A DNA stretch of 43,407 bases, taken from NCBI GenBank assembly GCA_017882325.1, contig JADGPQ010000002.1:1-43407 (forward strand), in the 5' to 3' direction. The translations under genes and the position numbers were made by a program. The DNA comes from Thermoleophilia bacterium (GTDB taxonomy: Bacteria > Actinomycetota > Thermoleophilia > UBA2241). Under the pieces are notes generated by a model. The model was not told the origin of the DNA and ran no database searches. It was given only the letters and a program-made list of their open reading frames with translations. Below, piece by piece: positions 1 to 43,407 of this stretch; positions within the stretch are counted from its first letter, which is position 1, and each line of letters starts with the position of its first letter.

Positions 1-831
1 ATGCGCACGGCGCCGCGCGACGACCTCATCGCGGCGCAGACGCGACCGGAGCAACAGGGCCTCGCCTTCGGCCTGCACCGCAGCATGGACACCCTGGGCG
101 CCGTCATAGGACCGTTGATCGCGCTGGCACTCGTGCAAGCGCACGTCTCGCTGCGCTGGATCTTCGCCATCGCCGTCGTGCCGGGGCTGCTGAGCGTGCT
201 CGCGATCATGCTCTTCGTGCGCGAGCACCGAGAGCAGCCCCAGCGCCGCGCCTTTCGCCTGTCGCTGCCGGCCTCACCGGCCTTCCGCTGGCTGCTGGCC
301 GGCACCCTGCTGTTCGCGGTGGGCAACTCGAGCGACATGTTCATCCTGCTCAAGGCCAAGGATGTCGGCATGGGGACGTCGGCGGTCATCCTCCTCTACG
401 TGCTCTACAACGTCGTGTACTCAGCCGGGTCGCTGCCGCTTGGCGGCCTCAGCGACCGCGTCGGTCAGTACCCGCTGGTGATCGCCGGTTACTGCGTGTT
501 CGCGGTCGTCTACCTCGGGTTCGCCGGCGCCGGGTCGGGCCTGGCGCTGGCCGGCCTCTTCGCCACGTACGGCCTCTACATCGCCGCCACCGAGGGCACG
601 AGCAAAGCGTTGATCGGGCGCGCCATCCCCACCGGCGAGCGCGCTTCGGCGCTCGGCCTGTACTACACGGCCACCGGTCTCGCGAGCTTCGCCGCCAGTA
701 CGGTCGGGGGGGCGCTCTGGGGCTCCGTGGGGCCGTGGGCGACCTTCGCGTTCGGGGCGGCGGCGGCCCTGGCCGCCGCCTCACTGATGCTGCTCGGCCG
801 CGGCAAGGTGCGCCGGGCGCTCGCGGCGTAG
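1..831 (+). CDS. MFS-family transporter, C-terminal part (5' end outside window)
   Basis: ORF is open at position 1. Its 276 aa are almost entirely helix-length hydrophobic segments (IFAIAVVPGLLSVLAIMLFV, LLAGTLLFAVGNSSDMFILL, LVIAGYCVFAVVYLGFAGAG). TAG stop at 829-831. Confidence 0.7.
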   Translation: MRTAPRDDLIAAQTRPEQQGLAFGLHRSMDTLGAVIGPLIALALVQAHVSLRWIFAIAVVPGLLSVLAIMLFVREHREQPQRRAFRLSLPASPAFRWLLAGTLLFAVGNSSDMFILLKAKDVGMGTSAVILLYVLYNVVYSAGSLPLGGLSDRVGQYPLVIAGYCVFAVVYLGFAGAGSGLALAGLFATYGLYIAATEGTSKALIGRAIPTGERASALGLYYTATGLASFAASTVGGALWGSVGPWATFAFGAAAALAAASLMLLGRGKVRRALAA

Positions 832-963
832 CCGAGCCCGGCGCGCCGACCGTCATCGTGAGCCGCGGTCATGTGAAATAGCGGACAAGGCTTGCCCGGA
901 TTCCCTGGCGGCTTTACACTACCTGCGAGAGTACAATCACCTTGCAACCTCGGACAGGGCATC

Positions 964-989
964 GACGGGCGACCGTAGCGTCGCCCGTC
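964..989 (+). promoter_or_regulatory. Perfect 10-bp stem-loop between the MFS gene and hdrC (leader structure or U-tract-less terminator)
   Basis: GACGGGCGAC (964-973), loop CGTAGC, GTCGCCCGTC (980-989). It lies 30 nt upstream of the hdrC ATG and no T-run follows. Confidence 0.35.
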
Positions 990-1018
990 CGCAGCAGAAG
1001 GGCAGGTAGCCGACCCGC

Positions 1019-1558
1019 ATGAGCGCTCCGTCTCGTACCCTCGCCACCGACATCCTCGAGGCCACCGGCATCAACCCCGCGACGTGCTATCAGTGCGGCA
1101 AGTGCTCCGCCGGCTGCCCGATGGCGTCCGAGTCCGACCTGCGCCCGCACAACGTGATGCGCCTGGTCGTGCAGGATCGCCGGGAAGCCGCCCTGTCCGA
1201 ACAGTCCATCTGGCTCTGCCTCACCTGCGAGACCTGCTCGGCTCGCTGCCCCAATGCCTGCGACCCGGCCCGTGTCATCGACGCGGTTCGCGAGATGAGC
1301 ATCGAGGCCGAGGTCGCCGACATGCCGCGCAACGTCGCCGCCTTCCATCGCGCTTTTCTTGAGCAGATCCGCACCAACGGCCGGCTGCACGAGATGGGCA
1401 TGGTGATGGAGTACAAGCTGCGCAGCGGCGACCTCATGAAGGACGTCATCAACGCGCCGGGCATGCTCAGCCGCGGGAAGCTGAGCTTCCGCGCGGAGCG
1501 CATCGAGGGCGTCGCCGAGATCAAGCGGATCTTCGAGAAGTGCGGCGTGACCCCGTGA
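1019..1558 (+). CDS. hdrC: Heterodisulfide reductase subunit C-like 4Fe-4S protein
   Basis: Two ferredoxin motifs (CYQCGKCSAGCP and CLTCETCSARCP). First gene of an hdrC-hdrB-hdrA series. Confidence 0.85.
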   Translation: MSAPSRTLATDILEATGINPATCYQCGKCSAGCPMASESDLRPHNVMRLVVQDRREAALSEQSIWLCLTCETCSARCPNACDPARVIDAVREMSIEAEVADMPRNVAAFHRAFLEQIRTNGRLHEMGMVMEYKLRSGDLMKDVINAPGMLSRGKLSFRAERIEGVAEIKRIFEKCGVTP

Positions 1559-2595
1559 CCGAGACTGCCGCGACGTCGCGAGCCGCGATGACCGATGTCG
1601 CCTACTATCCCGGCTGCTCGCTGCACGGCACCTCCCGTGAATTCGACGAGAGCCTCCGCGCCGTGGCCGCCGAGCTGGGCATCGGCCTCACCGAGATCGC
1701 CGACTGGTCATGCTGTGGCGCCAGCAGCGGCCACACCACCGACCACCTGCTCGGCGTAGCGCTGCCGGCGCGCAACCTCGCGCTGGCTGAAGCGCAGGGC
1801 TTCGACACCGTGCTCGCGCCCTGCGCCGCCTGCTACAACCGCCTCTCGGCGGCCCGCCTGGCGATCGCCACCGAGGACGGCCTCGCCGAACAGATGCCCG
1901 ACATCCTCGGCCACCCGTTCGCCAACAGCGTGGACGTGCACAACGCCGTCGAGCTGCTCCGCGACGCGTCCGTGACCATCGAGGAGAAGGTGGCCGCGAC
2001 CCTCGCGCCCAATCCTCTCGAGGGCGTCAAGCTGGCGGCCTACTACGGCTGCCTGCTGGTGCGCCCGTTTGAGGTGTGCGGCTACGACGACCCCGAGCAG
2101 CCCACCTCGATGGACGAGGTCATAGACGCCTGCGGCGCCGACGACGTGGATTGGGACATGAAGGTCGAGTGCTGCGGCGGCGCCTTCAGCGTGAGCCGCA
2201 CCGCGTCGGTGCTGCGGCTTGGGCGCGCCATCATCGACAACGCCCGTTCCCACGGCGCGGAGGCCATCATCGTGGCCTGCCCGCTGTGCCACTCCAACCT
2301 CGACCTCCGTCAGAAGGCCATGGCCCAGCGCGGCGAGGAGCCCATGCCGATCCTGTTCGTCACGCAGATGGTCGGCCTCGCCCTCGGGCTGGCGCCCGTG
2401 GACCTCGGCCTGGGCCGTCACTTCGTCGACACCGAGCCGCTCATCGCGCGCCTTGTGCAGCAGGCGGCGAAGCGCGTCGCGGCAGAGAAGCTCGCCAAAG
2501 AGGAGGCCGCCGCCAAGGCCGCGGCCCGCGCCGAGAAGCAGAAGGTCGGAGTCGCTGCCGGTACCTCCGGCGCCGAAGGCGGTGAGGCTCAGTGA
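1555..2595 (+). CDS. hdrB: Heterodisulfide reductase subunit B-like (CCG-domain) protein
   Basis: CCG-type Cys motifs (DWSCCGAS, KVECCGGAF, ACPLCHSNL). GTG 1555 overlaps the hdrC stop (GTGA), the same coupling seen at other junctions of this operon. The track start 1540 is less likely. Confidence 0.85.
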   Translation: MTETAATSRAAMTDVAYYPGCSLHGTSREFDESLRAVAAELGIGLTEIADWSCCGASSGHTTDHLLGVALPARNLALAEAQGFDTVLAPCAACYNRLSAARLAIATEDGLAEQMPDILGHPFANSVDVHNAVELLRDASVTIEEKVAATLAPNPLEGVKLAAYYGCLLVRPFEVCGYDDPEQPTSMDEVIDACGADDVDWDMKVECCGGAFSVSRTASVLRLGRAIIDNARSHGAEAIIVACPLCHSNLDLRQKAMAQRGEEPMPILFVTQMVGLALGLAPVDLGLGRHFVDTEPLIARLVQQAAKRVAAEKLAKEEAAAKAAARAEKQKVGVAAGTSGAEGGEAQ

Positions 2596-4619
2596 GCCGC
2601 ATCGGCGTCTTCATCTGCCACTGCGGCGAGAACATCGGCCGCACCGTCGACTGCGAGGCGGTCACCGAGGCCCTCAAGGACCACCCGGGCGTCGCCTTCA
2701 CCGAGGACTACAAGTACATGTGCTCCGACCCCGGCCAGCAGCTCGTCAAGAAGGCCATCGAGGACAACGACCTCACCGGCGTGGTCGTGGCCGCCTGCTC
2801 GCCGCACATGCACGAGAAGACCTTCCGCCGCGCCTGCGACCAGGCCGGCCTCAACAAGTACATGTGCGAGATGGCCAACATCCGCGAGCACTGCAGCTGG
2901 ATCCACGAGGACCGCGGCGAGGCCACCGAAAAGGCCGTCGACATCACCCGCACCATCGTCGAGAAGGTCAAGCACAACCAGCCGCTGGAGAGTATCCACA
3001 TCCCCGTCACCAAGCGCGCCCTCGTGATCGGCGGCGGCATCGCCGGCATCCAGGCGGCGCTCGACATCGCGGACGGCGGCCACGAGGTTGTGCTCGTCGA
3101 GAAAGAAGCCTCGATCGGCGGCCACATGAGCCAGCTCAGCGAGACGTTCCCGACGCTGGATTGCTCGCAGTGCATCCTCACGCCACGCATGGTCGAGGCG
3201 TACCAGCACCCCAACATCAAGCTCCACACCTGGAGCGAGGTCGAGAAGGTCGACGGCTACATCGGCAACTTCACCGTGAAGATCCGCAAGAAGGCGCGCT
3301 CGGTGAACGAGGACCTCTGCAACGGCTGCGGCGACTGCCAGGAAGCCTGCCCGGCGAAACGCATCCCCAGCGAGTTCGAGGCCGGGCTCGGCAACCGCAC
3401 GGCGATCTACGTGCCGTTCCCGCAGGCGGTGCCCAACATCCCGGTGCTCGACCGCCAGAACTGCACCCTCTTCAAGGGCCGCCGCAAGGGCCTGGCCAAG
3501 GACGCCTGCGGCAAGTGCAAGGAGGCGTGCCTCAAGGACGCCATCGACTACGACGCCGAGGACACCTTCATCGAGGAGGAGATCGGCGCCATCGTGGTGG
3601 CCACGGGATTCCAGCTGTACAGCATCGGCCGCGAGCAGCCCGAGGGCCTCAAGGGCTACGGCGAGTACGGCTACGGCGAGGTGCCGGACGTCATCGACGG
3701 CCTGCAGTTCGAGCGCCTGGCGTCGGCCTCGGGGCCGACCGCAGGCGCCATCCTCAGGCCGTCCGACGGCAAGGAGCCCAAGACGGTGGTCTTCGTCCAC
3801 TGCGTGGGCTCCCGCGACTCCGAGAAGGGCATATCGTACTGCAGCAAGATCTGCTGCATGTACAACGCCAAGCACGCCATGCTCTACAAGCACAAGGTGC
3901 ACGACGGCCGCGCCGTGGCCTTCTACATGGACATCCGCGCCGCCGGTAAGGGCTACGACGAGTTCAGCCGGCGGGCCATCGAGGAAGACGGCGCCGAGTA
4001 CATCCGCGGGCGCGTCAGCCGCATCTTCCGCGACGGCGACGTCGTGAAGGTGTGGGGTTACGACACGCTGAGCCAGGAGCAGGTGGTGATCGACGCCGAC
4101 ATGGTGGTGCTGGCCACGGCCATGCGACCCCAGGACGGCGTCCGCGAACTCGCGCAGAAGCTCAGCGTGAGCACCGACGAGCACGGCTTCATCAATGAGG
4201 CGCACCCCAAGCTGCGCCCGGTGGAGACGAACACCGCCGGGGTCTTCGTGGCCGGCGCCTGCCAGGCGCCGCGCGACATCCCCGACGCGGTCGCGATGGC
4301 CAGCGCCACCGGCGCCAAAGTGCTGAGCCTGTTCAGCGCCGACGAGCTCGAGCGCGAGCCGGCGGTGGCGATCGTCAACGAGAACACCTGCATCGGCTGC
4401 ATGAACTGCGCCAAGGTGTGTGCCTACGGCGCCATCGAGCAGCGCGAGATCTGCACCGTCGACGGTCACGTCTGCGGCCACGTCGCCTACGTGAACCCCG
4501 GCGTGTGCCAGGGTTGTGGCACGTGCCAGGCGGTCTGCCTCAGCAAGAGCGTCGAGCTGCAGACGTTCACCGACGAGCAGATCTTCAGCGAGATCAACGC
4601 TCTCTGCTACTGGGAGTGA
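2592..4619 (+). CDS. hdrA: Heterodisulfide reductase subunit A-like FAD/Fe-S protein
   Basis: 675 aa. N-terminal FICHCGENI Cys cluster, GGGIAGIQAALD dinucleotide fold, and 4Fe-4S motifs CNGCGDCQEACP, CIGCMNCAKVC and CQGCGTCQAVC. GTG overlaps the hdrB stop. Confidence 0.9.
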   Translation: MSRIGVFICHCGENIGRTVDCEAVTEALKDHPGVAFTEDYKYMCSDPGQQLVKKAIEDNDLTGVVVAACSPHMHEKTFRRACDQAGLNKYMCEMANIREHCSWIHEDRGEATEKAVDITRTIVEKVKHNQPLESIHIPVTKRALVIGGGIAGIQAALDIADGGHEVVLVEKEASIGGHMSQLSETFPTLDCSQCILTPRMVEAYQHPNIKLHTWSEVEKVDGYIGNFTVKIRKKARSVNEDLCNGCGDCQEACPAKRIPSEFEAGLGNRTAIYVPFPQAVPNIPVLDRQNCTLFKGRRKGLAKDACGKCKEACLKDAIDYDAEDTFIEEEIGAIVVATGFQLYSIGREQPEGLKGYGEYGYGEVPDVIDGLQFERLASASGPTAGAILRPSDGKEPKTVVFVHCVGSRDSEKGISYCSKICCMYNAKHAMLYKHKVHDGRAVAFYMDIRAAGKGYDEFSRRAIEEDGAEYIRGRVSRIFRDGDVVKVWGYDTLSQEQVVIDADMVVLATAMRPQDGVRELAQKLSVSTDEHGFINEAHPKLRPVETNTAGVFVAGACQAPRDIPDAVAMASATGAKVLSLFSADELEREPAVAIVNENTCIGCMNCAKVCAYGAIEQREICTVDGHVCGHVAYVNPGVCQGCGTCQAVCLSKSVELQTFTDEQIFSEINALCYWE

Positions 4620-4620
4620 C

Positions 4621-5130
4621 GTGAGCGACGCAGTCGACACGAGCGGCGCGGCTGCCGACGGCTTCGAGCCGCGCATCACCGCCTTCGTCTGCAACTGGTG
4701 CACGTACACCGGCGCCGACCTTGCGGGCACGAGCCGCTTGCACATGGCCAGCAACGTGCGCATCATCCGCCTGCCCTGCACCGGCCGCATCGACCCGCTG
4801 TTCATCGTCAAGTCCTTCGAGCGCGGCGCCGATGGCGTGATCGTCAGCGGCTGCCACCCGGCCGACTGCCACTACACCTCGGGCAACTACCATGCCCGCC
4901 GGCGCTTCGCCGTGTTCCACGACCTCATGGAGTTCGTCGGCGTCGACCCGCGACGCATGACCTTCTCTTGGGTCTCCGCGAGCGAGGGCGCCAAGTGGCG
5001 CGACGTGGTTGACGAAGCCGTAGCCAACGTGCGGGCCCTGGGGCCGTTCGAGGCGTACCGCGCACTGGCGCCGGAGGATGCCGGCGTGGCTGCGCCGGCC
5101 GGCGCGAGGGTCGAAGCCGAGGCCTCATGA
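4621..5130 (+). CDS. mvhD: MvhD/FlxD-like 2Fe-2S electron-transfer protein
   Basis: FVCNWCTYTGADLAG...RLPCTGRIDP...VSGCHPADCHY signature. GTG 4621 lies one nt after the hdrA stop. The track start 4516 lies inside hdrA. Confidence 0.85.
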   Translation: MSDAVDTSGAAADGFEPRITAFVCNWCTYTGADLAGTSRLHMASNVRIIRLPCTGRIDPLFIVKSFERGADGVIVSGCHPADCHYTSGNYHARRRFAVFHDLMEFVGVDPRRMTFSWVSASEGAKWRDVVDEAVANVRALGPFEAYRALAPEDAGVAAPAGARVEAEAS

Positions 5131-6008
5131 GCGAGGTGCGCGAGGTCGCCCGAAAGCTTCTCACCGACGGCACGGTGCGCGTGATCGTCGGCTGGGAGGA
5201 TGCCCGCCGCGGCGCGCGGCCGGTCTTCGTCACCGACCCGGCCGATACGGAACGGCTCATCTTCGACACGCGCTGCGTGCACAATCTCGTCACCTATCTG
5301 AACCCGCGCCGCGACAACGTCGCCGAGCTCGGCAAGATCGGCCTCGTGGTCAAGGGCTGCGACGCCAAGGCGGTCGCGGGCCTGCTGCGTGAGGCGCAGC
5401 TCACGCGCGACGACGTCGTGCTCATCGGCGTCCGCTGTGGCGGCGTGCTGGAGGAAGCGGAGCTTCCCAAGGCCGCGTCACTGAGCCCGGAGAACGTCGC
5501 CCCGCGCTGCTACGGCTGCGACAACCGCGAGCCGGAGCTCGTCGACCACCTGCTCGGCGAGTCGCAGCCCGAACCGCCGCGGCCGGTCATGACCATCGAC
5601 GAGCGCGTCGCCGCGCTCGACGCGCAGCCGCTCGAGGAACGCTGGGCCTTCTGGACCGAGCAGTTCTCCAAGTGTGTGCGCTGCTACGCGTGCCGCCAGG
5701 TGTGCCCGCTGTGCGTCTGCGAGCGGTGCGTGGCCGAGAAGAGCCGGCCACAGTGGATCGAGGCGCCGCCACACCCGCGCGGCAACCTGAGCTGGAACAT
5801 CACCCGTGCCCTGCATCTCGCCGGCCGCTGCGTGGACTGCGGCGAGTGCGAGCGCTTCTGCCCCGTCGGTATCCCGCTCAGCCTCGTGAACCGCAAGCTG
5901 CAGCACATCGTGGCGGAGCGGTACGGCTACACCGTCAGCGATGATCCCGAGAGTCCCGCGCCCATCGGCGACTACCGGCTCGACGACAAGCAGGAGTTCA
6001 TCAAGTGA
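5127..6008 (+). CDS. FlxC-like 4Fe-4S dicluster protein
   Basis: CVRCYACRQVCPLC and CVDCGECERFCP motifs. ATGA overlap with mvhD. The position matches the Fe-S subunits of Flx-Hdr type clusters. Confidence 0.65.
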   Translation: MSEVREVARKLLTDGTVRVIVGWEDARRGARPVFVTDPADTERLIFDTRCVHNLVTYLNPRRDNVAELGKIGLVVKGCDAKAVAGLLREAQLTRDDVVLIGVRCGGVLEEAELPKAASLSPENVAPRCYGCDNREPELVDHLLGESQPEPPRPVMTIDERVAALDAQPLEERWAFWTEQFSKCVRCYACRQVCPLCVCERCVAEKSRPQWIEAPPHPRGNLSWNITRALHLAGRCVDCGECERFCPVGIPLSLVNRKLQHIVAERYGYTVSDDPESPAPIGDYRLDDKQEFIK

Positions 6009-7186
6009 CGGACGCGACGCGCGAGACGTACTTCATCAGCGACGACGATCTGCGCGCGCTGGCCGGGGATCTGCTGAGCGCGGGCACGGAAGTGATCGCG
6101 CCGGTGGCGGTGGACGTCTGCGCCTCGCCGTCGGCGATCGCCTCGTCGGCCTGCCTGCGTCCCGGGGTCGCGCCGGTCGACATCGAGTACCGCGCGCTCG
6201 CCGACGCCGCCGAGCTCGACCTGAGCCGGGGCCTGCCGGTGCTGTCGCTCAAGCAGTACTTCCTGCCCGGACACGAGGCCCTGTGCTGCTGGCGTCAGCA
6301 CGGCACCGAGGTCGAGATCGAAGCGGTGCCCACGACGTTCGCGCCGCGCGTCGTGCTGGCGGCGAAGTCCTGCGACAGCGCTGCCTTGGCCATCGTCGAC
6401 AAGGTCATGAACTGGGACTACCAGGACGAGCTGTGGAACGGCCGCCGCGAGGCCACGACGATCGTCAACCTCGCCTGCCCCGTCGTCGACGAGAGTTGCT
6501 TCTGCACGGCTGTCGGCACGGCGCCAGACGACGTCAAGGGCGCCGACGCTCTGCTCACGCCTGTCGAGGGCGGCTATTTGATGGAGGCGACCACCGACAA
6601 GGGGCGCGTCCTGATGGAGGCCCACGGGGCGCGCTTCAAGGCGGAGACCGACACCCACGGCGCGAAGCACCGCGGCCGCCAGGCCGCGGAGGAACGCGCC
6701 GCCGCCCGCGCCCGCGTCGCCGCCAACCTCGAGATCGACGCCGAGTCGGTGCGCGAGTGGATCGACGCGCACTTCGAGGACCCGCTGCTCGCCGCACTCG
6801 GCGTGCGCTGCAACGGCTGCGGCGCCTGTTCGAGCGTCTGCCCCACCTGCCACTGCTTCGACATCGTCGACGAGGAAGAGGGCATCGGCAAAGGCACCCG
6901 GCGGCGGTGCTGGGACACCTGTCAGGCGCCGACCTTCACGCTGCATGCCAGCGGCCACAATCCGCGCGACGACCAGCACTCGCGCTACCGGCAGCGCATC
7001 AATCACAAGTTCGCCATCTACCCGCTCAAGTTCGGCGAGGTGCTGTGCACGGGGTGCGGCCGCTGCACACGAGCCTGCCACGCCGGCCAGGACCTCGTCG
7101 AGATCCTCCAGGCCATCGACATCGCCGCGCGGCGGCCCGACGCAGCCGCGGCCGCCGTCGCCGGGGCGGAGCCGGCCGGCTCGTGA
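6005..7186 (+). CDS. FlxB / AsrA / HydB-like Fe-S subunit
   Basis: CNGCGACSSVCPTCHCFD and CTGCGRCTRACH motifs, typical of the beta subunits of sulfhydrogenase/anaerobic sulfite reductase-like modules. GTGA overlap upstream. Confidence 0.65.
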   Translation: MTDATRETYFISDDDLRALAGDLLSAGTEVIAPVAVDVCASPSAIASSACLRPGVAPVDIEYRALADAAELDLSRGLPVLSLKQYFLPGHEALCCWRQHGTEVEIEAVPTTFAPRVVLAAKSCDSAALAIVDKVMNWDYQDELWNGRREATTIVNLACPVVDESCFCTAVGTAPDDVKGADALLTPVEGGYLMEATTDKGRVLMEAHGARFKAETDTHGAKHRGRQAAEERAAARARVAANLEIDAESVREWIDAHFEDPLLAALGVRCNGCGACSSVCPTCHCFDIVDEEEGIGKGTRRRCWDTCQAPTFTLHASGHNPRDDQHSRYRQRINHKFAIYPLKFGEVLCTGCGRCTRACHAGQDLVEILQAIDIAARRPDAAAAAVAGAEPAGS

Positions 7187-8013
7187 ACATCTATCAGCCT
7201 CAGCTCGCCCTCGTGACGGCACTCACCGACGAGACGCACGACACGCGCACCCTACGCTTGGAGTTCGAGGATGAGGCCCTGCGCGACTCGTTCGACTTTC
7301 ACGCCGGGCAGTTCGGCGAGTACAGCGTGTTCGGCGCCGGCGAGAGCACCTTCTGCATCGCCAGCGCGCCGACCCGCAAAGGCTTCATCGAGTGCAGCTT
7401 CAAGGCCGTAGGCAAGGTGACGTCCGCGCTCCGCGAAGTGAACGTCGGCGACACCGTGGGCTTTCGCGGCCCGTACGGCAACTGGTTCCCGGTGGACGAA
7501 TGGAAAGGCAAGGACGTGGTCTTCATCGCCGGCGGCATCGGCCTGGCGCCGGTGCGCTGCGTGATCTGGAACGTGCTCGACCGCCGCGAGGAGTTCGGTG
7601 ACGTGACCATCGTGTACGGCGCGCGCTCGGTGGACGACTTGGTGTACAAGCGCGAGCTGGAAGAATGGGCCTCGCGCTCGGACGTCAAGATCGTGACCAC
7701 CGTCGACCCCGGGGGTGAAACGAAGGACTGGACCGGCGAGGTCGGTTACGTCACGCCGGTCGTCGAGGCGACGGCGCCCATGGCGCAGAACGCCGTCGCC
7801 GTGCTCTGCGGACCGCCCATCGTGGTCAAGCTCACGCTGCCCGTGCTCGACAAGCTCGGCTTCGCCGACGAGGCCATCTTCACCACGCTAGAGAACCGCA
7901 TGAAGTGCGGGCTCGGCAAGTGCGGCCGCTGCAACATCGGGCCCGTGTACGTCTGCAAGGACGGGCCCGTCTTCACCGCCGCCCAGCTGAAGGAGCTCCC
8001 GGCGGAGTTCTAG
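7183..8013 (+). CDS. FlxA / PyrK / AsrB-like FAD-NAD(P)H oxidoreductase subunit with C-terminal 2Fe-2S
   Basis: The real start is GTG 7183 (GTGA overlap). The 5941 track start is an alternate-frame artefact over the two upstream genes. Motifs: FIAGGIGLAPV nucleotide fold and CGLGKCGRCNIGPVYVCKDGP cluster. TAG stop. Confidence 0.8.
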   Translation: MNIYQPQLALVTALTDETHDTRTLRLEFEDEALRDSFDFHAGQFGEYSVFGAGESTFCIASAPTRKGFIECSFKAVGKVTSALREVNVGDTVGFRGPYGNWFPVDEWKGKDVVFIAGGIGLAPVRCVIWNVLDRREEFGDVTIVYGARSVDDLVYKRELEEWASRSDVKIVTTVDPGGETKDWTGEVGYVTPVVEATAPMAQNAVAVLCGPPIVVKLTLPVLDKLGFADEAIFTTLENRMKCGLGKCGRCNIGPVYVCKDGPVFTAAQLKELPAEF

Positions 8014-8387
8014 GCGGCGGCTCCTGGTGGAGTTGTGGCGCCGCCCGCGAGCACCTCTTGTGCTCGCCTTAGATTTTTCGCTGCGACCCTGACCTCGCAT
8101 GGGCCGTCCGTGGCAAGGTGTCGCGGGAAGAGGTCGGCGAGACGGCGAAGCCCGGCTCGCCGCACGGCGACCACCTCGGCATCAATGCCGCGCTGCGCGA
8201 GACGAGAGACCGTCGGCAGAGCGTCTTCATACCGATCCACCGTGGCCACGGGAACTGTAGGGGATGCCGGCGGCGTCCAGGGCCTCGCGATGCGCTTCAG
8301 GAGAGCCTCTTGTGACACTTCTCCAGCCGTTCCAGATAGATTGCGCTGCAGCTCGGCCTCATCGGCCTCGGGGAAGCGCTGCCTCAC
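8010..8387 (-). CDS. Hypothetical protein (possibly a start-less remnant)
   Basis: 125-aa ORF from GTG 8387. The same frame stays open up to 8579 and encodes a helical segment (QLYLEALRRLTPEQRLLKAFELTELTRELLG) with no ATG/GTG/TTG. The 3' end overlaps the hdr-flx terminator. Confidence 0.3.
   Translation of the reverse strand: MRQRFPEADEAELQRNLSGTAGEVSQEALLKRIARPWTPPASPTVPVATVDRYEDALPTVSRLAQRGIDAEVVAVRRAGLRRLADLFPRHLATDGPCEVRVAAKNLRRAQEVLAGGATTPPGAAA
8047..8078 (+). terminator. Intrinsic terminator of the hdr-flx operon
   Basis: GCGAGCAC (8047-8054), loop CTCTT, GTGCTCGC (8060-8067), followed by CTTAGATTTTT. It starts 34 nt after the TAG stop. Confidence 0.8.
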
Positions 8388-8695
8388 GCCGACGCCGAGA
8401 AGCTCGCGCGTCAGCTCGGTGAGCTCGAAGGCCTTTAGGAGGCGCTGCTCCGGCGTCAGCCGGCGGAGCGCCTCGAGGTAGAGCTGGTGGTTCGGCCGCG
8501 GCTTCGGGTCCGTCGGGGAAGGATAGCACCGTGAAGGGCTGTGGCCGCTGCCGGGTGCCCGAAGGCGCTGCGCAGGCGTCTACGCACTGCCCCAGAAACC
8601 CCACGGGCTCTTGGCTGGACCCAGGATGGCGTACCATCACTGCAGACGTTGGCCGGACTCGGCCTGGGGGAGGTTGCAGCGTGGAGGACAAGCGG

Positions 8696-9682
8696 ATGGA
8701 GATGACACCGGATGCCGGCGAAAGAACCATGACGACGCATGCGGCAGGCGCAACCCGGGCGCAGGTCGCGGCGGTCGTGGGCGCCCCAGACTTCGTGCTG
8801 CCCTGGCTCGACCGTTTCTACGACGGCGACGCCGTCGAGCTCCTGCTGGCCTTCGCCACGCTGAGCGAAATTGATGACGAGCCGACCGCACTCGACGACG
8901 TCGATCCGGCGCGCCTCGAGCGCGCCGTGCGCCGCGCCGTCCTGGACCGCGACGAGGCCGGCGCGTACGCGCCGGCCTCCTTCCGCGACCGTCTCGAGAT
9001 CTGGGCCATGCTCGAAGGCTGGAAGGACATCCCGTCGGCCCTACACCGGGAGCTCGCCGACTGGGAGGTCGGGAACTACGCGGAGTCGATCCGCGAGGGG
9101 CTCGAAGCCCTGAAGGACGGCCGCTCGGCCGACTCCGATCAGGCCGGCTACACCTATCTGCTGCTTGCTGAGGGCGAGGACGTCATCGCCGCTGAGGAAC
9201 ACGTCTACTTGTGGCCGTGCGACTGCCGCGCCATCGTAGGCCGCTGCCGCAAGCCGGCCAACGTCTGCCTGCGCTTCGAAAACGACCGCGGTCTCGGCTG
9301 GGAGATCTCGAAGGAGCGCGCCGTGGAAACCCTGCGCGCGGCCGACAGAGCCGGCCTCACGCACACCGGCCACCCCAGGGGGAGTGAGCCCGCTCCAGGC
9401 GCCATCTGCAACTGCTGCACAGACTGCTGTTTCCCCCACCTGGCCACGGAGCGACTGGGGACCAGCGACGTGTGGCCGGTGCGTCGCCACGTCGCCGTCA
9501 TCGACGAGGACGCGTGCAGGCCCTGCGGCCGCTGCGCCCGCCGCTGCCCGTTCGCCGCCATCACCGCCGACTCCGTCGGGAGCCCGCGGCTCGAGCCTGC
9601 GGCCTGCCGCGGCTGCGGCCTGTGCTCCACGACCTGCCCCACCGAGGCCATCGCCATGCGGCCTCTCGTCGCTCCGGCTTGA
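8696..9682 (+). CDS. Cys-rich Fe-S protein with C-terminal 2x[4Fe-4S] ferredoxin domain, function unknown
   Basis: ATG 8696 is preceded by GGAGGA 7 nt upstream; the track start 8531 lacks an RBS. Motifs: WPCDCRAIVGRCRKPANVC, ICNCCTDCCFP, CRPCGRCARRCP, CRGCGLCSTTCP. Confidence 0.6.
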   Translation: MEMTPDAGERTMTTHAAGATRAQVAAVVGAPDFVLPWLDRFYDGDAVELLLAFATLSEIDDEPTALDDVDPARLERAVRRAVLDRDEAGAYAPASFRDRLEIWAMLEGWKDIPSALHRELADWEVGNYAESIREGLEALKDGRSADSDQAGYTYLLLAEGEDVIAAEEHVYLWPCDCRAIVGRCRKPANVCLRFENDRGLGWEISKERAVETLRAADRAGLTHTGHPRGSEPAPGAICNCCTDCCFPHLATERLGTSDVWPVRRHVAVIDEDACRPCGRCARRCPFAAITADSVGSPRLEPAACRGCGLCSTTCPTEAIAMRPLVAPA

Positions 9683-9790
9683 GCCGCTCCGCGCTTCAGG
9701 CCGAAGCCCTCGGCGTTCTCACCGGGCCGCGCAGCGCGGATGCGACGATGGGCTCATCGGTCGCGACTGAGCAGTTCCTTGTTCCGCTCG

Positions 9791-11260
9791 TCAATGCACG
9801 CCGAATTCTTCCTCTGCAGACCTGATTATCGACTTGAGTTTCGCCGCTACCTCTGGGGGCAGAGGCTCGGGCTCGTGCGTCTCGAGGATCCTGCGGGCCT
9901 CCACGAGGGCGCGGTCGTAGAGGCTCGTCGACCCGGATGCGGCCCAGTCCTCCCGGACCCTCCGGTCGATGAGCGTCGAACGCGACTGCCCGCGCATGCC
10001 CTTGTAGGTGTCGTCGTGCGAGAGGAAGTCGCTAAACGGACCCACCTCGGCGATGACGTCGACCGAGAGCGTCTCGTCGGTGACCGGGATCCCCGGCACG
10101 CAGAACTTGACCATGCGCGCGAACTCGGCGTCCATGACGAGCTGCGCGTAGTCGATGGTGACGCCCGATTCCAGCATCCCCAGCCCGTAGATCAGGTTGG
10201 CCCCTGCCAACGCCGGCAGCAGGCTGGTGAGCGTCTTCTCGTGACCGGATTGGGCGTCCGCCACTTTGGAGTCGCCCTACGCACCGGCGACCCAGCTGGG
10301 CAGCAGGTAGAAGCGCGCCAGACAGGCGACGCCGGCGCCGATCATCGCGCACTCGGGGCTGCCCACCGAGGCGCTGGCGAAGCGCAAGTCCATGGCGGTC
10401 GTCGACGACCCGTAGATCACGGGCGCGCCCTTCACCGTGAGCTGCGCCAGCGTGATGCCGGCGAGGACTTCCGCGTTGTGCGTCACGAGCGTGCCGGCGA
10501 GACTGACTGGCGAGGAGCCTCCGGCCATCGCCATGGAGAGCACGTTGACCGGCACGCCGGCGCGCACGCCTTCGATGATGATGCGGCAGGCATCGGCGAC
10601 CAGCTTGAGCGGGCTCACCGGGCAGGTCAGGAACGAGACGATCGGCCGCTTGCGGAGCTGGTCGCGGCCGCCGACGATAGCGGCCGCCATGTCGATCATC
10701 TTGCGGGCACAGAAGCCCGAGAGAGGGCCGATGGTGGCGTGCTTCGTCGTGTTCGAGAAGATCGCCTCAGCGTTGTGCAGGGCGGCGGTGTCGGGCGGCA
10801 CGTCGTGCGCCCCGAGCGGCCGCTCGACGACATCGATCTCGGGGAGCGCGTCGATGATCCTCGTGCAGTCGGCGACGTCCTGCTTGCGCGACTCGTGCAA
10901 CTCGCCGGTGTACGGATCGACGACCTGGATGCCCTCGCCGAAGTTGGTGAATCCGACGCGGCCGTCTTCGAGCACGACGTCGTTGGCGGGGTCGCGTCCG
11001 CACATGACCACCTTGGGCGGAGCGGAGCGGATGGCGTCTTCGACGACATGCGCAGGCAGGCACGCCACCCGGCGCGCGCGATCGATGTCCGCCCCGGCAT
11101 CCGCGAAGATCTGAAGGGCCTCGTCGTCTTCGACGAAGACGCCGGTCTGCGACAGCACTTCGAGCGTCGCAAGATGGATCTCGTTGAGCTCGTCGTCGGT
11201 GAACACTTCGAGCCTGAAACCGCCGCTCTTGCGCGCGCCCGCGCGCGGGTTCCGTCTCAT
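9791..11260 (-). CDS. mttB: Trimethylamine:corrinoid methyltransferase MttB, pyrrolysine type (one in-frame UAG)
   Basis: Track ORFs 10277..11920 (from the internal ATG 11260 with a GGAGG RBS) and 9791..10264 share one frame and are separated only by TAG 10277-10279 plus 4 sense codons. The joined 489 aa is colinear with the MttB family and with the two uninterrupted paralogues in this window. ATGA overlap with the mtbB stop. Confidence 0.85.
10277..10279 (-). other. In-frame UAG, predicted pyrrolysine codon of mttB (codon 328)
   Basis: Plus strand reads cta. Context is ...YLLPSWVAGA-UAG-GDSKVADAQSGHEKT... The paralogues read LPNWGYAGTTDAQVIDAQAG and LPVRAGAAVTDAHVPDAQAA across the same column. 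Confidence 0.8.
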
Positions 11261-12663
11261 TTCGCGCCTCCGGTCGGCGTCGTGCGCTCCTTGAACTTCT
11301 CGACGCAGTTGATGGGCACGTCCAGCACGCGGGCGATGTTGAACTTCGCCTCGATCTGGTTCGCCTGCCAGGGCTGGCTGATGGCGTAGCTGTGGATGCG
11401 GCCGAAGCCGTGTTCGTTGCGGACGTCGGTCATGACCACCGGGTCCGAGAGGTCGAAGGGGGTCACGCCGAGCTTGCCGGCCACGTAGTCCTTTGCTTCC
11501 TTGAGACGCATGCCGCGGGTCATTTGCATTCGAGCCACCAGGTCTCCGGCTGCTCGCATACCGCCCATGCCCGCTGCCTGCGCGTGAGCGTTGTGCATCC
11601 CGTGAGGGTCGCCCGAGCCCACCTACAAGCCATCGACGTGCAGGAGGTCGACGCACGACTTGGCCGCCCGGCTCACGGCGTCGGCCGGCGCGTGCACGAA
11701 CATCGGCACGGCGCCGACGCCCATGCCGGCGTTCATGTGCACGGGAATGGTCGCGACCTCCATGCACGGCTTCACCAGGGCGATCGCACGGGCGATGTTC
11801 CAAGCGCAGCTCTTGCCGGTGTTGACGTTGACGACCGGTCCGAACATGGTGGCGCCGGCCTGCTGCGCAAGGAGCAATTGCTCCTTGGGCCACAGGCCGG
11901 CGAGGCGCACGCCCTCCCACTCGAGCTGACCGTGCATGCCGAGCACGAACTCGCCGGCCATGCCCAGCTGGACGCCGAGATCGGGGTACTTCTCACGGAT
12001 GATCGCGGTCGCCCTCAGGGCGGCGAGGAACTCCGGGTCGCCGGAGGCGCCGGTGGTGTCCCAGTCGATCGCATCGGCGCCGGCCTCGTACTGCGAATCG
12101 GCGAGGCGGACCATGTCGAGGACGGCCATCTCGACGGCTTCTTCTTGAGCGGCCCGCGCCTCGGCGATCTTGCCGAGCGGCAGGAGCTCGTTCCAGTTGT
12201 CGCAGGGGCCGTCCGGCTTCGAGTAAAGCCCGAGATTGGGCATCACGCCGTACTGCAGCGGCGCGACCGTGCAGAGCAGGGCGTCGTGCATGTACTGCGC
12301 CTCGTAGGAGAGGATCGTGCGCACGACCTTGAGTGAGTAGTCGCCGACGCACAGTTCCAGCAGGTCGGCGCCCATCCACTGCTCGTAGGACTGCAGGTCC
12401 TGGATGCGCGAGGCGTGAGTCTTCATGCCGGTGCCGTCGCAACTCAGGATGATCTCGTCGCCGACGTCGACGCCGGTGAAGCGCGCCGCCGAAGCGTAGA
12501 TGTCGAGCAGATGATCCAGCTCTACGTCGGTGAGAGGCGGCACTTTGGCTCTCTTGACTGCCGCCTCCGACCCCGCCACGAGATCCGCTCTGATCTCGCT
12601 GCGCGTCAGGCGCGCGAAGGTGCCGTCCCCCATGCGGGTCGGCACCCGGGCTTCGTTCGTCAT
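11257..12663 (-). CDS. mtbB: Dimethylamine:corrinoid methyltransferase MtbB, pyrrolysine type (one in-frame UAG)
   Basis: Track ORFs 11623..12723 and 11257..11622 are contiguous in one frame, separated only by TAG 11623-11625. The joined product is 468 aa from ATG 12663 (RBS GAGGAGGG). Family blocks seen: RMGDG, YGVMPNLGLY, DTTGASGD, GMAGEFVLGMHG, LAGLWP, GMRAAGDLVARM. Confidence 0.85.
11623..11625 (-). other. In-frame UAG, predicted pyrrolysine codon of mtbB (codon 347)
   Basis: Plus strand reads cta. Context is ...LLHVDGL-UAG-VGSGDPHGMHNAH... This matches, from memory, the GVDGI-Pyl-IGVGDP block of Methanosarcina MtbB. Confidence 0.8.
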
Positions 12664-12730
12664 CCTGTCCCTCCTCGTTCCACAGGCTCGTCTCCTCAGT
12701 GCGTCGTCCGACGATCTCGTCACTGGCCCG

Positions 12731-13708
12731 TCACAGCGGCAAACGGACGCCCGCCCCGCGCTCGAGAGCCCGCTCGTACAGCACCATGGCCGTGACCATG
12801 TCGTCGACGGCGATGCCCATGTTCATCGAAAAGACGCGCTCGCTCTCGCTCTCGCGTCCGGGCTTGAGGCCCGCGGCCAGCTCGCCGAGATCGGCGCTGA
12901 TGGCCGCGGGGATCCCGCCGAAGTAGACGCCGTGCTCCTTGGTCGCGAGCAGCTGGGCCACGTCGTCCGAACAGAATTTGTCGCACTCGGTCATGGCTGC
13001 GCTGGTCCAGGCGGTGTCGTAGTCGAGCGAGACGCCCAAGCCTCCTTCCTTGAGCATGCCGGCGTCGAGATCGGGTTCGGGCTTCACCACGATCGGTATG
13101 GCAGTGACCACGACGTCGGCGGGCCGCACCGCGTCGGGGGCAGAAGCGCAGGTCACGAAGCGCAGCGCCGGGAACCGCGTCGCCATGTCGGCGATGAAGC
13201 GCTGGGTCGCTTCCGGGAAGATGTCGTAGCAGCGCACTTCGCTCAGGGCCGGCAGCTCCTCGACCAACGCCATGAGGCTGGTGCGCGCCTGCACGCCGCA
13301 GCCGACCATGGCGGCGGTGTCGCTGCCCGAGCGGGCCAGGTACCTGGCCGAGATGCCGGCGCTCGCCCCTGTGCGCATGGCGGTGATCCAGGCGCAATCC
13401 ATCACCGCCAGCGGCACGCCGGTCTCGCAGTCGTTGAGGATCAGCAGACCGCTGATGTACGGCAGGCCCTTGGCAGAGTTGGGCGGATAGCCGGAGACCC
13501 ATTTGAGGCCGGCCACCTCGAGCTCCTGCACGTACGCCGGCATGGCGTGGATGAAACAGTCGGGCCGCGTGTGGATGCCGGGCTTGGGCGGCATCTCCGT
13601 GTTGCCGCGGCCCTTGGCGGCGAAGCCGCGGTCGAGCGCGTCGAGCACTTCTCTCATGGACATGCCGAGGCCCTCGATGTCGGCCTGGCTCAAGTAGACA
13701 AGTTCCAC
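12731..13708 (-). CDS. Ornithine cyclodeaminase / mu-crystallin family NAD(P) enzyme
   Basis: GTG 13708 has GGAGG 6 nt upstream, giving 325 aa. Motifs: WITAMRTGASAGISARYLA and MVGCGVQART Rossmann segment. First gene of the mtbB-mttB cassette. Confidence 0.75.
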   Translation of the reverse strand: MELVYLSQADIEGLGMSMREVLDALDRGFAAKGRGNTEMPPKPGIHTRPDCFIHAMPAYVQELEVAGLKWVSGYPPNSAKGLPYISGLLILNDCETGVPLAVMDCAWITAMRTGASAGISARYLARSGSDTAAMVGCGVQARTSLMALVEELPALSEVRCYDIFPEATQRFIADMATRFPALRFVTCASAPDAVRPADVVVTAIPIVVKPEPDLDAGMLKEGGLGVSLDYDTAWTSAAMTECDKFCSDDVAQLLATKEHGVYFGGIPAAISADLGELAAGLKPGRESESERVFSMNMGIAVDDMVTAMVLYERALERGAGVRLPL

Positions 13709-13767
13709 CTCACGCCTCCTGCTTGATCGTCTCGCGTCATGGAGGGGGTACACACGGCACTCCCGTG

Positions 13768-13795
13768 ACAATACAGAGACCCGCTTCCAACGCAA
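13768..13795 (-). promoter_or_regulatory. Candidate sigma70-type promoter of the OCD-mtbB-mttB cassette
   Basis: Minus strand reads TTGCGT (13795-13790), 16 nt spacer, TATTGT (13773-13768). It lies about 60 nt upstream of GTG 13708. Confidence 0.3.
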
Positions 13796-13881
13796 CATCT
13801 CGCGGCACGAGCCTCGAAAGTGGGCTGGCGCGGCGCCCAGGGGCGCGCGCCGGCGCCGCCAGAGGACGAGCTAGCGAGTCT

Positions 13882-14247
13882 TCACGACGCCATGGAACGA
13901 GTCGCGGAGCCCGACGAAGCGTTCCACGTCTCGGCGTCGAAGAGCACGGCCAGGCGCACGGCCGCGGGCAGATCCACTCTTTCGCCCGGCAGGTCCGTGT
14001 GCCGCACCCGGTTCACAGGCGCAAACAGCTCCAGCCTCCGCGCGCGATCCGCAATCGCCTCGAACGACGCCCCGACGACGTTCTCGGGCGTAGGGATGTC
14101 GAGATCTCAGGGATGGAGCGCGTAGACTGTCCGGCCTTGGGCGGCCAAGGCGCCTGCCTCCACGGCGACCTCGAACACCAGCTCGGTGCCCGGGCGATCG
14201 ACGCGCTCCGCGGCGAAGAAGCCCGGCGCGACTGAGCGCATGCTCAT
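13882..14247 (-). pseudogene. Truncated class-I/II aminotransferase remnant with an internal TGA
   Basis: ATG 14247 overlaps the panB stop (ATGA). The translation MSMRSVAPGFFAAERVDRPGTELVFEVAVEAGALAAQGRTVYALHP*DLDIPTPENVVGASFEAIAD matches the aminotransferase N-terminal pattern G..V..L..GEPDF.TP..I, with the stop (14107-14109) at the Gly column. The frame ends after about 120 codons instead of about 390. Confidence 0.45.
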
Positions 14248-15098
14248 CGGTCCTCCTTGGCCCAGGCGGCGAACTTCTCCTGCTCGCCGTCGAGCATGTG
14301 ATAGCAGTGCTCGTCTGCGGGGAAGGTCGCGGCGCGCACGTCCTTGACGTACTCGCCAAGCGCCGCCGTGGACACGGCGGCGAGGTCGGCGTACTTCTTC
14401 ACGAACTTCGGCGTGAAGGCTTGGAAGGTACCGAGCACGTCGTCGACGATGAGCACTTGGCCGTCCACGTCTCCCCCCGCGCCGATGCCGAGCACCGGGA
14501 TGGGCAGCTCGTCGCGGATGAAGGCGGCGACCTCGGGGGGCACGGCTTCGACGAGCAGGAGCTGGACGCCCGCCGCATGCAGGGCCCGGGCGTCCTCGAC
14601 CACGAGCTTTGCCGACGCAAGCGTGCGGCCCTGCGCCTTGTGGCCGCCGAGCTGTCCCGAGCTCTGCGGCGTGAGGCCGATGTGGCCGCAGACGACGATG
14701 CCGGCGTCGAGGATCGCCTTGACGCGTGTGATCACGGAGACGCCGCCCTCGAGCTTAATGGCGTCCACGGCGGCTTCCTTCAGAAAGCGGCCGGCATTGC
14801 GCACGGCTTCTTCGTCAGAGATCTGATAGCTCATGAACGGCATGTCGCCGACGACGAAGGTCCCCGGGGCCCCGCGGCGCACGGCCTCGCAGTGCACGAT
14901 GCACTGGTCCATGGTCACCGGCACCGTGCCCGGGTAGCCGTACACGCACATGCCGAGCGAGTCGCCGACGAGGATCATGTCGATGCCGGCGGCCTCCTCG
15001 AAGGTGGCCGTGGGATAGTCGTAGGCGGTGAGCCAGGCGATCTTCTGGCCGGCACGCTTCATCTCGTGAAGTTCGAGAACGCCTTTTTTCGCGGGCAT
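14244..15098 (-). CDS. panB: 3-methyl-2-oxobutanoate hydroxymethyltransferase
   Basis: 284 aa. KIAWLTAYDYPTA, ILVGDSLGM and VVGDMPFMSYQ blocks are typical of PanB. Confidence 0.9.
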   Translation of the reverse strand: MPAKKGVLELHEMKRAGQKIAWLTAYDYPTATFEEAAGIDMILVGDSLGMCVYGYPGTVPVTMDQCIVHCEAVRRGAPGTFVVGDMPFMSYQISDEEAVRNAGRFLKEAAVDAIKLEGGVSVITRVKAILDAGIVVCGHIGLTPQSSGQLGGHKAQGRTLASAKLVVEDARALHAAGVQLLLVEAVPPEVAAFIRDELPIPVLGIGAGGDVDGQVLIVDDVLGTFQAFTPKFVKKYADLAAVSTAALGEYVKDVRAATFPADEHCYHMLDGEQEKFAAWAKEDR

Positions 15099-15157
15099 GG
15101 TGTGCCTCCTCGGGCGGTGAGGGTCAGACGGCCCGCGACAGTGGCGCCGACGGGCTT

Positions 15158-15622
15158 CTACGCTTCGAGGACGTTCGGCCAGCCTTCGTCGGCGACCGAT
15201 TCCTCCATGATCAACATGGTCTCCAGATTCATGACGCCGGGGATCCGCGCGATCTCGACCCTGATCAGCTGGCCGAGGTGGTCGAGATCGCGCAGGGCAA
15301 GTTCCACGACCATGTCGAACTGGCCGGTCACGTGATAGCAGGCGCGCACGCCGGACACGTTCTGGATGCCCTTCTCGAACTCCATGATGGAGCGCTCGCT
15401 GTGCTCAGTGAGCCGGGCGACGACGAAAGCGCGGACGGTGATGCCGAGCACCGCGGGATCGATGACGGCGCGATAGCCGCGGATGGCGCCGCTGCGCTCC
15501 AAGCGTCGTACACGCCCCAGCATCGCCGAGGGCGACAGGTCCAGCGAGCGCGCCAGCGCGAGATTCGACTTGCGTCCAGCGGCCTGCAGGGCCAGCAAGA
15601 TGTGACGGTCGAGGGAGTCCAT
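15158..15622 (-). CDS. Lrp/AsnC-family transcriptional regulator
   Basis: ATG 15622 (RBS GGAAGGAAG) gives 154 aa: MDSLDRHILLALQAAGRKSNLALARSLDLSPSAMLGRVRRLERSGAIRGY wHTH plus an AsnC-type C-terminal domain. The track start 15826 is an artefact. TAG stop. Confidence 0.85.
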   Translation of the reverse strand: MDSLDRHILLALQAAGRKSNLALARSLDLSPSAMLGRVRRLERSGAIRGYRAVIDPAVLGITVRAFVVARLTEHSERSIMEFEKGIQNVSGVRACYHVTGQFDMVVELALRDLDHLGQLIRVEIARIPGVMNLETMLIMEESVADEGWPNVLEA

Positions 15623-15655
15623 GGCTTCCTTCCATCGACGAGGTCGAACCGGGCG

Positions 15656-15684
15656 AGTATTCAGCGACATGTTCGACCAGTCAA
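15656..15684 (-). promoter_or_regulatory. Candidate sigma70-type promoter of the Lrp/AsnC gene
   Basis: Minus strand reads TTGACT (15684-15679), 17 nt spacer, AATACT (15661-15656). It lies about 35 nt upstream of ATG 15622. Confidence 0.4.
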
Positions 15685-15795
15685 GACGAATGGAGAACAT
15701 TCTGCCGTCACGGCGGTGTCGGCCGCGCCAGAGTGTCAACGATTGGCCTACCAACGCGCAGCCGCTTACCACAGCATGGCGACCGAGAAGAGCGC

Positions 15796-16683
15796 TCAGC
15801 CCCAGGCGGGCTCGCAGCGATCGCACAACCCCAAGGCGTTCCAGGCGTCGTAAGCGAGCCCGAGCACCGCGTGTTGCTTGTAGGGCAGCGAGTATCGGCC
15901 GGGGATCGCGCGCCGCACGGCGTCCATGCAGCCCTCGGCGAACAGACGGGCCGACTCCTCGTCCGCGGGTCGGCCCTCCAGAAGCTCTTCGAGACGTGCG
16001 TCGCGAAACGCGGCCTCGCCGACCGCGCCAAGCGCGACTTTGGCCCCTGATACCGTGCCTTCGCCGGCGTCGAGCTTGACGACGAGCGCCATGCTCAGCC
16101 TTGCGACCGTGACTGTCGAGCGCGATCCGATCTTGGCGAACGTCGCCCTGTGATCCGCGTCGAGCGCCGCGAAGCTGACCTCGGTGATGGCCTCGTCATG
16201 GGCGAGGCTGGTGCGGCCCGGGCCCACGAAGATCTGCTCGAGCGACCGCGTCGCGCCGCGGCCGCCGCCGTCGATCGTCCGCACCTCGGCGCCGAGGGCG
16301 ACGAGCGCCGTGACGCTGTCTGCGCACGGCGACGCGTTGGCGACGTTGCCGCCCACGGTGGCGACGTTGCGGATCTGGGCCGAGCCCACCTGGGCGGCGG
16401 CCTCGCCCAGACAGCACGCGTGGCGCCGAACCAGCGGATCGGCCTGCAGTTGGGCGAACGTCGTCAGCGCGCCGACGCGCAGCGTGCCGTCCTCGAGGCG
16501 CACGTAGCCCAGCTCGCGCACACCCGAGAGGTCGATGAGGAGGTCCGGCTCCCAGTGATCCCGGTGCATGCTCCGTATCAGGTCCGTGCCGCCGGCCAGA
16601 AGCCGGCTGCTCGGGGTCGCACGCCGCAGGGCGGCCGTCAGCTCCTGGAGGCCGCCCGGCATCAGCAGTTCGGCGTTCGGCAT
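15796..16683 (-). CDS. Molybdenum hydroxylase (XDH/CoxM-type) FAD-binding subunit
   Basis: ATG 16683 overlaps the upstream stop by 1 nt, giving 295 aa. LLAGGTDL and ATVGGNVANASP motifs. Confidence 0.85.
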   Translation of the reverse strand: MPNAELLMPGGLQELTAALRRATPSSRLLAGGTDLIRSMHRDHWEPDLLIDLSGVRELGYVRLEDGTLRVGALTTFAQLQADPLVRRHACCLGEAAAQVGSAQIRNVATVGGNVANASPCADSVTALVALGAEVRTIDGGGRGATRSLEQIFVGPGRTSLAHDEAITEVSFAALDADHRATFAKIGSRSTVTVARLSMALVVKLDAGEGTVSGAKVALGAVGEAAFRDARLEELLEGRPADEESARLFAEGCMDAVRRAIPGRYSLPYKQHAVLGLAYDAWNALGLCDRCEPAWG

Positions 16684-17192
16684 CAGACGACACTCCCCCC
16701 GCTGCCGAGCGCCAGCGGCGTCGCCACAGACTCCGCCGCCTGCTCGCTCGCCGCCCGGACCGCGGCAACGATGGTCGTGTAGCCGGTGCAGCGACACAGG
16801 TTGCCGGCCAAGGCATGGCGGATTGCCTCTTCCGTGGGGCGCGGATCGGCCAGCAGGAGCGCTTTGGCTGCCATCAGCATGCCCGGCGTGCAGAAGCCGC
16901 ATTGCACGGCGCCGTGCTCGATGAACATGCGTTGCAGCGTATCGAGTCCATCATCGCCGGCCAGTCCCTCGACGGTGAGCACCTTCTTGCCCCGCACCTG
17001 CCCCGCGAGGACCAGACAGGAGTTCACGGCCTTGCCGTCCACGATGACCGTACAGGCGCCGCACTCGCCCTCCGAGCAGCCTTCCTTGACGCCCGTCAGG
17101 CCAAGCTGCAGTCGTAGTACGTCGATCAGGCGCGCCGTGGGCCGCACGTCGAGCTCGTGCTCCATCCCGTTCACGTGGAGCGAGAGTCTCAT
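16683..17192 (-). CDS. Molybdenum hydroxylase (2Fe-2S)-binding small subunit
   Basis: GCSEGECGACTV and CGFCTPG / CRCTGY cluster motifs. Confidence 0.9.
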   Translation of the reverse strand: MRLSLHVNGMEHELDVRPTARLIDVLRLQLGLTGVKEGCSEGECGACTVIVDGKAVNSCLVLAGQVRGKKVLTVEGLAGDDGLDTLQRMFIEHGAVQCGFCTPGMLMAAKALLLADPRPTEEAIRHALAGNLCRCTGYTTIVAAVRAASEQAAESVATPLALGSGGSVV

Positions 17193-19453
17193 CAGACCTC
17201 CGCCTCCCCCGGATAGAGGGCGGCCAGGATCTTCTCCGGCGTAGCCGGCAGATCCGAGAGCGACGTGCCCAAGGCGTGGTTGACCGCGTTGATCACGGCC
17301 GCCGCGGTCGGCACCGTGGCGACCTCGCCGACGCTCTTGGCTCCAAACGGTCCGTCGTCGCCCGGGTGCTCGACGAGCAGCACGCGGATGTCCGGCATGT
17401 CGGGAGCGTTGACGATGTGGTAATTCTTGAACCCGTCGACGCCACTACGTCCGGCCTCGTCCACGTCCATGTGCTCGTATAGGGCGTAGCCGATGCCCAT
17501 CTGCGCGGCGCCCTGGAACTGTGAGTGGACCATGCCCTTGTTGATCGCCTGGCCGACGTCGCCCACGGCGAGGAAGTCGGTCACCGCGGTCAGCCCGGTG
17601 GCGCAGTCGACCTCGACCTCGGCGAACTGCACCGAATAGGACGCCGGGTTAGAGGTCGCGTAGTAGGTGGTCGCCGCCGTGATGGCGGGCGAATGGCGCA
17701 TGTGGCTCAGCCGGGCGATATCCTTGAACGCAACGCCGCGCTGCCCGTCGTCCTGGACGTGGACCTCGCCGCCCTCCACGGTGAGCCTCTCTCTGGGCTC
17801 GTGAAGAAGGTCCGCGGCAGCCGTGATGATCTCCTCTTTGAGCTTCTCGGCCGTGGCCTTGGCGCAGGCGCCGACGACGTAGGTCACCCGGCTGCCGAAG
17901 GTTCCGTAGTCGAACGGCGTGGACGAAGTGTCGGCCTCGCCGGCGGCCACGAGGTCGGGGCTGACGCCGAGCACTTCGGCGACGATGATCTTCATCACGG
18001 TGACGATGCCGCAGCCTGGGTCGTGCAGGCTCGCGCCGAGCTCGAACGTGCCGTCCTCGTTCATCTTGAGCGTCATATTGCTGGCCTCGGCGAACTTGCC
18101 GAACATGCCGTTCTTGTGGGCGCCGCAGGCCACGCCCACGCCGCGGCGGTAGCGTCCACGTCCGGGTTCTCGCCCGCGCCTGGCGCTCCAGTAGAACGCG
18201 GCGGCGCCGCGTTCGAGACATTCGCGCACGCGGGCGTCGCCGAGCGACATCCCGGTGACCGGGTCCACTTCGAAAGGATGCATAAGGTTTAGGAGGCGCA
18301 GGTCGACCGGGTCGAGGCCGAGCTCGCGGGCAACCCGGTCCATGTGGATCTCCAGGGCGCTCACGATCTCCGGCGCTCCCCAGCCTCGCGCCGCCCCGGC
18401 CACCGGCGTGTTCGTGTACACCGCCTGAGAGCGGTGGTGGTAGTGAGGCAGGCGGTAGAGCTTGGTGATCTTCTGGCACACGTGGACGGCGTAGTCGGAC
18501 GTGCTCGATGCGTACGCCCCAGCATCGAGCACGGTCGCGACCTCCATGTCCTCCAACTGGCCCTGCGGGCTGCAGGTCGTGCGGATGGTCGACGCCGTCG
18601 CCGGTCTGACCATGGTCGCGATCATGCACTCCTCGCGGTCGAGCAGGAGCTTGACCGGCCGCCGCGTCTTCTGGGCCATGTAGGCTGTGACCGGCTCGAG
18701 GATGTACTCCGTCTTGCTGCCGAACGAGCCGCCCATGGGCGCCTTGATCACCCTGACGCGGTGATAGTCCAAGCCCAGGAGATCGGCCACGACCGTGCGG
18801 GCGCCGTAGACGCCCTGGCTCGTGCTCCAGACGGTCAGACCCCCCGTGCTGTAGGGCTGCACCACGCAGACGTGAGGCTCGAGCGCGGCGTGGTGGATCC
18901 GCGGAGTGCGCGTCATGCTGCTGACCACCACGGCGTCCGGTGACTGGACTCTGCGACCGCACTCCTCCTCGTGCTCGAAGAACACGTTGCCGCCCGGGTG
19001 GATGGGCAGGTCGTCGCGCAGCTGCGCCTCCTCCGGAGCGAAGAGCGCCGGCAGTTCCCGGTACTCGACGTCGATGAGGGCGACGGCGGCCTCGGCGATG
19101 GCTTGGCTGGTCGCCACGACCGCAGCCACACGGTCGCCAACGAAACGTACGTGTTCGCTGAAGAGCGTTTCGTCCCGCGGGCAGAGCTCCTGCTCCGGCG
19201 TGAGCCGGGCGCGGCAATACACGTCGGGCGGAGTGTTGAGATGCGAGAAGACCTTGACGACTCCCGGCAGCGCCTCGGCGGCGCGGGAGTCGATGCTCGT
19301 GACCATGCCGTGTGGGATGGGGCTGAGCAGAAGCTTGGCGTAGAGCATGCCGTGAAGCTCGATGTCGCTGCCGTACACCAGCTCGCCGGTGACTTTCTGC
19401 GATGCGTCGTGTACGGGATACGTCTGCCCCACGTACTGCAGGTCTTCCGTCAA
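17192..19453 (-). CDS. Molybdenum hydroxylase molybdopterin-binding large subunit (xanthine dehydrogenase/aldehyde oxidase family)
   Basis: 753 aa from a TTG start behind AAGGAGAAGG. N-terminal a/b hammerhead (VGQTYPVHDASQKVTGELVYGSD) and MGGSFGSK block. Substrate cannot be assigned. Confidence 0.85.
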   Translation of the reverse strand: MTEDLQYVGQTYPVHDASQKVTGELVYGSDIELHGMLYAKLLLSPIPHGMVTSIDSRAAEALPGVVKVFSHLNTPPDVYCRARLTPEQELCPRDETLFSEHVRFVGDRVAAVVATSQAIAEAAVALIDVEYRELPALFAPEEAQLRDDLPIHPGGNVFFEHEEECGRRVQSPDAVVVSSMTRTPRIHHAALEPHVCVVQPYSTGGLTVWSTSQGVYGARTVVADLLGLDYHRVRVIKAPMGGSFGSKTEYILEPVTAYMAQKTRRPVKLLLDREECMIATMVRPATASTIRTTCSPQGQLEDMEVATVLDAGAYASSTSDYAVHVCQKITKLYRLPHYHHRSQAVYTNTPVAGAARGWGAPEIVSALEIHMDRVARELGLDPVDLRLLNLMHPFEVDPVTGMSLGDARVRECLERGAAAFYWSARRGREPGRGRYRRGVGVACGAHKNGMFGKFAEASNMTLKMNEDGTFELGASLHDPGCGIVTVMKIIVAEVLGVSPDLVAAGEADTSSTPFDYGTFGSRVTYVVGACAKATAEKLKEEIITAAADLLHEPRERLTVEGGEVHVQDDGQRGVAFKDIARLSHMRHSPAITAATTYYATSNPASYSVQFAEVEVDCATGLTAVTDFLAVGDVGQAINKGMVHSQFQGAAQMGIGYALYEHMDVDEAGRSGVDGFKNYHIVNAPDMPDIRVLLVEHPGDDGPFGAKSVGEVATVPTAAAVINAVNHALGTSLSDLPATPEKILAALYPGEAEV

Positions 19454-19538
19454 TCCTTCTCCTTGTACTCGAGAGCGTTTCTGAGTGTACCAACTCTCCT
19501 TACCGACCGTCGGCCCGGCCTCGCCGCCCTGCGGCCGC

Positions 19539-21176
19539 TCAAATCAGACTCGCTGGTGGTCGCTCTTCGGGCTTGCTCTCCGCAAACCACCGCTCGAAGT
19601 CTACGCGGCAGTCTTGCACCGCCGGAGCCGCACAGGCGCCGCCGACGGACGTGCACAGCAACTCCGGCGGCAGGCTCCGGCCGACGCCGTCGGCCACGTC
19701 GATAGCTTCGTGCAGCGGCAGCACGGCCTCGTGACCGGCCAACGCCAGGTCGGCAAATACGTGCGCCATGCACGTGGCCGCGAGGATGCGGCTGCGGCAC
19801 GGCTGGCAGATGCCCCCCGGCATGGGGTCGCACGGCATGCCGGTGAAGGCCTGCATCGCCAGTGAGGCCGCGTTCTCGGCCTGCTCGGGCGAGCCGCCGG
19901 CCATCTCGACGATGGCGGCGGCGGCCATGGCGCCGCACGTGCCGGCCTCACCCGTGCAACCGGTCACCTCGCCGGTCGGCGCCGAGCGCGTGTACGAGAT
20001 AGCACCGATGCCGGCGGCGACGAAGAGCCCGCGCAACAGATCGTCCTCGCTTAGACCGCGGGCGTCCTGCACGGCGCTCATGGCAGCGTAGATGTAGCCG
20101 GCGCCGCCGCCCATGGGACCCGGTACCACGATGACACCGGGGATGCCGGAGCCGGCGCCGTACGCCCACTTGATCGTCTGCGCCGTGACTCCATCGGCCA
20201 CGGTCCGACCCGACGCGGCGTGCTCGGCCCAGCGGCCGGCGAAATCGGGCTTGAAGGGGCTCGTGGGGACGACGACGTCCTCCTCGTACACGGCGCGCGT
20301 CTGCCGGCGCATGAGGCCGGCCAGCATGCGCATGCGGTCGATGATCCAGGCGCGCGGCCACCCGGAAGCGTCCCTCTCGTACTGGACGGCGACCTCCCAC
20401 AGCGGCAAGTCCTCGTGCGCGGCGATCTCGCGCCAGCGGGTCATCGTGTCGAAGAGCTGGGGCTTGCGGTCGAGCTGGGAGATCACGGGCAGCAAGGGCT
20501 TGAGGACGGCGACGTTGACTCCCGGCAGCCCGGCTGTGAGCAGACCGTTCAGGGCGGCGAGATCCGGCTCGACCGCCAGCATGTAGGCACGCATCACGCC
20601 AAGGCCGTCGACGCCGACCTCGTGGCTGCCAACCAGCTGAGGCAGCTCGGGCACGAGCGCCGCGAGCTGCTCCTCGCCGATCGGTTTCTGGGCGCCGAAG
20701 ACCAGAAGTACGTAGGTGTCGCCGATGGTCCGCAGGGGGAAGCCGTTGACCGCGACCGTCTCCACCATGCCGCCGCCGGTGGAGTTACCGACGAGCTTCG
20801 CCTCGCGGCCGCTGCGGCCCGTCAAGACGAACTTGACGGCGTTAGGATGCCGGCTCTCCGTGATCTCGGTGAACTCAAACACGACCTCGACGACGGCCTC
20901 CTCGGCAAGCTCGAGGGCGCGGAACAGACGCTCGTCGTCGGGCTCAAAGCCGAGGACGCCGCCGACCATGGCCCGGTCCTCGGCCATGATCCCGAAGGTC
21001 CCGGCGAACGAGCCGCGCTCGTCGAGGAGGATCCGTATCCGGGACGGCGGCTCGCCGAGAAGCTGCCCGGCCAGAACGCCGAGCCGGCAAGGCCCGGCGA
21101 AGTGCGAGCTCGAGCCCGGCTGCATGACCGGGCCGAAGACGTCGTTGAAGAACTCCGGGTAGGGGGCGACCGTCAT
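19539..21176 (-). CDS. Fused beta-alpha [4Fe-4S] L-serine dehydratase family protein
   Basis: ATG 21176 gives 545 aa. FNDVFGPVMQPGSSSHFAGPCR N-terminus, ACT-like middle part, and a C-terminal alpha domain with CTGEAGTCGA and CDPMPGGICQPC Cys ligands. Confidence 0.75.
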   Translation of the reverse strand: MTVAPYPEFFNDVFGPVMQPGSSSHFAGPCRLGVLAGQLLGEPPSRIRILLDERGSFAGTFGIMAEDRAMVGGVLGFEPDDERLFRALELAEEAVVEVVFEFTEITESRHPNAVKFVLTGRSGREAKLVGNSTGGGMVETVAVNGFPLRTIGDTYVLLVFGAQKPIGEEQLAALVPELPQLVGSHEVGVDGLGVMRAYMLAVEPDLAALNGLLTAGLPGVNVAVLKPLLPVISQLDRKPQLFDTMTRWREIAAHEDLPLWEVAVQYERDASGWPRAWIIDRMRMLAGLMRRQTRAVYEEDVVVPTSPFKPDFAGRWAEHAASGRTVADGVTAQTIKWAYGAGSGIPGVIVVPGPMGGGAGYIYAAMSAVQDARGLSEDDLLRGLFVAAGIGAISYTRSAPTGEVTGCTGEAGTCGAMAAAAIVEMAGGSPEQAENAASLAMQAFTGMPCDPMPGGICQPCRSRILAATCMAHVFADLALAGHEAVLPLHEAIDVADGVGRSLPPELLCTSVGGACAAPAVQDCRVDFERWFAESKPEERPPASLI

Positions 21177-21180
21177 CGCT

Positions 21181-22197
21181 TCAGCCCTCCACGGCGCTGC
21201 CGAAATGCTGGCCGCCGATCTCGACCCAGGTGCCCAGCTCGCGCTCCTTGGCCTTCGTGTACACGTGGTGCGCGGCCGCGAGGTCTTCGATGGCGATGCC
21301 GAGCGACTTGAACAGCGTGATCTGATCGGGTGACGTCCGCCCAGGCGCTTTGCCGGTGAGCACCTCGCCGATCTCACCGACGATGTGGGCGTCGCCGATC
21401 AGCCCTTCGCCCTTGGGGATGAGGAACTCGCCGGATTCGCTGAGCAGAGATTCACGCCGGTCCGCGTACAGGCGGGCGCCGGCGACGAGCTCGGAATCGA
21501 GCTCCCTCGTCGCCGGCGTGTACGCTCCGACGGCGTTGATGTGGGCGCCGGGGCTGACCCAGGCGCCGAGGACGACCGGCTCGGTGGCCGTGGTCGTCGT
21601 GCAGATGAGGTCGGCGCCGGTGACGGCCTCCTCGGCGGTGGCGGCGACCTGAACGGTGAGACCCGTGAGCCGCGACTCGCGCGCCGCGAACGCCTCGGCG
21701 CTCTCGGCCGGCACGCTGTACACGCGCACGCGCCGCAGCGGCCGCACGGCGCGCATCGCCTGGAGGTGCGTGTGCGCCTGCGTCCCGGCGCCGATGATCG
21801 CGAGGTCGCCGGCATCCGGACGCGCGAGCAAGTCGGTGACGAGACCGCTCACGGCGGCGGTCCGGATCGCCGTGATCGACGTGGCGTCGACGATGGCGCG
21901 CAGCAGGCCACGTTCGCTGTCGAAGAACAGGACGACGCCCTGGTGCGTGTCGTACCCAGTGCCGAAGTTGGCGGGGAAGGCGGCGACCACCTTGACGCCG
22001 AACGCCTCCAGGCCGCCCAGGTACGATGGCATCAGGCCCATGACCCGGTCGCCGCCGGGCATGACCAGCATCTGGCGCAGCGGCATGACGACGTCGCCCT
22101 CGGCGAGCATCGTGAGGGCCCGGCGCATCACGTCGATGGCCTCTTCCATCGGGAGAAGCTCGGTGACCAGCCGCTGGTCCGCGATCAGCGCCTTCAT
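21181..22197 (-). CDS. Ornithine cyclodeaminase / mu-crystallin family NAD(P) enzyme (second paralogue)
   Basis: 338 aa. SITAIRTAAVSGLVTDLLA and IIGAGTQAHTH motifs. ATGA overlap with the upstream gene. Confidence 0.8.
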   Translation of the reverse strand: MKALIADQRLVTELLPMEEAIDVMRRALTMLAEGDVVMPLRQMLVMPGGDRVMGLMPSYLGGLEAFGVKVVAAFPANFGTGYDTHQGVVLFFDSERGLLRAIVDATSITAIRTAAVSGLVTDLLARPDAGDLAIIGAGTQAHTHLQAMRAVRPLRRVRVYSVPAESAEAFAARESRLTGLTVQVAATAEEAVTGADLICTTTTATEPVVLGAWVSPGAHINAVGAYTPATRELDSELVAGARLYADRRESLLSESGEFLIPKGEGLIGDAHIVGEIGEVLTGKAPGRTSPDQITLFKSLGIAIEDLAAAHHVYTKAKERELGTWVEIGGQHFGSAVEG

Positions 22198-23330
22198 GGG
22201 CCGACCTTCTTCAGTCGCGTCGATCCGCGCCGGTAGAGCTCCGCCGCGCGATGTACCGCATCACGGTCGAGCTCGATACCCAAGCCGGGCCTGTCGAGCA
22301 ACCCGATCTTGCCCTGGACGGGCGTGAGATCGGGCGCCGTGACAAGGTCCTCGACGAGCAGCTGGTGCATGATCTGGTTGCCTTCGGTCAGATTGGCGGT
22401 ACGCAGGCCCAGGTGATGCTGAGCGGCGTCGGTGATGCCGGAGACGCCCTGGCCGTGCAGGCAGATCGGCACGCCGGCGGCTTCGGCGATGGCGGCGGCC
22501 TTGCCGAAGGCGAGCAGGCCGCCGGCTTCGTGCGGCGAGAGGACGATGACGTCGGCGGCGCGCTGCCGGCAGATCTCGTACACGTCGGCCGGCGTGAACA
22601 CCGCCTGGTCGGCGGCGATGGGCACCCTCACGGCCTCCTTCACCTGGCGCAGGGCAGCGATGCTCGAGAGCGGCGTGGGCTGCTCGATCCACTCCGGCTC
22701 GAACTTGCGCAGTTTGCCGATCATGTGAATGGCCTCGGGGACGCTCCACGCGCAGTTCGGGTCGAGCCGCAGACGGCGGCCGCCGATCGCTTCGCGCACG
22801 GCCGCCGTGTTGCGCAGGTCGGCGTCCTCGCCGCGCCCGACTTTCAGGTAGATCACCGCGTAGCCCGCCTCTGCGAGGTCGCGAGCGTCTTCGGTGAGCT
22901 CCTCGGTCGTGTCTCCCTGGACGAAGCCGAAATAGTCGACCTCGTCGCGCACGGCGCCGCCGAGGAGCCGGTAGATCGGCCAGCCGACAGCCTTCCCCAG
23001 GATGTCCCAGAGCGCCATCTCCAAGCCGCCGAGGACGAAGTTCGCGTGCCACGGGGTGTGATTGAAGCTCCCCAGATGCCGCGCCCCGGTGATCAGGCGC
23101 TCGACGTCGAAGACCGGTTGGTCTTCAAAGAGAGGCGCAACGCCCTGCAGCGCGGCGACGGTGCCCTCCGCCGGGAAGCCCGCCACGGATTCGCCGATGC
23201 CGACGAGGCCGTCGTCGGTCTCGACTTCAACGAGGACCACGGCCGCCGCGTGATCCACGCGGCCGGCCCAGTGATAGGGCTCGTTGAAAGCCAGGGCGAG
23301 CGGCGTGGTCTGGATGCGGGCGATCTTCAC
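22194..23330 (-). CDS. Enolase-superfamily enzyme, mandelate racemase/glucarate dehydratase-like subgroup
   Basis: 378 aa. Capping domain VGIGES, barrel YLKVGRG, metal ligands in RLDPNCAW / WIEQP / IAADQ, and a putative D...H dyad (ADVIVLS ... ICLHGQ). Confidence 0.75.
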   Translation of the reverse strand: MKIARIQTTPLALAFNEPYHWAGRVDHAAAVVLVEVETDDGLVGIGESVAGFPAEGTVAALQGVAPLFEDQPVFDVERLITGARHLGSFNHTPWHANFVLGGLEMALWDILGKAVGWPIYRLLGGAVRDEVDYFGFVQGDTTEELTEDARDLAEAGYAVIYLKVGRGEDADLRNTAAVREAIGGRRLRLDPNCAWSVPEAIHMIGKLRKFEPEWIEQPTPLSSIAALRQVKEAVRVPIAADQAVFTPADVYEICRQRAADVIVLSPHEAGGLLAFGKAAAIAEAAGVPICLHGQGVSGITDAAQHHLGLRTANLTEGNQIMHQLLVEDLVTAPDLTPVQGKIGLLDRPGLGIELDRDAVHRAAELYRRGSTRLKKVGP

Positions 23331-23349
23331 GACAGACTCCGCTGCCCTC

Positions 23350-24885
23350 TCACGACCCCGGTGATGGGCTCACGCGACGCACCACGGCGGCGAACTGGCC
23401 GTCTGCGACGGCCCGCGCCGCCGCCTCGATCTCCGGCGCCAGGTAGCGGTCGCGACCGAGCGTCGGCGCGAAGCGCCTGACGAGGTCGCGCCCGGCCTTG
23501 GTGCCCACGCCGGCCTGGAGCGGCGCCAGCAAGTCGATCGCCTGCGCCGCGCAAAGCGCCTCGATGCCCAGCACGGTCTGGGCGTTGCGCATGACGTCCT
23601 CGAGCTTGAGTGCTGCCGTCATGCCCATGCTCACGTGGTCTTCCTGGTCGCCTGAGCTCGGAATGGAGTCGACGCTCGCCGGGTGGCAAAGGATCTTGTT
23701 CTCGGAGACCAGCGCGGCCGCCGTGTACTGGGCGATCATGTAGCCGTTGTTGAGGCCGCTGTCGGTGGTCAGGAACGGCGGCAGCTCCGAGAGCGAGCTG
23801 GTCAGCATGCGGAAGATGCGGCGCTCGCTGATGTTGGCGATCTCGCTGGTCGCCATTGCCGCAAGATCGAGGGCGAGGGCGAGCGGCTCGCCGTGGAAGT
23901 TGCCGGCCGAGATGATCTCGCCGCTGTCGGGGAACACGAGCGGGTTGTCGGTGACGGAGTCCACCTCGACGGTGATCACCTCACGCAACCAGCGCAGCCC
24001 GTCGCGACAGGCGCCGTGGACCTGAGGGATGCAGCGGAGCGAGTAGGCGTCCTGCACCTTGTCGCAGTTGAGGTGGCTCAGCATGATCTCGCTGCCTGCG
24101 GTGGCGGCGCGCACGTGCCGCGCCGTGTGGAGCTGGCCGGGGATGGGCCGCAGGAGCTGAATGCGCTCCTGGAACGGGCCGACCGAGGCGCGCAGGCCCT
24201 CAAGGCTCATGGCGCCGATCAGATCGGCGGAGTCGAGCAGCGCTTCGCCGTCGGCCACCGCGAGGCAGCCGATGGCGGCCATGAACTGGGTGCCGTTAAG
24301 AAGGCTGAGGCCTTCTTTGGCTTCGAGCGTGACGGGCGCGAGCCCCGCGGCCCGCAGAGCGGGCCGGGCCGGCTCGCGTCCGCCTTCCAGGCCGAGCACC
24401 TCGCCCTCGCCCATCATCGCCAGGACGAGATGTGCTGAAGGGGCGAGATCGCCGGAGGCGCCCAGCGAGCCTCGGGAAGGGACCCATGGCACGAGGTCGG
24501 CATTGAGCATCGCGGCTACGAGCTCCGCGACTGAGGCGCGCACCCCGGAATGGCCGCGCGCCATGGTGTTGAGGCGGATGGTCATGCCCGCGCGCACGAC
24601 CTCGCGGGGGAGCGGCACGCCGACGCCGACCGCGTGGCTGCGCACCAGGTTCTGCTGCAGCTCCTCGACCTTGTCGGTGGGGATGTGCGTCGTGGCGAGC
24701 AGGCCGAAGCCGGTGGTGACCCCGTAGGCCACCTGCTCTTCGGCGACGACGCGCGCGATGATGTCGTGGGCAGCGTCGATGCGCTCGCGCGCGGCCCGAC
24801 CGAGAGAGACCTCGACCCCGCCACGAGCCACTGCCAGGACGTCTTCGATGCTCAGCGGAGCGTCACCGATGACGATCTGCGTCAT
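23350..24885 (-). CDS. hutH: Histidine ammonia-lyase (MIO-dependent)
   Basis: 511 aa. YGVTTGFG, NLVRSHAVGVG and GSLGASGDLAPSAH (Ala-Ser-Gly triad). ATGA overlap with sucD. Confidence 0.85.
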   Translation of the reverse strand: MTQIVIGDAPLSIEDVLAVARGGVEVSLGRAARERIDAAHDIIARVVAEEQVAYGVTTGFGLLATTHIPTDKVEELQQNLVRSHAVGVGVPLPREVVRAGMTIRLNTMARGHSGVRASVAELVAAMLNADLVPWVPSRGSLGASGDLAPSAHLVLAMMGEGEVLGLEGGREPARPALRAAGLAPVTLEAKEGLSLLNGTQFMAAIGCLAVADGEALLDSADLIGAMSLEGLRASVGPFQERIQLLRPIPGQLHTARHVRAATAGSEIMLSHLNCDKVQDAYSLRCIPQVHGACRDGLRWLREVITVEVDSVTDNPLVFPDSGEIISAGNFHGEPLALALDLAAMATSEIANISERRIFRMLTSSLSELPPFLTTDSGLNNGYMIAQYTAAALVSENKILCHPASVDSIPSSGDQEDHVSMGMTAALKLEDVMRNAQTVLGIEALCAAQAIDLLAPLQAGVGTKAGRDLVRRFAPTLGRDRYLAPEIEAAARAVADGQFAAVVRRVSPSPGS

Positions 24886-25766
24886 GATGACCGCCTCGTT
24901 TCGAGCTGCGCCTGAAGCAGCGGGACGACGTCCGCCGGGGCGGACGCGACGGGAATGCCGGCAGCCTCCAGGGCCGCCTTCTTCTCGGCAGCAGTGCCCG
25001 ACGAGCCCTCGACGATGGCGCCGGCGTGGCCCATACGTTTGCCGGGCGGCGCGCCGAAGCCCGCTATGTAGGCGACCACGGGCCTCGAGACATGCTCGCG
25101 AACATACTCCGCGGCACGCTCCTCGTCGTTGCCCCCGATCTCACCGATGAGCACGACGGCCTCGGTCTCGTCGTCGGCCTCGAAAAGCTCGAGACACTCG
25201 AGGAAACCGACGCCGTGGATGGGGTCGCCGCCCATGCCGACGACCGTCGACTGTCCGATGCCGGCCTGGGTGAGCTCGTGGACGACCTCGTAGGTGAGGG
25301 TTCCCGAGCGGGAGATCAGGCCCACGGCTCCGGGAGCGAACACGTCGGCCGGCATGATGCCGGCGCTGCAACGCCGCGGGGTGATCAGCCCTGGCCCGTT
25401 GGGGCCGACGAGAGCGCAGCCACGGCGCGAGAGATGCGCCGTGACCTCGGCCATGTCGCGCACGGGGATCCCTTCGGTGACGCATACCACGAGGCGGATG
25501 CCGGCGTCTGCGGCTTCGAGCATCGCGTCGCGCGCGAACCGCGCGGGGACGAAGAGCACGGCCACGTCGGCGCCGGTCGCGGCGACCGCGGGTGCGACGG
25601 CATCGAACACGGGCGCGCCCTCAACGGTCTGGCCGCCCTTTCCGGGCGAGACGCCGGCCACGAGGTCCGTGCCCGCGGCGCGCATGCGCGCCGCGTGCAA
25701 GGCGCCCTCGCGCCCGGTGATGCCCTGCACCAGGACGCGGCTGTGTTCGTCGATCAGAATGGCCAT
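24882..25766 (-). CDS. sucD: Succinate--CoA ligase (ADP-forming) alpha subunit
   Basis: VLVQGITGREG CoA-binding N-terminus and MGHAGAIV phosphohistidine loop. Confidence 0.85.
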   Translation of the reverse strand: MAILIDEHSRVLVQGITGREGALHAARMRAAGTDLVAGVSPGKGGQTVEGAPVFDAVAPAVAATGADVAVLFVPARFARDAMLEAADAGIRLVVCVTEGIPVRDMAEVTAHLSRRGCALVGPNGPGLITPRRCSAGIMPADVFAPGAVGLISRSGTLTYEVVHELTQAGIGQSTVVGMGGDPIHGVGFLECLELFEADDETEAVVLIGEIGGNDEERAAEYVREHVSRPVVAYIAGFGAPPGKRMGHAGAIVEGSSGTAAEKKAALEAAGIPVASAPADVVPLLQAQLETRRSS

Positions 25767-26959
25767 CAGTCCTCCCGGCGGGTGTCGGGGCCGGCCGGCG
25801 AAGCCGCGGCGGCGACGGCCAGGCGCACCGCCTCTGCGGCGCTCGCGGCAACGGTCAGACCGGGAAGCCGCGCCTCCGCGAGCACGGCGCGCCCCTCAAA
25901 GGCAGCGTTGCCGTCCAGCCTCACGACCACCGGCACGTCCACACTCGATTGACCGAGCACCTGGACGAGGCCGCGGGCGACCTCGTCGCAGCGGGTGATG
26001 CCGCCGAAGATGCTGACCAGCAGTGCAGAAACGGTGCCGGTGGAGAGGATCACGTCGAGCGCCGCCGCCACGACTTCGGCGCGGGCGCCCCCGCCGAGGT
26101 CGCAGAAGTCGGCGGCGGACCCGCCCGCGGCGGCGATCTGGTCGATGATGCTCATCACAAGACCGGCGCCGTTGCCGAGCACGCCGATGTCGCCATCGAG
26201 CGCGACGAAGGCGAGGCCGGCCTTGCGGGCCCTCGCCTCGCGGTCCTCCGCGCCGGCGTCAGACTCGGCCTTCAGCTCGGCGTGCCGATAGAGCGCGTTG
26301 TCGTCGATGGTCACCTTGCTGTCGAGGCACACGACCTCGCCGAACGTGGTGATCACCAGCGGGTTGATCTCGCAAAGCGTCGCGTCGCTGTCGCGATACA
26401 GGCGCCACAGCGAACGGACGACGCCGCCCAGCGACTGCTTCGCCGGCGTTCCGTCCGGGCCGGCAAGCTCGGGGTCGAGAGCCGCCGCGGCCACGACGTC
26501 GCGCACCTGGTAGTCGCAGAGGCCGAGCAAGGGGTCGACCGGGGTGCGCACGAGAGCGGCCGGGTGGCGGCGCGCGACCTCCTCGATGTCGACGCCACCT
26601 TCGGCCGAGAAGATCAGCAGCGGCCCGCGTTGGGCGCGCGAGGATGAGATCGCAAGGTAGAGCTCGCGCGCGATCTCGACCGCCTCTTCCACGAGCACGC
26701 ACGAGACGCCGTGCCCGCGGATGGTCATGGCCAGGATGTCCGCGGTCGCTGACGCGACCTCGACCTCGGTGGCGCAGACGCGGATGCCGCCGGCCTTACC
26801 GCGGCCGCCGGTCTTCGCCTGCGCCTTCACGACGACGGGCAGGCCGAGTTCGCCGGCCGCCGCCTGCGCCTCCTCCGGCGACAGCGCCAGGCGGGAGGCC
26901 AGGACGGGCAGACCGGCGCCGGCGAACAGGCTCTTGCCCCTGTGCTCGAGCAGATCCAC
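25766..26959 (-). CDS. sucC: Succinate--CoA ligase (ADP-forming) beta subunit
   Basis: ATP-grasp N-terminus MDLLEHRGKSLFAGAGLPV and VVVKAQAKTGGRGKAGGI. GTG start. Confidence 0.85.
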   Translation of the reverse strand: MDLLEHRGKSLFAGAGLPVLASRLALSPEEAQAAAGELGLPVVVKAQAKTGGRGKAGGIRVCATEVEVASATADILAMTIRGHGVSCVLVEEAVEIARELYLAISSSRAQRGPLLIFSAEGGVDIEEVARRHPAALVRTPVDPLLGLCDYQVRDVVAAAALDPELAGPDGTPAKQSLGGVVRSLWRLYRDSDATLCEINPLVITTFGEVVCLDSKVTIDDNALYRHAELKAESDAGAEDREARARKAGLAFVALDGDIGVLGNGAGLVMSIIDQIAAAGGSAADFCDLGGGARAEVVAAALDVILSTGTVSALLVSIFGGITRCDEVARGLVQVLGQSSVDVPVVVRLDGNAAFEGRAVLAEARLPGLTVAASAAEAVRLAVAAAASPAGPDTRRED

Positions 26960-26963
26960 CGGC

Positions 26964-27524
26964 CTACGCCTCGGAGGCGAGGCGACGGCCGAGACGGAAG
27001 GCCTCGACGTTGAGCTCGCGAAAGCGCTCGGGCACGCGGCTGACCACCGCTGCCTCGGCCGCTTCGGCCGGCACCATACCCGTGATCTCCACCAGCGCGC
27101 CGACGGCGACGATGTTGGCGACCACGGTCTTCTTGAGGTGCTCGGCCGCGGCCTGCGTGAACGGAATGCCGTGAAGCTCGCGGCCCCGCAGTCTGTCGTC
27201 GGGCTCGACGAGCCCGGAGTCGTACACGAGCAGGCCGCCGGGGCGCGTGTCTCTGGCGTACTTCTCGTAGGCTTCCTGCGAGAGACACAGGCTCACGTCG
27301 GGGGTATCTATCTCCGGGTAGTCGATCTCGTCGTCGGCGAGGATGGCCTCCGCCTTTGAAGCGCCGCCGCGCGCTGCAGGCCCATAGCTCTGCGTCTGCA
27401 CGACGTTCTTGCCCAGAGCGGTGGCGGCCTCGGCGACGATCGCCGCCGCCAGCAGGATGCCCTGACCTCCTGAGCCGGAGAAGCGGATCTCGACGCGGGA
27501 CGCGTTGCCGTTGGTCTCAGCCAT
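26964..27524 (-). CDS. 2-oxoacid:ferredoxin oxidoreductase gamma subunit
   Basis: IRFSGSGGQGILLAAAIVAEAA motif. 8-nt overlap with the beta subunit. TAG stop. Confidence 0.85.
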   Translation of the reverse strand: MAETNGNASRVEIRFSGSGGQGILLAAAIVAEAATALGKNVVQTQSYGPAARGGASKAEAILADDEIDYPEIDTPDVSLCLSQEAYEKYARDTRPGGLLVYDSGLVEPDDRLRGRELHGIPFTQAAAEHLKKTVVANIVAVGALVEITGMVPAEAAEAAVVSRVPERFRELNVEAFRLGRRLASEA

Positions 27525-28410
27525 GGTGGGCCTCCTGTGCCTGCTCCCGCACTCGAGCGAGCGAGGCGACGAACTCGGCGCGCTCGCTGTGATGCAGCAG
27601 GCCCACGGGGTACTGGTCGCGCAGGCGCGATTCGCCCTCTTCGAACTTGCTGGCCGGTACGGCGTGCTCCTTCTGGCCCTTCAGGAACTCCGCGGGGTCG
27701 GCGGTCAGGTTGAAGCGCCCGTAGTACACGGGGCACGCGGCCATCGCCTCGACTGAGGCGAACCCATTGTGGGCGATGCCGCCGGCGATGACGTCGACGA
27801 GCTGCCGGTAGGCCCAGGCGGTGCCGCGGGCGACATAGGTCGCCCCCGCGGCATGCGCCAGTTCGGAGAGGTCGAAGGCGGCCTCCACGTTGCCGCGAAT
27901 GCTTGTCGTGGACTTGTCGCCGGTGTGCGTGGTGGGGCTCATCTGTCCGCCGGTCATACCGTAGATCGAGTTGTTGAAGATCAGCGCGGTGAGGTCGATG
28001 TTGCGCCGCGCCGCGTGGATGAAGTGGTTGCCGCCGATCGCCGAGCAGTCACCGTCGCCCATGGCGACGATGACATCGAGCGAGGGGTCGGCGACCTTGA
28101 CTCCCGTCGCCACGGCGAGGGCGCGACCGTGAGCCGCGTGGACGGTGGAGTACTCGAGGTACGAGGCGATGCGTCCGCTGCAGCCGATGCCGGCCACGAT
28201 CACGACCTTCTCCGGGTCGAGCTCGAGGCCGAGGATCGCGTCGATGAGGGCGCGGGTGATGGTCCCGTTGGAGCACCCCGGGCACCAGATCGTCTTCGGG
28301 GTGCGCAGCCAGGGGACGATCTCGCTGGTCATATGCGGCTTGATCCGCGGCAGCTTGTAGTCGCCTTCGGGCGGGCTCTCGAGCTTCTGTTCGTCGACAA
28401 GGGCGCTCAT
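27517..28410 (-). CDS. 2-oxoacid:ferredoxin oxidoreductase beta (TPP-binding) subunit
   Basis: ATG 28410 (ATGA overlap) gives 297 aa. WCPGCSNGT and GDGDCSAIGGNHFIHAARRN thiamine-PP motif. The track start 29130 is an artefact. Confidence 0.9.
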   Translation of the reverse strand: MSALVDEQKLESPPEGDYKLPRIKPHMTSEIVPWLRTPKTIWCPGCSNGTITRALIDAILGLELDPEKVVIVAGIGCSGRIASYLEYSTVHAAHGRALAVATGVKVADPSLDVIVAMGDGDCSAIGGNHFIHAARRNIDLTALIFNNSIYGMTGGQMSPTTHTGDKSTTSIRGNVEAAFDLSELAHAAGATYVARGTAWAYRQLVDVIAGGIAHNGFASVEAMAACPVYYGRFNLTADPAEFLKGQKEHAVPASKFEEGESRLRDQYPVGLLHHSERAEFVASLARVREQAQEAHHG

Positions 28411-29570
28411 GGCTTCTCCCAATCGTGGTAGTAGAACTCGGGCTTCACCAGCTCCTCGATCTGCGGCGGCGTGATCAGCTTGCCGTCCACGCGTCCGAAG
28501 TCGACGACTTTGGCGCGCCCGGCCACCGCGGCCTGCACTTCCCAGCTCATCTGCTTGATGTTCATCTCGGGCACGATGACGGTACGCACCCGTTCGGCCA
28601 TGCGGTCGACGGCCAGCGTCGGGAAGGGCCAGAGGGTGATGGGCCGCACGAGGCCCACGGGCACTCCCCTGGCGCGCGCCCACTTGACGACGGCCTTGGC
28701 CGAGCGCGCCACGGAGCCGTAGGCAAAGATGGCCACCTCGGCGTCCTTCATCTCGTACTCCTCGACGCGCGCGATGGCGTCGCGGTGGTGGTAGATCTTC
28801 TCGCGCAGGTAGCGCCCCAGATCGCTGGCGACCTCCGGGTCGCCGGTCTCGGGGGCGCCGCTCCTGCGGTTGTAGACGAGGCCCGTGACGTGCACGCGGA
28901 AAGGCGAGCCCAGCGGCGGCCGCGGGAGGATGTTGTCGAGGTCGCTCATCACGGTGTCGTACTCTTCGGGGGCGCAGTCTGGAGTGCCGCGCTCGGCGAT
29001 GCGCAGGCTCCCCGGCTCGGGCAGCGTTACGGCCTCCCGCATGTGGCCGAGGAGCGCGTCGCTGAGCACGATCACCGGGGTGCGGTACTGCTCGGCAAGG
29101 TTGAAGGCCTCGATGGTGAGCGTGTAACACTCATACACGCTGCTCGGCACGAGGGCGATCACCGAGTGCTCGCCGTGCGTGCCCCACCTGGCCTGCATCA
29201 CGTCGCCCTGGCTGGGCTCGGTCGGCAGGCCCGTGGACGGCCCGCCGCGCATCACATCGACGATCACGCACGGGACCTGCGCCATCTCGGCGAAGCCGAT
29301 CATCTCCTGCATGAGGCTGAAGCCGGGACCGGAGGTCGCGGTGAGCGCCTTCAGCCCGGCGAGCGAGGCACCGCAGACCGCGGCGATGCTGGCGATCTCG
29401 TCCTCCATCTGCATGAACGAGCCGCCGACCTCGGGCATGCGGCGGGCCAGCGTCTCCGCGATCTCCGTGGAGGGCGTGATGGGATAGCCGGCGAAGAAGC
29501 GCGCGCCGGCGGCGATGGCACCCTCGGCGACGGCCTCGTTGCCCTGCATAAGAATCGGTGATGCCGGCAT
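28407..29570 (-). CDS. 2-oxoacid:ferredoxin oxidoreductase alpha subunit
   Basis: MQGNEAVAEGAIAAG, GYPITPSTEI and TATSGPGFSLMQE blocks. Confidence 0.9.
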   Translation of the reverse strand: MPASPILMQGNEAVAEGAIAAGARFFAGYPITPSTEIAETLARRMPEVGGSFMQMEDEIASIAAVCGASLAGLKALTATSGPGFSLMQEMIGFAEMAQVPCVIVDVMRGGPSTGLPTEPSQGDVMQARWGTHGEHSVIALVPSSVYECYTLTIEAFNLAEQYRTPVIVLSDALLGHMREAVTLPEPGSLRIAERGTPDCAPEEYDTVMSDLDNILPRPPLGSPFRVHVTGLVYNRRSGAPETGDPEVASDLGRYLREKIYHHRDAIARVEEYEMKDAEVAIFAYGSVARSAKAVVKWARARGVPVGLVRPITLWPFPTLAVDRMAERVRTVIVPEMNIKQMSWEVQAAVAGRAKVVDFGRVDGKLITPPQIEELVKPEFYYHDWEKP

Positions 29571-29571
29571 G

Positions 29572-29967
29572 TCAGTCCTCCCCTCCGCCGTGGACGCCGC
29601 ACTCGCTGCCCGACACGGGCCGTTCGTCGTCGTCGTCCGGGCGACCGGCGACGGCCGCGATCACCCTGTCGCTCTCCGCCTCGGCGATCTCCTCCGGCGT
29701 CGCCGGCGCGCCCTTCGCCGGCTTCTTGCGGGCCCGGCGCTGCACCTCGATGGCGAAGTCCGGGCAGTGCAGCTCGCAGAGCAGGCAGGACGTGCAGTCC
29801 TCCGCGCGCGCGACGACCGGGTACCCTAGCTCGTCGCGGTCGTACACGTCCTCAGGACATAGGTCGATGCAGATGCCGCAGGCTTTGCAGAGCTCAAGGT
29901 CCAGCGCGACCTGGGAAGCGGGAGCTTGGCCCGCCGCGGTCTTCTCGTCTGCAGTTTTCACCATCAT
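29572..29967 (-). CDS. 2-oxoacid:ferredoxin oxidoreductase delta (2x4Fe-4S ferredoxin) subunit
   Basis: ATG 29967 (RBS GGGAGGG) gives 131 aa. CKACGICIDLCP and CTSCLLCELHCP motifs, plus an acidic C-terminal tail. Confidence 0.8.
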   Translation of the reverse strand: MMVKTADEKTAAGQAPASQVALDLELCKACGICIDLCPEDVYDRDELGYPVVARAEDCTSCLLCELHCPDFAIEVQRRARKKPAKGAPATPEEIAEAESDRVIAAVAGRPDDDDERPVSGSECGVHGGGED

Positions 29968-29969
29968 CG

Positions 29970-31652
29970 TCACCCTCCCACCATCGGCAGGTCGATACCA
30001 GTTTCGCGGGCCTTCTCGATGGCCTCCGGGTAGCCGGCGTCGGCGTGGCGCATCACGCCGGTTCCCGGGTCGCTCGTAAGCACGCGTTGCAGGCGTGCGG
30101 CCATCATGTCGGTGCCGTCGGCGACCACGACCATGCCGGCGTGCAGGCTCTTGCCGATGCCCACCCCGCCACCGTGGTGGAAACTCACCCATGACGCTCC
30201 CGCCGCTGTGTTGATGAGGGCGTTGAGGATGGGCCAGTCGGCGATCGCATCGCTGCCGTCGCGCATGCTCTCGGTCTCGCGATACGGACTCGCGACCGAG
30301 CCGGAGTCCAGGTGGTCGCGGCCGATGACGAGCGGCGCCTTGACCTTGCCGCTGCGCACCAGCTCGTTGAAGATCTGCCCCGCCTTGGCGCGCTCGCCGT
30401 ACTCCAGCCAGCAGATGCGGCAGGGCAGACCCTGGAAGTGGACTTTCTCAGCGGCCATCTTGAGCCAGCGTGTGACCATCTCGTTGTCCGGAAAAGCCTC
30501 GAGCAGGGCGGCGTCGGTGACCGCGATGTCGGCGGGGTCGCCGCTGAGCGCCGCCCAGCGGAAGGGGCCGTTACCGCGGCAGAAGAGGGGGCGCAAATAC
30601 AGAGGCACGAAGCCCTCGAAGGCGAACGCGTCGTCGCAGCCGGCCTCCTTCGCCACCCCGCGGATGTTGTTGCCGTAGTCGAACACGTGGGCACCGGCCT
30701 TCTGCAGGGCGACCATCGCCTCGACATGCGTGACGATGCTCGCGACGGCGCGGCGTACGTACTCTCCCGGGTCGGCGCGCCGCAGAGCGACGGCCTCGTC
30801 GAGGCTCATGCCGTTGGGGACGTAGCCGTTGAGCGTGTCGTGCGCAGACGTCTGATCGGTGACGAGATCGGGTGTGAAGCCGCGGCGCACCAGCTCCGGG
30901 TAGACGTCGGCGGCGTTGCCGAGGAGCGCGATGGAGAGCGGCTTGCGCGCCCTCACGGCCTCATCCGCGAGGCGAAGCGCCTCGTCGAGCGAATCTGTGG
31001 AGACGTCCACGTAGGCGGTCTCGAGGCGGCGTTCGATGCGCGTGGGGTCGACCTCCACGCAGAGCGCCACGCCGCCGGCCATGGTGACGGCGAGCGGCTG
31101 GGCGCCGCCCATGCCGCCGAGGCCGGCCGTCAGGACGAGCCTGCCGGCCAGATCGGACCCGTAATGCGTCTGGCCGGCGGCCGCGAACGTCTGGTAGGTG
31201 CCCTGCAGGATGCCCTGCGTGCCGATGTAGATCCAGCTCCCTGCGGTCATCTGCCCGTACATCGTCAGGCCCAGGGCGTCCAGCCGCCGGAACTCGTCCC
31301 AGTTGGCCCAGTCGGGCACCAGGTTGGCGTTGGCGATGAGCACCCGGGGGGCCATCTCGTGGGTCTCGAAGACGCCTACGGGCTTGCCGCTCTGCACAAG
31401 CAGCGTTTCGTCGTCCTTCAGGCGGCGCAGAGTGGCGACGATGGCGTCGAAGCTCGCCCAGTCGCGCGCCGCCTTGCCGGCGCCGCCGTAGACAATGAGC
31501 TCTTCCGGCACCTCGGCGACCTCGGGGTCGAGGTTGTTCATGAGCATGCGCAGGGCGGCTTCCTGCTGCCAGCCCCTGCAACTGATGTCCGTGCCGCGAG
31601 GAGCGCGCACCGGACGCGGGCCCGCCGGTTTCGTGGATCCTGTGGTGTTCAC
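29970..31652 (-). CDS. hutU: Urocanate hydratase
   Basis: 560 aa from a GTG start. [43 protein letters not shown] and [12 protein letters not shown] blocks. Confidence 0.9.
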
Positions 31653-31714
31653 GTGCCGCCTCGTTTCGCGGATAGATGATCGTGACCGGAGTCGCCTGCG
31701 GTGATAGCCACGAT

Positions 31715-31783
31715 CAACCCTGACGCGAGGCAGTACCTACTTCAAGAGGCCGGCGACGCTGTCCAGACAGCTGTACTCGTTTT
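31715..31783 (-). promoter_or_regulatory. Promoter/operator module, copy A (upstream of hutU operon)
   Basis: Minus strand reads AAAACGAGTACAGCTG-TCTGGAC...TTGAAG (31745-31740), 17 nt, CAGGGT (31722-31717), TTG. The 15-nt and 16-nt terminal blocks are identical to copy B, and total length (69 nt) and internal spacings are the same. Confidence 0.55.
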
Positions 31784-31863
31784 GAAGGCGGAATGCACCG
31801 GCGGCCGTCCTTCTGGATTTCGGCGGCCGCGCCGGCGGACGGGCACCGGGTGGACCGGCCGCT

Positions 31864-32808
31864 CTACTGGTACCTGATGCGCGGGTTGAGCACCGCGTAC
31901 AGGATGTCGGCGACCAGGTTGGCAACCACATAGATGATCACGATCAGCAGCGCCGTCGCCTGGATCAGCTGCAGGTCGCGCCGCTGGATGGCGAAGAGAA
32001 GAAGCCGTCCGATGCCCGGGTAGTCGTAGACCGACTCGGTGACGATCAGACCGCCGATGAGCCACCCGATGCCGATCGCCACGACGGTGATGGTCGGCAG
32101 CAGCGAGTTGCGCAGCACGTGCGTGAACAGCACGCGGCGTGGCGTCAGGCCCTTGAGGTTGGCGGTACGCACGTAGTCCATCTGCAGGACGTCGACGGTA
32201 CTCGAGCGCGTCATGCGCACCACGTAGGCGAGGCTAGTGAGCGCCACTGTGATGGCCGGCAGGATGAGATACGGGAACGCCTGCACGAAGGTCGACTGCG
32301 GATCGATAGCGGATTGTGACGGTAGCCACTTCAGCTCGACCGCGAAGATCGTGATGAGGATCACGCCGCTGACGAACTCGGGCAGGCCGATGAAGGCCAG
32401 CGATCCGACGGAGATGGAGTTGTCCAACCAGGTGTTGCGCTTCAACGCGGCAACAAGCCCTAAGAGGATGCCGAGCGGCACGTAGAGGGCGAAGGCGACG
32501 ATCGCCAGCATGAACGAGTTGCGCAGCCGCTGGAACACGACCGGGCGCACTGCCGTATCGGTGCTCACCGACTTGCCCCAGTCGCCGCGCGCGTACTTGC
32601 CGAGCCAGGTCGAGTACTGCACGGCGATCGGCTTGTCGAGGCCGAGCTCGGTGCGCAGTTTGGCCTTGGCCTGCGGGGTCGCGAAGCGTCCGAGCACCAT
32701 GGTGGCGACATCGCCCGGGAGGACCGTCGTCGCCCAGAAGATGATGATCGAGGCCAGGATGACGGTGAGCACCATGAAGCCGAGGCGCCTGAGGATGAAG
32801 CGCAGCAT
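31864..32808 (-). CDS. ABC transporter permease (DppB/OppB-like)
   Basis: 314 aa. [17 protein letters not shown]-terminus and six hydrophobic segments. ATGA overlap with the ATPase gene. TAG stop. Confidence 0.85.
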   Translation of the reverse strand: MLRFILRRLGFMVLTVILASIIIFWATTVLPGDVATMVLGRFATPQAKAKLRTELGLDKPIAVQYSTWLGKYARGDWGKSVSTDTAVRPVVFQRLRNSFMLAIVAFALYVPLGILLGLVAALKRNTWLDNSISVGSLAFIGLPEFVSGVILITIFAVELKWLPSQSAIDPQSTFVQAFPYLILPAITVALTSLAYVVRMTRSSTVDVLQMDYVRTANLKGLTPRRVLFTHVLRNSLLPTITVVAIGIGWLIGGLIVTESVYDYPGIGRLLLFAIQRRDLQLIQATALLIVIIYVVANLVADILYAVLNPRIRYQ

Positions 32809-34886
32809 CAGGCGCCCGCCTCCGCGCCGGCCAGCACCAGCGTCTCCGCCTGCAGGCGGGTGAGCTCGTCCAGCGGGATGTGGCAGTAGATGCGGTGGTC
32901 GCCCTCGCCCTCGCGCCAGGGCGGCTCCTGCTCCACGCAGATGTCGCCGAGGAAGCGCGGGCAGCGCGGGTGGAAGCGGCAGCCCGACGGCACGTCCATG
33001 GCGCTGGGCACCGAGCCGCCCAGCCTGATCGGCTTCTGCACTATGTCGGGGTCGGCGAGCGGCACGGCCGAGAGCAGCGCCTCCGTGTACGGATGGAACG
33101 GAGGCGTGAGCACGCGGGTGGCGTCGCCGATCTCCATGACGTGGCCGAGGTAGACCACGGCGATGGCGTCGGAGAGGTGCTGCACCGCCGACAGGTCGTG
33201 CGAGATGAACACGTACGAGGTCTGCTTCTCGACCTGAAGCTTCATGAGCAGGTTCATGAGCGAGCCCTGCACCGATACGTCCAGCGACGAGATGGGCTCA
33301 TCGCAGAGGATCAGCTCGGGCTCGGCGGCGAAGGCGCGCGCGATCGCGACGCGCTGTTTCTCGCCGCCGCTCAGCTCGTGCGGCAGGCGCTCGAAGTAGC
33401 TCACCGGCAGGCTGACCGCCCGCAGGAGATCCTTGGACTGCTTCCTCGCTTCCTGGCGGCTCAGCCCGCCCAGCAGCGTGAGCGGCCGCATGATCGCGTC
33501 GCCGACGCTGCGCGTGGGGTTCAGCGAGGCGTCGGGGTTCTGGAACACCATCTGGATCTCCCGGAGCGTCGCCCGTGGCCGCTTGCCGGTGGACGGCGGC
33601 AGCGGCTTGCCGTGGAGCGTGATCTCGCCGCCGGTCGCCGGCGTGAGCCCGATGATCGCCCGCGCGACCGTCGTCTTGCCGCTGCCGCTCTCGCCGACCA
33701 CGCCGAGCGTCTGCCCGACGCGGACCTCGAGGTCGACGCCATCGACGGCGCGGATGGGACGGGCCGCGCGGCCGCGGATGAGCCTTCTGGTCGACTTGAA
33801 GTGGACCCGGGTCCGATCGGCCGCGACCAGGACGTCGGGGCGGGTCCCCTCGACATCGGTGCGCACCGCTTCGGTCGCCTCGCGCAGGTACTGGGCCGGC
33901 GGCGGGACGTCCGCCCAGCGTCGGCAGGCCGAGAGGTGGTCGGCCGCGACCTCCGCCAGCGGCGGCCGCGCGGCCTTGCATGCCTCCTCGACGAAGCCGC
34001 AGCGCGGCCCGAAGATGCAGCCGTGCGGCAGCTCGTCGACGCGCGGGATCGCGCCCGGGATCGTGACCAGCGAGCGTTTCTGCGGCGTGGGGTCGAAGCG
34101 TGGCACACAGCCTAGAAGGTCGAGCGTGTACGGGTGCCGCGGACGCTTGAACAGCTCGTACAGGTCGGCCTGCTCCATGAACTCGCCCGCGTACATCACG
34201 CCGACGCGGTCGCAGATCTTGGTGATCACCCCAAGGTCGTGGGTGATGTAGAGGATTGCCGAGTCGGACTCGCGCTTGAGGTCGGCGACGAGGTCGAGCA
34301 CCACGGCCTGCGTGGTCACGTCGAGCGCCGTTGTGGGCTCGTCCATGATCAGCAGCGAGGGGTCGGTCATCAGCGCCATGGCGATCACGCAGCGCTGCAG
34401 CATCCCGCCCGAGAGCTGATGCGGGTAGCGCTTCATGACCGCCTCCGGGTCGGGCATCGCGACCTTGGTCAGCATCTCGGTCACGCGTCCGACCGCCGCA
34501 GCGCGGTCCATGCCCAGGTGCTGCTGCGCTACCTCGGCCAGCTGCTTGCCGATCACGATCGACGGGTTCAGGGCGCTCAGCGGGCTCTGGTAGACCACGC
34601 CGATGCGCGACCCCCACAGCTCGCGGAGCTCCTTGCCCGAGAGGCTGAGCAAGTCGACGCCGTTCAGGCGCACGCTGCCCTCGGTCACCCTGCCGTTGGA
34701 AGCGAGGTAGCGGATGGCGCCCATGGCGAGCGTGGACTTGCCAGAGCCCGACTCGCCGACGAGCCCGAAGCTCTCGTGCTCGCGCACGGCGAGCGAGACG
34801 TCGCGCACCGCGTGGAGCACGCCCAGCTCGGTGGCGTAGTCGATGTGCAGACCCTCGATCTCGAAGACGGGGCGCCGCGCCTCCAC
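32808..34886 (-). CDS. Fused double ABC ATPase (DppD-DppF type)
   Basis: 692 aa. Two Walker A motifs ([18 protein letters not shown]), two signatures ([16 protein letters not shown]) and two Cys/His oligopeptide-type C-terminal extensions. Confidence 0.9.
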
Positions 34887-34887
34887 T

Positions 34888-35829
34888 TCAGTTCCTCCCG
34901 CCGCCGGGCAGCATCACCTGGCGGAGCCCGTCCGACATCAGGTTGGTCGAGACCACCAGCACGGCGATCGTGCAGGCGGGGAAGAGCAGCAGCCACGGCG
35001 CGATGGGCAGGAAGTTGCGCGCGTCGTTGATTTGCAGGCCCCAGTCGGGCGAGGGCGGCTGCACGCCGAGCCCCAGGTACCCCAACGAGGCGACCAGGAA
35101 GATCGAGTACGAGAAGCGCATCGAGGCCTCGACCAGCAGCGGCGGCAGCGAGTTGGGCAGGATCTCGCGGAAAAGGATGTAGCTACGCTTCTCGCCGCGC
35201 ACCCGGGCGGCCTCGACGAACTCCTTGTTCTTCAGATCGAGCACCATGCTGCGCACCACGCGCGCCACCATCGGGATGTAGAGGATGGCGACAACCAGCA
35301 CGAGGTTGAAGTTGGATGGGCCCACGGTGCTCAGCAGCACGAGGGCGAGCAGCAGCGAGGGGAAGGAGAGGAGCACGTCGAGTAAGCGCATCACCACTTC
35401 GTCACTGGTGCCCCCCACGTAGCCCGAGGCGAGCCCGATGGCGGTGCCGATGACGACCGCCACCAGGGTGCCGAAGCCGCCGATGAGGAAGATGTTGCGC
35501 GTGCCCACGATGATGCGACTGAAGATGTCGCGGCCGAACTGATCGGCGCCGAAGGGATGCGCCACGCTGGGAGCGTCGAGGCGCACCTTCACGTTCTGGG
35601 TCTGGTAGTCGTACGGCGCGACCCAAGGTCCGAACACGGCCAGGAAGAGGAACACGCAGAAGATGATCGTGCCGACCAGCGCCGCCGGCCGCTTCTTGAG
35701 GCGGCGCCAGTAGAGGCGCCACGAGCTGGGACGAGGGTTGCCGTTCCCGGGAGCAAGCAGTTCCGCGGCGACTCCCTCGTCCATGATGGCGGCGTCGAGA
35801 AGCTCGTCGTTCAGGTTCGGTTCGACCAC
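34888..35829 (-). CDS. ABC transporter permease (DppC/OppC-like)
   Basis: 313 aa from a GTG start behind GAGGACGGAG. Hydrophobic core with an EAA-like loop (VEAARVRGEKRSYILFREILPN). Confidence 0.85.
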   Translation of the reverse strand: MVEPNLNDELLDAAIMDEGVAAELLAPGNGNPRPSSWRLYWRRLKKRPAALVGTIIFCVFLFLAVFGPWVAPYDYQTQNVKVRLDAPSVAHPFGADQFGRDIFSRIIVGTRNIFLIGGFGTLVAVVIGTAIGLASGYVGGTSDEVVMRLLDVLLSFPSLLLALVLLSTVGPSNFNLVLVVAILYIPMVARVVRSMVLDLKNKEFVEAARVRGEKRSYILFREILPNSLPPLLVEASMRFSYSIFLVASLGYLGLGVQPPSPDWGLQINDARNFLPIAPWLLLFPACTIAVLVVSTNLMSDGLRQVMLPGGGRN

Positions 35830-35921
35830 GGCTCCGTCCTCAGTGTCTCCGCCGGCTCTTACGACCTGGGGAGCGATCGACCGCCGTCACCGGCAGTCAG
35901 GCTCTCGCGTAGTGCGGCCGC

Positions 35922-35951
35922 GGGAGAGGGGGCCGCGCGGCCCCCTCTCCC
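35922..35951. repeat. Perfect 30-nt palindrome between the binding-protein and permease genes
   Basis: GGGAGAGGGGGCCGCGCGGCCCCCTCTCCC equals its own reverse complement. It lies 50 nt downstream of the SBP stop and no U-tract follows on the minus strand. Confidence 0.8.
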
Positions 35952-36001
35952 CGTGCCCGCCGCCCGCCGTCAGGCAAGGCGGCGATGATCGTGCGCTTGC
36001 G

Positions 36002-37618
36002 TCACTGCGTATAGTGCGCGTCGCGGAAGAGCGACTGCGCGTAGTCGGGAGCCAGGAAGACGCCGTCGATGTTGGCGCTCTGGCCGGCGACCGCGGTGTT
36101 GACCAGGAAGTTCATCATCGGCACCTGGTCCTGCAGGATGGCCTGCGCCTGCTGATACAACTTGGCGCGCTTGGCCGGGTCGAGCTCTGTCGAGATCTGC
36201 TTGGTCAGCGCGTCGAACTGCGGGTTGCTCCACCGGGAGTAGTTGTATGCGCCGCCAGTGACCAGCGCTTGCTGGAAGTAGTTGTTGGGCACCGCGCGTG
36301 TGCCGTAGTCGACGACAGAGAAGGCGGCCTGGTACCAGTTGTCCTGCCCCTTGTCGGCGTAGAACACGTCGACCGGCACCTGCTGGATCGAGACGTCGAC
36401 ACCGATCTGCTTCATCTGCGCCTGCCACGCGGTGGCGACGGCCGGCACGGGGTCTGTGGTCTGCGCGACAAGCTTGATCTTGACGCCGCTCGAGTAGCCG
36501 GCGTCGGCCAGGAGCTGCTTGGCCTTGGCCTGGTCGTACGGCACCGACGTGGTCAGGTAGTCGGCCTTGTACGCGGGGCCGACCAGCGTGCCGTTGCCGG
36601 GCACGGCGACACCCGGTGCGGCCAGGCCGACGATCGCCTGGCGATCGGTGCCGGCCATGAGCGCCTGGCGGAACTTGAGGTCGCTGCCGGGCTTCTGGTC
36701 GGTCCGGATCTGCAGCTCAAAGCAGTAGTTCGTATTGGTGGTGACAGCCTTCAGGCTGGAGCTGCCTTCGACCGCCTGCTTCTGTTCGGCCGAAAGGCCG
36801 CCGACCCAGTTGAGCGAGCCGCCCTGCAGGCCGGCGACTTGGCCGGCGATGTCGGGCGAGTAGATGAAGTCGACCTCATCGAGGTACGGAAGCTGGTTGC
36901 CCTGGGCGTCCTTGCCCCAGTAGGTCGGATTCTTCATGAGGATGGCGCGGTCCTCAGCGGAGATGGACTTGAGCGTGAATGGGCCGGTGCCGACCGCTAC
37001 CTTCGCGGGGTTCTTGACCGACTTGCAGAGCATCAAGGTGTGGTAGTCGGTCAGTGAAGCCGGGAACTCGGAGTCGACCGACGCGAGGGTGAAGACGACG
37101 GTCGTCGGGTCGGGCGCAGTGACGCTCTTGATGTTGGCGTACACATCGGCCATCGCAGAGCCAAGCTTCTTGCTGCGCAAGCGATCCATCGTGTACACCA
37201 CGTCGGCGGACGTGAACGGCTGACCGTTGCTGAAGGTGATGCCGTCGCGCAGGGTGAAGGTCCAGACCTTGCCGTCCGGCGAATCCCACTTTGTCGCGAG
37301 CGTGGGCTGGACGCTGAGGTCCTGGCCCAGCGTGACGAGCTTCTCGTAGATCTGCTGCTGCAGAAGGATGTCGGGCACGGCGCCGGCAAACAGGGCCGGG
37401 TCGAAGTTGATGTTGCCGGGCTGGGAGCCGATCTTGAGGACGCCGCCCATCTTGATGGCGCCGGCGTTCGGGCTGGCGCTACTGCTGCTGCCGGAGCTGC
37501 CGCACGCGACCACCACGGCGAGCAGCGCCACGACGAGTAGCAGGACGGCCGCGATAGCCACCGTACGCGCAAGTCTCTCGCGTGAGACTCCTGAAAGGAA
37601 CAGGGATCGAGTGTTCAT
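36002..37618 (-). CDS. ABC transporter substrate-binding lipoprotein, family 5 (peptide/opine/nickel type)
   Basis: ATG 37618 (RBS AAGGGGG) gives a signal peptide with lipobox ...LLAVVVACGSSGSSSS, followed by a family-5 SBP body of about 510 aa. Confidence 0.85.
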   Translation of the reverse strand: MNTRSLFLSGVSRERLARTVAIAAVLLLVVALLAVVVACGSSGSSSSASPNAGAIKMGGVLKIGSQPGNINFDPALFAGAVPDILLQQQIYEKLVTLGQDLSVQPTLATKWDSPDGKVWTFTLRDGITFSNGQPFTSADVVYTMDRLRSKKLGSAMADVYANIKSVTAPDPTTVVFTLASVDSEFPASLTDYHTLMLCKSVKNPAKVAVGTGPFTLKSISAEDRAILMKNPTYWGKDAQGNQLPYLDEVDFIYSPDIAGQVAGLQGGSLNWVGGLSAEQKQAVEGSSSLKAVTTNTNYCFELQIRTDQKPGSDLKFRQALMAGTDRQAIVGLAAPGVAVPGNGTLVGPAYKADYLTTSVPYDQAKAKQLLADAGYSSGVKIKLVAQTTDPVPAVATAWQAQMKQIGVDVSIQQVPVDVFYADKGQDNWYQAAFSVVDYGTRAVPNNYFQQALVTGGAYNYSRWSNPQFDALTKQISTELDPAKRAKLYQQAQAILQDQVPMMNFLVNTAVAGQSANIDGVFLAPDYAQSLFRDAHYTQ

Positions 37619-37792
37619 GTGCGTAAGAACCCCCTTTGGTGGATACTCCCGAGTACACTTTGCCACGGGGTGGAGCGCGATTCCCGGCATTACAGGGAAC
37701 CCCCGCGCCTCACCGGGGACAGATCGTCGTCCATACGAACCCCCGGTGCCGCAGAATGTTCGGACGCGTCGGTCACGCGTCCCTTAGCCGCG

Positions 37793-37820
37793 AGACTAGC
37801 GATTGCGGAGACGGTGTCAA
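37793..37820 (-). promoter_or_regulatory. Candidate sigma70-type promoter of the ABC importer operon (inside degenerate module copy C)
   Basis: Minus strand reads TTGACA (37820-37815), 16 nt spacer, TAGTCT (37798-37793). A leader of about 170 nt follows before ATG 37618. Confidence 0.45.
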
Positions 37821-38004
37821 GGATTCTGTCACTGCGTCCAGTCAGCGAGACACCTTGCGCGCGTCGCCACGCTCGAACCCCGGCGGCGGCGAGCGCTGGA
37901 CCGGCGAAAGCATACTATGAGCATAGCACTCGTCCGTTGGCGAATGAAATGCCTAAGACGCGAGGCGCCAGCGGGCAGCGCCTGGCCGACTTGCGACGCG
38001 CTGG

Positions 38005-39384
38005 TCAGACCAGGCAGAGCTTGTCAAGCTGGCGGCGGACGAGAGGATCGAGATCGTCCGGAGGTGTGAAGGCTTCCAGGCGGCGCGCCACTTCGCCGGC
38101 CGCCGCCCGGCGAGCGTCCACGCCACCCCCGTCCGTCCATTTCTCGAGTGCGTCGCGCGCCAGGAAGGTGGACCGGTCATGGTCGCGGGCGTGTGCCCGG
38201 GTATGACCGGCCGACAGGTAGCTGCCGGCGGGACCGATCTCCGCGATGACGTCCTCGGCGAGGTCCTCGCGATTAGTCCGGACCGGCCGTTCGAGCGCAC
38301 TCTGTCCGGCGAGCATCTCGTCGTCGAGCACGAACTTCTCGAGAGAGACGACGTTGAAAGCGCTCAGGATGCCGGCGGCTTGGAAGACGAAGTCGGCGCC
38401 GGCGCGGACCGCGCTGGCAAGGCCCCGAAGTGATTCAGCGGCCGCCTGTGCGTCGGGCACGTGCGCGTCGGTGACGGCGGCGCCTGCGCGCACCGGCAAG
38501 CCGCAGTGATGTGCGAGTCGCACGGATGCCACAGCCATGCGCGCGAACTCCGGCGTGCCGAAGAGCGCGGCGCCGGTGCGCAACGACGCCATCGTCGAGA
38601 GGCCGCCGTAGATGAAGGGGGAGCCCGCGCCAGCGGCCTGGGATAGCACCAACGCGGCCAGCACCTCCGCGTGCTGTACTACGAGGACGCCGGCCGGCGT
38701 AGCAGGGCCAGTGGTGCCGCCCATCACGCAGGAGGTGATGCAGGTGGGCTGGCCGAGACGCGCCCAGCGGACGAGGAGCCGCGCCGTCTCCGAGGTGATC
38801 TGCAGCGGCGAGCTGGTGTTCAGGATGATCAGCCCGCGCGGGACCTCGTTCCACGCCGCCCCGAAGAGGATCTCGTGAGCGGCCACGGCCACATCGAGGT
38901 CGTCGTCAGTCGTCGCGACCCACTCGCTCGCCTTGTCGCTGAGCACCAGCCGTGCGTGAGTTCCACGCAGCGTCCGCCGCTCCTCCGGGAGGTCGAGCAG
39001 CTCGACGCTGTCGCCGTGGTACTCGATCGAGGACGAGACGTGCCCCAGCTTGATCGTGGCCTCGAGGTCGCCCAGGGTCCCCGGCCGCGCACGGTCGCCA
39101 TCGAGCACATAGGCGGGACCCGAGCATGAGCCGAAGACGGCGTGGCCGTCCCCGAAGCGCACGTCGCGGGCTGGCGATCGGCCGATGAGGGTGAAGGACG
39201 AGGGCGCGACGGCAAGCGCCGCCCGCACCGCGCCCTCCCCGATGAACACCCGCCGACCGTCGGCGCGTGCGCCGTGGGCGCGCAGAAGTGCGACGGCGGC
39301 GGTGTCGTGCACAAGCACGCCGGTGCGCTCGAGCACCCGCAGAGCCGCCTCGTGGACGGCCACGACATCGGCCTGCTCGATCAC
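38005..39384 (-). CDS. MttB-superfamily methyltransferase without pyrrolysine (quaternary-amine type), paralogue 2
   Basis: 459 aa from a GTG start. Colinear with MttB (VHEAALRVLERTGV, ILNTSSPL, MGGTTGPATPAG). It reads GAAVTDAHVPDAQAA through the Pyl column without interruption. Confidence 0.8.
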   Translation of the reverse strand: MIEQADVVAVHEAALRVLERTGVLVHDTAAVALLRAHGARADGRRVFIGEGAVRAALAVAPSSFTLIGRSPARDVRFGDGHAVFGSCSGPAYVLDGDRARPGTLGDLEATIKLGHVSSSIEYHGDSVELLDLPEERRTLRGTHARLVLSDKASEWVATTDDDLDVAVAAHEILFGAAWNEVPRGLIILNTSSPLQITSETARLLVRWARLGQPTCITSCVMGGTTGPATPAGVLVVQHAEVLAALVLSQAAGAGSPFIYGGLSTMASLRTGAALFGTPEFARMAVASVRLAHHCGLPVRAGAAVTDAHVPDAQAAAESLRGLASAVRAGADFVFQAAGILSAFNVVSLEKFVLDDEMLAGQSALERPVRTNREDLAEDVIAEIGPAGSYLSAGHTRAHARDHDRSTFLARDALEKWTDGGGVDARRAAAGEVARRLEAFTPPDDLDPLVRRQLDKLCLV

Positions 39385-39387
39385 CGC

Positions 39388-40842
39388 CTACGCGCCTGGC
39401 ACGAAGCCGGCCACGAGCGCGTCGATGCGCGTCGCGACATCCGCGGCGAGCGGCTGCGGCTGGTGGGTCTCGAGGAGCCTCAGGGCCTTGCGGCGGGCTC
39501 TCTCACGGAGGTCAAGCCCGCCCTCTTCCTGCCAGCGCACGTAACCCTGACGGTTGATGATCGTCGGCCGCCACTGCGCCGTGCGCACGTGCTTGGCGGT
39601 GTGCTTGCTGCTCAGGAAGTCGCCGCCCGGGCCGACCTGGCGGATCGTGTCGACGGCCAGAGTCTCGGGCGTGACCTCGACGCCGGCGAAGATGCGGCGG
39701 TTCAGCGACAGATACTCGTCCATGATGACGATCAGCTCGAGCGACGCCGTCATGCCATAGTCGATGTAGCCGATGTCGTGGTTGAGGTTGGAGCCGGCGG
39801 CGAGGCTCAAGAACGTGAGCTCGGCCGCCTCCATACCCGCCTGCGCGTCGATCACCTGCGCATCGGTCGTGCCCGCGTACCCCCAGTTCGGCAGGTCCAG
39901 CCAGCGCGCCATCTCCACGGCGCAGACGTAGCCCATCAGATACTCGGGCGCGTTGTAGGAAGACTGAGACGTCGCCATGTCGAGAACCCCCGGGCCGATC
40001 CCGAAGAGGAATGGCGCGCCCGGCTTGCGCAGCTGGTGGATGACGAGGCCGAACAGCGACTCGGCGACGCCCTGCGCCGTGTGGCCGGCCACCGTGATCG
40101 GCGCCGTGCCGCCCGCCAGCGGCGCCGGCGAGTAGATGGCCGGGATGCCCCAGTCGGCGCAGAAGAGCAGCTTCTCGATGCTCTCCACGGGGTGCGAGAG
40201 CGGGCTCACGGGCTCCAGGTACATGGTGAAGTACGGCTTGGCGCGCAGCTCCTCGGCGCCGCCGCGCAGCTCGCAGGCGATCTCCCACAACACCTTGAGA
40301 TCGCCGGCGTTCTCGGAGGTCATCACCATCGGCTTGGTGGTGCTCGTGACCATGGCGCGGAAGCTCTCGAGGTACGAGCGGTGCGGCGCGATGTCGTTGG
40401 GGTGGGCACACGACATGGCGAAGTCGATATTGGGCAGCGCGTCGCAGAGCCGTGCCGCCCGCGAGACGTCGGACAGGGCGCTGGGCCGGTGCTCGCCCGT
40501 CTCGAGGTCGTAAGTACTCATGAGGTCGGATCCGGTGCCGAAGTAGCTGTTGCGCCCGCCGAGGGACATCGCCGGCGCGCCGGTGCGGTCGTAGACCTCG
40601 ATCATGTTCGGGGCCGTGGCCCGCGCCCGCTTCACGAGCGTGCGCGGGATGCGCACGAGGTCGGCGTCGGTCACAGTGCAGCCCGCGTCACCCAGCAGCT
40701 CTCGGGCTTCCTCGTGGAGCACGCGCATGCCTATGCCGGCGATGATATCCAGGGCGGCATCGTAGATCGCCTGCTTGTCGGCTCCGCTGAGATAGGTCAG
40801 CCGGCCTGTGCCGGGCCGAGGCGGCGGATCATGATCGGGCAC
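39388..40842 (-). CDS. MttB-superfamily methyltransferase without pyrrolysine (quaternary-amine type), paralogue 1
   Basis: GTG 40842 has GGAAGGAG 7 nt upstream, giving 484 aa. The track start 41859 is an antisense artefact over iclR. It reads YAGTTDAQVIDAQAG across the Pyl column. TAG stop. Confidence 0.8.
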   Translation of the reverse strand: MPDHDPPPRPGTGRLTYLSGADKQAIYDAALDIIAGIGMRVLHEEARELLGDAGCTVTDADLVRIPRTLVKRARATAPNMIEVYDRTGAPAMSLGGRNSYFGTGSDLMSTYDLETGEHRPSALSDVSRAARLCDALPNIDFAMSCAHPNDIAPHRSYLESFRAMVTSTTKPMVMTSENAGDLKVLWEIACELRGGAEELRAKPYFTMYLEPVSPLSHPVESIEKLLFCADWGIPAIYSPAPLAGGTAPITVAGHTAQGVAESLFGLVIHQLRKPGAPFLFGIGPGVLDMATSQSSYNAPEYLMGYVCAVEMARWLDLPNWGYAGTTDAQVIDAQAGMEAAELTFLSLAAGSNLNHDIGYIDYGMTASLELIVIMDEYLSLNRRIFAGVEVTPETLAVDTIRQVGPGGDFLSSKHTAKHVRTAQWRPTIINRQGYVRWQEEGGLDLRERARRKALRLLETHQPQPLAADVATRIDALVAGFVPGA

Positions 40843-40882
40843 CGAAGGACTCCTTCCGAAAGAGACGTTGCGACATGCGGAA

Positions 40883-40951
40883 CAACCCTGACGCGAGACC
40901 GCAGGCGCATCAAGGGGCTGACCCGGCAGTCCAAGCAGCTGTACTCGTTTT
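40883..40951 (-). promoter_or_regulatory. Promoter/operator module, copy B (upstream of the mttB-like pair, divergent from the IclR gene)
   Basis: Minus strand reads AAAACGAGTACAGCTG-CTTGGAC...TTGATG (40913-40908), 17 nt, CAGGGT (40890-40885), TTG. Same 69-nt architecture as copy A. The -10 lies about 40 nt upstream of GTG 40842. Confidence 0.55.
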
Positions 40952-41004
40952 CGTTGCCGCATGCCGTCGCGGCCGCTATGCTGGATTGACGCTCGGCGAA
41001 GAGA

Positions 41005-41886
41005 TTGGTAGGTACCGTGCCGCAGGGCCGACTGCCAGAAGAGCAAGGCACTACTTGGGGTGCCGCCCGGGTGCTCGACGTGCTCGAGTTCCTGGGGCGC
41101 AGAAACAGCCCCGCTCCGGCCAGTATCATCGCCTCGTCGTGCAACATCCCCAGGTCGAGCACGTACGGCCTGCTCAACCTGTTGAAGTCGCGACGCTTTG
41201 TCGCCTATCGCGCAAACGAGCGCGCCTGGACGCTGGGCAGCGCCGCCTTCGAGCTGAGCGCCGATGCTCCCCTGTTCGCGCACGGACTCGCAGTGCTCAG
41301 GGCGTTCGCGACGGTGTCTCGCGGCCTGACGCCACGGCAGATCGCGAGCGGAGCGGGGATGTCGCGGGGAGCGGTCGCGCGCATTCTTCCCTACCTCGTG
41401 GAGAGCGACCTGCTGCACGCCGATACGGACGGCACGTACTCCCTGGGACTGGAGCTGGTGAGCCTGGCCTCCAGAGTCGGCTGGGTCGACCGGTTGCGCA
41501 TCGCGGCCCGCGCCCACCTGATGCGCCTCAGAGACGCCACGCAGGAGACGGCCAACCTGATCGTGCTGGACGGAGACCACGCCATCTATGTCGACCAAGT
41601 GGAGAGCCCGTACGCCCTGCGGCACACTGGGTGGGTCGGTCGGCGCGTACCGCTCGCGGGCACGGCGACCGGCGCCGCCTTCGAAGGCCCCGGCGCGGCA
41701 CACACGATGGCCGACGCGGTCGAGACCGGCGTCACGGCCATCGCCTGTACGATCGACATTCCTGACTTCGACGCGGCGGTCAGCATCACGGCGCCCAGCT
41801 GGCGGATCGAGGAGTTCGGCGTGCCGCGGGCCGAGCACATGGTCGAAGCGGTCTCGCACGAGATCGCCCTCCGCCTGCGTGCGTAG
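41005..41886 (+). CDS. IclR-family transcriptional regulator
   Basis: wHTH RVLDVLEFLGRRNSPAPASIIASSCNIPRSSTYGLLNLLKSRRFV plus a C-terminal effector domain. Start is uncertain (TTG 41005 or GTG 41017). TAG stop. Confidence 0.8.
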   Translation: MVGTVPQGRLPEEQGTTWGAARVLDVLEFLGRRNSPAPASIIASSCNIPRSSTYGLLNLLKSRRFVAYRANERAWTLGSAAFELSADAPLFAHGLAVLRAFATVSRGLTPRQIASGAGMSRGAVARILPYLVESDLLHADTDGTYSLGLELVSLASRVGWVDRLRIAARAHLMRLRDATQETANLIVLDGDHAIYVDQVESPYALRHTGWVGRRVPLAGTATGAAFEGPGAAHTMADAVETGVTAIACTIDIPDFDAAVSITAPSWRIEEFGVPRAEHMVEAVSHEIALRLRA

Positions 41887-42047
41887 CTCCGCGCCGGTGA
41901 TTTGCGTCCGTAATCCCGGAAATCCGGCGAGCTTGCTGTGAAACCAGCGCGGGTTCCCCTAGAGTCCTGCCTGCCAGACGCGTCGTTTCGGCAGTTGGCG
42001 TACGCCCCGGCCCCGCCGGCGCTCGATTCATCTTGGAAGGAGACGTC

Positions 42048-43407
42048 GTGACCATCATCCTGGACGGCGGGTCGCTGACCGTCGAGAAGCTCGTGCGCAT
42101 CGCCCGCGAGGGCGAGAAGGTCGAGCTCGACCCGGCGGCCGTGGAACGCATCCGGGTCTGTCGCGCCATGCTCGAAGACAAGATCAAGGCGCGCGAGATC
42201 ATGTACGGCACCAACACCGGCATCGGCGAGTTCTCCGAGATGGTGCTCGACGACGCGCAGGTCACGCAGTTCCAGCGCTACCTCGTGTACAACCACTCGG
42301 CCGGCTTCGGCCAGCCCGCGTCCCCCGAGGTCGTGCGCGCCGCCATGGCGGGGCGCATCAACGTGCACGCGCACGGCAACTCGGGCAATCGGCCCGAGAT
42401 CACGTTGGCCCTGGTCGAGATGCTCAACCGCGGCGTGACGCCGGTGGTCTGCGAAAAGGGCTCCGTGGGCGCCTCCGGCGACCTCGCCCCCATGGCTCAG
42501 CTCGCCCTCCTCCTGATGGGCGAGGGCGAGGCCTTCTACGAAGGCGAACGCCTACCCGGTAAGGTGGCCATGGAGCGCGCCGGCATCCCCGTCCCGGGGC
42601 TGGAAGCGCGCGACGGCCTCGCCGCGATCAACGGCTCAAACGTCCTCACCGCCATGAGCGCGCTACTCTGCTACGACGCCGACCGCTGGCTGCGCCAGGC
42701 CGAGATCGCCTGCGCCATGTCGCTCGAAGCACTGCTCGCCAACCTCAAGCCGTACAACGCCAAGCTGCACGAGCTGCGCGGCTTCGCCGGAGCCATCCGC
42801 AGCGCCGCCTCCATCAAGAAGTGCATCGAGAACAGCGACCTGGCGACCGGCAAGATCAAGACCAAAGTGCAGGACGCTTACTCCATGCGCTCCTCGCCGC
42901 AGGTGATCGGCGCCGCGCACGACGCGCTGGCGTGGGCGAAGTCCCAGGTCGAGATCGAGCTGAATGGCGTCGGCGACAACCCGATCTTCGTGCCCGAAGA
43001 CAAGCTCACGCTTACCGGCGCCAACTTCCAGGGCACGCCGGTCAGCCTGCCGATGGAGATTGTCGGGCAAGCGATCACCATGGTCAGCGTGCTCTCCGAG
43101 CGCCGTCTCAACCGCCTCGAGAACCCGGCGCTCAGTCAGGGACTGCCCGATTTCCTCACGCCGAACCCCGGCTTCTACTCCGGGCTCATGCTGAGCCAGT
43201 ACGCCGCCGACACGCTTATCACCGAGCAGCGGATCCTGGCGGCTCCGGCCTCCACGATGAGCATCCCTGCGGCGGCCGACCAGGAAGACTTCGTCTCGAT
43301 GGGCATGAACACGGCCCTCAAGAACCGCCAGATCCTCGAGAACGCCTACGGCGTGCTGGGCATCGAGTTCATGGGGGCGGCGCAGGCCCTCGACTTCCGC
43401 GAGTTCA
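42048..43407 (+). CDS. HAL/PAL/TAL-family MIO ammonia-lyase or aminomutase, second paralogue (3' end outside window)
   Basis: Not in the supplied ORF track. GTG 42048 lies 5 nt after GGAAGGAG. The frame is open for 453 codons to the window end: VTIILDGGSLTVEKLVRIAREG..., YGTNTGIGEFSE, YLVYNHSAGFG, GSVGASGDLAPMAQL (Ala-Ser-Gly), DQEDFVSMG. Confidence 0.85.
   Translation, partial: MTIILDGGSLTVEKLVRIAREGEKVELDPAAVERIRVCRAMLEDKIKAREIMYGTNTGIGEFSEMVLDDAQVTQFQRYLVYNHSAGFGQPASPEVVRAAMAGRINVHAHGNSGNRPEITLALVEMLNRGVTPVVCEKGSVGASGDLAPMAQLALLLMGEGEAFYEGERLPGKVAMERAGIPVPGLEARDGLAAINGSNVLTAMSALLCYDADRWLRQAEIACAMSLEALLANLKPYNAKLHELRGFAGAIRSAASIKKCIENSDLATGKIKTKVQDAYSMRSSPQVIGAAHDALAWAKSQVEIELNGVGDNPIFVPEDKLTLTGANFQGTPVSLPMEIVGQAITMVSVLSERRLNRLENPALSQGLPDFLTPNPGFYSGLMLSQYAADTLITEQRILAAPASTMSIPAAADQEDFVSMGMNTALKNRQILENAYGVLGIEFMGAAQALDFREF

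Follow-up and report, generated by a model that had tools for sequence, protein, structure and literature searches.

The closest described relatives of the gene analyzed here are the mtbB genes of methanogens (Methanosarcina barkeri MtbB1 and those of Methanomassiliicoccales/Methanomethylophilaceae), whose products are full-length members of the same Pfam and NCBIfam family and of the same length class (about 467 residues). They share the UAG in the same column, within the context D-G-(L/V)-UAG-(V/I)-G-x-G-D, and in many methylamine clusters mtbB stands beside mttB, as it does in the window (the whole stretch of 43,407 nucleotides that was analyzed). Archaeal and other distant MtbB representatives showed about 39-47% identity to the MtbB of the window. 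In contrast to the methanogens, the host is a bacterium, from a lineage with a GC content of 69%. The corrinoid gene (mtbC) adjoins mtbB in the methanogen loci compared (L206-L210), whereas none is adjacent in the window; and, the host being a bacterium, the methyl group is presumably not passed to coenzyme M.

Pyrrolysine (Pyl) systems of bacteria (Desulfitobacterium hafniense, Acetohalobium arabaticum, Bilophila, and other Firmicutes/Deltaproteobacteria) have a split PylSc/PylSn synthetase, and the Thermoleophilia loci are alike in this (PMC9630628). Both groups have tRNA-Pyl(CUA) and pylBCD, keep TAG as a common stop codon, and hold Pyl-type methyltransferases among non-Pyl paralogues of the MttB family. 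The Thermoleophilia differ in gene arrangement: about 7 kb with unrelated genes separates pylSc from pylT-pylD-pylC-pylB, there is no compact pylTSBCD operon, and tens of kb lie between the pyl cassette and the Pyl-dependent mtbB-mttB pair. The non-Pyl MttB superfamily (MtgB, MtpB, and MtcB type, for quaternary amines) belongs to the same fold family as the mttB of the window but carries a sense codon in place of the Pyl UAG and scores below the TIGR02369 cut-off; the mtbB of the window falls outside this group.

PylRS was counted in only two Actinobacteria genomes (PMC9630628). According to Ellenbogen et al. 2023 (PMC10805028), Pyl-type mttB and mtbB of Actinobacteriota bins from Stordalen Mire were expressed in metatranscriptomes and were recognized by their truncation at the amber codon; they are of the same gene kind and the same phylum as the mtbB of the window. 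Stordalen bins (bog_752, palsa_645, palsa_647, and fen_672) were among the related loci, with orthologous MtbB copies 85-90% identical to that of the window, which comes from a different but closely related genome. Nothing in the locus is new in kind, as the literature and NCBI annotation already cover the gene class, the recoding, and the occurrence in Actinobacteriota; the analysis supports the UAG of mtbB as a genuine site of recoding, such as has been described before in Actinobacteriota.

Gene layout and family membership of mtbB

The features of mtbB are as follows.

11257..12663, minus strand: mtbB, [dimethylamine--corrinoid protein] Co-methyltransferase, 468 codons, one of them UAG
11626..12663, minus strand: N-terminal 346 codons of mtbB, annotated by gene callers as a truncated MtbB
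11623..11625, minus strand: in-frame UAG, codon 347, the proposed pyrrolysine codon (109/109 homologues, Rfam PYLIS_2, archaeal fragment ends)
11260..11622, minus strand: C-terminal 121 codons of mtbB, read only with the UAG decoded
11257-11259, minus strand: final TGA of mtbB, from the translation
11257..11260, minus strand: ATGA overlap of the mtbB stop TGA and the mttB start ATG, read from the sequence
12670..12674, minus strand: Shine-Dalgarno-like GGAGG, 7-11 nt 5' of the mtbB ATG, read from the sequence
11526..11625, minus strand: match to Rfam PYLIS_2 (RF02509, pyrrolysine insertion sequence, mtbB), model positions 1-100

The two parts and the Pyl residue (346 + Pyl + 121) make up 468 residues, and the joined length of 468 amino acids given in the preliminary description agrees with the coordinates. 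PF09505 (Dimeth_Pyl) matched the translation over residues 8-459, unbroken across the TAG (E = 1.7e-161; 538 bits against a cut-off of 25), and the NCBIfam equivalog TIGR02368 scored 398.5 bits, above its cut-off of 369.1. The family match of the joined frame is far beyond chance. The earlier proposal of a single in-frame UAG inside a full-length MtbB-like frame was borne out by the 468 codons, the TAG at codon 347, and this end-to-end match; every MtbB motif quoted with it was found in the translation, and the ATGA coupling to mttB was seen at 11257-11260. The proposed split into pieces of 366 and 121 amino acids held for the second piece only: the 366-residue piece is a mechanical reading frame from GTG 12723, and the real one has 346 residues from ATG 12663. 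More than 100 database homologues were called at exactly 346 amino acids, and the GGAGG precedes this ATG by 7-11 nt.

An identical copy of the 346-residue piece ending in TAG was found on a separately recorded 1.2-kb JGI metagenome contig (Ga0209226_10112374). The nearest species representative of the window was a lake bin with 97% identity over the N-terminal piece of MtbB. A conserved HdrA2/HdrB/MvhD/sulfhydrogenase-like cluster neighbors the methyltransferase genes. Just upstream of mtbB, a gene of the ornithine cyclodeaminase (OCD) family (12731-13798) was considered as a diverged PylD and rejected, as the OCD family matched it over its whole length (E = 4.7e-59) and no PylD model did.

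The in-frame UAG and its surroundings

The codon-347 column of mtbB was TAG in 109/109 homologues from Thermoleophilia/Actinomycetota genome bins, at 40-100% identity, and each of them had an open in-frame stretch of 102-134 codons after it. Across 87 full-length MtbB sequences, the X of the UAG fell in one single alignment column. Distant MtbB fragments (50%-identity representative clusters, including Candidatus Methanomethylophilaceae) stopped exactly at residue 346 of the window protein, and their DNA showed TAG at this column followed by codons for VGVGDP. The UAG of the Rfam PYLIS_2 (mtbB) model, positions 1-3, coincides with the TAG at 11623-11625. A search of the PDB found no MtbB structure; the MtbB column was judged against the family fragments and Rfam, and the MttB column against a structure. 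The preliminary description had placed the stop in the block that carries pyrrolysine in Methanosarcina MtbB, and the position of the PYLIS_2 UAG, the fragment ends at residue 346, and the invariant TAG put it in the Pyl column of the family; the alignment check that had been proposed showed that the X column and the Pyl column coincide.

A nonsense mutation that cut MtbB short and left the 121 downstream codons as a remnant would explain the fact that gene callers annotated only a 346-residue product. Such decay would have to account for a TAG kept in the same column by all 109 homologues over 40-100% identity, a column that is also the Pyl position of the MtbB family. The part after the TAG was as conserved at the protein level as the part before it (mean pairwise identity 0.665 after and 0.681 before, 87 full-length sequences) and had a lower median dN/dS (0.18 after and 0.28 before), and GC3 was 0.86 after the TAG and 0.88 before it. 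Selection is purifying both before and after the UAG, the gene is intact, and we consider a pseudogene extremely improbable. The view of the preliminary description that both halves keep coding character and that the gene is not decaying agrees with these values, as the part after the TAG was conserved and under purifying selection at least as strongly as the part before it. A sequencing or assembly error at 11623-11625 deserves next to no credence, because the same TAG was present in separately recorded assemblies from different projects (the JGI contig and 79 further loci) and the adjoining mttB has an equivalent in-frame TAG.

The codon right after the TAG was GTG, a possible start codon, in the window and in 78/108 homologues, which would fit a split enzyme made by termination at the UAG and reinitiation at the adjacent GTG, the two polypeptides assembling without pyrrolysine. 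However, 30/108 homologues had GTC, GTA, GTT, or GCN at this position, which are unable to start translation, and the window has no purine-rich ribosome-binding motif before the TAG. It is established for the MtbB family that the residue at the Pyl column is the one that binds the methylamine substrate (Krzycki 2004, cited in PMC10805028), and the lineage has retained a complete and costly Pyl cassette. On these grounds a split enzyme is very unlikely. With pyrrolysine insertion, the predicted tryptic peptide across the UAG would be SCVDLLHVDGL-O-VGSGDPHGMHNAHAQAAGMGGMR (O = pyrrolysine, 237.148 Da residue).

The PYLIS_2 match scored 73.5 bits (E = 4.8e-16), about twice the gathering score of 36. 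Over 95 distinct homologues, 74.7% of the model pairs were canonical, compared with 33-41% when the partner was shifted; compensatory changes were seen at pair 75-90, and three pairs of the first stem were mostly non-canonical. Because the region overlaps conserved coding sequence, it is only a candidate for a structural role. A candidate hairpin lies 70-92 nt downstream of the UAG. The leucine codon before the UAG is the rare UUG, which is near-invariant, and a G follows the UAG directly.

Pyrrolysine machinery and stop-codon usage

The preliminary description had called for a search for pyl genes, and its outcome differed between the window and the lineage. No tRNA at all was detected in the 43-kb window by ARAGORN and Rfam, hence no tRNA(CUA), and no pylS, pylB, pylC, or pylD was found there. 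A tblastn search with Methanosarcina mazei PylRS gave no match in the window or in 79 mtbB loci from relatives (1.27 Mb), and none of these 79 loci had pyl genes within 10 kb of mtbB. A protein search with M. mazei PylSc was uninformative for Thermoleophilia, as its best 120 matches were all from Methanosarcina. PylSc loci were instead found by a DNA pattern for two PylRS motifs, deliberately biased to GC-rich codons, which returned 120 loci, and tRNA-Pyl was detected by ARAGORN in 39 of them. Among the PylSc relatives are ones named '[Thermoleophilia bacterium]' and '[Actinobacteria bacterium]', and NCBI annotation names PylS in Thermoleophilia.

In one relative, Contig_13825 (364,837 bp) carries both a split mtbB (near 292 kb) and pylSc (near 356 kb), and the mtbB product is 79% identical to the MtbB of the window. 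The sister contig L201 matched the models for PylSc (305 bits, cut-off 178), PylSn (121 bits, cut-off 51; TIGR02367/TIGR03912 were used for PylSc/PylSn), PylD (184 bits, cut-off 150), and PylC (348 bits, cut-off 248); it also had a tRNA-Pyl(CUA) at 17466-17538 (ARAGORN) and a pyl-type corrinoid protein. Its pylB is a fragment split by a frameshift, and neighboring genes of that assembly are also broken; an assembly error is the probable cause. The layout of this pyl locus recurs on a 641-kb contig (L205). Thus pylSc, pylSn, pylT(CUA), pylB, pylC, and pylD were all found in the lineage, which encodes the complete Pyl machinery. Since pyl genes were found neither in the window nor within 10 kb of the 79 mtbB loci, the link between mtbB and the machinery holds at the lineage level, and the relative with the 79% identical MtbB gives the closest physical link. 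The genome from which the window comes presumably carries pyl genes as well.

Corrinoid (B12-binding) protein genes were also absent from the 43-kb window, according to Pfam scans of all called genes and tblastn with the corrinoid protein of the lineage. In two relatives (L052 and L054) such a gene directly follows mtbB, and another is present in the pyl locus of the lineage. An adjacent gene for an MtbC-type corrinoid protein is the usual companion of mtbB and no strict criterion for the enzyme.

With the pyl genes known from the lineage and not from the genome of the window, read-through of the UAG might insert a canonical amino acid by near-cognate suppression, or some non-canonical residue other than pyrrolysine. 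One full-length MtbB homologue (P0126) has Trp at the Pyl column, and so a residue other than Pyl may be tolerable in some relatives. Against such read-through, the TAG is strictly kept clade-wide, which suggests that no sense codon can supply the encoded residue, and PylSc, PylSn, PylB, PylC, PylD, and tRNA(CUA) are present in the lineage. We judge this explanation highly unlikely; the residue inserted at the UAG is presumably pyrrolysine rather than another.

In these loci, TAG was the stop codon of about 22% of the ordinary genes, as tallied with the Pyl genes masked. As TAG still ends this share of genes, it has not been reassigned, and its decoding is ambiguous or conditional, as it is in other bacteria that use Pyl; efficient read-through would lengthen other proteins too, a point that counts against pyrrolysine insertion at the UAG. 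The preliminary description had also held that there is no association between Pyl-type mtbB and GC-rich genomes, and this was contradicted. Pyl-type mtbB from Thermoleophilia bins formed well over a hundred 90%-identity clusters in public data, about 55 of the 120 PylSc loci returned by the GC-biased search pattern had a GC content of at least 68%, and the expression of such genes in Actinobacteriota has been published (PMC10805028).

Proposed function and the adjoining mttB

We conclude, with a probability of about 0.92, that mtbB is a working gene for a pyrrolysine-dependent dimethylamine:corrinoid methyltransferase of a Thermoleophilia (Actinomycetota) bacterium, with Pyl inserted at the UAG. 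At codon 347, Pyl-tRNA(CUA) would compete with release factor 1 and insert pyrrolysine, and the ribosome would then continue for 121 codons to the TGA. The tRNA would be charged by the split PylSc/PylSn synthetase, and pyrrolysine would be made from lysine by PylB, PylC, and PylD, all of them probably encoded elsewhere in the genome. Full-length MtbB would bind dimethylamine via pyrrolysine and hand the methyl group to its cognate Co(I) corrinoid protein, and the MttB encoded by the overlapping mttB may carry out the equivalent reaction with trimethylamine. The substrate of MtbB and the fate of the methyl group are assigned here by analogy with the family and are to be taken as probable. As far as we could find, the literature holds no protein-level evidence of pyrrolysine in any actinobacterium.

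As gene callers split mtbB (346 aa + 121 aa) and mttB, methylamine use by this widespread actinobacterial lineage of peat, soil, and lakes is under-counted. Use of di- and trimethylamine by bacteria competes with methylotrophic methanogens for the precursors of wetland methane. A lineage of 69% GC in which TAG is both a frequent stop and a pyrrolysine codon offers a useful example of ambiguous decoding in nature, and the Thermoleophilia are a source of divergent PylRS/tRNA-Pyl pairs. A broader picture is speculative and, in our estimate, rather unlikely to hold as a whole: the Thermoleophilia of peat, soil, and lakes could be a large uncharacterized clade of pyrrolysine users without TAG depletion, in which the local context (UUG-UAG-G and the hairpin) may direct insertion and the Hdr/Mvh cluster might link methylamine demethylation with electron bifurcation in an actinobacterium that is neither acetogenic nor methanogenic.

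The features of mttB and of the related genes in the window are as follows.

9791..11260, minus strand: mttB, trimethylamine methyltransferase, 489 codons (TIGR02369, 732 bits against a cut-off of 525)
10277-10279, minus strand: in-frame UAG of mttB, codon 328, at the Pyl334 column of M. barkeri MttB
10180-10279, minus strand: Rfam PYLIS_3 match in mttB, 70.8 bits
38005-39387 and 39388 to about 40800: two non-Pyl MttB-superfamily genes, below the TIGR02369 cut-off

The X of mttB fell on Pyl334, the X of M. barkeri MttB in the structure PDB 7XCL, in an alignment that begins at residue 3 of the mttB reading frame. TAG was present at the Pyl column in 48/48 mttB orthologues, and the non-Pyl paralogues of the MttB family had a Ser, His, Met, or Thr codon at that column.

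Reading frame and family of mtbB and mttB

Translation of mtbB gave a single internal stop, in agreement with the preliminary description of one UAG splitting a full-length gene, and mttB also carried one in-frame UAG.

Features of the mtbB-mttB pair
11257-12663, minus strand: mtbB, 468 codons with a single internal stop (translation)
11623-11625 (plus coordinates), minus strand: internal stop TAG, codon 347 of mtbB (translation)
11257-11259, minus strand: terminal stop TGA of mtbB (translation)
9791-11260, minus strand: mttB, TIGR02369 at 732 bits (cut-off 525)
10277-10279, minus strand: single in-frame TAG of mttB, codon 328

The 366-aa piece described before is present in the mechanical ORF list because that ORF begins at an upstream GTG; the true start is ATG 12663, preceded by GGAGG at 7-11 nt, and the resulting 346 aa is the length called in more than 100 database homologues. 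The mtbB TGA and the ATG of the next gene share bases as ATGA, as had been noted. GC3 was 0.88 upstream of the TAG and 0.86 downstream of it (68.8% GC in the window). With X at the TAG, MtbB matched Pfam Dimeth_Pyl continuously over residues 8-459 (E = 1.7e-161) and scored 398.5 bits on TIGR02368, an equivalog model of NCBIfam (cut-off 369.1), confirming the MtbB likeness along the joined protein. Two non-Pyl MttB-family paralogues in the window fell below the TIGR02369 cut-off.

Position and conservation of the UAG

The position of each TAG was compared with the curated Rfam models PYLIS_2 and PYLIS_3, which begin at the Pyl codon of mtbB and mttB, respectively. PYLIS_2 matched 11526-11625 in mtbB (73.5 bits) and PYLIS_3 matched 10180-10279 in mttB (70.8 bits), both over model positions 1-100, and thus the model UAG coincides with each TAG. 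The X of mttB was aligned to the X at Pyl334 of the M. barkeri MttB structure (PDB 7XCL, VAGS-X-SDAK) and to the Lys of the mutant structure 7XCM. As no MtbB structure was found in the PDB, representatives of all 50%-identity clusters were searched for MtbB. The distant N-terminal pieces, 353-356 aa long and with 39-47% identity, terminated without exception at window residue 346, placing the UAG in the family Pyl column as proposed. One of these clusters was named Candidatus Methanomethylophilaceae, a pyrrolysine-using lineage (PMC4153887), and its DNA reads GAC GGC GTC TAG GTC GGG, followed by VGVGDP. A full-length homologue from a JGI metagenome (P0126, 463 aa, 37% identical) has Trp at this column (VDML-W-ATTGDPY) and may represent a non-Pyl branch of the family.

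A scan using one genome per species retrieved 79 related loci from peat, soil, and lakes, nearly all labelled as Thermoleophilia or Actinomycetota bins, the nearest with 97% identity in the MtbB N-terminal piece. The TAG was kept in 109/109 mtbB copies (40-100% identical, paralogues counted), followed by 102-134 open in-frame codons, and X was confined to one alignment column in 87 full-length sequences, whose mean pairwise identity was 0.681 before and 0.665 after X. The median dN/dS against the window was 0.28 before the TAG and 0.18 after it. All 48 mttB orthologues carried the TAG at its column, where non-Pyl MttB-family paralogues of the same loci have a Ser, His, Met, or Thr codon. This conservation, with constraint on both sides, excludes a sequencing error and also a pseudogene, against which the preliminary description had argued. 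Translation re-initiation at the codon directly 3' of the mtbB TAG is unlikely because that codon is unable to start translation in 30 of 108 homologues. The earlier interpretation of the mtbB UAG as Pyl recoding is supported, and the gene is one further case of a known kind.

Pyrrolysine machinery and gene neighbourhood

This class of gene, its Pyl recoding, and split synthetases in bacteria are established textbook knowledge. ARAGORN called no tRNA in the window, and no pyl gene was found there; a corrinoid (B12-binding) protein gene, RamA-like activase, and second methyltransferase were likewise absent within 43 kb of mtbB-mttB. The mtbB genes in the 79 loci of relatives had no pyl gene within 10 kb. 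In two relatives (L052 and L054), a corrinoid gene lies immediately 3' of mtbB, and another is in the pyl locus of the lineage.

A DNA pattern that spelled two PylRS motifs in GC-rich codons was used to scan metagenome contigs. Each of the 120 matches listed encoded a PylSc homologue, and ARAGORN called tRNA-Pyl(CUA) in 39 of these stretches, which shows that its finding of no tRNA in the window is reliable. About 55 of the 120 listed had at least 68% GC, the pattern itself being GC-rich; the view that Pyl-type mtbB is not associated with GC-rich genomes is no longer current. Several GC-rich PylSc loci held a corrinoid gene with up to 96.6% DNA identity to one in a Thermoleophilia bin, and relatives of one such PylSc are named 'pyrrolysine--tRNA(Pyl) ligase large subunit' of '[Thermoleophilia bacterium]' or '[Actinobacteria bacterium]' at NCBI. 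On ENA contig_13825 (364,837 bp), a split mtbB at ~292 kb (346 + 114 aa, 79% identical to that of the window) occurs together with pylSc at ~356 kb, and an identical PylSc is encoded on a sister contig (L201).

Pyl components on the sister contig
PylSc: 305 bits (cut-off 178)
Pyl-type corrinoid protein: 223 bits (cut-off 215)
PylSn: 121 bits (cut-off 51)
PylD: 184 bits (cut-off 150)
PylC: 348 bits (cut-off 248)
tRNA-Pyl(CUA): present
PylB: frame-shifted in that assembly

A 641-kb contig (L205) repeats this layout, and thus the lineage has the complete Pyl system; its presence in this particular genome is inferred. The locus order, read in L201 (1-20876), L205, L168, and L143, is OsmC, BacA, amidase, PylSc, SAM methyltransferase, corrinoid protein, radical SAM protein, PylSn, several unknown genes, tRNA-Pyl, PylD, PylC, and PylB. 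This arrangement, with ~7 kb between PylSc and pylT, is conserved and unusual. The corrinoid gene of the locus is itself TAG-terminated in four contigs (L168, L143, L167, and L164).

PylRS was reported in two Actinobacteria (PMC9630628), and a Stordalen Mire study reports that some Actinobacteriota bins express Pyl-encoding mttB and mtbB, identified by the same kind of truncation (PMC10805028); several of our related loci are Stordalen bins. Full-text literature on pyrrolysine and Thermoleophilia yielded no paper treating the subject, and thus Pyl use in this lineage has been noted but not characterised.

Features around the mtbB-mttB pair
1363-9679, plus strand: HdrB-like, HdrA2-like, MvhD-like, Fe-S, sulfhydrogenase beta/gamma-like (HydB/HydG), and 419-aa ferredoxin-domain proteins, none at the NCBIfam cut-off
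12731-13798, minus strand: ornithine cyclodeaminase/mu-crystallin family gene, immediately upstream of mtbB
21181-22197, minus strand: ornithine cyclodeaminase/mu-crystallin family gene

The plus-strand cluster is convergent to mtbB-mttB, keeps its synteny in many Thermoleophilia bins (L003, L012, L015, L027, L030, and L036), and may be an electron-bifurcating partner of methyl-group oxidation. The ornithine cyclodeaminase-family genes are surrounded by histidine-utilisation genes (two HutH and HutU), a xanthine-dehydrogenase-family enzyme, 2-oxoacid:ferredoxin oxidoreductase, and succinyl-CoA ligase-like genes. The gene content of this neighbourhood suggests amino-acid and amine catabolism.

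UAG decoding and stop usage

At UAG 347 of mtbB, Pyl-tRNA(CUA) would compete with the release factor to yield the 468-residue enzyme, and the mttB UAG would be decoded likewise. TAG is not reassigned: with the Pyl genes masked, it still terminates 22% of the genes in these loci that were called with confidence (113 of 514); thus, UAG decoding must be ambiguous or conditional, as described in other Pyl-using bacteria and archaea (PMC12626013).

In 95 distinct homologues, the PYLIS_2 structure had 74.7% canonical pairs (33-41% on shift), and its distal hairpin showed compensatory changes. As the structure overlaps strongly conserved codons, a cis-acting role is not established. The codon 5' of the mtbB UAG (window 11626-11628, minus strand) was compared with that in homologues from loci L002-L080, L104, L172, L210, and L211. 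Among Thermoleophilia-type homologues, it is Leu-TTG in 94 of 108 and CTG in two, and the base 3' of the UAG is G in all 108. TTG accounts for 5.4% of the Leu codons in nine window genes, and it also precedes the UAG in 12/14 copies from other bacteria (GC 46-75%); the Methanomethylophilaceae codon is Val-GTC. The TTG preference and invariant G suggest a nucleotide-level constraint around the UAG.

Window genes other than the two Pyl genes, an MttB-family gene, and an MFS gene end in TGA in nearly all cases. The non-Pyl MttB-family gene terminates in TAG (39388-39390), and the next MttB-family gene starts with GTG two codons past it in the same frame (junction at window 39382-39390, minus strand); read-through would join both into a protein of ~930 residues. 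At the left edge, the gene for an MFS transporter stops at TAG, with an in-frame TGA nine codons beyond (829-861, plus strand).

Follow-up and report, generated by a model that had tools for sequence, protein, structure and literature searches.

An in-frame UAG in a predicted mttB gene

The window (the whole 43,407-nucleotide stretch of DNA analysed here) comes from an uncultured soil actinobacterium of high GC content (~69%). On its minus strand lies a predicted trimethylamine methyltransferase gene, mttB, that is interrupted by one amber codon and directly follows a predicted dimethylamine methyltransferase gene, mtbB. The features of the two genes are as follows.

9791..11260, minus strand: mttB, 489 codons including the UAG, followed by a TGA stop at 9791-9793; predicted Pyl-type trimethylamine:corrinoid methyltransferase
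10277..10279, minus strand: UAG (TAG), codon 328 of mttB; predicted pyrrolysine codon
10280..11260, minus strand: N-terminal part of mttB, 327 codons; matches Pfam MTTB profile positions 30-337
9794..10276, minus strand: C-terminal part of mttB, 161 codons in the same frame, 3' of the UAG; matches Pfam MTTB profile positions 341-499
11267..11271, minus strand: Shine-Dalgarno sequence GGAGG, 6 nt upstream of the mttB ATG at 11260; read from the sequence
11257..12723, minus strand: mtbB, predicted dimethylamine methyltransferase with an in-frame UAG at 11623-11625; true start probably ATG 12663

Translating the minus strand from 11920 to 9791 gives ...FYLLPSWVAGA*GDSKVADAQSGHEKT..., in which the TAG at 10277-10279 is the sole internal stop. 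An earlier note on this DNA had ended the open reading frame 10277..11920, with its real start at ATG 11260, at this TAG, and had continued the frame through GDSK into a 157-aa ORF for a joined length of 489 aa. Our retranslation agrees on both points: from ATG 11260 we count 327 codons, the TAG and 161 further codons, with TGA at codon 490. The start is backed by the GGAGG sequence and by an ATGA overlap (11257-11260) with the mtbB stop, and the 157-aa ORF (9791..10264) is the C-terminal stretch of mttB read from a GTG within it. Because the two parts match successive stretches of the same Pfam profile (PF06253), the stop falls in a gap of three columns within one continuous domain. Standard gene callers take the 327-aa N-terminal part for the whole protein; the gene was called likewise on a JGI contig (L004).

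The UAG occupies the pyrrolysine column

The joined MttB scores 732.3 bits against the NCBIfam equivalog TIGR02369 'trimeth_pyl' (cutoff 525) and is 46.5% identical over 482 aa to Methanosarcina barkeri MttB (7XCL; E 2.5e-122). Its UAG (X328) aligns exactly with Pyl334 (X) of 7XCL, and the surrounding motif, LPSWVAGA-X-GDSKVADAQSGHEKT, is strongly conserved. MttB scores 412 bits against the Pyl-containing M. barkeri protein, compared to 236 bits against MtgB, a characterised non-Pyl member of the superfamily. The earlier note had placed the UAG at the column dividing Pyl-type from non-Pyl MttB proteins, and the alignment with both kinds that it proposed as a check puts the codon precisely there. 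The non-Pyl proteins (MtgB of Desulfitobacterium hafniense, PDB 2QNE/9YCE; MtcB, MtpB and MtyB) share the fold family of mttB. However, the Pyl column is encoded by a sense codon in them, and their substrates are quaternary amines, whereas the window's mttB has a stop codon at this position and does not lie nearer to the non-Pyl members.

Two uninterrupted paralogues elsewhere in the window allow the same comparison within one genome.

38005..39384, minus strand: paralogue A, non-Pyl MttB superfamily, Val in the Pyl column; Pfam MTTB E 1.8e-101
39388..40830 (start approximate), minus strand: paralogue B, non-Pyl MttB superfamily, Thr in the Pyl column, ending in TAG; Pfam MTTB E 3.4e-83

Both paralogues had been said to align straight through the UAG site, and in our MAFFT alignment they do so, with V and T in that column. 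Their TIGR02369 scores (252 bits for A and 365 for B) are below the cutoff of 525, and both fall on the non-Pyl side of the superfamily together with relatives of the Leu or Trp type.

In the closest full-length relatives, Pyl is replaced by Leu or Trp; these proteins still resemble trimethylamine methyltransferases.

The neighboring mtbB and the PYLIS matches

The earlier note had described the adjacent mtbB as likewise recoded, and our analysis bears this out. A single TAG, at the Pyl position, splits its match to Pfam Dimeth_Pyl (PF09505) at profile positions 353|355, and this codon is kept in 4/4 orthologues. Scored separately against TIGR02368, the two parts reach 280.7 and 100.1 bits, a sum of 380.8 that exceeds the cutoff of 369.1. 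mtbB lies upstream of mttB and, judging from the ATGA stop/start overlap, is translationally coupled to it.

Rfam models for PYLIS elements match at both amber codons.

10180..10279, minus strand: match to PYLIS_3 (Rfam RF02510), 100 nt running from the mttB UAG; 70.8 bits against a gathering threshold of 38, E 1.2e-13
11526-11625, minus strand: match to PYLIS_2 (Rfam), beginning exactly at the mtbB TAG; 73.5 bits

The PYLIS_3 match covers model positions 1-100 (window 10279 to 10180) and begins exactly at the mttB TAG. The model contains few base pairs, and several of them are mismatched or non-standard in the window's sequence. Its predicted fold has a minimum free energy z-score of -1.69, with 13 of 200 shuffled sequences folding equally well. 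Given nearly structure-free models, partly mismatched pairs and this z-score, we do not claim PYLIS as a functional RNA element here. We read the PYLIS_3 match as conserved coding context, not as a proven structure.

The TAG is conserved across orthologues

Among the 120 best homologue clusters listed, 82 (72-97% identity) are truncated products. All but one of these 82 end at the UAG codon, with the terminal sequence ...WVAG[A/G/Q]. At the nucleotide level, codon 328 is TAG in 10/10 orthologous sequences (the window and nine further loci), and the synonymous sites flanking it differ among these orthologues (dS about 0.5-0.7). As a control we took the stop at the junction of paralogues B and A, an ordinary one; relatives have either TAG or TAA there. 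This junction had itself been a candidate for a Pyl read-through fusion (paralogue B-TAG-paralogue A). The stop reads TAA in one relative, L097, so we did not accept such a fusion as conserved.

Both parts of mttB evolve under constraint. Against orthologues L005 and L007, dN/dS is 0.25-0.35 for the C-terminal part, a sign of purifying selection, and 0.10-0.14 for the N-terminal part. A further, divergent orthologue, L006, was left out of this estimate since its C-terminal part is frameshifted.

One could suppose that mttB is a pseudogene in which a chance nonsense mutation marks the onset of decay. The frameshifts of L006, which affect both mtbB and the C-terminal part of mttB, might be taken to favor such decay; they may equally be assembly errors, and long-read errors are the probable cause because neighboring genes in L006 are fragmented as well. 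A decaying gene fits poorly with exactly one stop, a TAG, at the Pyl column, with purifying selection on both sides of it and with the like pattern in the neighboring mtbB. The earlier note had judged a chance mutation very unlikely, and the orthologues go further: because all ten sequences have TAG at the same codon, a chance UAG is excluded and the pseudogene reading is effectively refuted.

The same conservation bears on the possibility that translation really ends at the UAG and that the 327-aa polypeptide assembles, in an enzyme lacking pyrrolysine, with a separately initiated polypeptide of ~157 aa. A GTG at 10264, four codons after the TAG, does open a 157-aa ORF that is separately annotated in all relatives, and other genes of the window end in TAG. 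However, this GTG has no Shine-Dalgarno sequence, in contrast to the GGAGG before the real start, and the four codons leading up to it (GDSK) are conserved within the family motif. An enzyme made in two pieces would also tolerate other stops or shifted frames, yet the ten sequences vary neither in the TAG nor in the frame, and the stop sits at the catalytic Pyl column. We consider assembly from two polypeptides extremely improbable. Overall, the stretch from 9791 to 11260 on the minus strand is very probably a single functional mttB gene in which codon 328, the UAG, specifies pyrrolysine.

pyl machinery in the clade

We found no pylT, pylS, pylB, pylC or pylD in the 43-kb window, nor a corrinoid protein, an MtbA-type methyltransferase or a RamA-type activase. 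A 383-aa Fe-S protein (8531-9682) was considered as a RamA-type corrinoid activase and set aside, as only its C-terminal 2x[4Fe-4S] domain is recognised.

Relatives do carry the machinery. Two loci from high-GC (0.67-0.68) Actinomycetota MAGs, L054 and L086, encode a synthetase together with PylD. Their profile scores are 312-314 bits for PylSc (TIGR02367, cutoff 178), 119-123 bits for PylSn (TIGR03912, cutoff 51) and 196 bits for PylD (TIGR03911, cutoff 150). Loci L086 and L088-L091 contain a tRNA-Pyl(CUA); none was found in L054. Genes for a PylC-type ATP-grasp protein and a radical-SAM protein in the PylB position are also present, identified only by weak Pfam matches and by their position. 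Related PylSc proteins number more than 2800, and NCBI, where it names them, uses the labels Thermoleophilia bacterium or Actinobacteria bacterium, which the MttB clade bears too.

One metagenome assembly, ERZ25039489, holds both a PylSc cassette (P0141) and locus L007. The mttB orthologue of L007 is 91% identical to that of the window, and its neighborhood is partly syntenic (AsnC, panB, mtbB-mttB, Flx/Hdr). Three further PylSc contigs (P0251, P0253 and P0255) come from other samples. The search of the genome for pyl machinery that the earlier note had proposed as a check was thus positive for the clade and for the assembly shared with L007, and negative for the 43-kb window.

A window that lacks pyl genes would also fit a UAG that is read as a canonical amino acid, by a conventional amber suppressor tRNA or by near-cognate decoding, to give a non-Pyl MttB. 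Full-length relatives (53-61% identity) with Leu, Trp, Ala, Val or Ser at the Pyl column pass the TIGR02369 cutoff, so the fold evidently tolerates canonical residues there. However, the window contains no tRNA of any kind, and the clade owns a dedicated tRNA-Pyl(CUA), PylS and PylBCD cassette. Were such decoding adequate, so costly a stop should have given way to a sense codon, yet the clade has kept TAG throughout. A canonical residue at codon 328 therefore seems very unlikely, and we favor pyrrolysine.

UAG ends 7 of the 35 genes in the window (20%), and it is not globally reassigned in the host. Since UAG still serves as a stop at this frequency, its decoding as pyrrolysine would be ambiguous and would compete with termination, a situation shared with other bacteria that use Pyl.

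A model for decoding and methylamine use

By analogy with the clade relatives, the mttB UAG would be read by tRNA-Pyl (CUA), an amber suppressor charged by the split synthetase PylSc and PylSn. PylB, PylC and PylD would convert lysine into pyrrolysine, with the pyl genes presumably located elsewhere in the host genome. Full decoding would yield a trimethylamine:corrinoid Co-methyltransferase of 489 residues in which Pyl is the predicted catalytic residue; it may be co-translated with the upstream Pyl-type MtbB through the ATGA overlap. Together, MttB and MtbB would demethylate trimethylamine (TMA) and dimethylamine (DMA) onto a cognate corrinoid protein.

Relatives encode the likely corrinoid partner in one of two places. 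One or two B12-binding proteins lie within the mtbB-mttB operon in L174, which has the classical order mtbB-corrinoid-corrinoid-mttB, and in L006. In the clade's pyl loci, a Pyl-type corrinoid protein instead adjoins pylSc.

We also considered where the TMA might come from. The idea that a HAL-family lyase of the window acts as an ergothionase and releases TMA for MttB was rejected: the MIO motif Ala-Ser-Gly is intact in each of the two HAL-like proteins, HAL1 passes HutH (667 > 539), and the urocanase passes HutU (949 > 375) and fails thiourocanate hydratase (694 < 930).

An HdrABC-MvhD/Flx-type cluster is syntenic with the methyltransferase genes both in the window and in L007. This arrangement raises a broader possibility to which we give only low credence. 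Thermoleophilia-like Actinomycetota of soil and peat might practise widespread Pyl-dependent demethylation of TMA and DMA, with methyltransferases unlinked from the pyl cassette and corrinoid protein and syntenic with an electron-bifurcation cluster of this type, in genomes where ~20% of genes end in UAG. If so, methylamine oxidation in non-methanogens would have a new route of energy coupling, and amber read-through across the proteome of a high-GC phylum would have to be either regulated or tolerated.

Relation to known pyrrolysine systems

The M. barkeri enzyme (7XCL/7XCM/7XCN) is like the window's MttB in its PF06253 and TIGR02369 matches, its full-length alignment and the presence of UAG at the homologous codon. 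The setting differs. M. barkeri is a methanogen, whereas mttB here belongs to a high-GC bacterium. The gene has no adjacent mttC or mttP and is instead joined in an operon with mtbB through the stop/start overlap. Like other bacteria, the window's clade has a PylRS in two parts, PylSc and PylSn, and the methyl acceptor would probably be of the folate type rather than coenzyme M.

The clade resembles the bacterial Pyl users D. hafniense, Acetohalobium arabaticum and Bilophila wadsworthia in its split PylSc/PylSn and its pylBCD-pylT cassette. These bacteria keep UAG as an ordinary stop and use Pyl only in methylamine methyltransferases. The actinobacterial PylSc proteins are 55-57% identical to that of D. 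hafniense, a sequence we validated against PDB 3DSQ/2ZNI. Unlike these bacteria, the clade belongs to a different phylum, and over 10 kb separate its pyl cassette from mttB and mtbB. The cassette also sits in a housekeeping-like context (ArsR-OsmC-UppP-amidase), with the corrinoid protein alone nearby.

Gene callers cut MttB into 327-aa and 157-aa products in every database relative, so methylamine use by abundant soil and peat actinobacteria is under-annotated. Once the two parts are correctly joined, bacteria emerge as a predicted sink for TMA and DMA, one that would rival methylotrophic methanogens for methane precursors, an ecological point already made for Stordalen Mire (PMC10805028). 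With this locus, natural expansion of the code gains a well-supported example from a high-GC bacterium, and the clade's set of PylSc, PylSn and tRNA-Pyl could interest genetic-code-expansion engineers. The locus leaves the known working of pyrrolysine unchanged.

Pyl-type mttB and mtbB genes and PylRS are already known in actinobacteria. Ellenbogen et al. (2023, PMC10805028) described amber-truncated mttB and mtbB that are expressed in Actinobacteriota MAGs from Stordalen Mire, and PMC9630628 reports PylRS in two Actinobacteria. The Stordalen Mire genes agree with those of the window in phylum label, in the gene pair and in amber truncation as the diagnostic. PMC10805028 infers Pyl from truncation only; the locus in this window, the alignment with Pyl334, the pyl cassette of the clade and the invariance of the TAG are additional here. 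One of the two PylS-bearing MAGs described above, palsa_647 (L086), itself belongs to the Stordalen Mire MAG series.

A single in-frame UAG in mttB

We sorted real genes from spurious ORFs in the window (G+C about 69%) by third-position GC and Pfam matches. The mttB frame opens at ATG 11260 on the minus strand, runs for 327 codons to a TAG at 10277-10279, and continues as GDSKVADAQSG for 161 more codons in all before a terminal TGA (9791-9793). Both parts match Pfam PF06253 (MTTB), over profile positions 30-337 and 341-499, respectively. A GGAGG motif stands 6 nt before the ATG, which forms an ATGA overlap with the stop codon of the gene upstream, mtbB. This neighbor is also split by one TAG, between positions 353 and 355 of the Dimeth_Pyl profile. 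Its true start is probably ATG 12663 instead of GTG 12723, giving an N-terminal part of 346 aa as in the orthologous loci L007 and L174.

Features of the mtbB-mttB locus
9791-11260, minus strand: mttB, trimethylamine methyltransferase (translation; PF06253 on both parts)
10277-10279, minus strand: in-frame UAG, codon 328 of mttB (translation)
11257-12723, minus strand: mtbB, dimethylamine methyltransferase (Dimeth_Pyl), with TAG 11623-11625 at the pyrrolysine (Pyl) position

An earlier note had described the split mttB, a second recoded gene beside it, and two uninterrupted paralogues aligning through the site. Every detail of that observation is correct; in our MAFFT alignment, paralogues A (38005-39384, minus strand) and B (39388 to about 40830, minus strand) have Val and Thr, respectively, where mttB has its UAG. 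The Rfam models PYLIS_3 and PYLIS_2 also match above their gathering scores, beginning exactly at the mttB and mtbB TAGs (73.5 bits for PYLIS_2 at mtbB). The models specify few base pairs, several of them mismatched in the window, and folding gives a z-score of only -1.69; we therefore take the matches as conserved coding context and not as evidence for an RNA element.

The UAG aligns with a known pyrrolysine

The best PDB-sequence match of the mttB product is Methanosarcina barkeri MttB (7XCL; full length, E 2.5e-122, 412 bits), whereas the non-Pyl glycine betaine methyltransferase MtgB (2QNE/9YCE) reaches only 236 bits. In the PDB search, the X at the UAG pairs with the X of the deposited 7XCL sequence, Pyl334. 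Smith-Waterman alignment (46.5% identity over 482 residues) likewise places codon 328 at residue 334, within the common motif LPS[WY]VAG[AS]-X-[GS]D[SA]KV.D.Q[SA]GHEKT. The UAG thus falls in the family's Pyl column, as had been proposed. On the NCBIfam curated equivalog TIGR02369 ("trimeth_pyl", cutoff 525), the joined protein scores 732 bits and the paralogues 252 and 365.

The UAG and the downstream frame are conserved

Among the 120 best homologue clusters, 82 are short (72-97% identity to the N-terminal part), and all but one of these (81/82) stop exactly at ...WVAG[A/G/Q]. We fetched nine orthologous mttB loci (L004-L007 and L173-L177). Codon 328 is TAG in 9/9, even as flanking codons vary synonymously, and wherever the sequence is complete and non-frameshifted the frame reaches a stop at codon 490. 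The mtbB TAG is kept in 4/4 orthologues. Purifying selection acts on both parts of mttB, with dN/dS of 0.10-0.14 for codons 1-327 and 0.25-0.35 after the TAG (window, L005, L007). This conservation and selection exclude a pseudogene. True termination, with two polypeptides forming a split enzyme, is disfavored: no Shine-Dalgarno sequence precedes GTG 10264, the GDSK between TAG and GTG is conserved, and the TAG and frame are invariant.

One 72%-identical relative (L006; ERZ25039481 contig_16590, 7153-11500) has mtbB in three pieces and a frameshifted mttB C-terminal part. Nearby ABC genes are also fragmented, and the broken frames probably reflect long-read indel error rather than decay.

The junction between the paralogues provided a control. 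Paralogue B stops at a TAG and paralogue A begins two codons on in the same frame (TAG-GCG-GTG; 39384-39390, minus strand); reading through this amber codon would join two proteins of the MttB family. Position, spacing and frame are kept in relatives, with TAG in three and TAA in one (L097). Because of that TAA, we rejected a conserved Pyl site here and regard the codon as an ordinary stop.

Pyrrolysine machinery in the same clade

The 43-kb window contains no tRNA, and gene and profile searches of it found no pyl genes, corrinoid protein, MtbA-type methyltransferase or RamA-type activase. Because the machinery is absent from the window, and the indexed sequences identical to it are short metagenome contigs, we sought pyl genes in the lineage, scanning species-representative genomes with PylS queries from M. 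mazei and D. hafniense that had been checked against the PDB. Two of the 578 PylS loci are actinobacterial with window-like GC: L054 (uncultured Actinomycetes bacterium MFD05942.bin.2.346) and L086 (Actinomycetota bacterium palsa_647).

Machinery in the two actinobacterial loci (model scores)
PylSc, L054 and L086: TIGR02367, 312-314 (cutoff 178)
PylSn, L054 and L086: TIGR03912, 119-123 (cutoff 51)
PylD, scored in L086: TIGR03911, 196 (cutoff 150)
Corrinoid protein beside PylSc (pyl_corrinoid / MtbC-like): 180 in L086, 223 in L054 (cutoff 215)
tRNA-Pyl(CUA): found by ARAGORN in L086; no tRNA found by ARAGORN in L054

An actinobacterial PylSc query retrieved more than 2800 relatives. Among the matches listed, those named by NCBI are "Thermoleophilia bacterium" or "Actinobacteria bacterium", the labels of the MttB clade. 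Seven further loci (L088-L094) carry the cassette in a shared, conserved chromosomal neighborhood: ArsR, OsmC, UppP, amidase, pylSc, corrinoid protein, radical-SAM gene and pylSn, and further on pylT (L088-L091, ARAGORN), pylD, pylC and pylB. We assigned pylC and pylB by precomputed Pfam matches and position, not by TIGR models. The radical-SAM gene between the corrinoid gene and pylSn is an extra one. In L054, L086 and L088-L094, the surroundings are non-methylotrophic, and no mttB or mtbB lies within 10 kb of the cassette.

Assembly ERZ25039489 contains both a PylSc protein (P0141) and L007. The L007 mttB is 91% identical to that of the window, and the two neighborhoods have much in common (AsnC, panB, mtbB-mttB and the Flx/Hdr cluster). 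Support for pyl machinery in the window lineage is at the level of clade and assembly, not of the same contig or genome.

UAG is not globally reassigned, and TAG is not avoided: the 35 window genes end in TGA (28), TAG (7) or TAA (0). Expression of tRNA-Pyl would therefore put about 20% of genes at risk of C-terminal extension.

Ordinary pyrrolysine decoding is the best-supported reading

In full-length relatives 53-61% identical to the window MttB (P0035, P0040, P0047, P0058, P0079, P0085, P0119), the Pyl column holds Leu, Trp, Ala, Val or Ser, as read at the protein level. They are closer to the window protein than archaeal M. barkeri Pyl-MttB is, and Pyl may have been lost or replaced in them recently. 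Because proteins with these residues still pass the "trimeth_pyl" cutoff (639-734), read-through with a canonical residue is conceivable, but it leaves unexplained why a costly stop became fixed in a clade with a dedicated Pyl system.

Ordinary bacterial pyrrolysine decoding is the best-supported reading, in support of the earlier interpretation, and the mttB UAG very likely encodes Pyl. We infer its insertion in the window organism, as we do the substrate and downstream methyl acceptor. PylBCD would make pyrrolysine and PylSc/PylSn would load tRNA-Pyl(CUA), which would compete with release factor at UAG 328 and at the mtbB UAG. The resulting full-length tri- and dimethylamine methyltransferases would then methylate a corrinoid protein, whose gene in relatives lies between mtbB and mttB (L174), after mttB (L006), or beside pylSc.

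Pyl-type MttB is a textbook case, and Pyl use with a split PylS is well established in bacteria. Guo et al. (2022; PMC9630628) listed PylRS in two Actinobacteria, and Ellenbogen et al. (2023; PMC10805028) reported Actinobacteriota MAGs in Stordalen Mire expressing amber-truncated mttB and mtbB. As these reports already cover actinobacterial cases, the locus is a well-supported addition in a lineage whose Pyl use has so far been noted only in passing.

Neighboring genes

An HdrC/HdrB/HdrA-MvhD-Flx-like Fe-S/flavoprotein cluster (1010-8013, plus strand) lies beside mtbB-mttB, followed by a 383-aa Fe-S protein (8531-9682, plus strand); both are also syntenic with mtbB-mttB in L007 (11887-20150). 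We considered RamA for the 383-aa protein, but it is not recognizable as such, only its C-terminal 2x[4Fe-4S] domain being recognized.

A histidine-utilization-like block (19539-31652, minus strand; 41901-43406, plus strand) contains HutH, HutU and another HAL-family gene, truncated at the edge of the window. We rejected an ergothionase releasing trimethylamine near MttB because the HAL genes keep the MIO motif; the HutH and HutU equivalog cutoffs are also passed. Mixed into the block are two ornithine-cyclodeaminase-family genes, an enolase-superfamily gene, succinyl-CoA ligase, 2-oxoacid:ferredoxin oxidoreductase and a xanthine-dehydrogenase-type Mo enzyme.

Follow-up and report, generated by a model that had tools for sequence, protein, structure and literature searches.

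Background

2-Oxoglutarate:ferredoxin oxidoreductase and ADP-forming succinyl-CoA synthetase form an ATP-yielding branch of the fermentation of glutamate-family amino acids in Thermococcales and in anaerobic bacteria. We describe here a locus of a Thermoleophilia bacterium (GCA_017882325.1 JADGPQ010000002.1:1-43407; the whole stretch of 43,407 nucleotides is called the window below) in which a four-subunit oxidoreductase is likewise followed directly by sucCD, but where both lie within a hut operon, in an actinobacterial lineage. The locus also resembles the tetrahydrofolate-dependent branch of the histidine utilisation (Hut) pathway, which runs through glutamate formimidoyltransferase (FtcD), with equivalog-grade hutH and hutU in the window and hutI and ftcD in the arrays of relatives. 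It departs from that pathway in that korDABG and sucCD sit between hutU and hutH, the window lacks hutI and ftcD, and no HutC-type regulator is evident.

In Paracoccus denitrificans as well as Rhodobacter sphaeroides, a pathway with the enolase-superfamily betaine epimerase HpbD leads to glutamate or 2-oxoglutarate, and proline betaine and hydroxyproline betaine are demethylated by Rieske and flavin oxygenases (PMC3950512). Like HpbD, the enolase-superfamily gene of our locus (ENOL) has genetic links to betaine uptake and N-demethylation. However, corrinoid-dependent MttB homologues here replace the oxygenases, ENOL belongs to the 2PGW and not to the HpbD group and lacks the beta6 lysine used by HpbD-type racemases, and the published proline-betaine route has no counterpart to the ornithine cyclodeaminase (OCD) homologue, the Fe-S dehydratase or the Mo/W oxidoreductase described below.

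The MttB-superfamily systems MtgB, MtpB, MtcB and MtyB of Desulfitobacterium and Eubacterium limosum carry out one demethylation only (PMC8604678, PMC13080624). They share with our loci non-pyrrolysine MttB homologues and, among related loci, genes for a corrinoid protein and a methyl-THF methyltransferase, but show no linkage to enolase, OCD, SDH, XDH or hut genes. Finally, 3-hydroxyproline catabolism pairs a dehydratase with a Δ1-pyrroline-2-carboxylate reductase (PMC5144071; PDB 6T3E), just as a dehydratase is paired here with a probable OCD-family imine reductase whose closest structure is such an enzyme. A proline-racemase-like or aconitase-X dehydratase is nevertheless lacking here, and the known pathway has no MttB linkage.

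Architecture and conservation of the array

Gene models confirmed all 14 genes of the array at positions 15796-31652, all on the minus strand, and their families were assigned with Pfam and NCBIfam. Their junctions, in operon order, are +2, +1, -4, -8, +4, -1, -4, +19, -4, +4, +85, -1 and -1 nt. As the earlier note had stated, the genes are thus tightly coupled (-8 to +19 nt), with a single 85-nt exception before the large subunit of a Mo hydroxylase. Neither terminator-like nor promoter-like sites exceed chance inside the array. The 85-nt spacer (19454..19538, minus strand), between SDHl and xdhL, carries a strong AAGGAG ribosome-binding site ahead of the TTG start of xdhL, and its fold is not significant (z = 0.71). 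An Octopine_DH-family gene (OctDH) occupies the place of this spacer in loci L004 and L007 of our comparison, which covered 76 related loci, labelled with L-numbers.

Sought in other genomes, as that note had proposed, the same gene order was found in about 25 species-level MAGs, which argues that it is more than chance. The order is kept while ENOL identity drops to about 71%, and the array is conserved among uncultured peat Actinobacteria.

A probable route from histidine to succinate

The hut genes at both ends of this first block are equivalog-grade. The urocanate hydratase gene hutU (29970-31652) scores 949 bits on TIGR01228 (cutoff 375), and the thiourocanate models stay below their cutoffs. 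The histidine ammonia-lyase gene hutH (23350-24885) reaches 667 bits on TIGR01225 (cutoff 539) and encodes the MIO Ala-Ser-Gly triad (GASGD); it is an ordinary MIO-type HAL, and we rejected on these grounds an ergothionase-like trimethylamine lyase.

Between them lie the genes of a 2-oxoacid:ferredoxin oxidoreductase: korD for the 2x[4Fe-4S] delta subunit (29572-29967; Fer4; best NCBIfam model OGOR_delta, below cutoff), korA for the alpha subunit (28407-29570; POR_N and PFOR_II; NF006412, 523 bits against a cutoff of 411), korB for the TPP-binding beta subunit (27517-28410; TPP_enzyme_C; best match the 2-oxoglutarate ferredoxin oxidoreductase beta subunit, 253 bits, below cutoff) and korG for the gamma subunit (26964-27524; PF01558). 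All four subunits are present with their ferredoxin, POR_N/PFOR_II, TPP-binding and POR gamma domains. The generic alpha model alone passes, whereas the OGOR-specific models stay below cutoff, and we infer a specificity of KorDABG for 2-oxoglutarate only from the adjacency of sucCD. These two genes, encoding the beta subunit (sucC, ADP-forming; 25766-26959; NF001913, 406 bits, cutoff 370) and the alpha subunit (sucD; 24882-25766; NF004230, 424 bits, cutoff 336) of succinyl-CoA synthetase, are both above equivalog cutoffs.

Among the 76 related loci, korDABG occurs in 26, beside hut genes in 26/26 and with the ENOL module alone in none; sucCD is absent in six loci. This exclusive association with hut genes supports the sequence proposed in the earlier note, from histidine via glutamate, 2-oxoglutarate and succinyl-CoA to succinate and ATP.

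Loss of hutI and ftcD from the array in one subclade

Family scans of all large ORFs, and tblastn with reference HutI, HutF, HutG and FtcD as queries, found no hutI, hutG, hutF or ftcD in the window. This agrees with the earlier note, which had seen no hutI or formiminoglutamate-processing gene and had placed the extra enzymes of the array "in place of" them. The latter idea does not hold, since in 28 related Thermoleophilia loci hutH and ENOL have hutI and ftcD between them, and the extra enzymes are encoded in that very array (SDHl in every locus, OCD1 and xdhLSM in the majority). Each of the two genes is present in 30 related loci, and those of the relatives are equivalog-grade (hutI, 448-460 bits on TIGR01224; ftcD, 324-328 bits on TIGR02024).

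In locus L010, for instance, hutH (4870-6414) overlaps hutI (start 6411) by 4 nt, and ftcD (7706-8608) overlaps ENOL (from 8605) by as much; the distance from hutH to ENOL in L010 and L020, with hutI and ftcD inside, is 2203-2260 nt. In the window, the two genes are separated by only 19 nt (23331..23349, minus strand), at the very site where most relatives have hutI and ftcD (about 2.2 kb). They abut or slightly overlap in L004, L005, L007 and L008 (about -18 to +3 nt), and in L067 they lie 236 nt apart with no hutI or ftcD match, the HSPs being broken there. The loss of about 2.2 kb of hutI-ftcD from this site is common to the window's subclade. In five MAGs sharing it, hutU and hutH have dN/dS values of 0.08-0.13 and are still under strong purifying selection.

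The ENOL-OCD1-SDHl-XdhLSM module

No enzyme encoded in the distal part of the array is an equivalog of a characterised protein in NCBIfam. ENOL (22194-23330; MR_MLE_N/C) has 2pgw as its best PDB match (349 bits). It is predicted to abstract an alpha-proton from a carboxylate, as a racemase/epimerase or a dehydratase: its metal ligands D190, E216 and D241 align with those of 1jpm and it keeps Lys163 and His292. The position of the beta6 lysine is occupied by Ser265 (Gly in 2PGW), and HpbD structures are not among the PDB matches at E < 1e-20. A cis-3-hydroxy-L-proline dehydratase was rejected (NF043002, 92 bits against a cutoff of 500). What would tie ENOL to betaines is its genomic linkage to MttB genes and betaine-type transporters only.

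OCD1 (21181-22197), of the ornithine-cyclodeaminase/mu-crystallin family (PF02423, 285 bits), is by sequence probably an imine (ketimine) reductase/dehydrogenase. Its closest structure, 6t3e, is a Δ1-pyrroline-2-carboxylate (Pyr2C) reductase (228 bits), while all NCBIfam equivalogs remain below cutoff (NF004793, 258 bits against 322). SDHl (19539-21176) is a fused beta+alpha [4Fe-4S] serine-dehydratase-like hydro-lyase. Its three cluster cysteines align with those of the L-serine dehydratase 4rqo; an L-serine-specific enzyme was rejected because equivalog scores were not reached, neither by the sda_beta and sda_alpha halves (126 bits, cutoff 161, and 124 bits, cutoff 243) nor on the mono-type model (69 bits, cutoff 345). 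SDHl accompanies xdhLSM in 31/31 loci.

The XDH-family enzyme has its full set of Mo-pterin, 2x[2Fe-2S] and FAD subunits, encoded by xdhL (17192-19453; Ald_Xan_dh_C and MoCoBD_1/2; best equivalog XdhA, 571 bits against 780), xdhS (16683-17192; Fer2 and Fer2_2; best NCBIfam model glyceraldehyde dehydrogenase gamma) and xdhM (15796-16683; FAD_binding_5 and CO_deh_flav_C). None of the characterised classes could be retained (xanthine, nicotinate, CO, 4-HBCoA, aldehyde), all equivalogs being below cutoff. In L061 and L073, a tungsten aldehyde:ferredoxin oxidoreductase (AOR) stands in place of xdhLSM, which points to an aldehyde substrate, and XdhLSM is probably an aldehyde oxidoreductase.

These genes constitute a separate module, tied to non-pyrrolysine MttB and Opp-type ABC genes. 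In 14 loci from several phyla, Chloroflexota and Pseudomonadota MAGs among them, the module is found with neither hut nor kor genes, and ENOL is accompanied by an MttB gene alone in 22 further loci. This supports the fallback offered in the earlier note, in which another substrate is the one handled by the four extra enzymes. L046 and L050 show the order MttB_B-SBP-...-ABC-ENOL-OCD1-SDHl, with transporter orthologues 79-83% identical to the window's. On S. meliloti pSymA, a 49%-identical ENOL (PDB 2PGW) has a betaine ABC transporter and an MttB-family gene as neighbours and is followed by an Ldh_2 oxidoreductase, replacing OCD. MmgE/PrpD genes stand beside ENOL in six Chloroflexota loci, five of which lack SDHl, and Fe-ADH genes follow xdhM in L008 and L036.

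Flanking genes

An upstream Opp transporter, two MttB genes and a downstream continuation had been overlooked in the earlier note. The co-directional array continues 5' of hutU after a 211-nt gap with an Opp/Dpp-type ABC importer (31864..37690, minus strand; permease, fused double ATPase, permease and SBP_bac_5 binding protein). Its orthologues, 75-83% identical, stand immediately ahead of ENOL-OCD1-SDHl in L046 and L050; in L061 and L077, they flank the module. Then come two non-pyrrolysine MttB-superfamily methyltransferase genes, both uninterrupted ORFs with no in-frame UAG: MttB_B (38005..39384, minus strand; PF06253, 340 bits; TIGR02369 below cutoff) and MttB_A (39388..40842, minus strand; GTG start with a Shine-Dalgarno sequence at 40842). 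MttB_A reaches only 168-193 bits against solved MttB and MtgB structures, and 15 of the 22 members of its orthogroup have ENOL within 400 nt.

An IclR-family gene (41005..41886, plus strand), divergent from MttB_A, is a likely regulator of the array. It adjoins, together with MttB_A, a second MIO lyase of the window, HAL2. The order MttB_A-IclR-HAL2 is kept in L088, L090 and L095, and in L089 IclR-HAL2 lies beside a more distant MttB (36%). On the other side, an Lrp/AsnC-family regulator gene (15158..15622, minus strand; also in L004, L007 and L036) stands directly downstream of xdhM and accompanies the array; it is followed by panB, OCD2, and pyrrolysine-type mtbB and mttB.

The window has no corrinoid protein, MtxA or activase gene and encodes no methylcorrinoid:THF methyltransferase. 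The latter is present in L004, L054, L061 and L065, and genes for corrinoid protein, Pterin_bind (MtxA) and URO-D (MT2-type) proteins lie within the clusters of these four loci and of L046. No glutamate dehydrogenase or transaminase gene is found in the array.

Discussion

The gene families, couplings, modularity and non-orthologous replacements described above lead us to regard the array, with some confidence, as a putative composite catabolic operon, whose two units are also found apart from each other in other genomes. The first, hutU-korDABG-sucCD-hutH, would be the tetrahydrofolate-dependent histidine pathway with a branch for substrate-level phosphorylation. Histidine would be converted through urocanate, imidazolone propionate and formiminoglutamate to glutamate and formimino-THF, glutamate to 2-oxoglutarate by an enzyme encoded outside the array, and the latter by KorDABG to succinyl-CoA and reduced ferredoxin, from which SucCD would form succinate and ATP.

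The second unit, ENOL-OCD1-SDHl-XdhLSM with the upstream importer and MttB_A/MttB_B, may serve the oxygen-independent, corrinoid-dependent breakdown of an imported N-methylated amino-acid betaine. Once the betaine is taken up by the ABC importer, ENOL would epimerise its alpha-carbon or dehydrate it, MttB would move a methyl group to a corrinoid protein and thence to THF, OCD1 would perform C=N redox chemistry, SDHl would produce an aldehyde by Fe-S-dependent dehydration, and the Mo enzyme would oxidise this aldehyde to the acid. The most economical chemistry would be a (hydroxy)proline-betaine-like route in which 2-oxoglutarate semialdehyde gives 2-oxoglutarate, feeding Kor/Suc. We infer the substrate of this unit, the order of its steps and its convergence on 2-oxoglutarate, where the betaine pathway and Hut would meet; kor and suc genes never accompany the module when hut genes are absent, which leaves this convergence unproven. 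We know of no MttB-family enzyme that takes off the second or third methyl of a betaine.

Could a single substrate serve the whole array? In two other phyla (L054 and L065), MttB genes share an operon with canonical hutH, which hints that both units may draw on a single substrate derived from histidine. Such a compound, hercynine (histidine betaine) or a different N-methylated histidine, would be imported by the ABC transporter and demethylated by MttB_A, MttB_B and other methyltransferases to L-histidine or N-methylhistidine. HutH and HutU, with HutI and FtcD where present, would lead on to glutamate and Kor/Suc would harvest ATP, while ENOL, OCD1, SDHl and XdhLSM would handle a by-product or an alternative isomer. 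The hut-kor-suc block of the window indeed has the MttB/ABC genes on one side and the ENOL module on the other, and HAL2 adjoins IclR and MttB_A. In L065, a Pseudomonadota MAG, the operon begins with an equivalog-grade hutH (681 bits), contains an orthologue of MttB_A (55%) as well as an Opp-type ABC transporter, and adjoins a GntR/UTRA (HutC-type) regulator gene; L054, an Anaerolineales MAG, has four MttB paralogues and a corrinoid protein gene, then hutH and hutI, and a second hut set lies beside an MttB gene in L064 and L027. We nevertheless consider this explanation unlikely: no hut gene lies within 10 kb of most ENOL-MttB_A pairs (22 loci), it is not obvious what a racemase, an imine reductase, an Fe-S dehydratase or an aldehyde oxidoreductase would do in hercynine chemistry, hutH is here an ordinary HAL, and the searched literature yields no link between MttB and hercynine.

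Mere co-localisation of co-directional neighbours in a compact genome, separately regulated and with no metabolic connection, is less probable still. Blocks are gained and lost independently, OCD1 being absent in many loci, like sucCD in its six, and OctDH, AOR and Fe-ADH being variably present; internal starts are possible at the 211-nt, 85-nt and 19-nt spacers. However, neighbouring blocks are joined by 4-nt overlaps (sucD/hutH here, ftcD/ENOL in relatives), the gene order persists in spite of the divergence of ENOL, and hut genes are found again beside MttB/ENOL in three phyla.

A hutI-independent Hut variant, in which the Mo hydroxylase would oxidise imidazolone propionate to hydantoin-5-propionate or a similar compound and ENOL, OCD and SDHl would carry on to glutamate or 2-oxoglutarate, could account for the selection on hutU and hutH after the hutI-ftcD loss and for the absence of any HutI at least 62% identical to either Thermoleophilia type on the single contig covered (2.1 Mb, from one MAG, that of the closest large relative), but is highly improbable, given that the extra enzymes coexist with hutI and ftcD in the 28 loci and dispense with all hut genes in 14, that AOR stands in for the Mo enzyme, that family scans of the window reveal no hydantoinase or carbamoylase, and that a hutU-hutI-ftcD operon stands by itself near tig-clpPX in another Thermoleophilia genome, which makes a second locus the simpler explanation. 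The suggestion in the earlier note of a Mo hydroxylase acting on imidazolone propionate finds no support either, whereas its Hut-to-ATP logic stands.

The array is not a new bypass of the histidine pathway. On the composite reading, it is a histidine-to-succinate energy pathway fused to an uncharacterised module for the breakdown of a methylated amino-acid compound.

The array and its embedded Kor/Suc branch

The 14-gene array on the minus strand (15796-31652) is probably a Hut operon with an embedded branch for 2-oxoacid:ferredoxin oxidoreductase (Kor) and succinyl-CoA synthetase (Suc), to which an uncharacterised module for betaines, dependent on corrinoids, is fused. As an array it varies on kinds of system already known. 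All 14 genes listed in the earlier note are present in our gene models, and family scans upheld every family assignment. Curated equivalog or family cutoffs are passed by hutU, hutH, sucC, sucD and korA. The enolase-superfamily gene (ENOL), the OCD/mu-crystallin gene (OCD1), the fused Fe-S serine-dehydratase-like gene (SDHl) and the three XDH-family subunits of the Mo enzyme (xdhLSM) have clear family matches and reach no equivalog cutoff, so we regard them as members of uncharacterised subfamilies.

The junctions, in operon order, measure +2, +1, -4, -8, +4, -1, -4, +19, -4, +4, +85, -1 and -1 nt. A promoter and terminator scan found no internal promoter-like or terminator-like site above chance within the array. 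The 85-nt spacer folds no better than shuffled sequences and ends in a strong Shine-Dalgarno sequence. In two related loci, L004 (13849-14955) and L007, its exact place between SDHl and xdhL is occupied by an Octopine_DH-family (opine dehydrogenase) gene (L numbers denote loci in other genomes). The Rfam scan detected no riboswitch in the array, its sole matches being PYLIS elements in mtbB and mttB. Expression of the array genes of relatives, hutU highest, is seen in unstranded Logan contigs (relatives at 90-95%), from which a single transcript is not provable.

G+C content of the window is 67-72%, and the MAGs closest to it belong to uncultured Thermoleophilia (Actinomycetota) sampled in peat, permafrost, lake sediment and Danish soils. 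The sequence itself occurs in samples of peat and permafrost (runs X1-X5). For comparison we used 76 distinct ENOL-anchored loci from species-representative genomes, onto which the window proteins and reference Hut proteins were mapped. The order hutU-korDABG-(sucCD)-hutH-...-ENOL-(OCD1)-SDHl-xdhLSM, whose hut-kor-suc part the earlier note had proposed to seek elsewhere, recurs in about 25 Thermoleophilia MAGs with variable sucCD and ENOL identity down to ~71%; such conservation far exceeds chance. Of the 76 loci, 26 carry kor genes, in no case with only the ENOL module beside them, and sucCD is missing from six of these 26. Since hut genes adjoin kor in all 26, the previously suggested route from histidine via glutamate and 2-oxoglutarate to succinyl-CoA, then succinate plus ATP, gains support. 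The specificity of KorDABG for 2-oxoglutarate is predicted from the adjacency of sucCD. No enzyme converting glutamate to 2-oxoglutarate is encoded in the array.

Loss of hutI and ftcD

Family scans and tblastn with reference proteins both confirmed that hutI, hutG, hutF and ftcD are absent from the window. In 28 loci two more genes lie between hutH and ENOL. With 448-460 bits the one exceeds the equivalog cutoff for imidazolonepropionase, with 324-328 bits the other that for glutamate formimidoyltransferase, and both are coupled to their neighbours by 4-nt overlaps. The ancestral array thus combined a complete THF-dependent Hut pathway with the extra enzymes (SDHl always; OCD1 and xdhLSM mostly), which therefore cannot substitute for HutI or the formiminoglutamate step. 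This contradicts the idea that they stand in place of hutI: both sets share one array in those 28 loci.

A hutH placed directly against ENOL is confined to the window and the loci most closely related to it (L004/6, L005, L007, L008 and L067, ENOL at least 89% identical). The lack of hutI-ftcD in five independent assemblies from different studies (CAVXXF01 [MFD04716.bin.1.399], CAIOZS01, JAPLCM01, JBAXRL01 and CAVOWE01) marks it as a real, shared loss of ~2.2 kb. Within this clade few genes of the array are as constrained as hutU and hutH (dN/dS 0.08-0.13), which shows both to be still in use. The hut genes of the array decay differently from lineage to lineage.

Another Thermoleophilia genome carries a stand-alone hutU-hutI-ftcD operon beside tig-clpP-clpX (L085, 8337-12281). 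Thermoleophilia can thus carry two hut loci, and the missing steps could realistically come from a second locus. Among the best 120 HutI matches listed, none mapped to the 2,109,999-bp contig of L004, one of several in its MAG. The array of L038 retains hutU, kor, suc, hutI and ftcD and lacks hutH.

A separate module linked to MttB

ENOL, OCD1 and SDHl, with or without xdhLSM, occur without hut or kor genes in 14 loci, in keeping with the fallback suggestion that the extra enzymes serve a different substrate; ENOL accompanies an MttB gene alone in 22 further loci. The hut-free ENOL loci include MAGs of Deltaproteobacteria, Chloroflexota and Pseudomonadota. When all MttB homologues were clustered, ENOL lay within 400 nt of 15 of the 22 members of the orthogroup of MttB_A, one of the two MttB genes upstream of hutU. 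In L046 and L050, ENOL-OCD1-SDHl comes immediately after orthologues of the window's ABC transporter (75-83% identity), which in L061 and L077 flank the module. Related clusters also hold corrinoid proteins, a pterin-binding methyltransferase, a URO-D-type methyltransferase and a non-pyrrolysine MtmB homologue. Judged by this gene context, the four extra enzymes form a separate, MttB-linked module. In Thermoleophilia FR_37, a full-length non-pyrrolysine MtmB homologue and a tungsten-type AOR lie inside the ENOL module (L061, 3688-5064 and 7090-8952).

On pSymA of S. meliloti, a 49%-identical ENOL, the protein of PDB 2PGW, lies behind a betaine-type ABC transporter and is followed by an Ldh_2 oxidoreductase, with an MttB-family gene nearby. 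We found no functional study of 2PGW in the literature searched. For SDHl in cultured organisms, the only match in the plasmid collection lies on a Photobacterium replicon that carries no annotation; the gene is flanked there by AraC regulators and an M19 dipeptidase.

Surroundings of the array

The co-directional array extends beyond the 14 genes, which the earlier note missed. An Opp/Dpp-type ABC importer (31864-37690, minus strand), with its SBP_bac_5 binding protein at 36002-37690 (minus), lies 211 nt upstream of hutU; after another 314 nt come two MttB-superfamily genes, both uninterrupted (38005-39384 and 39388-40842, minus). Past these come a divergent IclR regulator and HAL2, a second MIO-type aromatic amino-acid lyase (42045-43407, plus strand, running off the window end). 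HAL2 is 39% identical to hutH, with selectivity motif NH against SH in the latter. The order MttB_A-IclR-HAL2 is kept in close relatives, where tblastn found no hutI or ftcD downstream of HAL2. The HAL2 family is unusually conserved, with 76-95% identity across more than 590 metagenome stretches.

Downstream of xdhM lie, in order, an AsnC regulator, panB (14244-15098, minus), a second OCD paralogue, OCD2 (12731-13798, minus, 7 nt upstream of mtbB), mtbB (11257-12723, minus) and mttB (9791-11260, minus). The panB product, ketopantoate hydroxymethyltransferase, is a methylene-THF enzyme. The gene accompanies the array in L004, L036, L038 and L073, and a 70%-identical panB directly adjoins two MttB genes in a Thermodesulfobacteriota MAG (L066, ~14-17 kb); the array copy may not be the housekeeping one. 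OCD2 shares 29% identity with OCD1 and scores best on the models for archaeal alanine dehydrogenase and SbnB. Both methyltransferase genes have an in-frame TAG at the pyrrolysine position (11623-11625 in mtbB, 10277-10279 in mttB), immediately followed by Rfam PYLIS_2 and PYLIS_3 elements (73.5 and 70.8 bits), which points to a pyrrolysine-using actinobacterium as the source organism. No pyl genes or tRNA-Pyl are found within the window. Peat Actinobacteriota are already known to express pyrrolysine-type mttB and mtbB (PMC10805028).

Despite the four MttB/MtbB-type genes, tblastn detected no corrinoid-binding protein, methylcorrinoid:THF methyltransferase or reductive activase in the window. 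Convergent on the array is a cluster of Fer4, CCG (HdrD-like), HdrA-like, FlpD/MvhD, Fer4 and FAD/NAD-binding genes (1019-9682, plus), which also adjoins MttB_A orthologues in L046, L050 and L038 and is a possible electron-bifurcating partner, of the Hdr/MvhD type, for methyl-THF oxidation. With the importer, the MttB genes and mtbB/mttB around the array, the neighbourhood is a methylated-amine island, not merely a hut locus.

Proposed pathway and alternatives

Several members of the module are replaced by non-orthologous genes. OCD1 gives way to Ldh_2, and both families include Δ1-pyrroline-2-carboxylate (Pyr2C) reductases and N-alkyl-imine reductases; the closest structure to OCD1 is 6T3E. 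SDHl, which keeps all three Fe-S cysteines, is exchanged with MmgE/PrpD, PrpD-like genes adjoining ENOL in six Chloroflexota loci. A tungsten AOR replaces xdhLSM in L061 and L073 (13796-15649 in the latter), and Fe-ADH genes follow xdhM in L008 and L036. Wherever xdhLSM occurs, SDHl is present (31 of 31 loci). These replacements suggest roles in imine redox chemistry for OCD1, dehydration for SDHl and aldehyde oxidoreduction for xdhLSM. ENOL keeps Lys163 (beta2) and His292 (beta7) and has no counterpart of the beta6 Lys found in MLE-type racemases; it is not an HpbD orthologue, and can still be credited with putative alpha-proton chemistry, epimerisation or dehydration.

After uptake, the substrate would be epimerised or dehydrated by ENOL and demethylated by MttB and a corrinoid protein; C=N redox by OCD and Fe-S dehydration would then yield an aldehyde, oxidised to the acid by the Mo enzyme. 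If the aerobic HpbD pathway (PMC3950512) and hydroxyproline catabolism are taken as models, the aldehyde could be 2-oxoglutarate semialdehyde and the product 2-oxoglutarate, which would rationalise the fusion with Kor/Suc. Pyr2C is not an intermediate of the published proline-betaine route. Even granting a fused betaine module, this substrate assignment is rather doubtful. More broadly, we tentatively propose that the ENOL-MttB_A pair, with OCD/Ldh_2, SDHl/PrpD and Mo-XDH/W-AOR, constitutes an undescribed O2-independent, corrinoid-dependent pathway from an amino-acid betaine to 2-oxoglutarate. The betaine might be (hydroxy)proline betaine or histidine betaine, the pathway being wired into Hut-Kor-Suc in peat and permafrost Thermoleophilia.

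Could the whole array serve one substrate, histidine betaine or N-methylhistidines? Canonical hutH (with hutI where the contig allows) does lie inside MttB/ENOL clusters of one Anaerolineales and one Pseudomonadota MAG; in the latter it shares an operon with an MttB_A orthologue and a transporter of the Opp type, next to a HutC-type regulator. In two Thermoleophilia loci an MttB gene adjoins an additional hut set, and the hut block of the window is itself sandwiched between the MttB/ABC genes and the ENOL module. However, this gives no role to ENOL, OCD, SDHl or XDH, and most ENOL-MttB pairs have no hut gene nearby, which makes it unlikely. No paper linking MttB to hercynine or to the enolase superfamily was found in the literature searched. 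The main hypothesis of the earlier note, that the Mo hydroxylase and its companions replace HutI, is unsupported given their coexistence with hutI and ftcD in relatives, and is highly improbable; all that keeps it alive is that no second hutI locus was found in the window's clade, on the one L004 contig covered.

Two further candidates were rejected. A nicotinate or trigonelline pathway (Mo hydroxylase plus Hmd-like Fe-S dehydratase) has no enamidase or 6-hydroxynicotinate reductase here, and AOR replaces the Mo enzyme. An ergothionase-type trimethylamine lyase does not fit hutH or HAL2, both of which keep the MIO triad.

Significance

In peat and thawing permafrost, quaternary amines are degraded to methylamines and these to methane, and expression of MttB and MtbB genes by Actinobacteriota of these habitats is on record (PMC10805028). 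The array provides a concrete gene set for the fate of the carbon skeleton of amino-acid betaines after corrinoid-dependent demethylation, and a possible way of coupling betaine breakdown to ATP formation, with 2-oxoglutarate:ferredoxin oxidoreductase and succinyl-CoA synthetase as the link. The orphan 2PGW enolase group, and a distinct subfamily of fused serine-dehydratase-like enzymes, are placed in a genomic setting, and the tempting but unsupported idea of a HutI bypass by a Mo hydroxylase is removed. If a betaine is indeed converted to 2-oxoglutarate, methyl-THF, reduced ferredoxin and substrate-level ATP would all be obtained from one array, at the expense of plant- or fungus-derived betaines.
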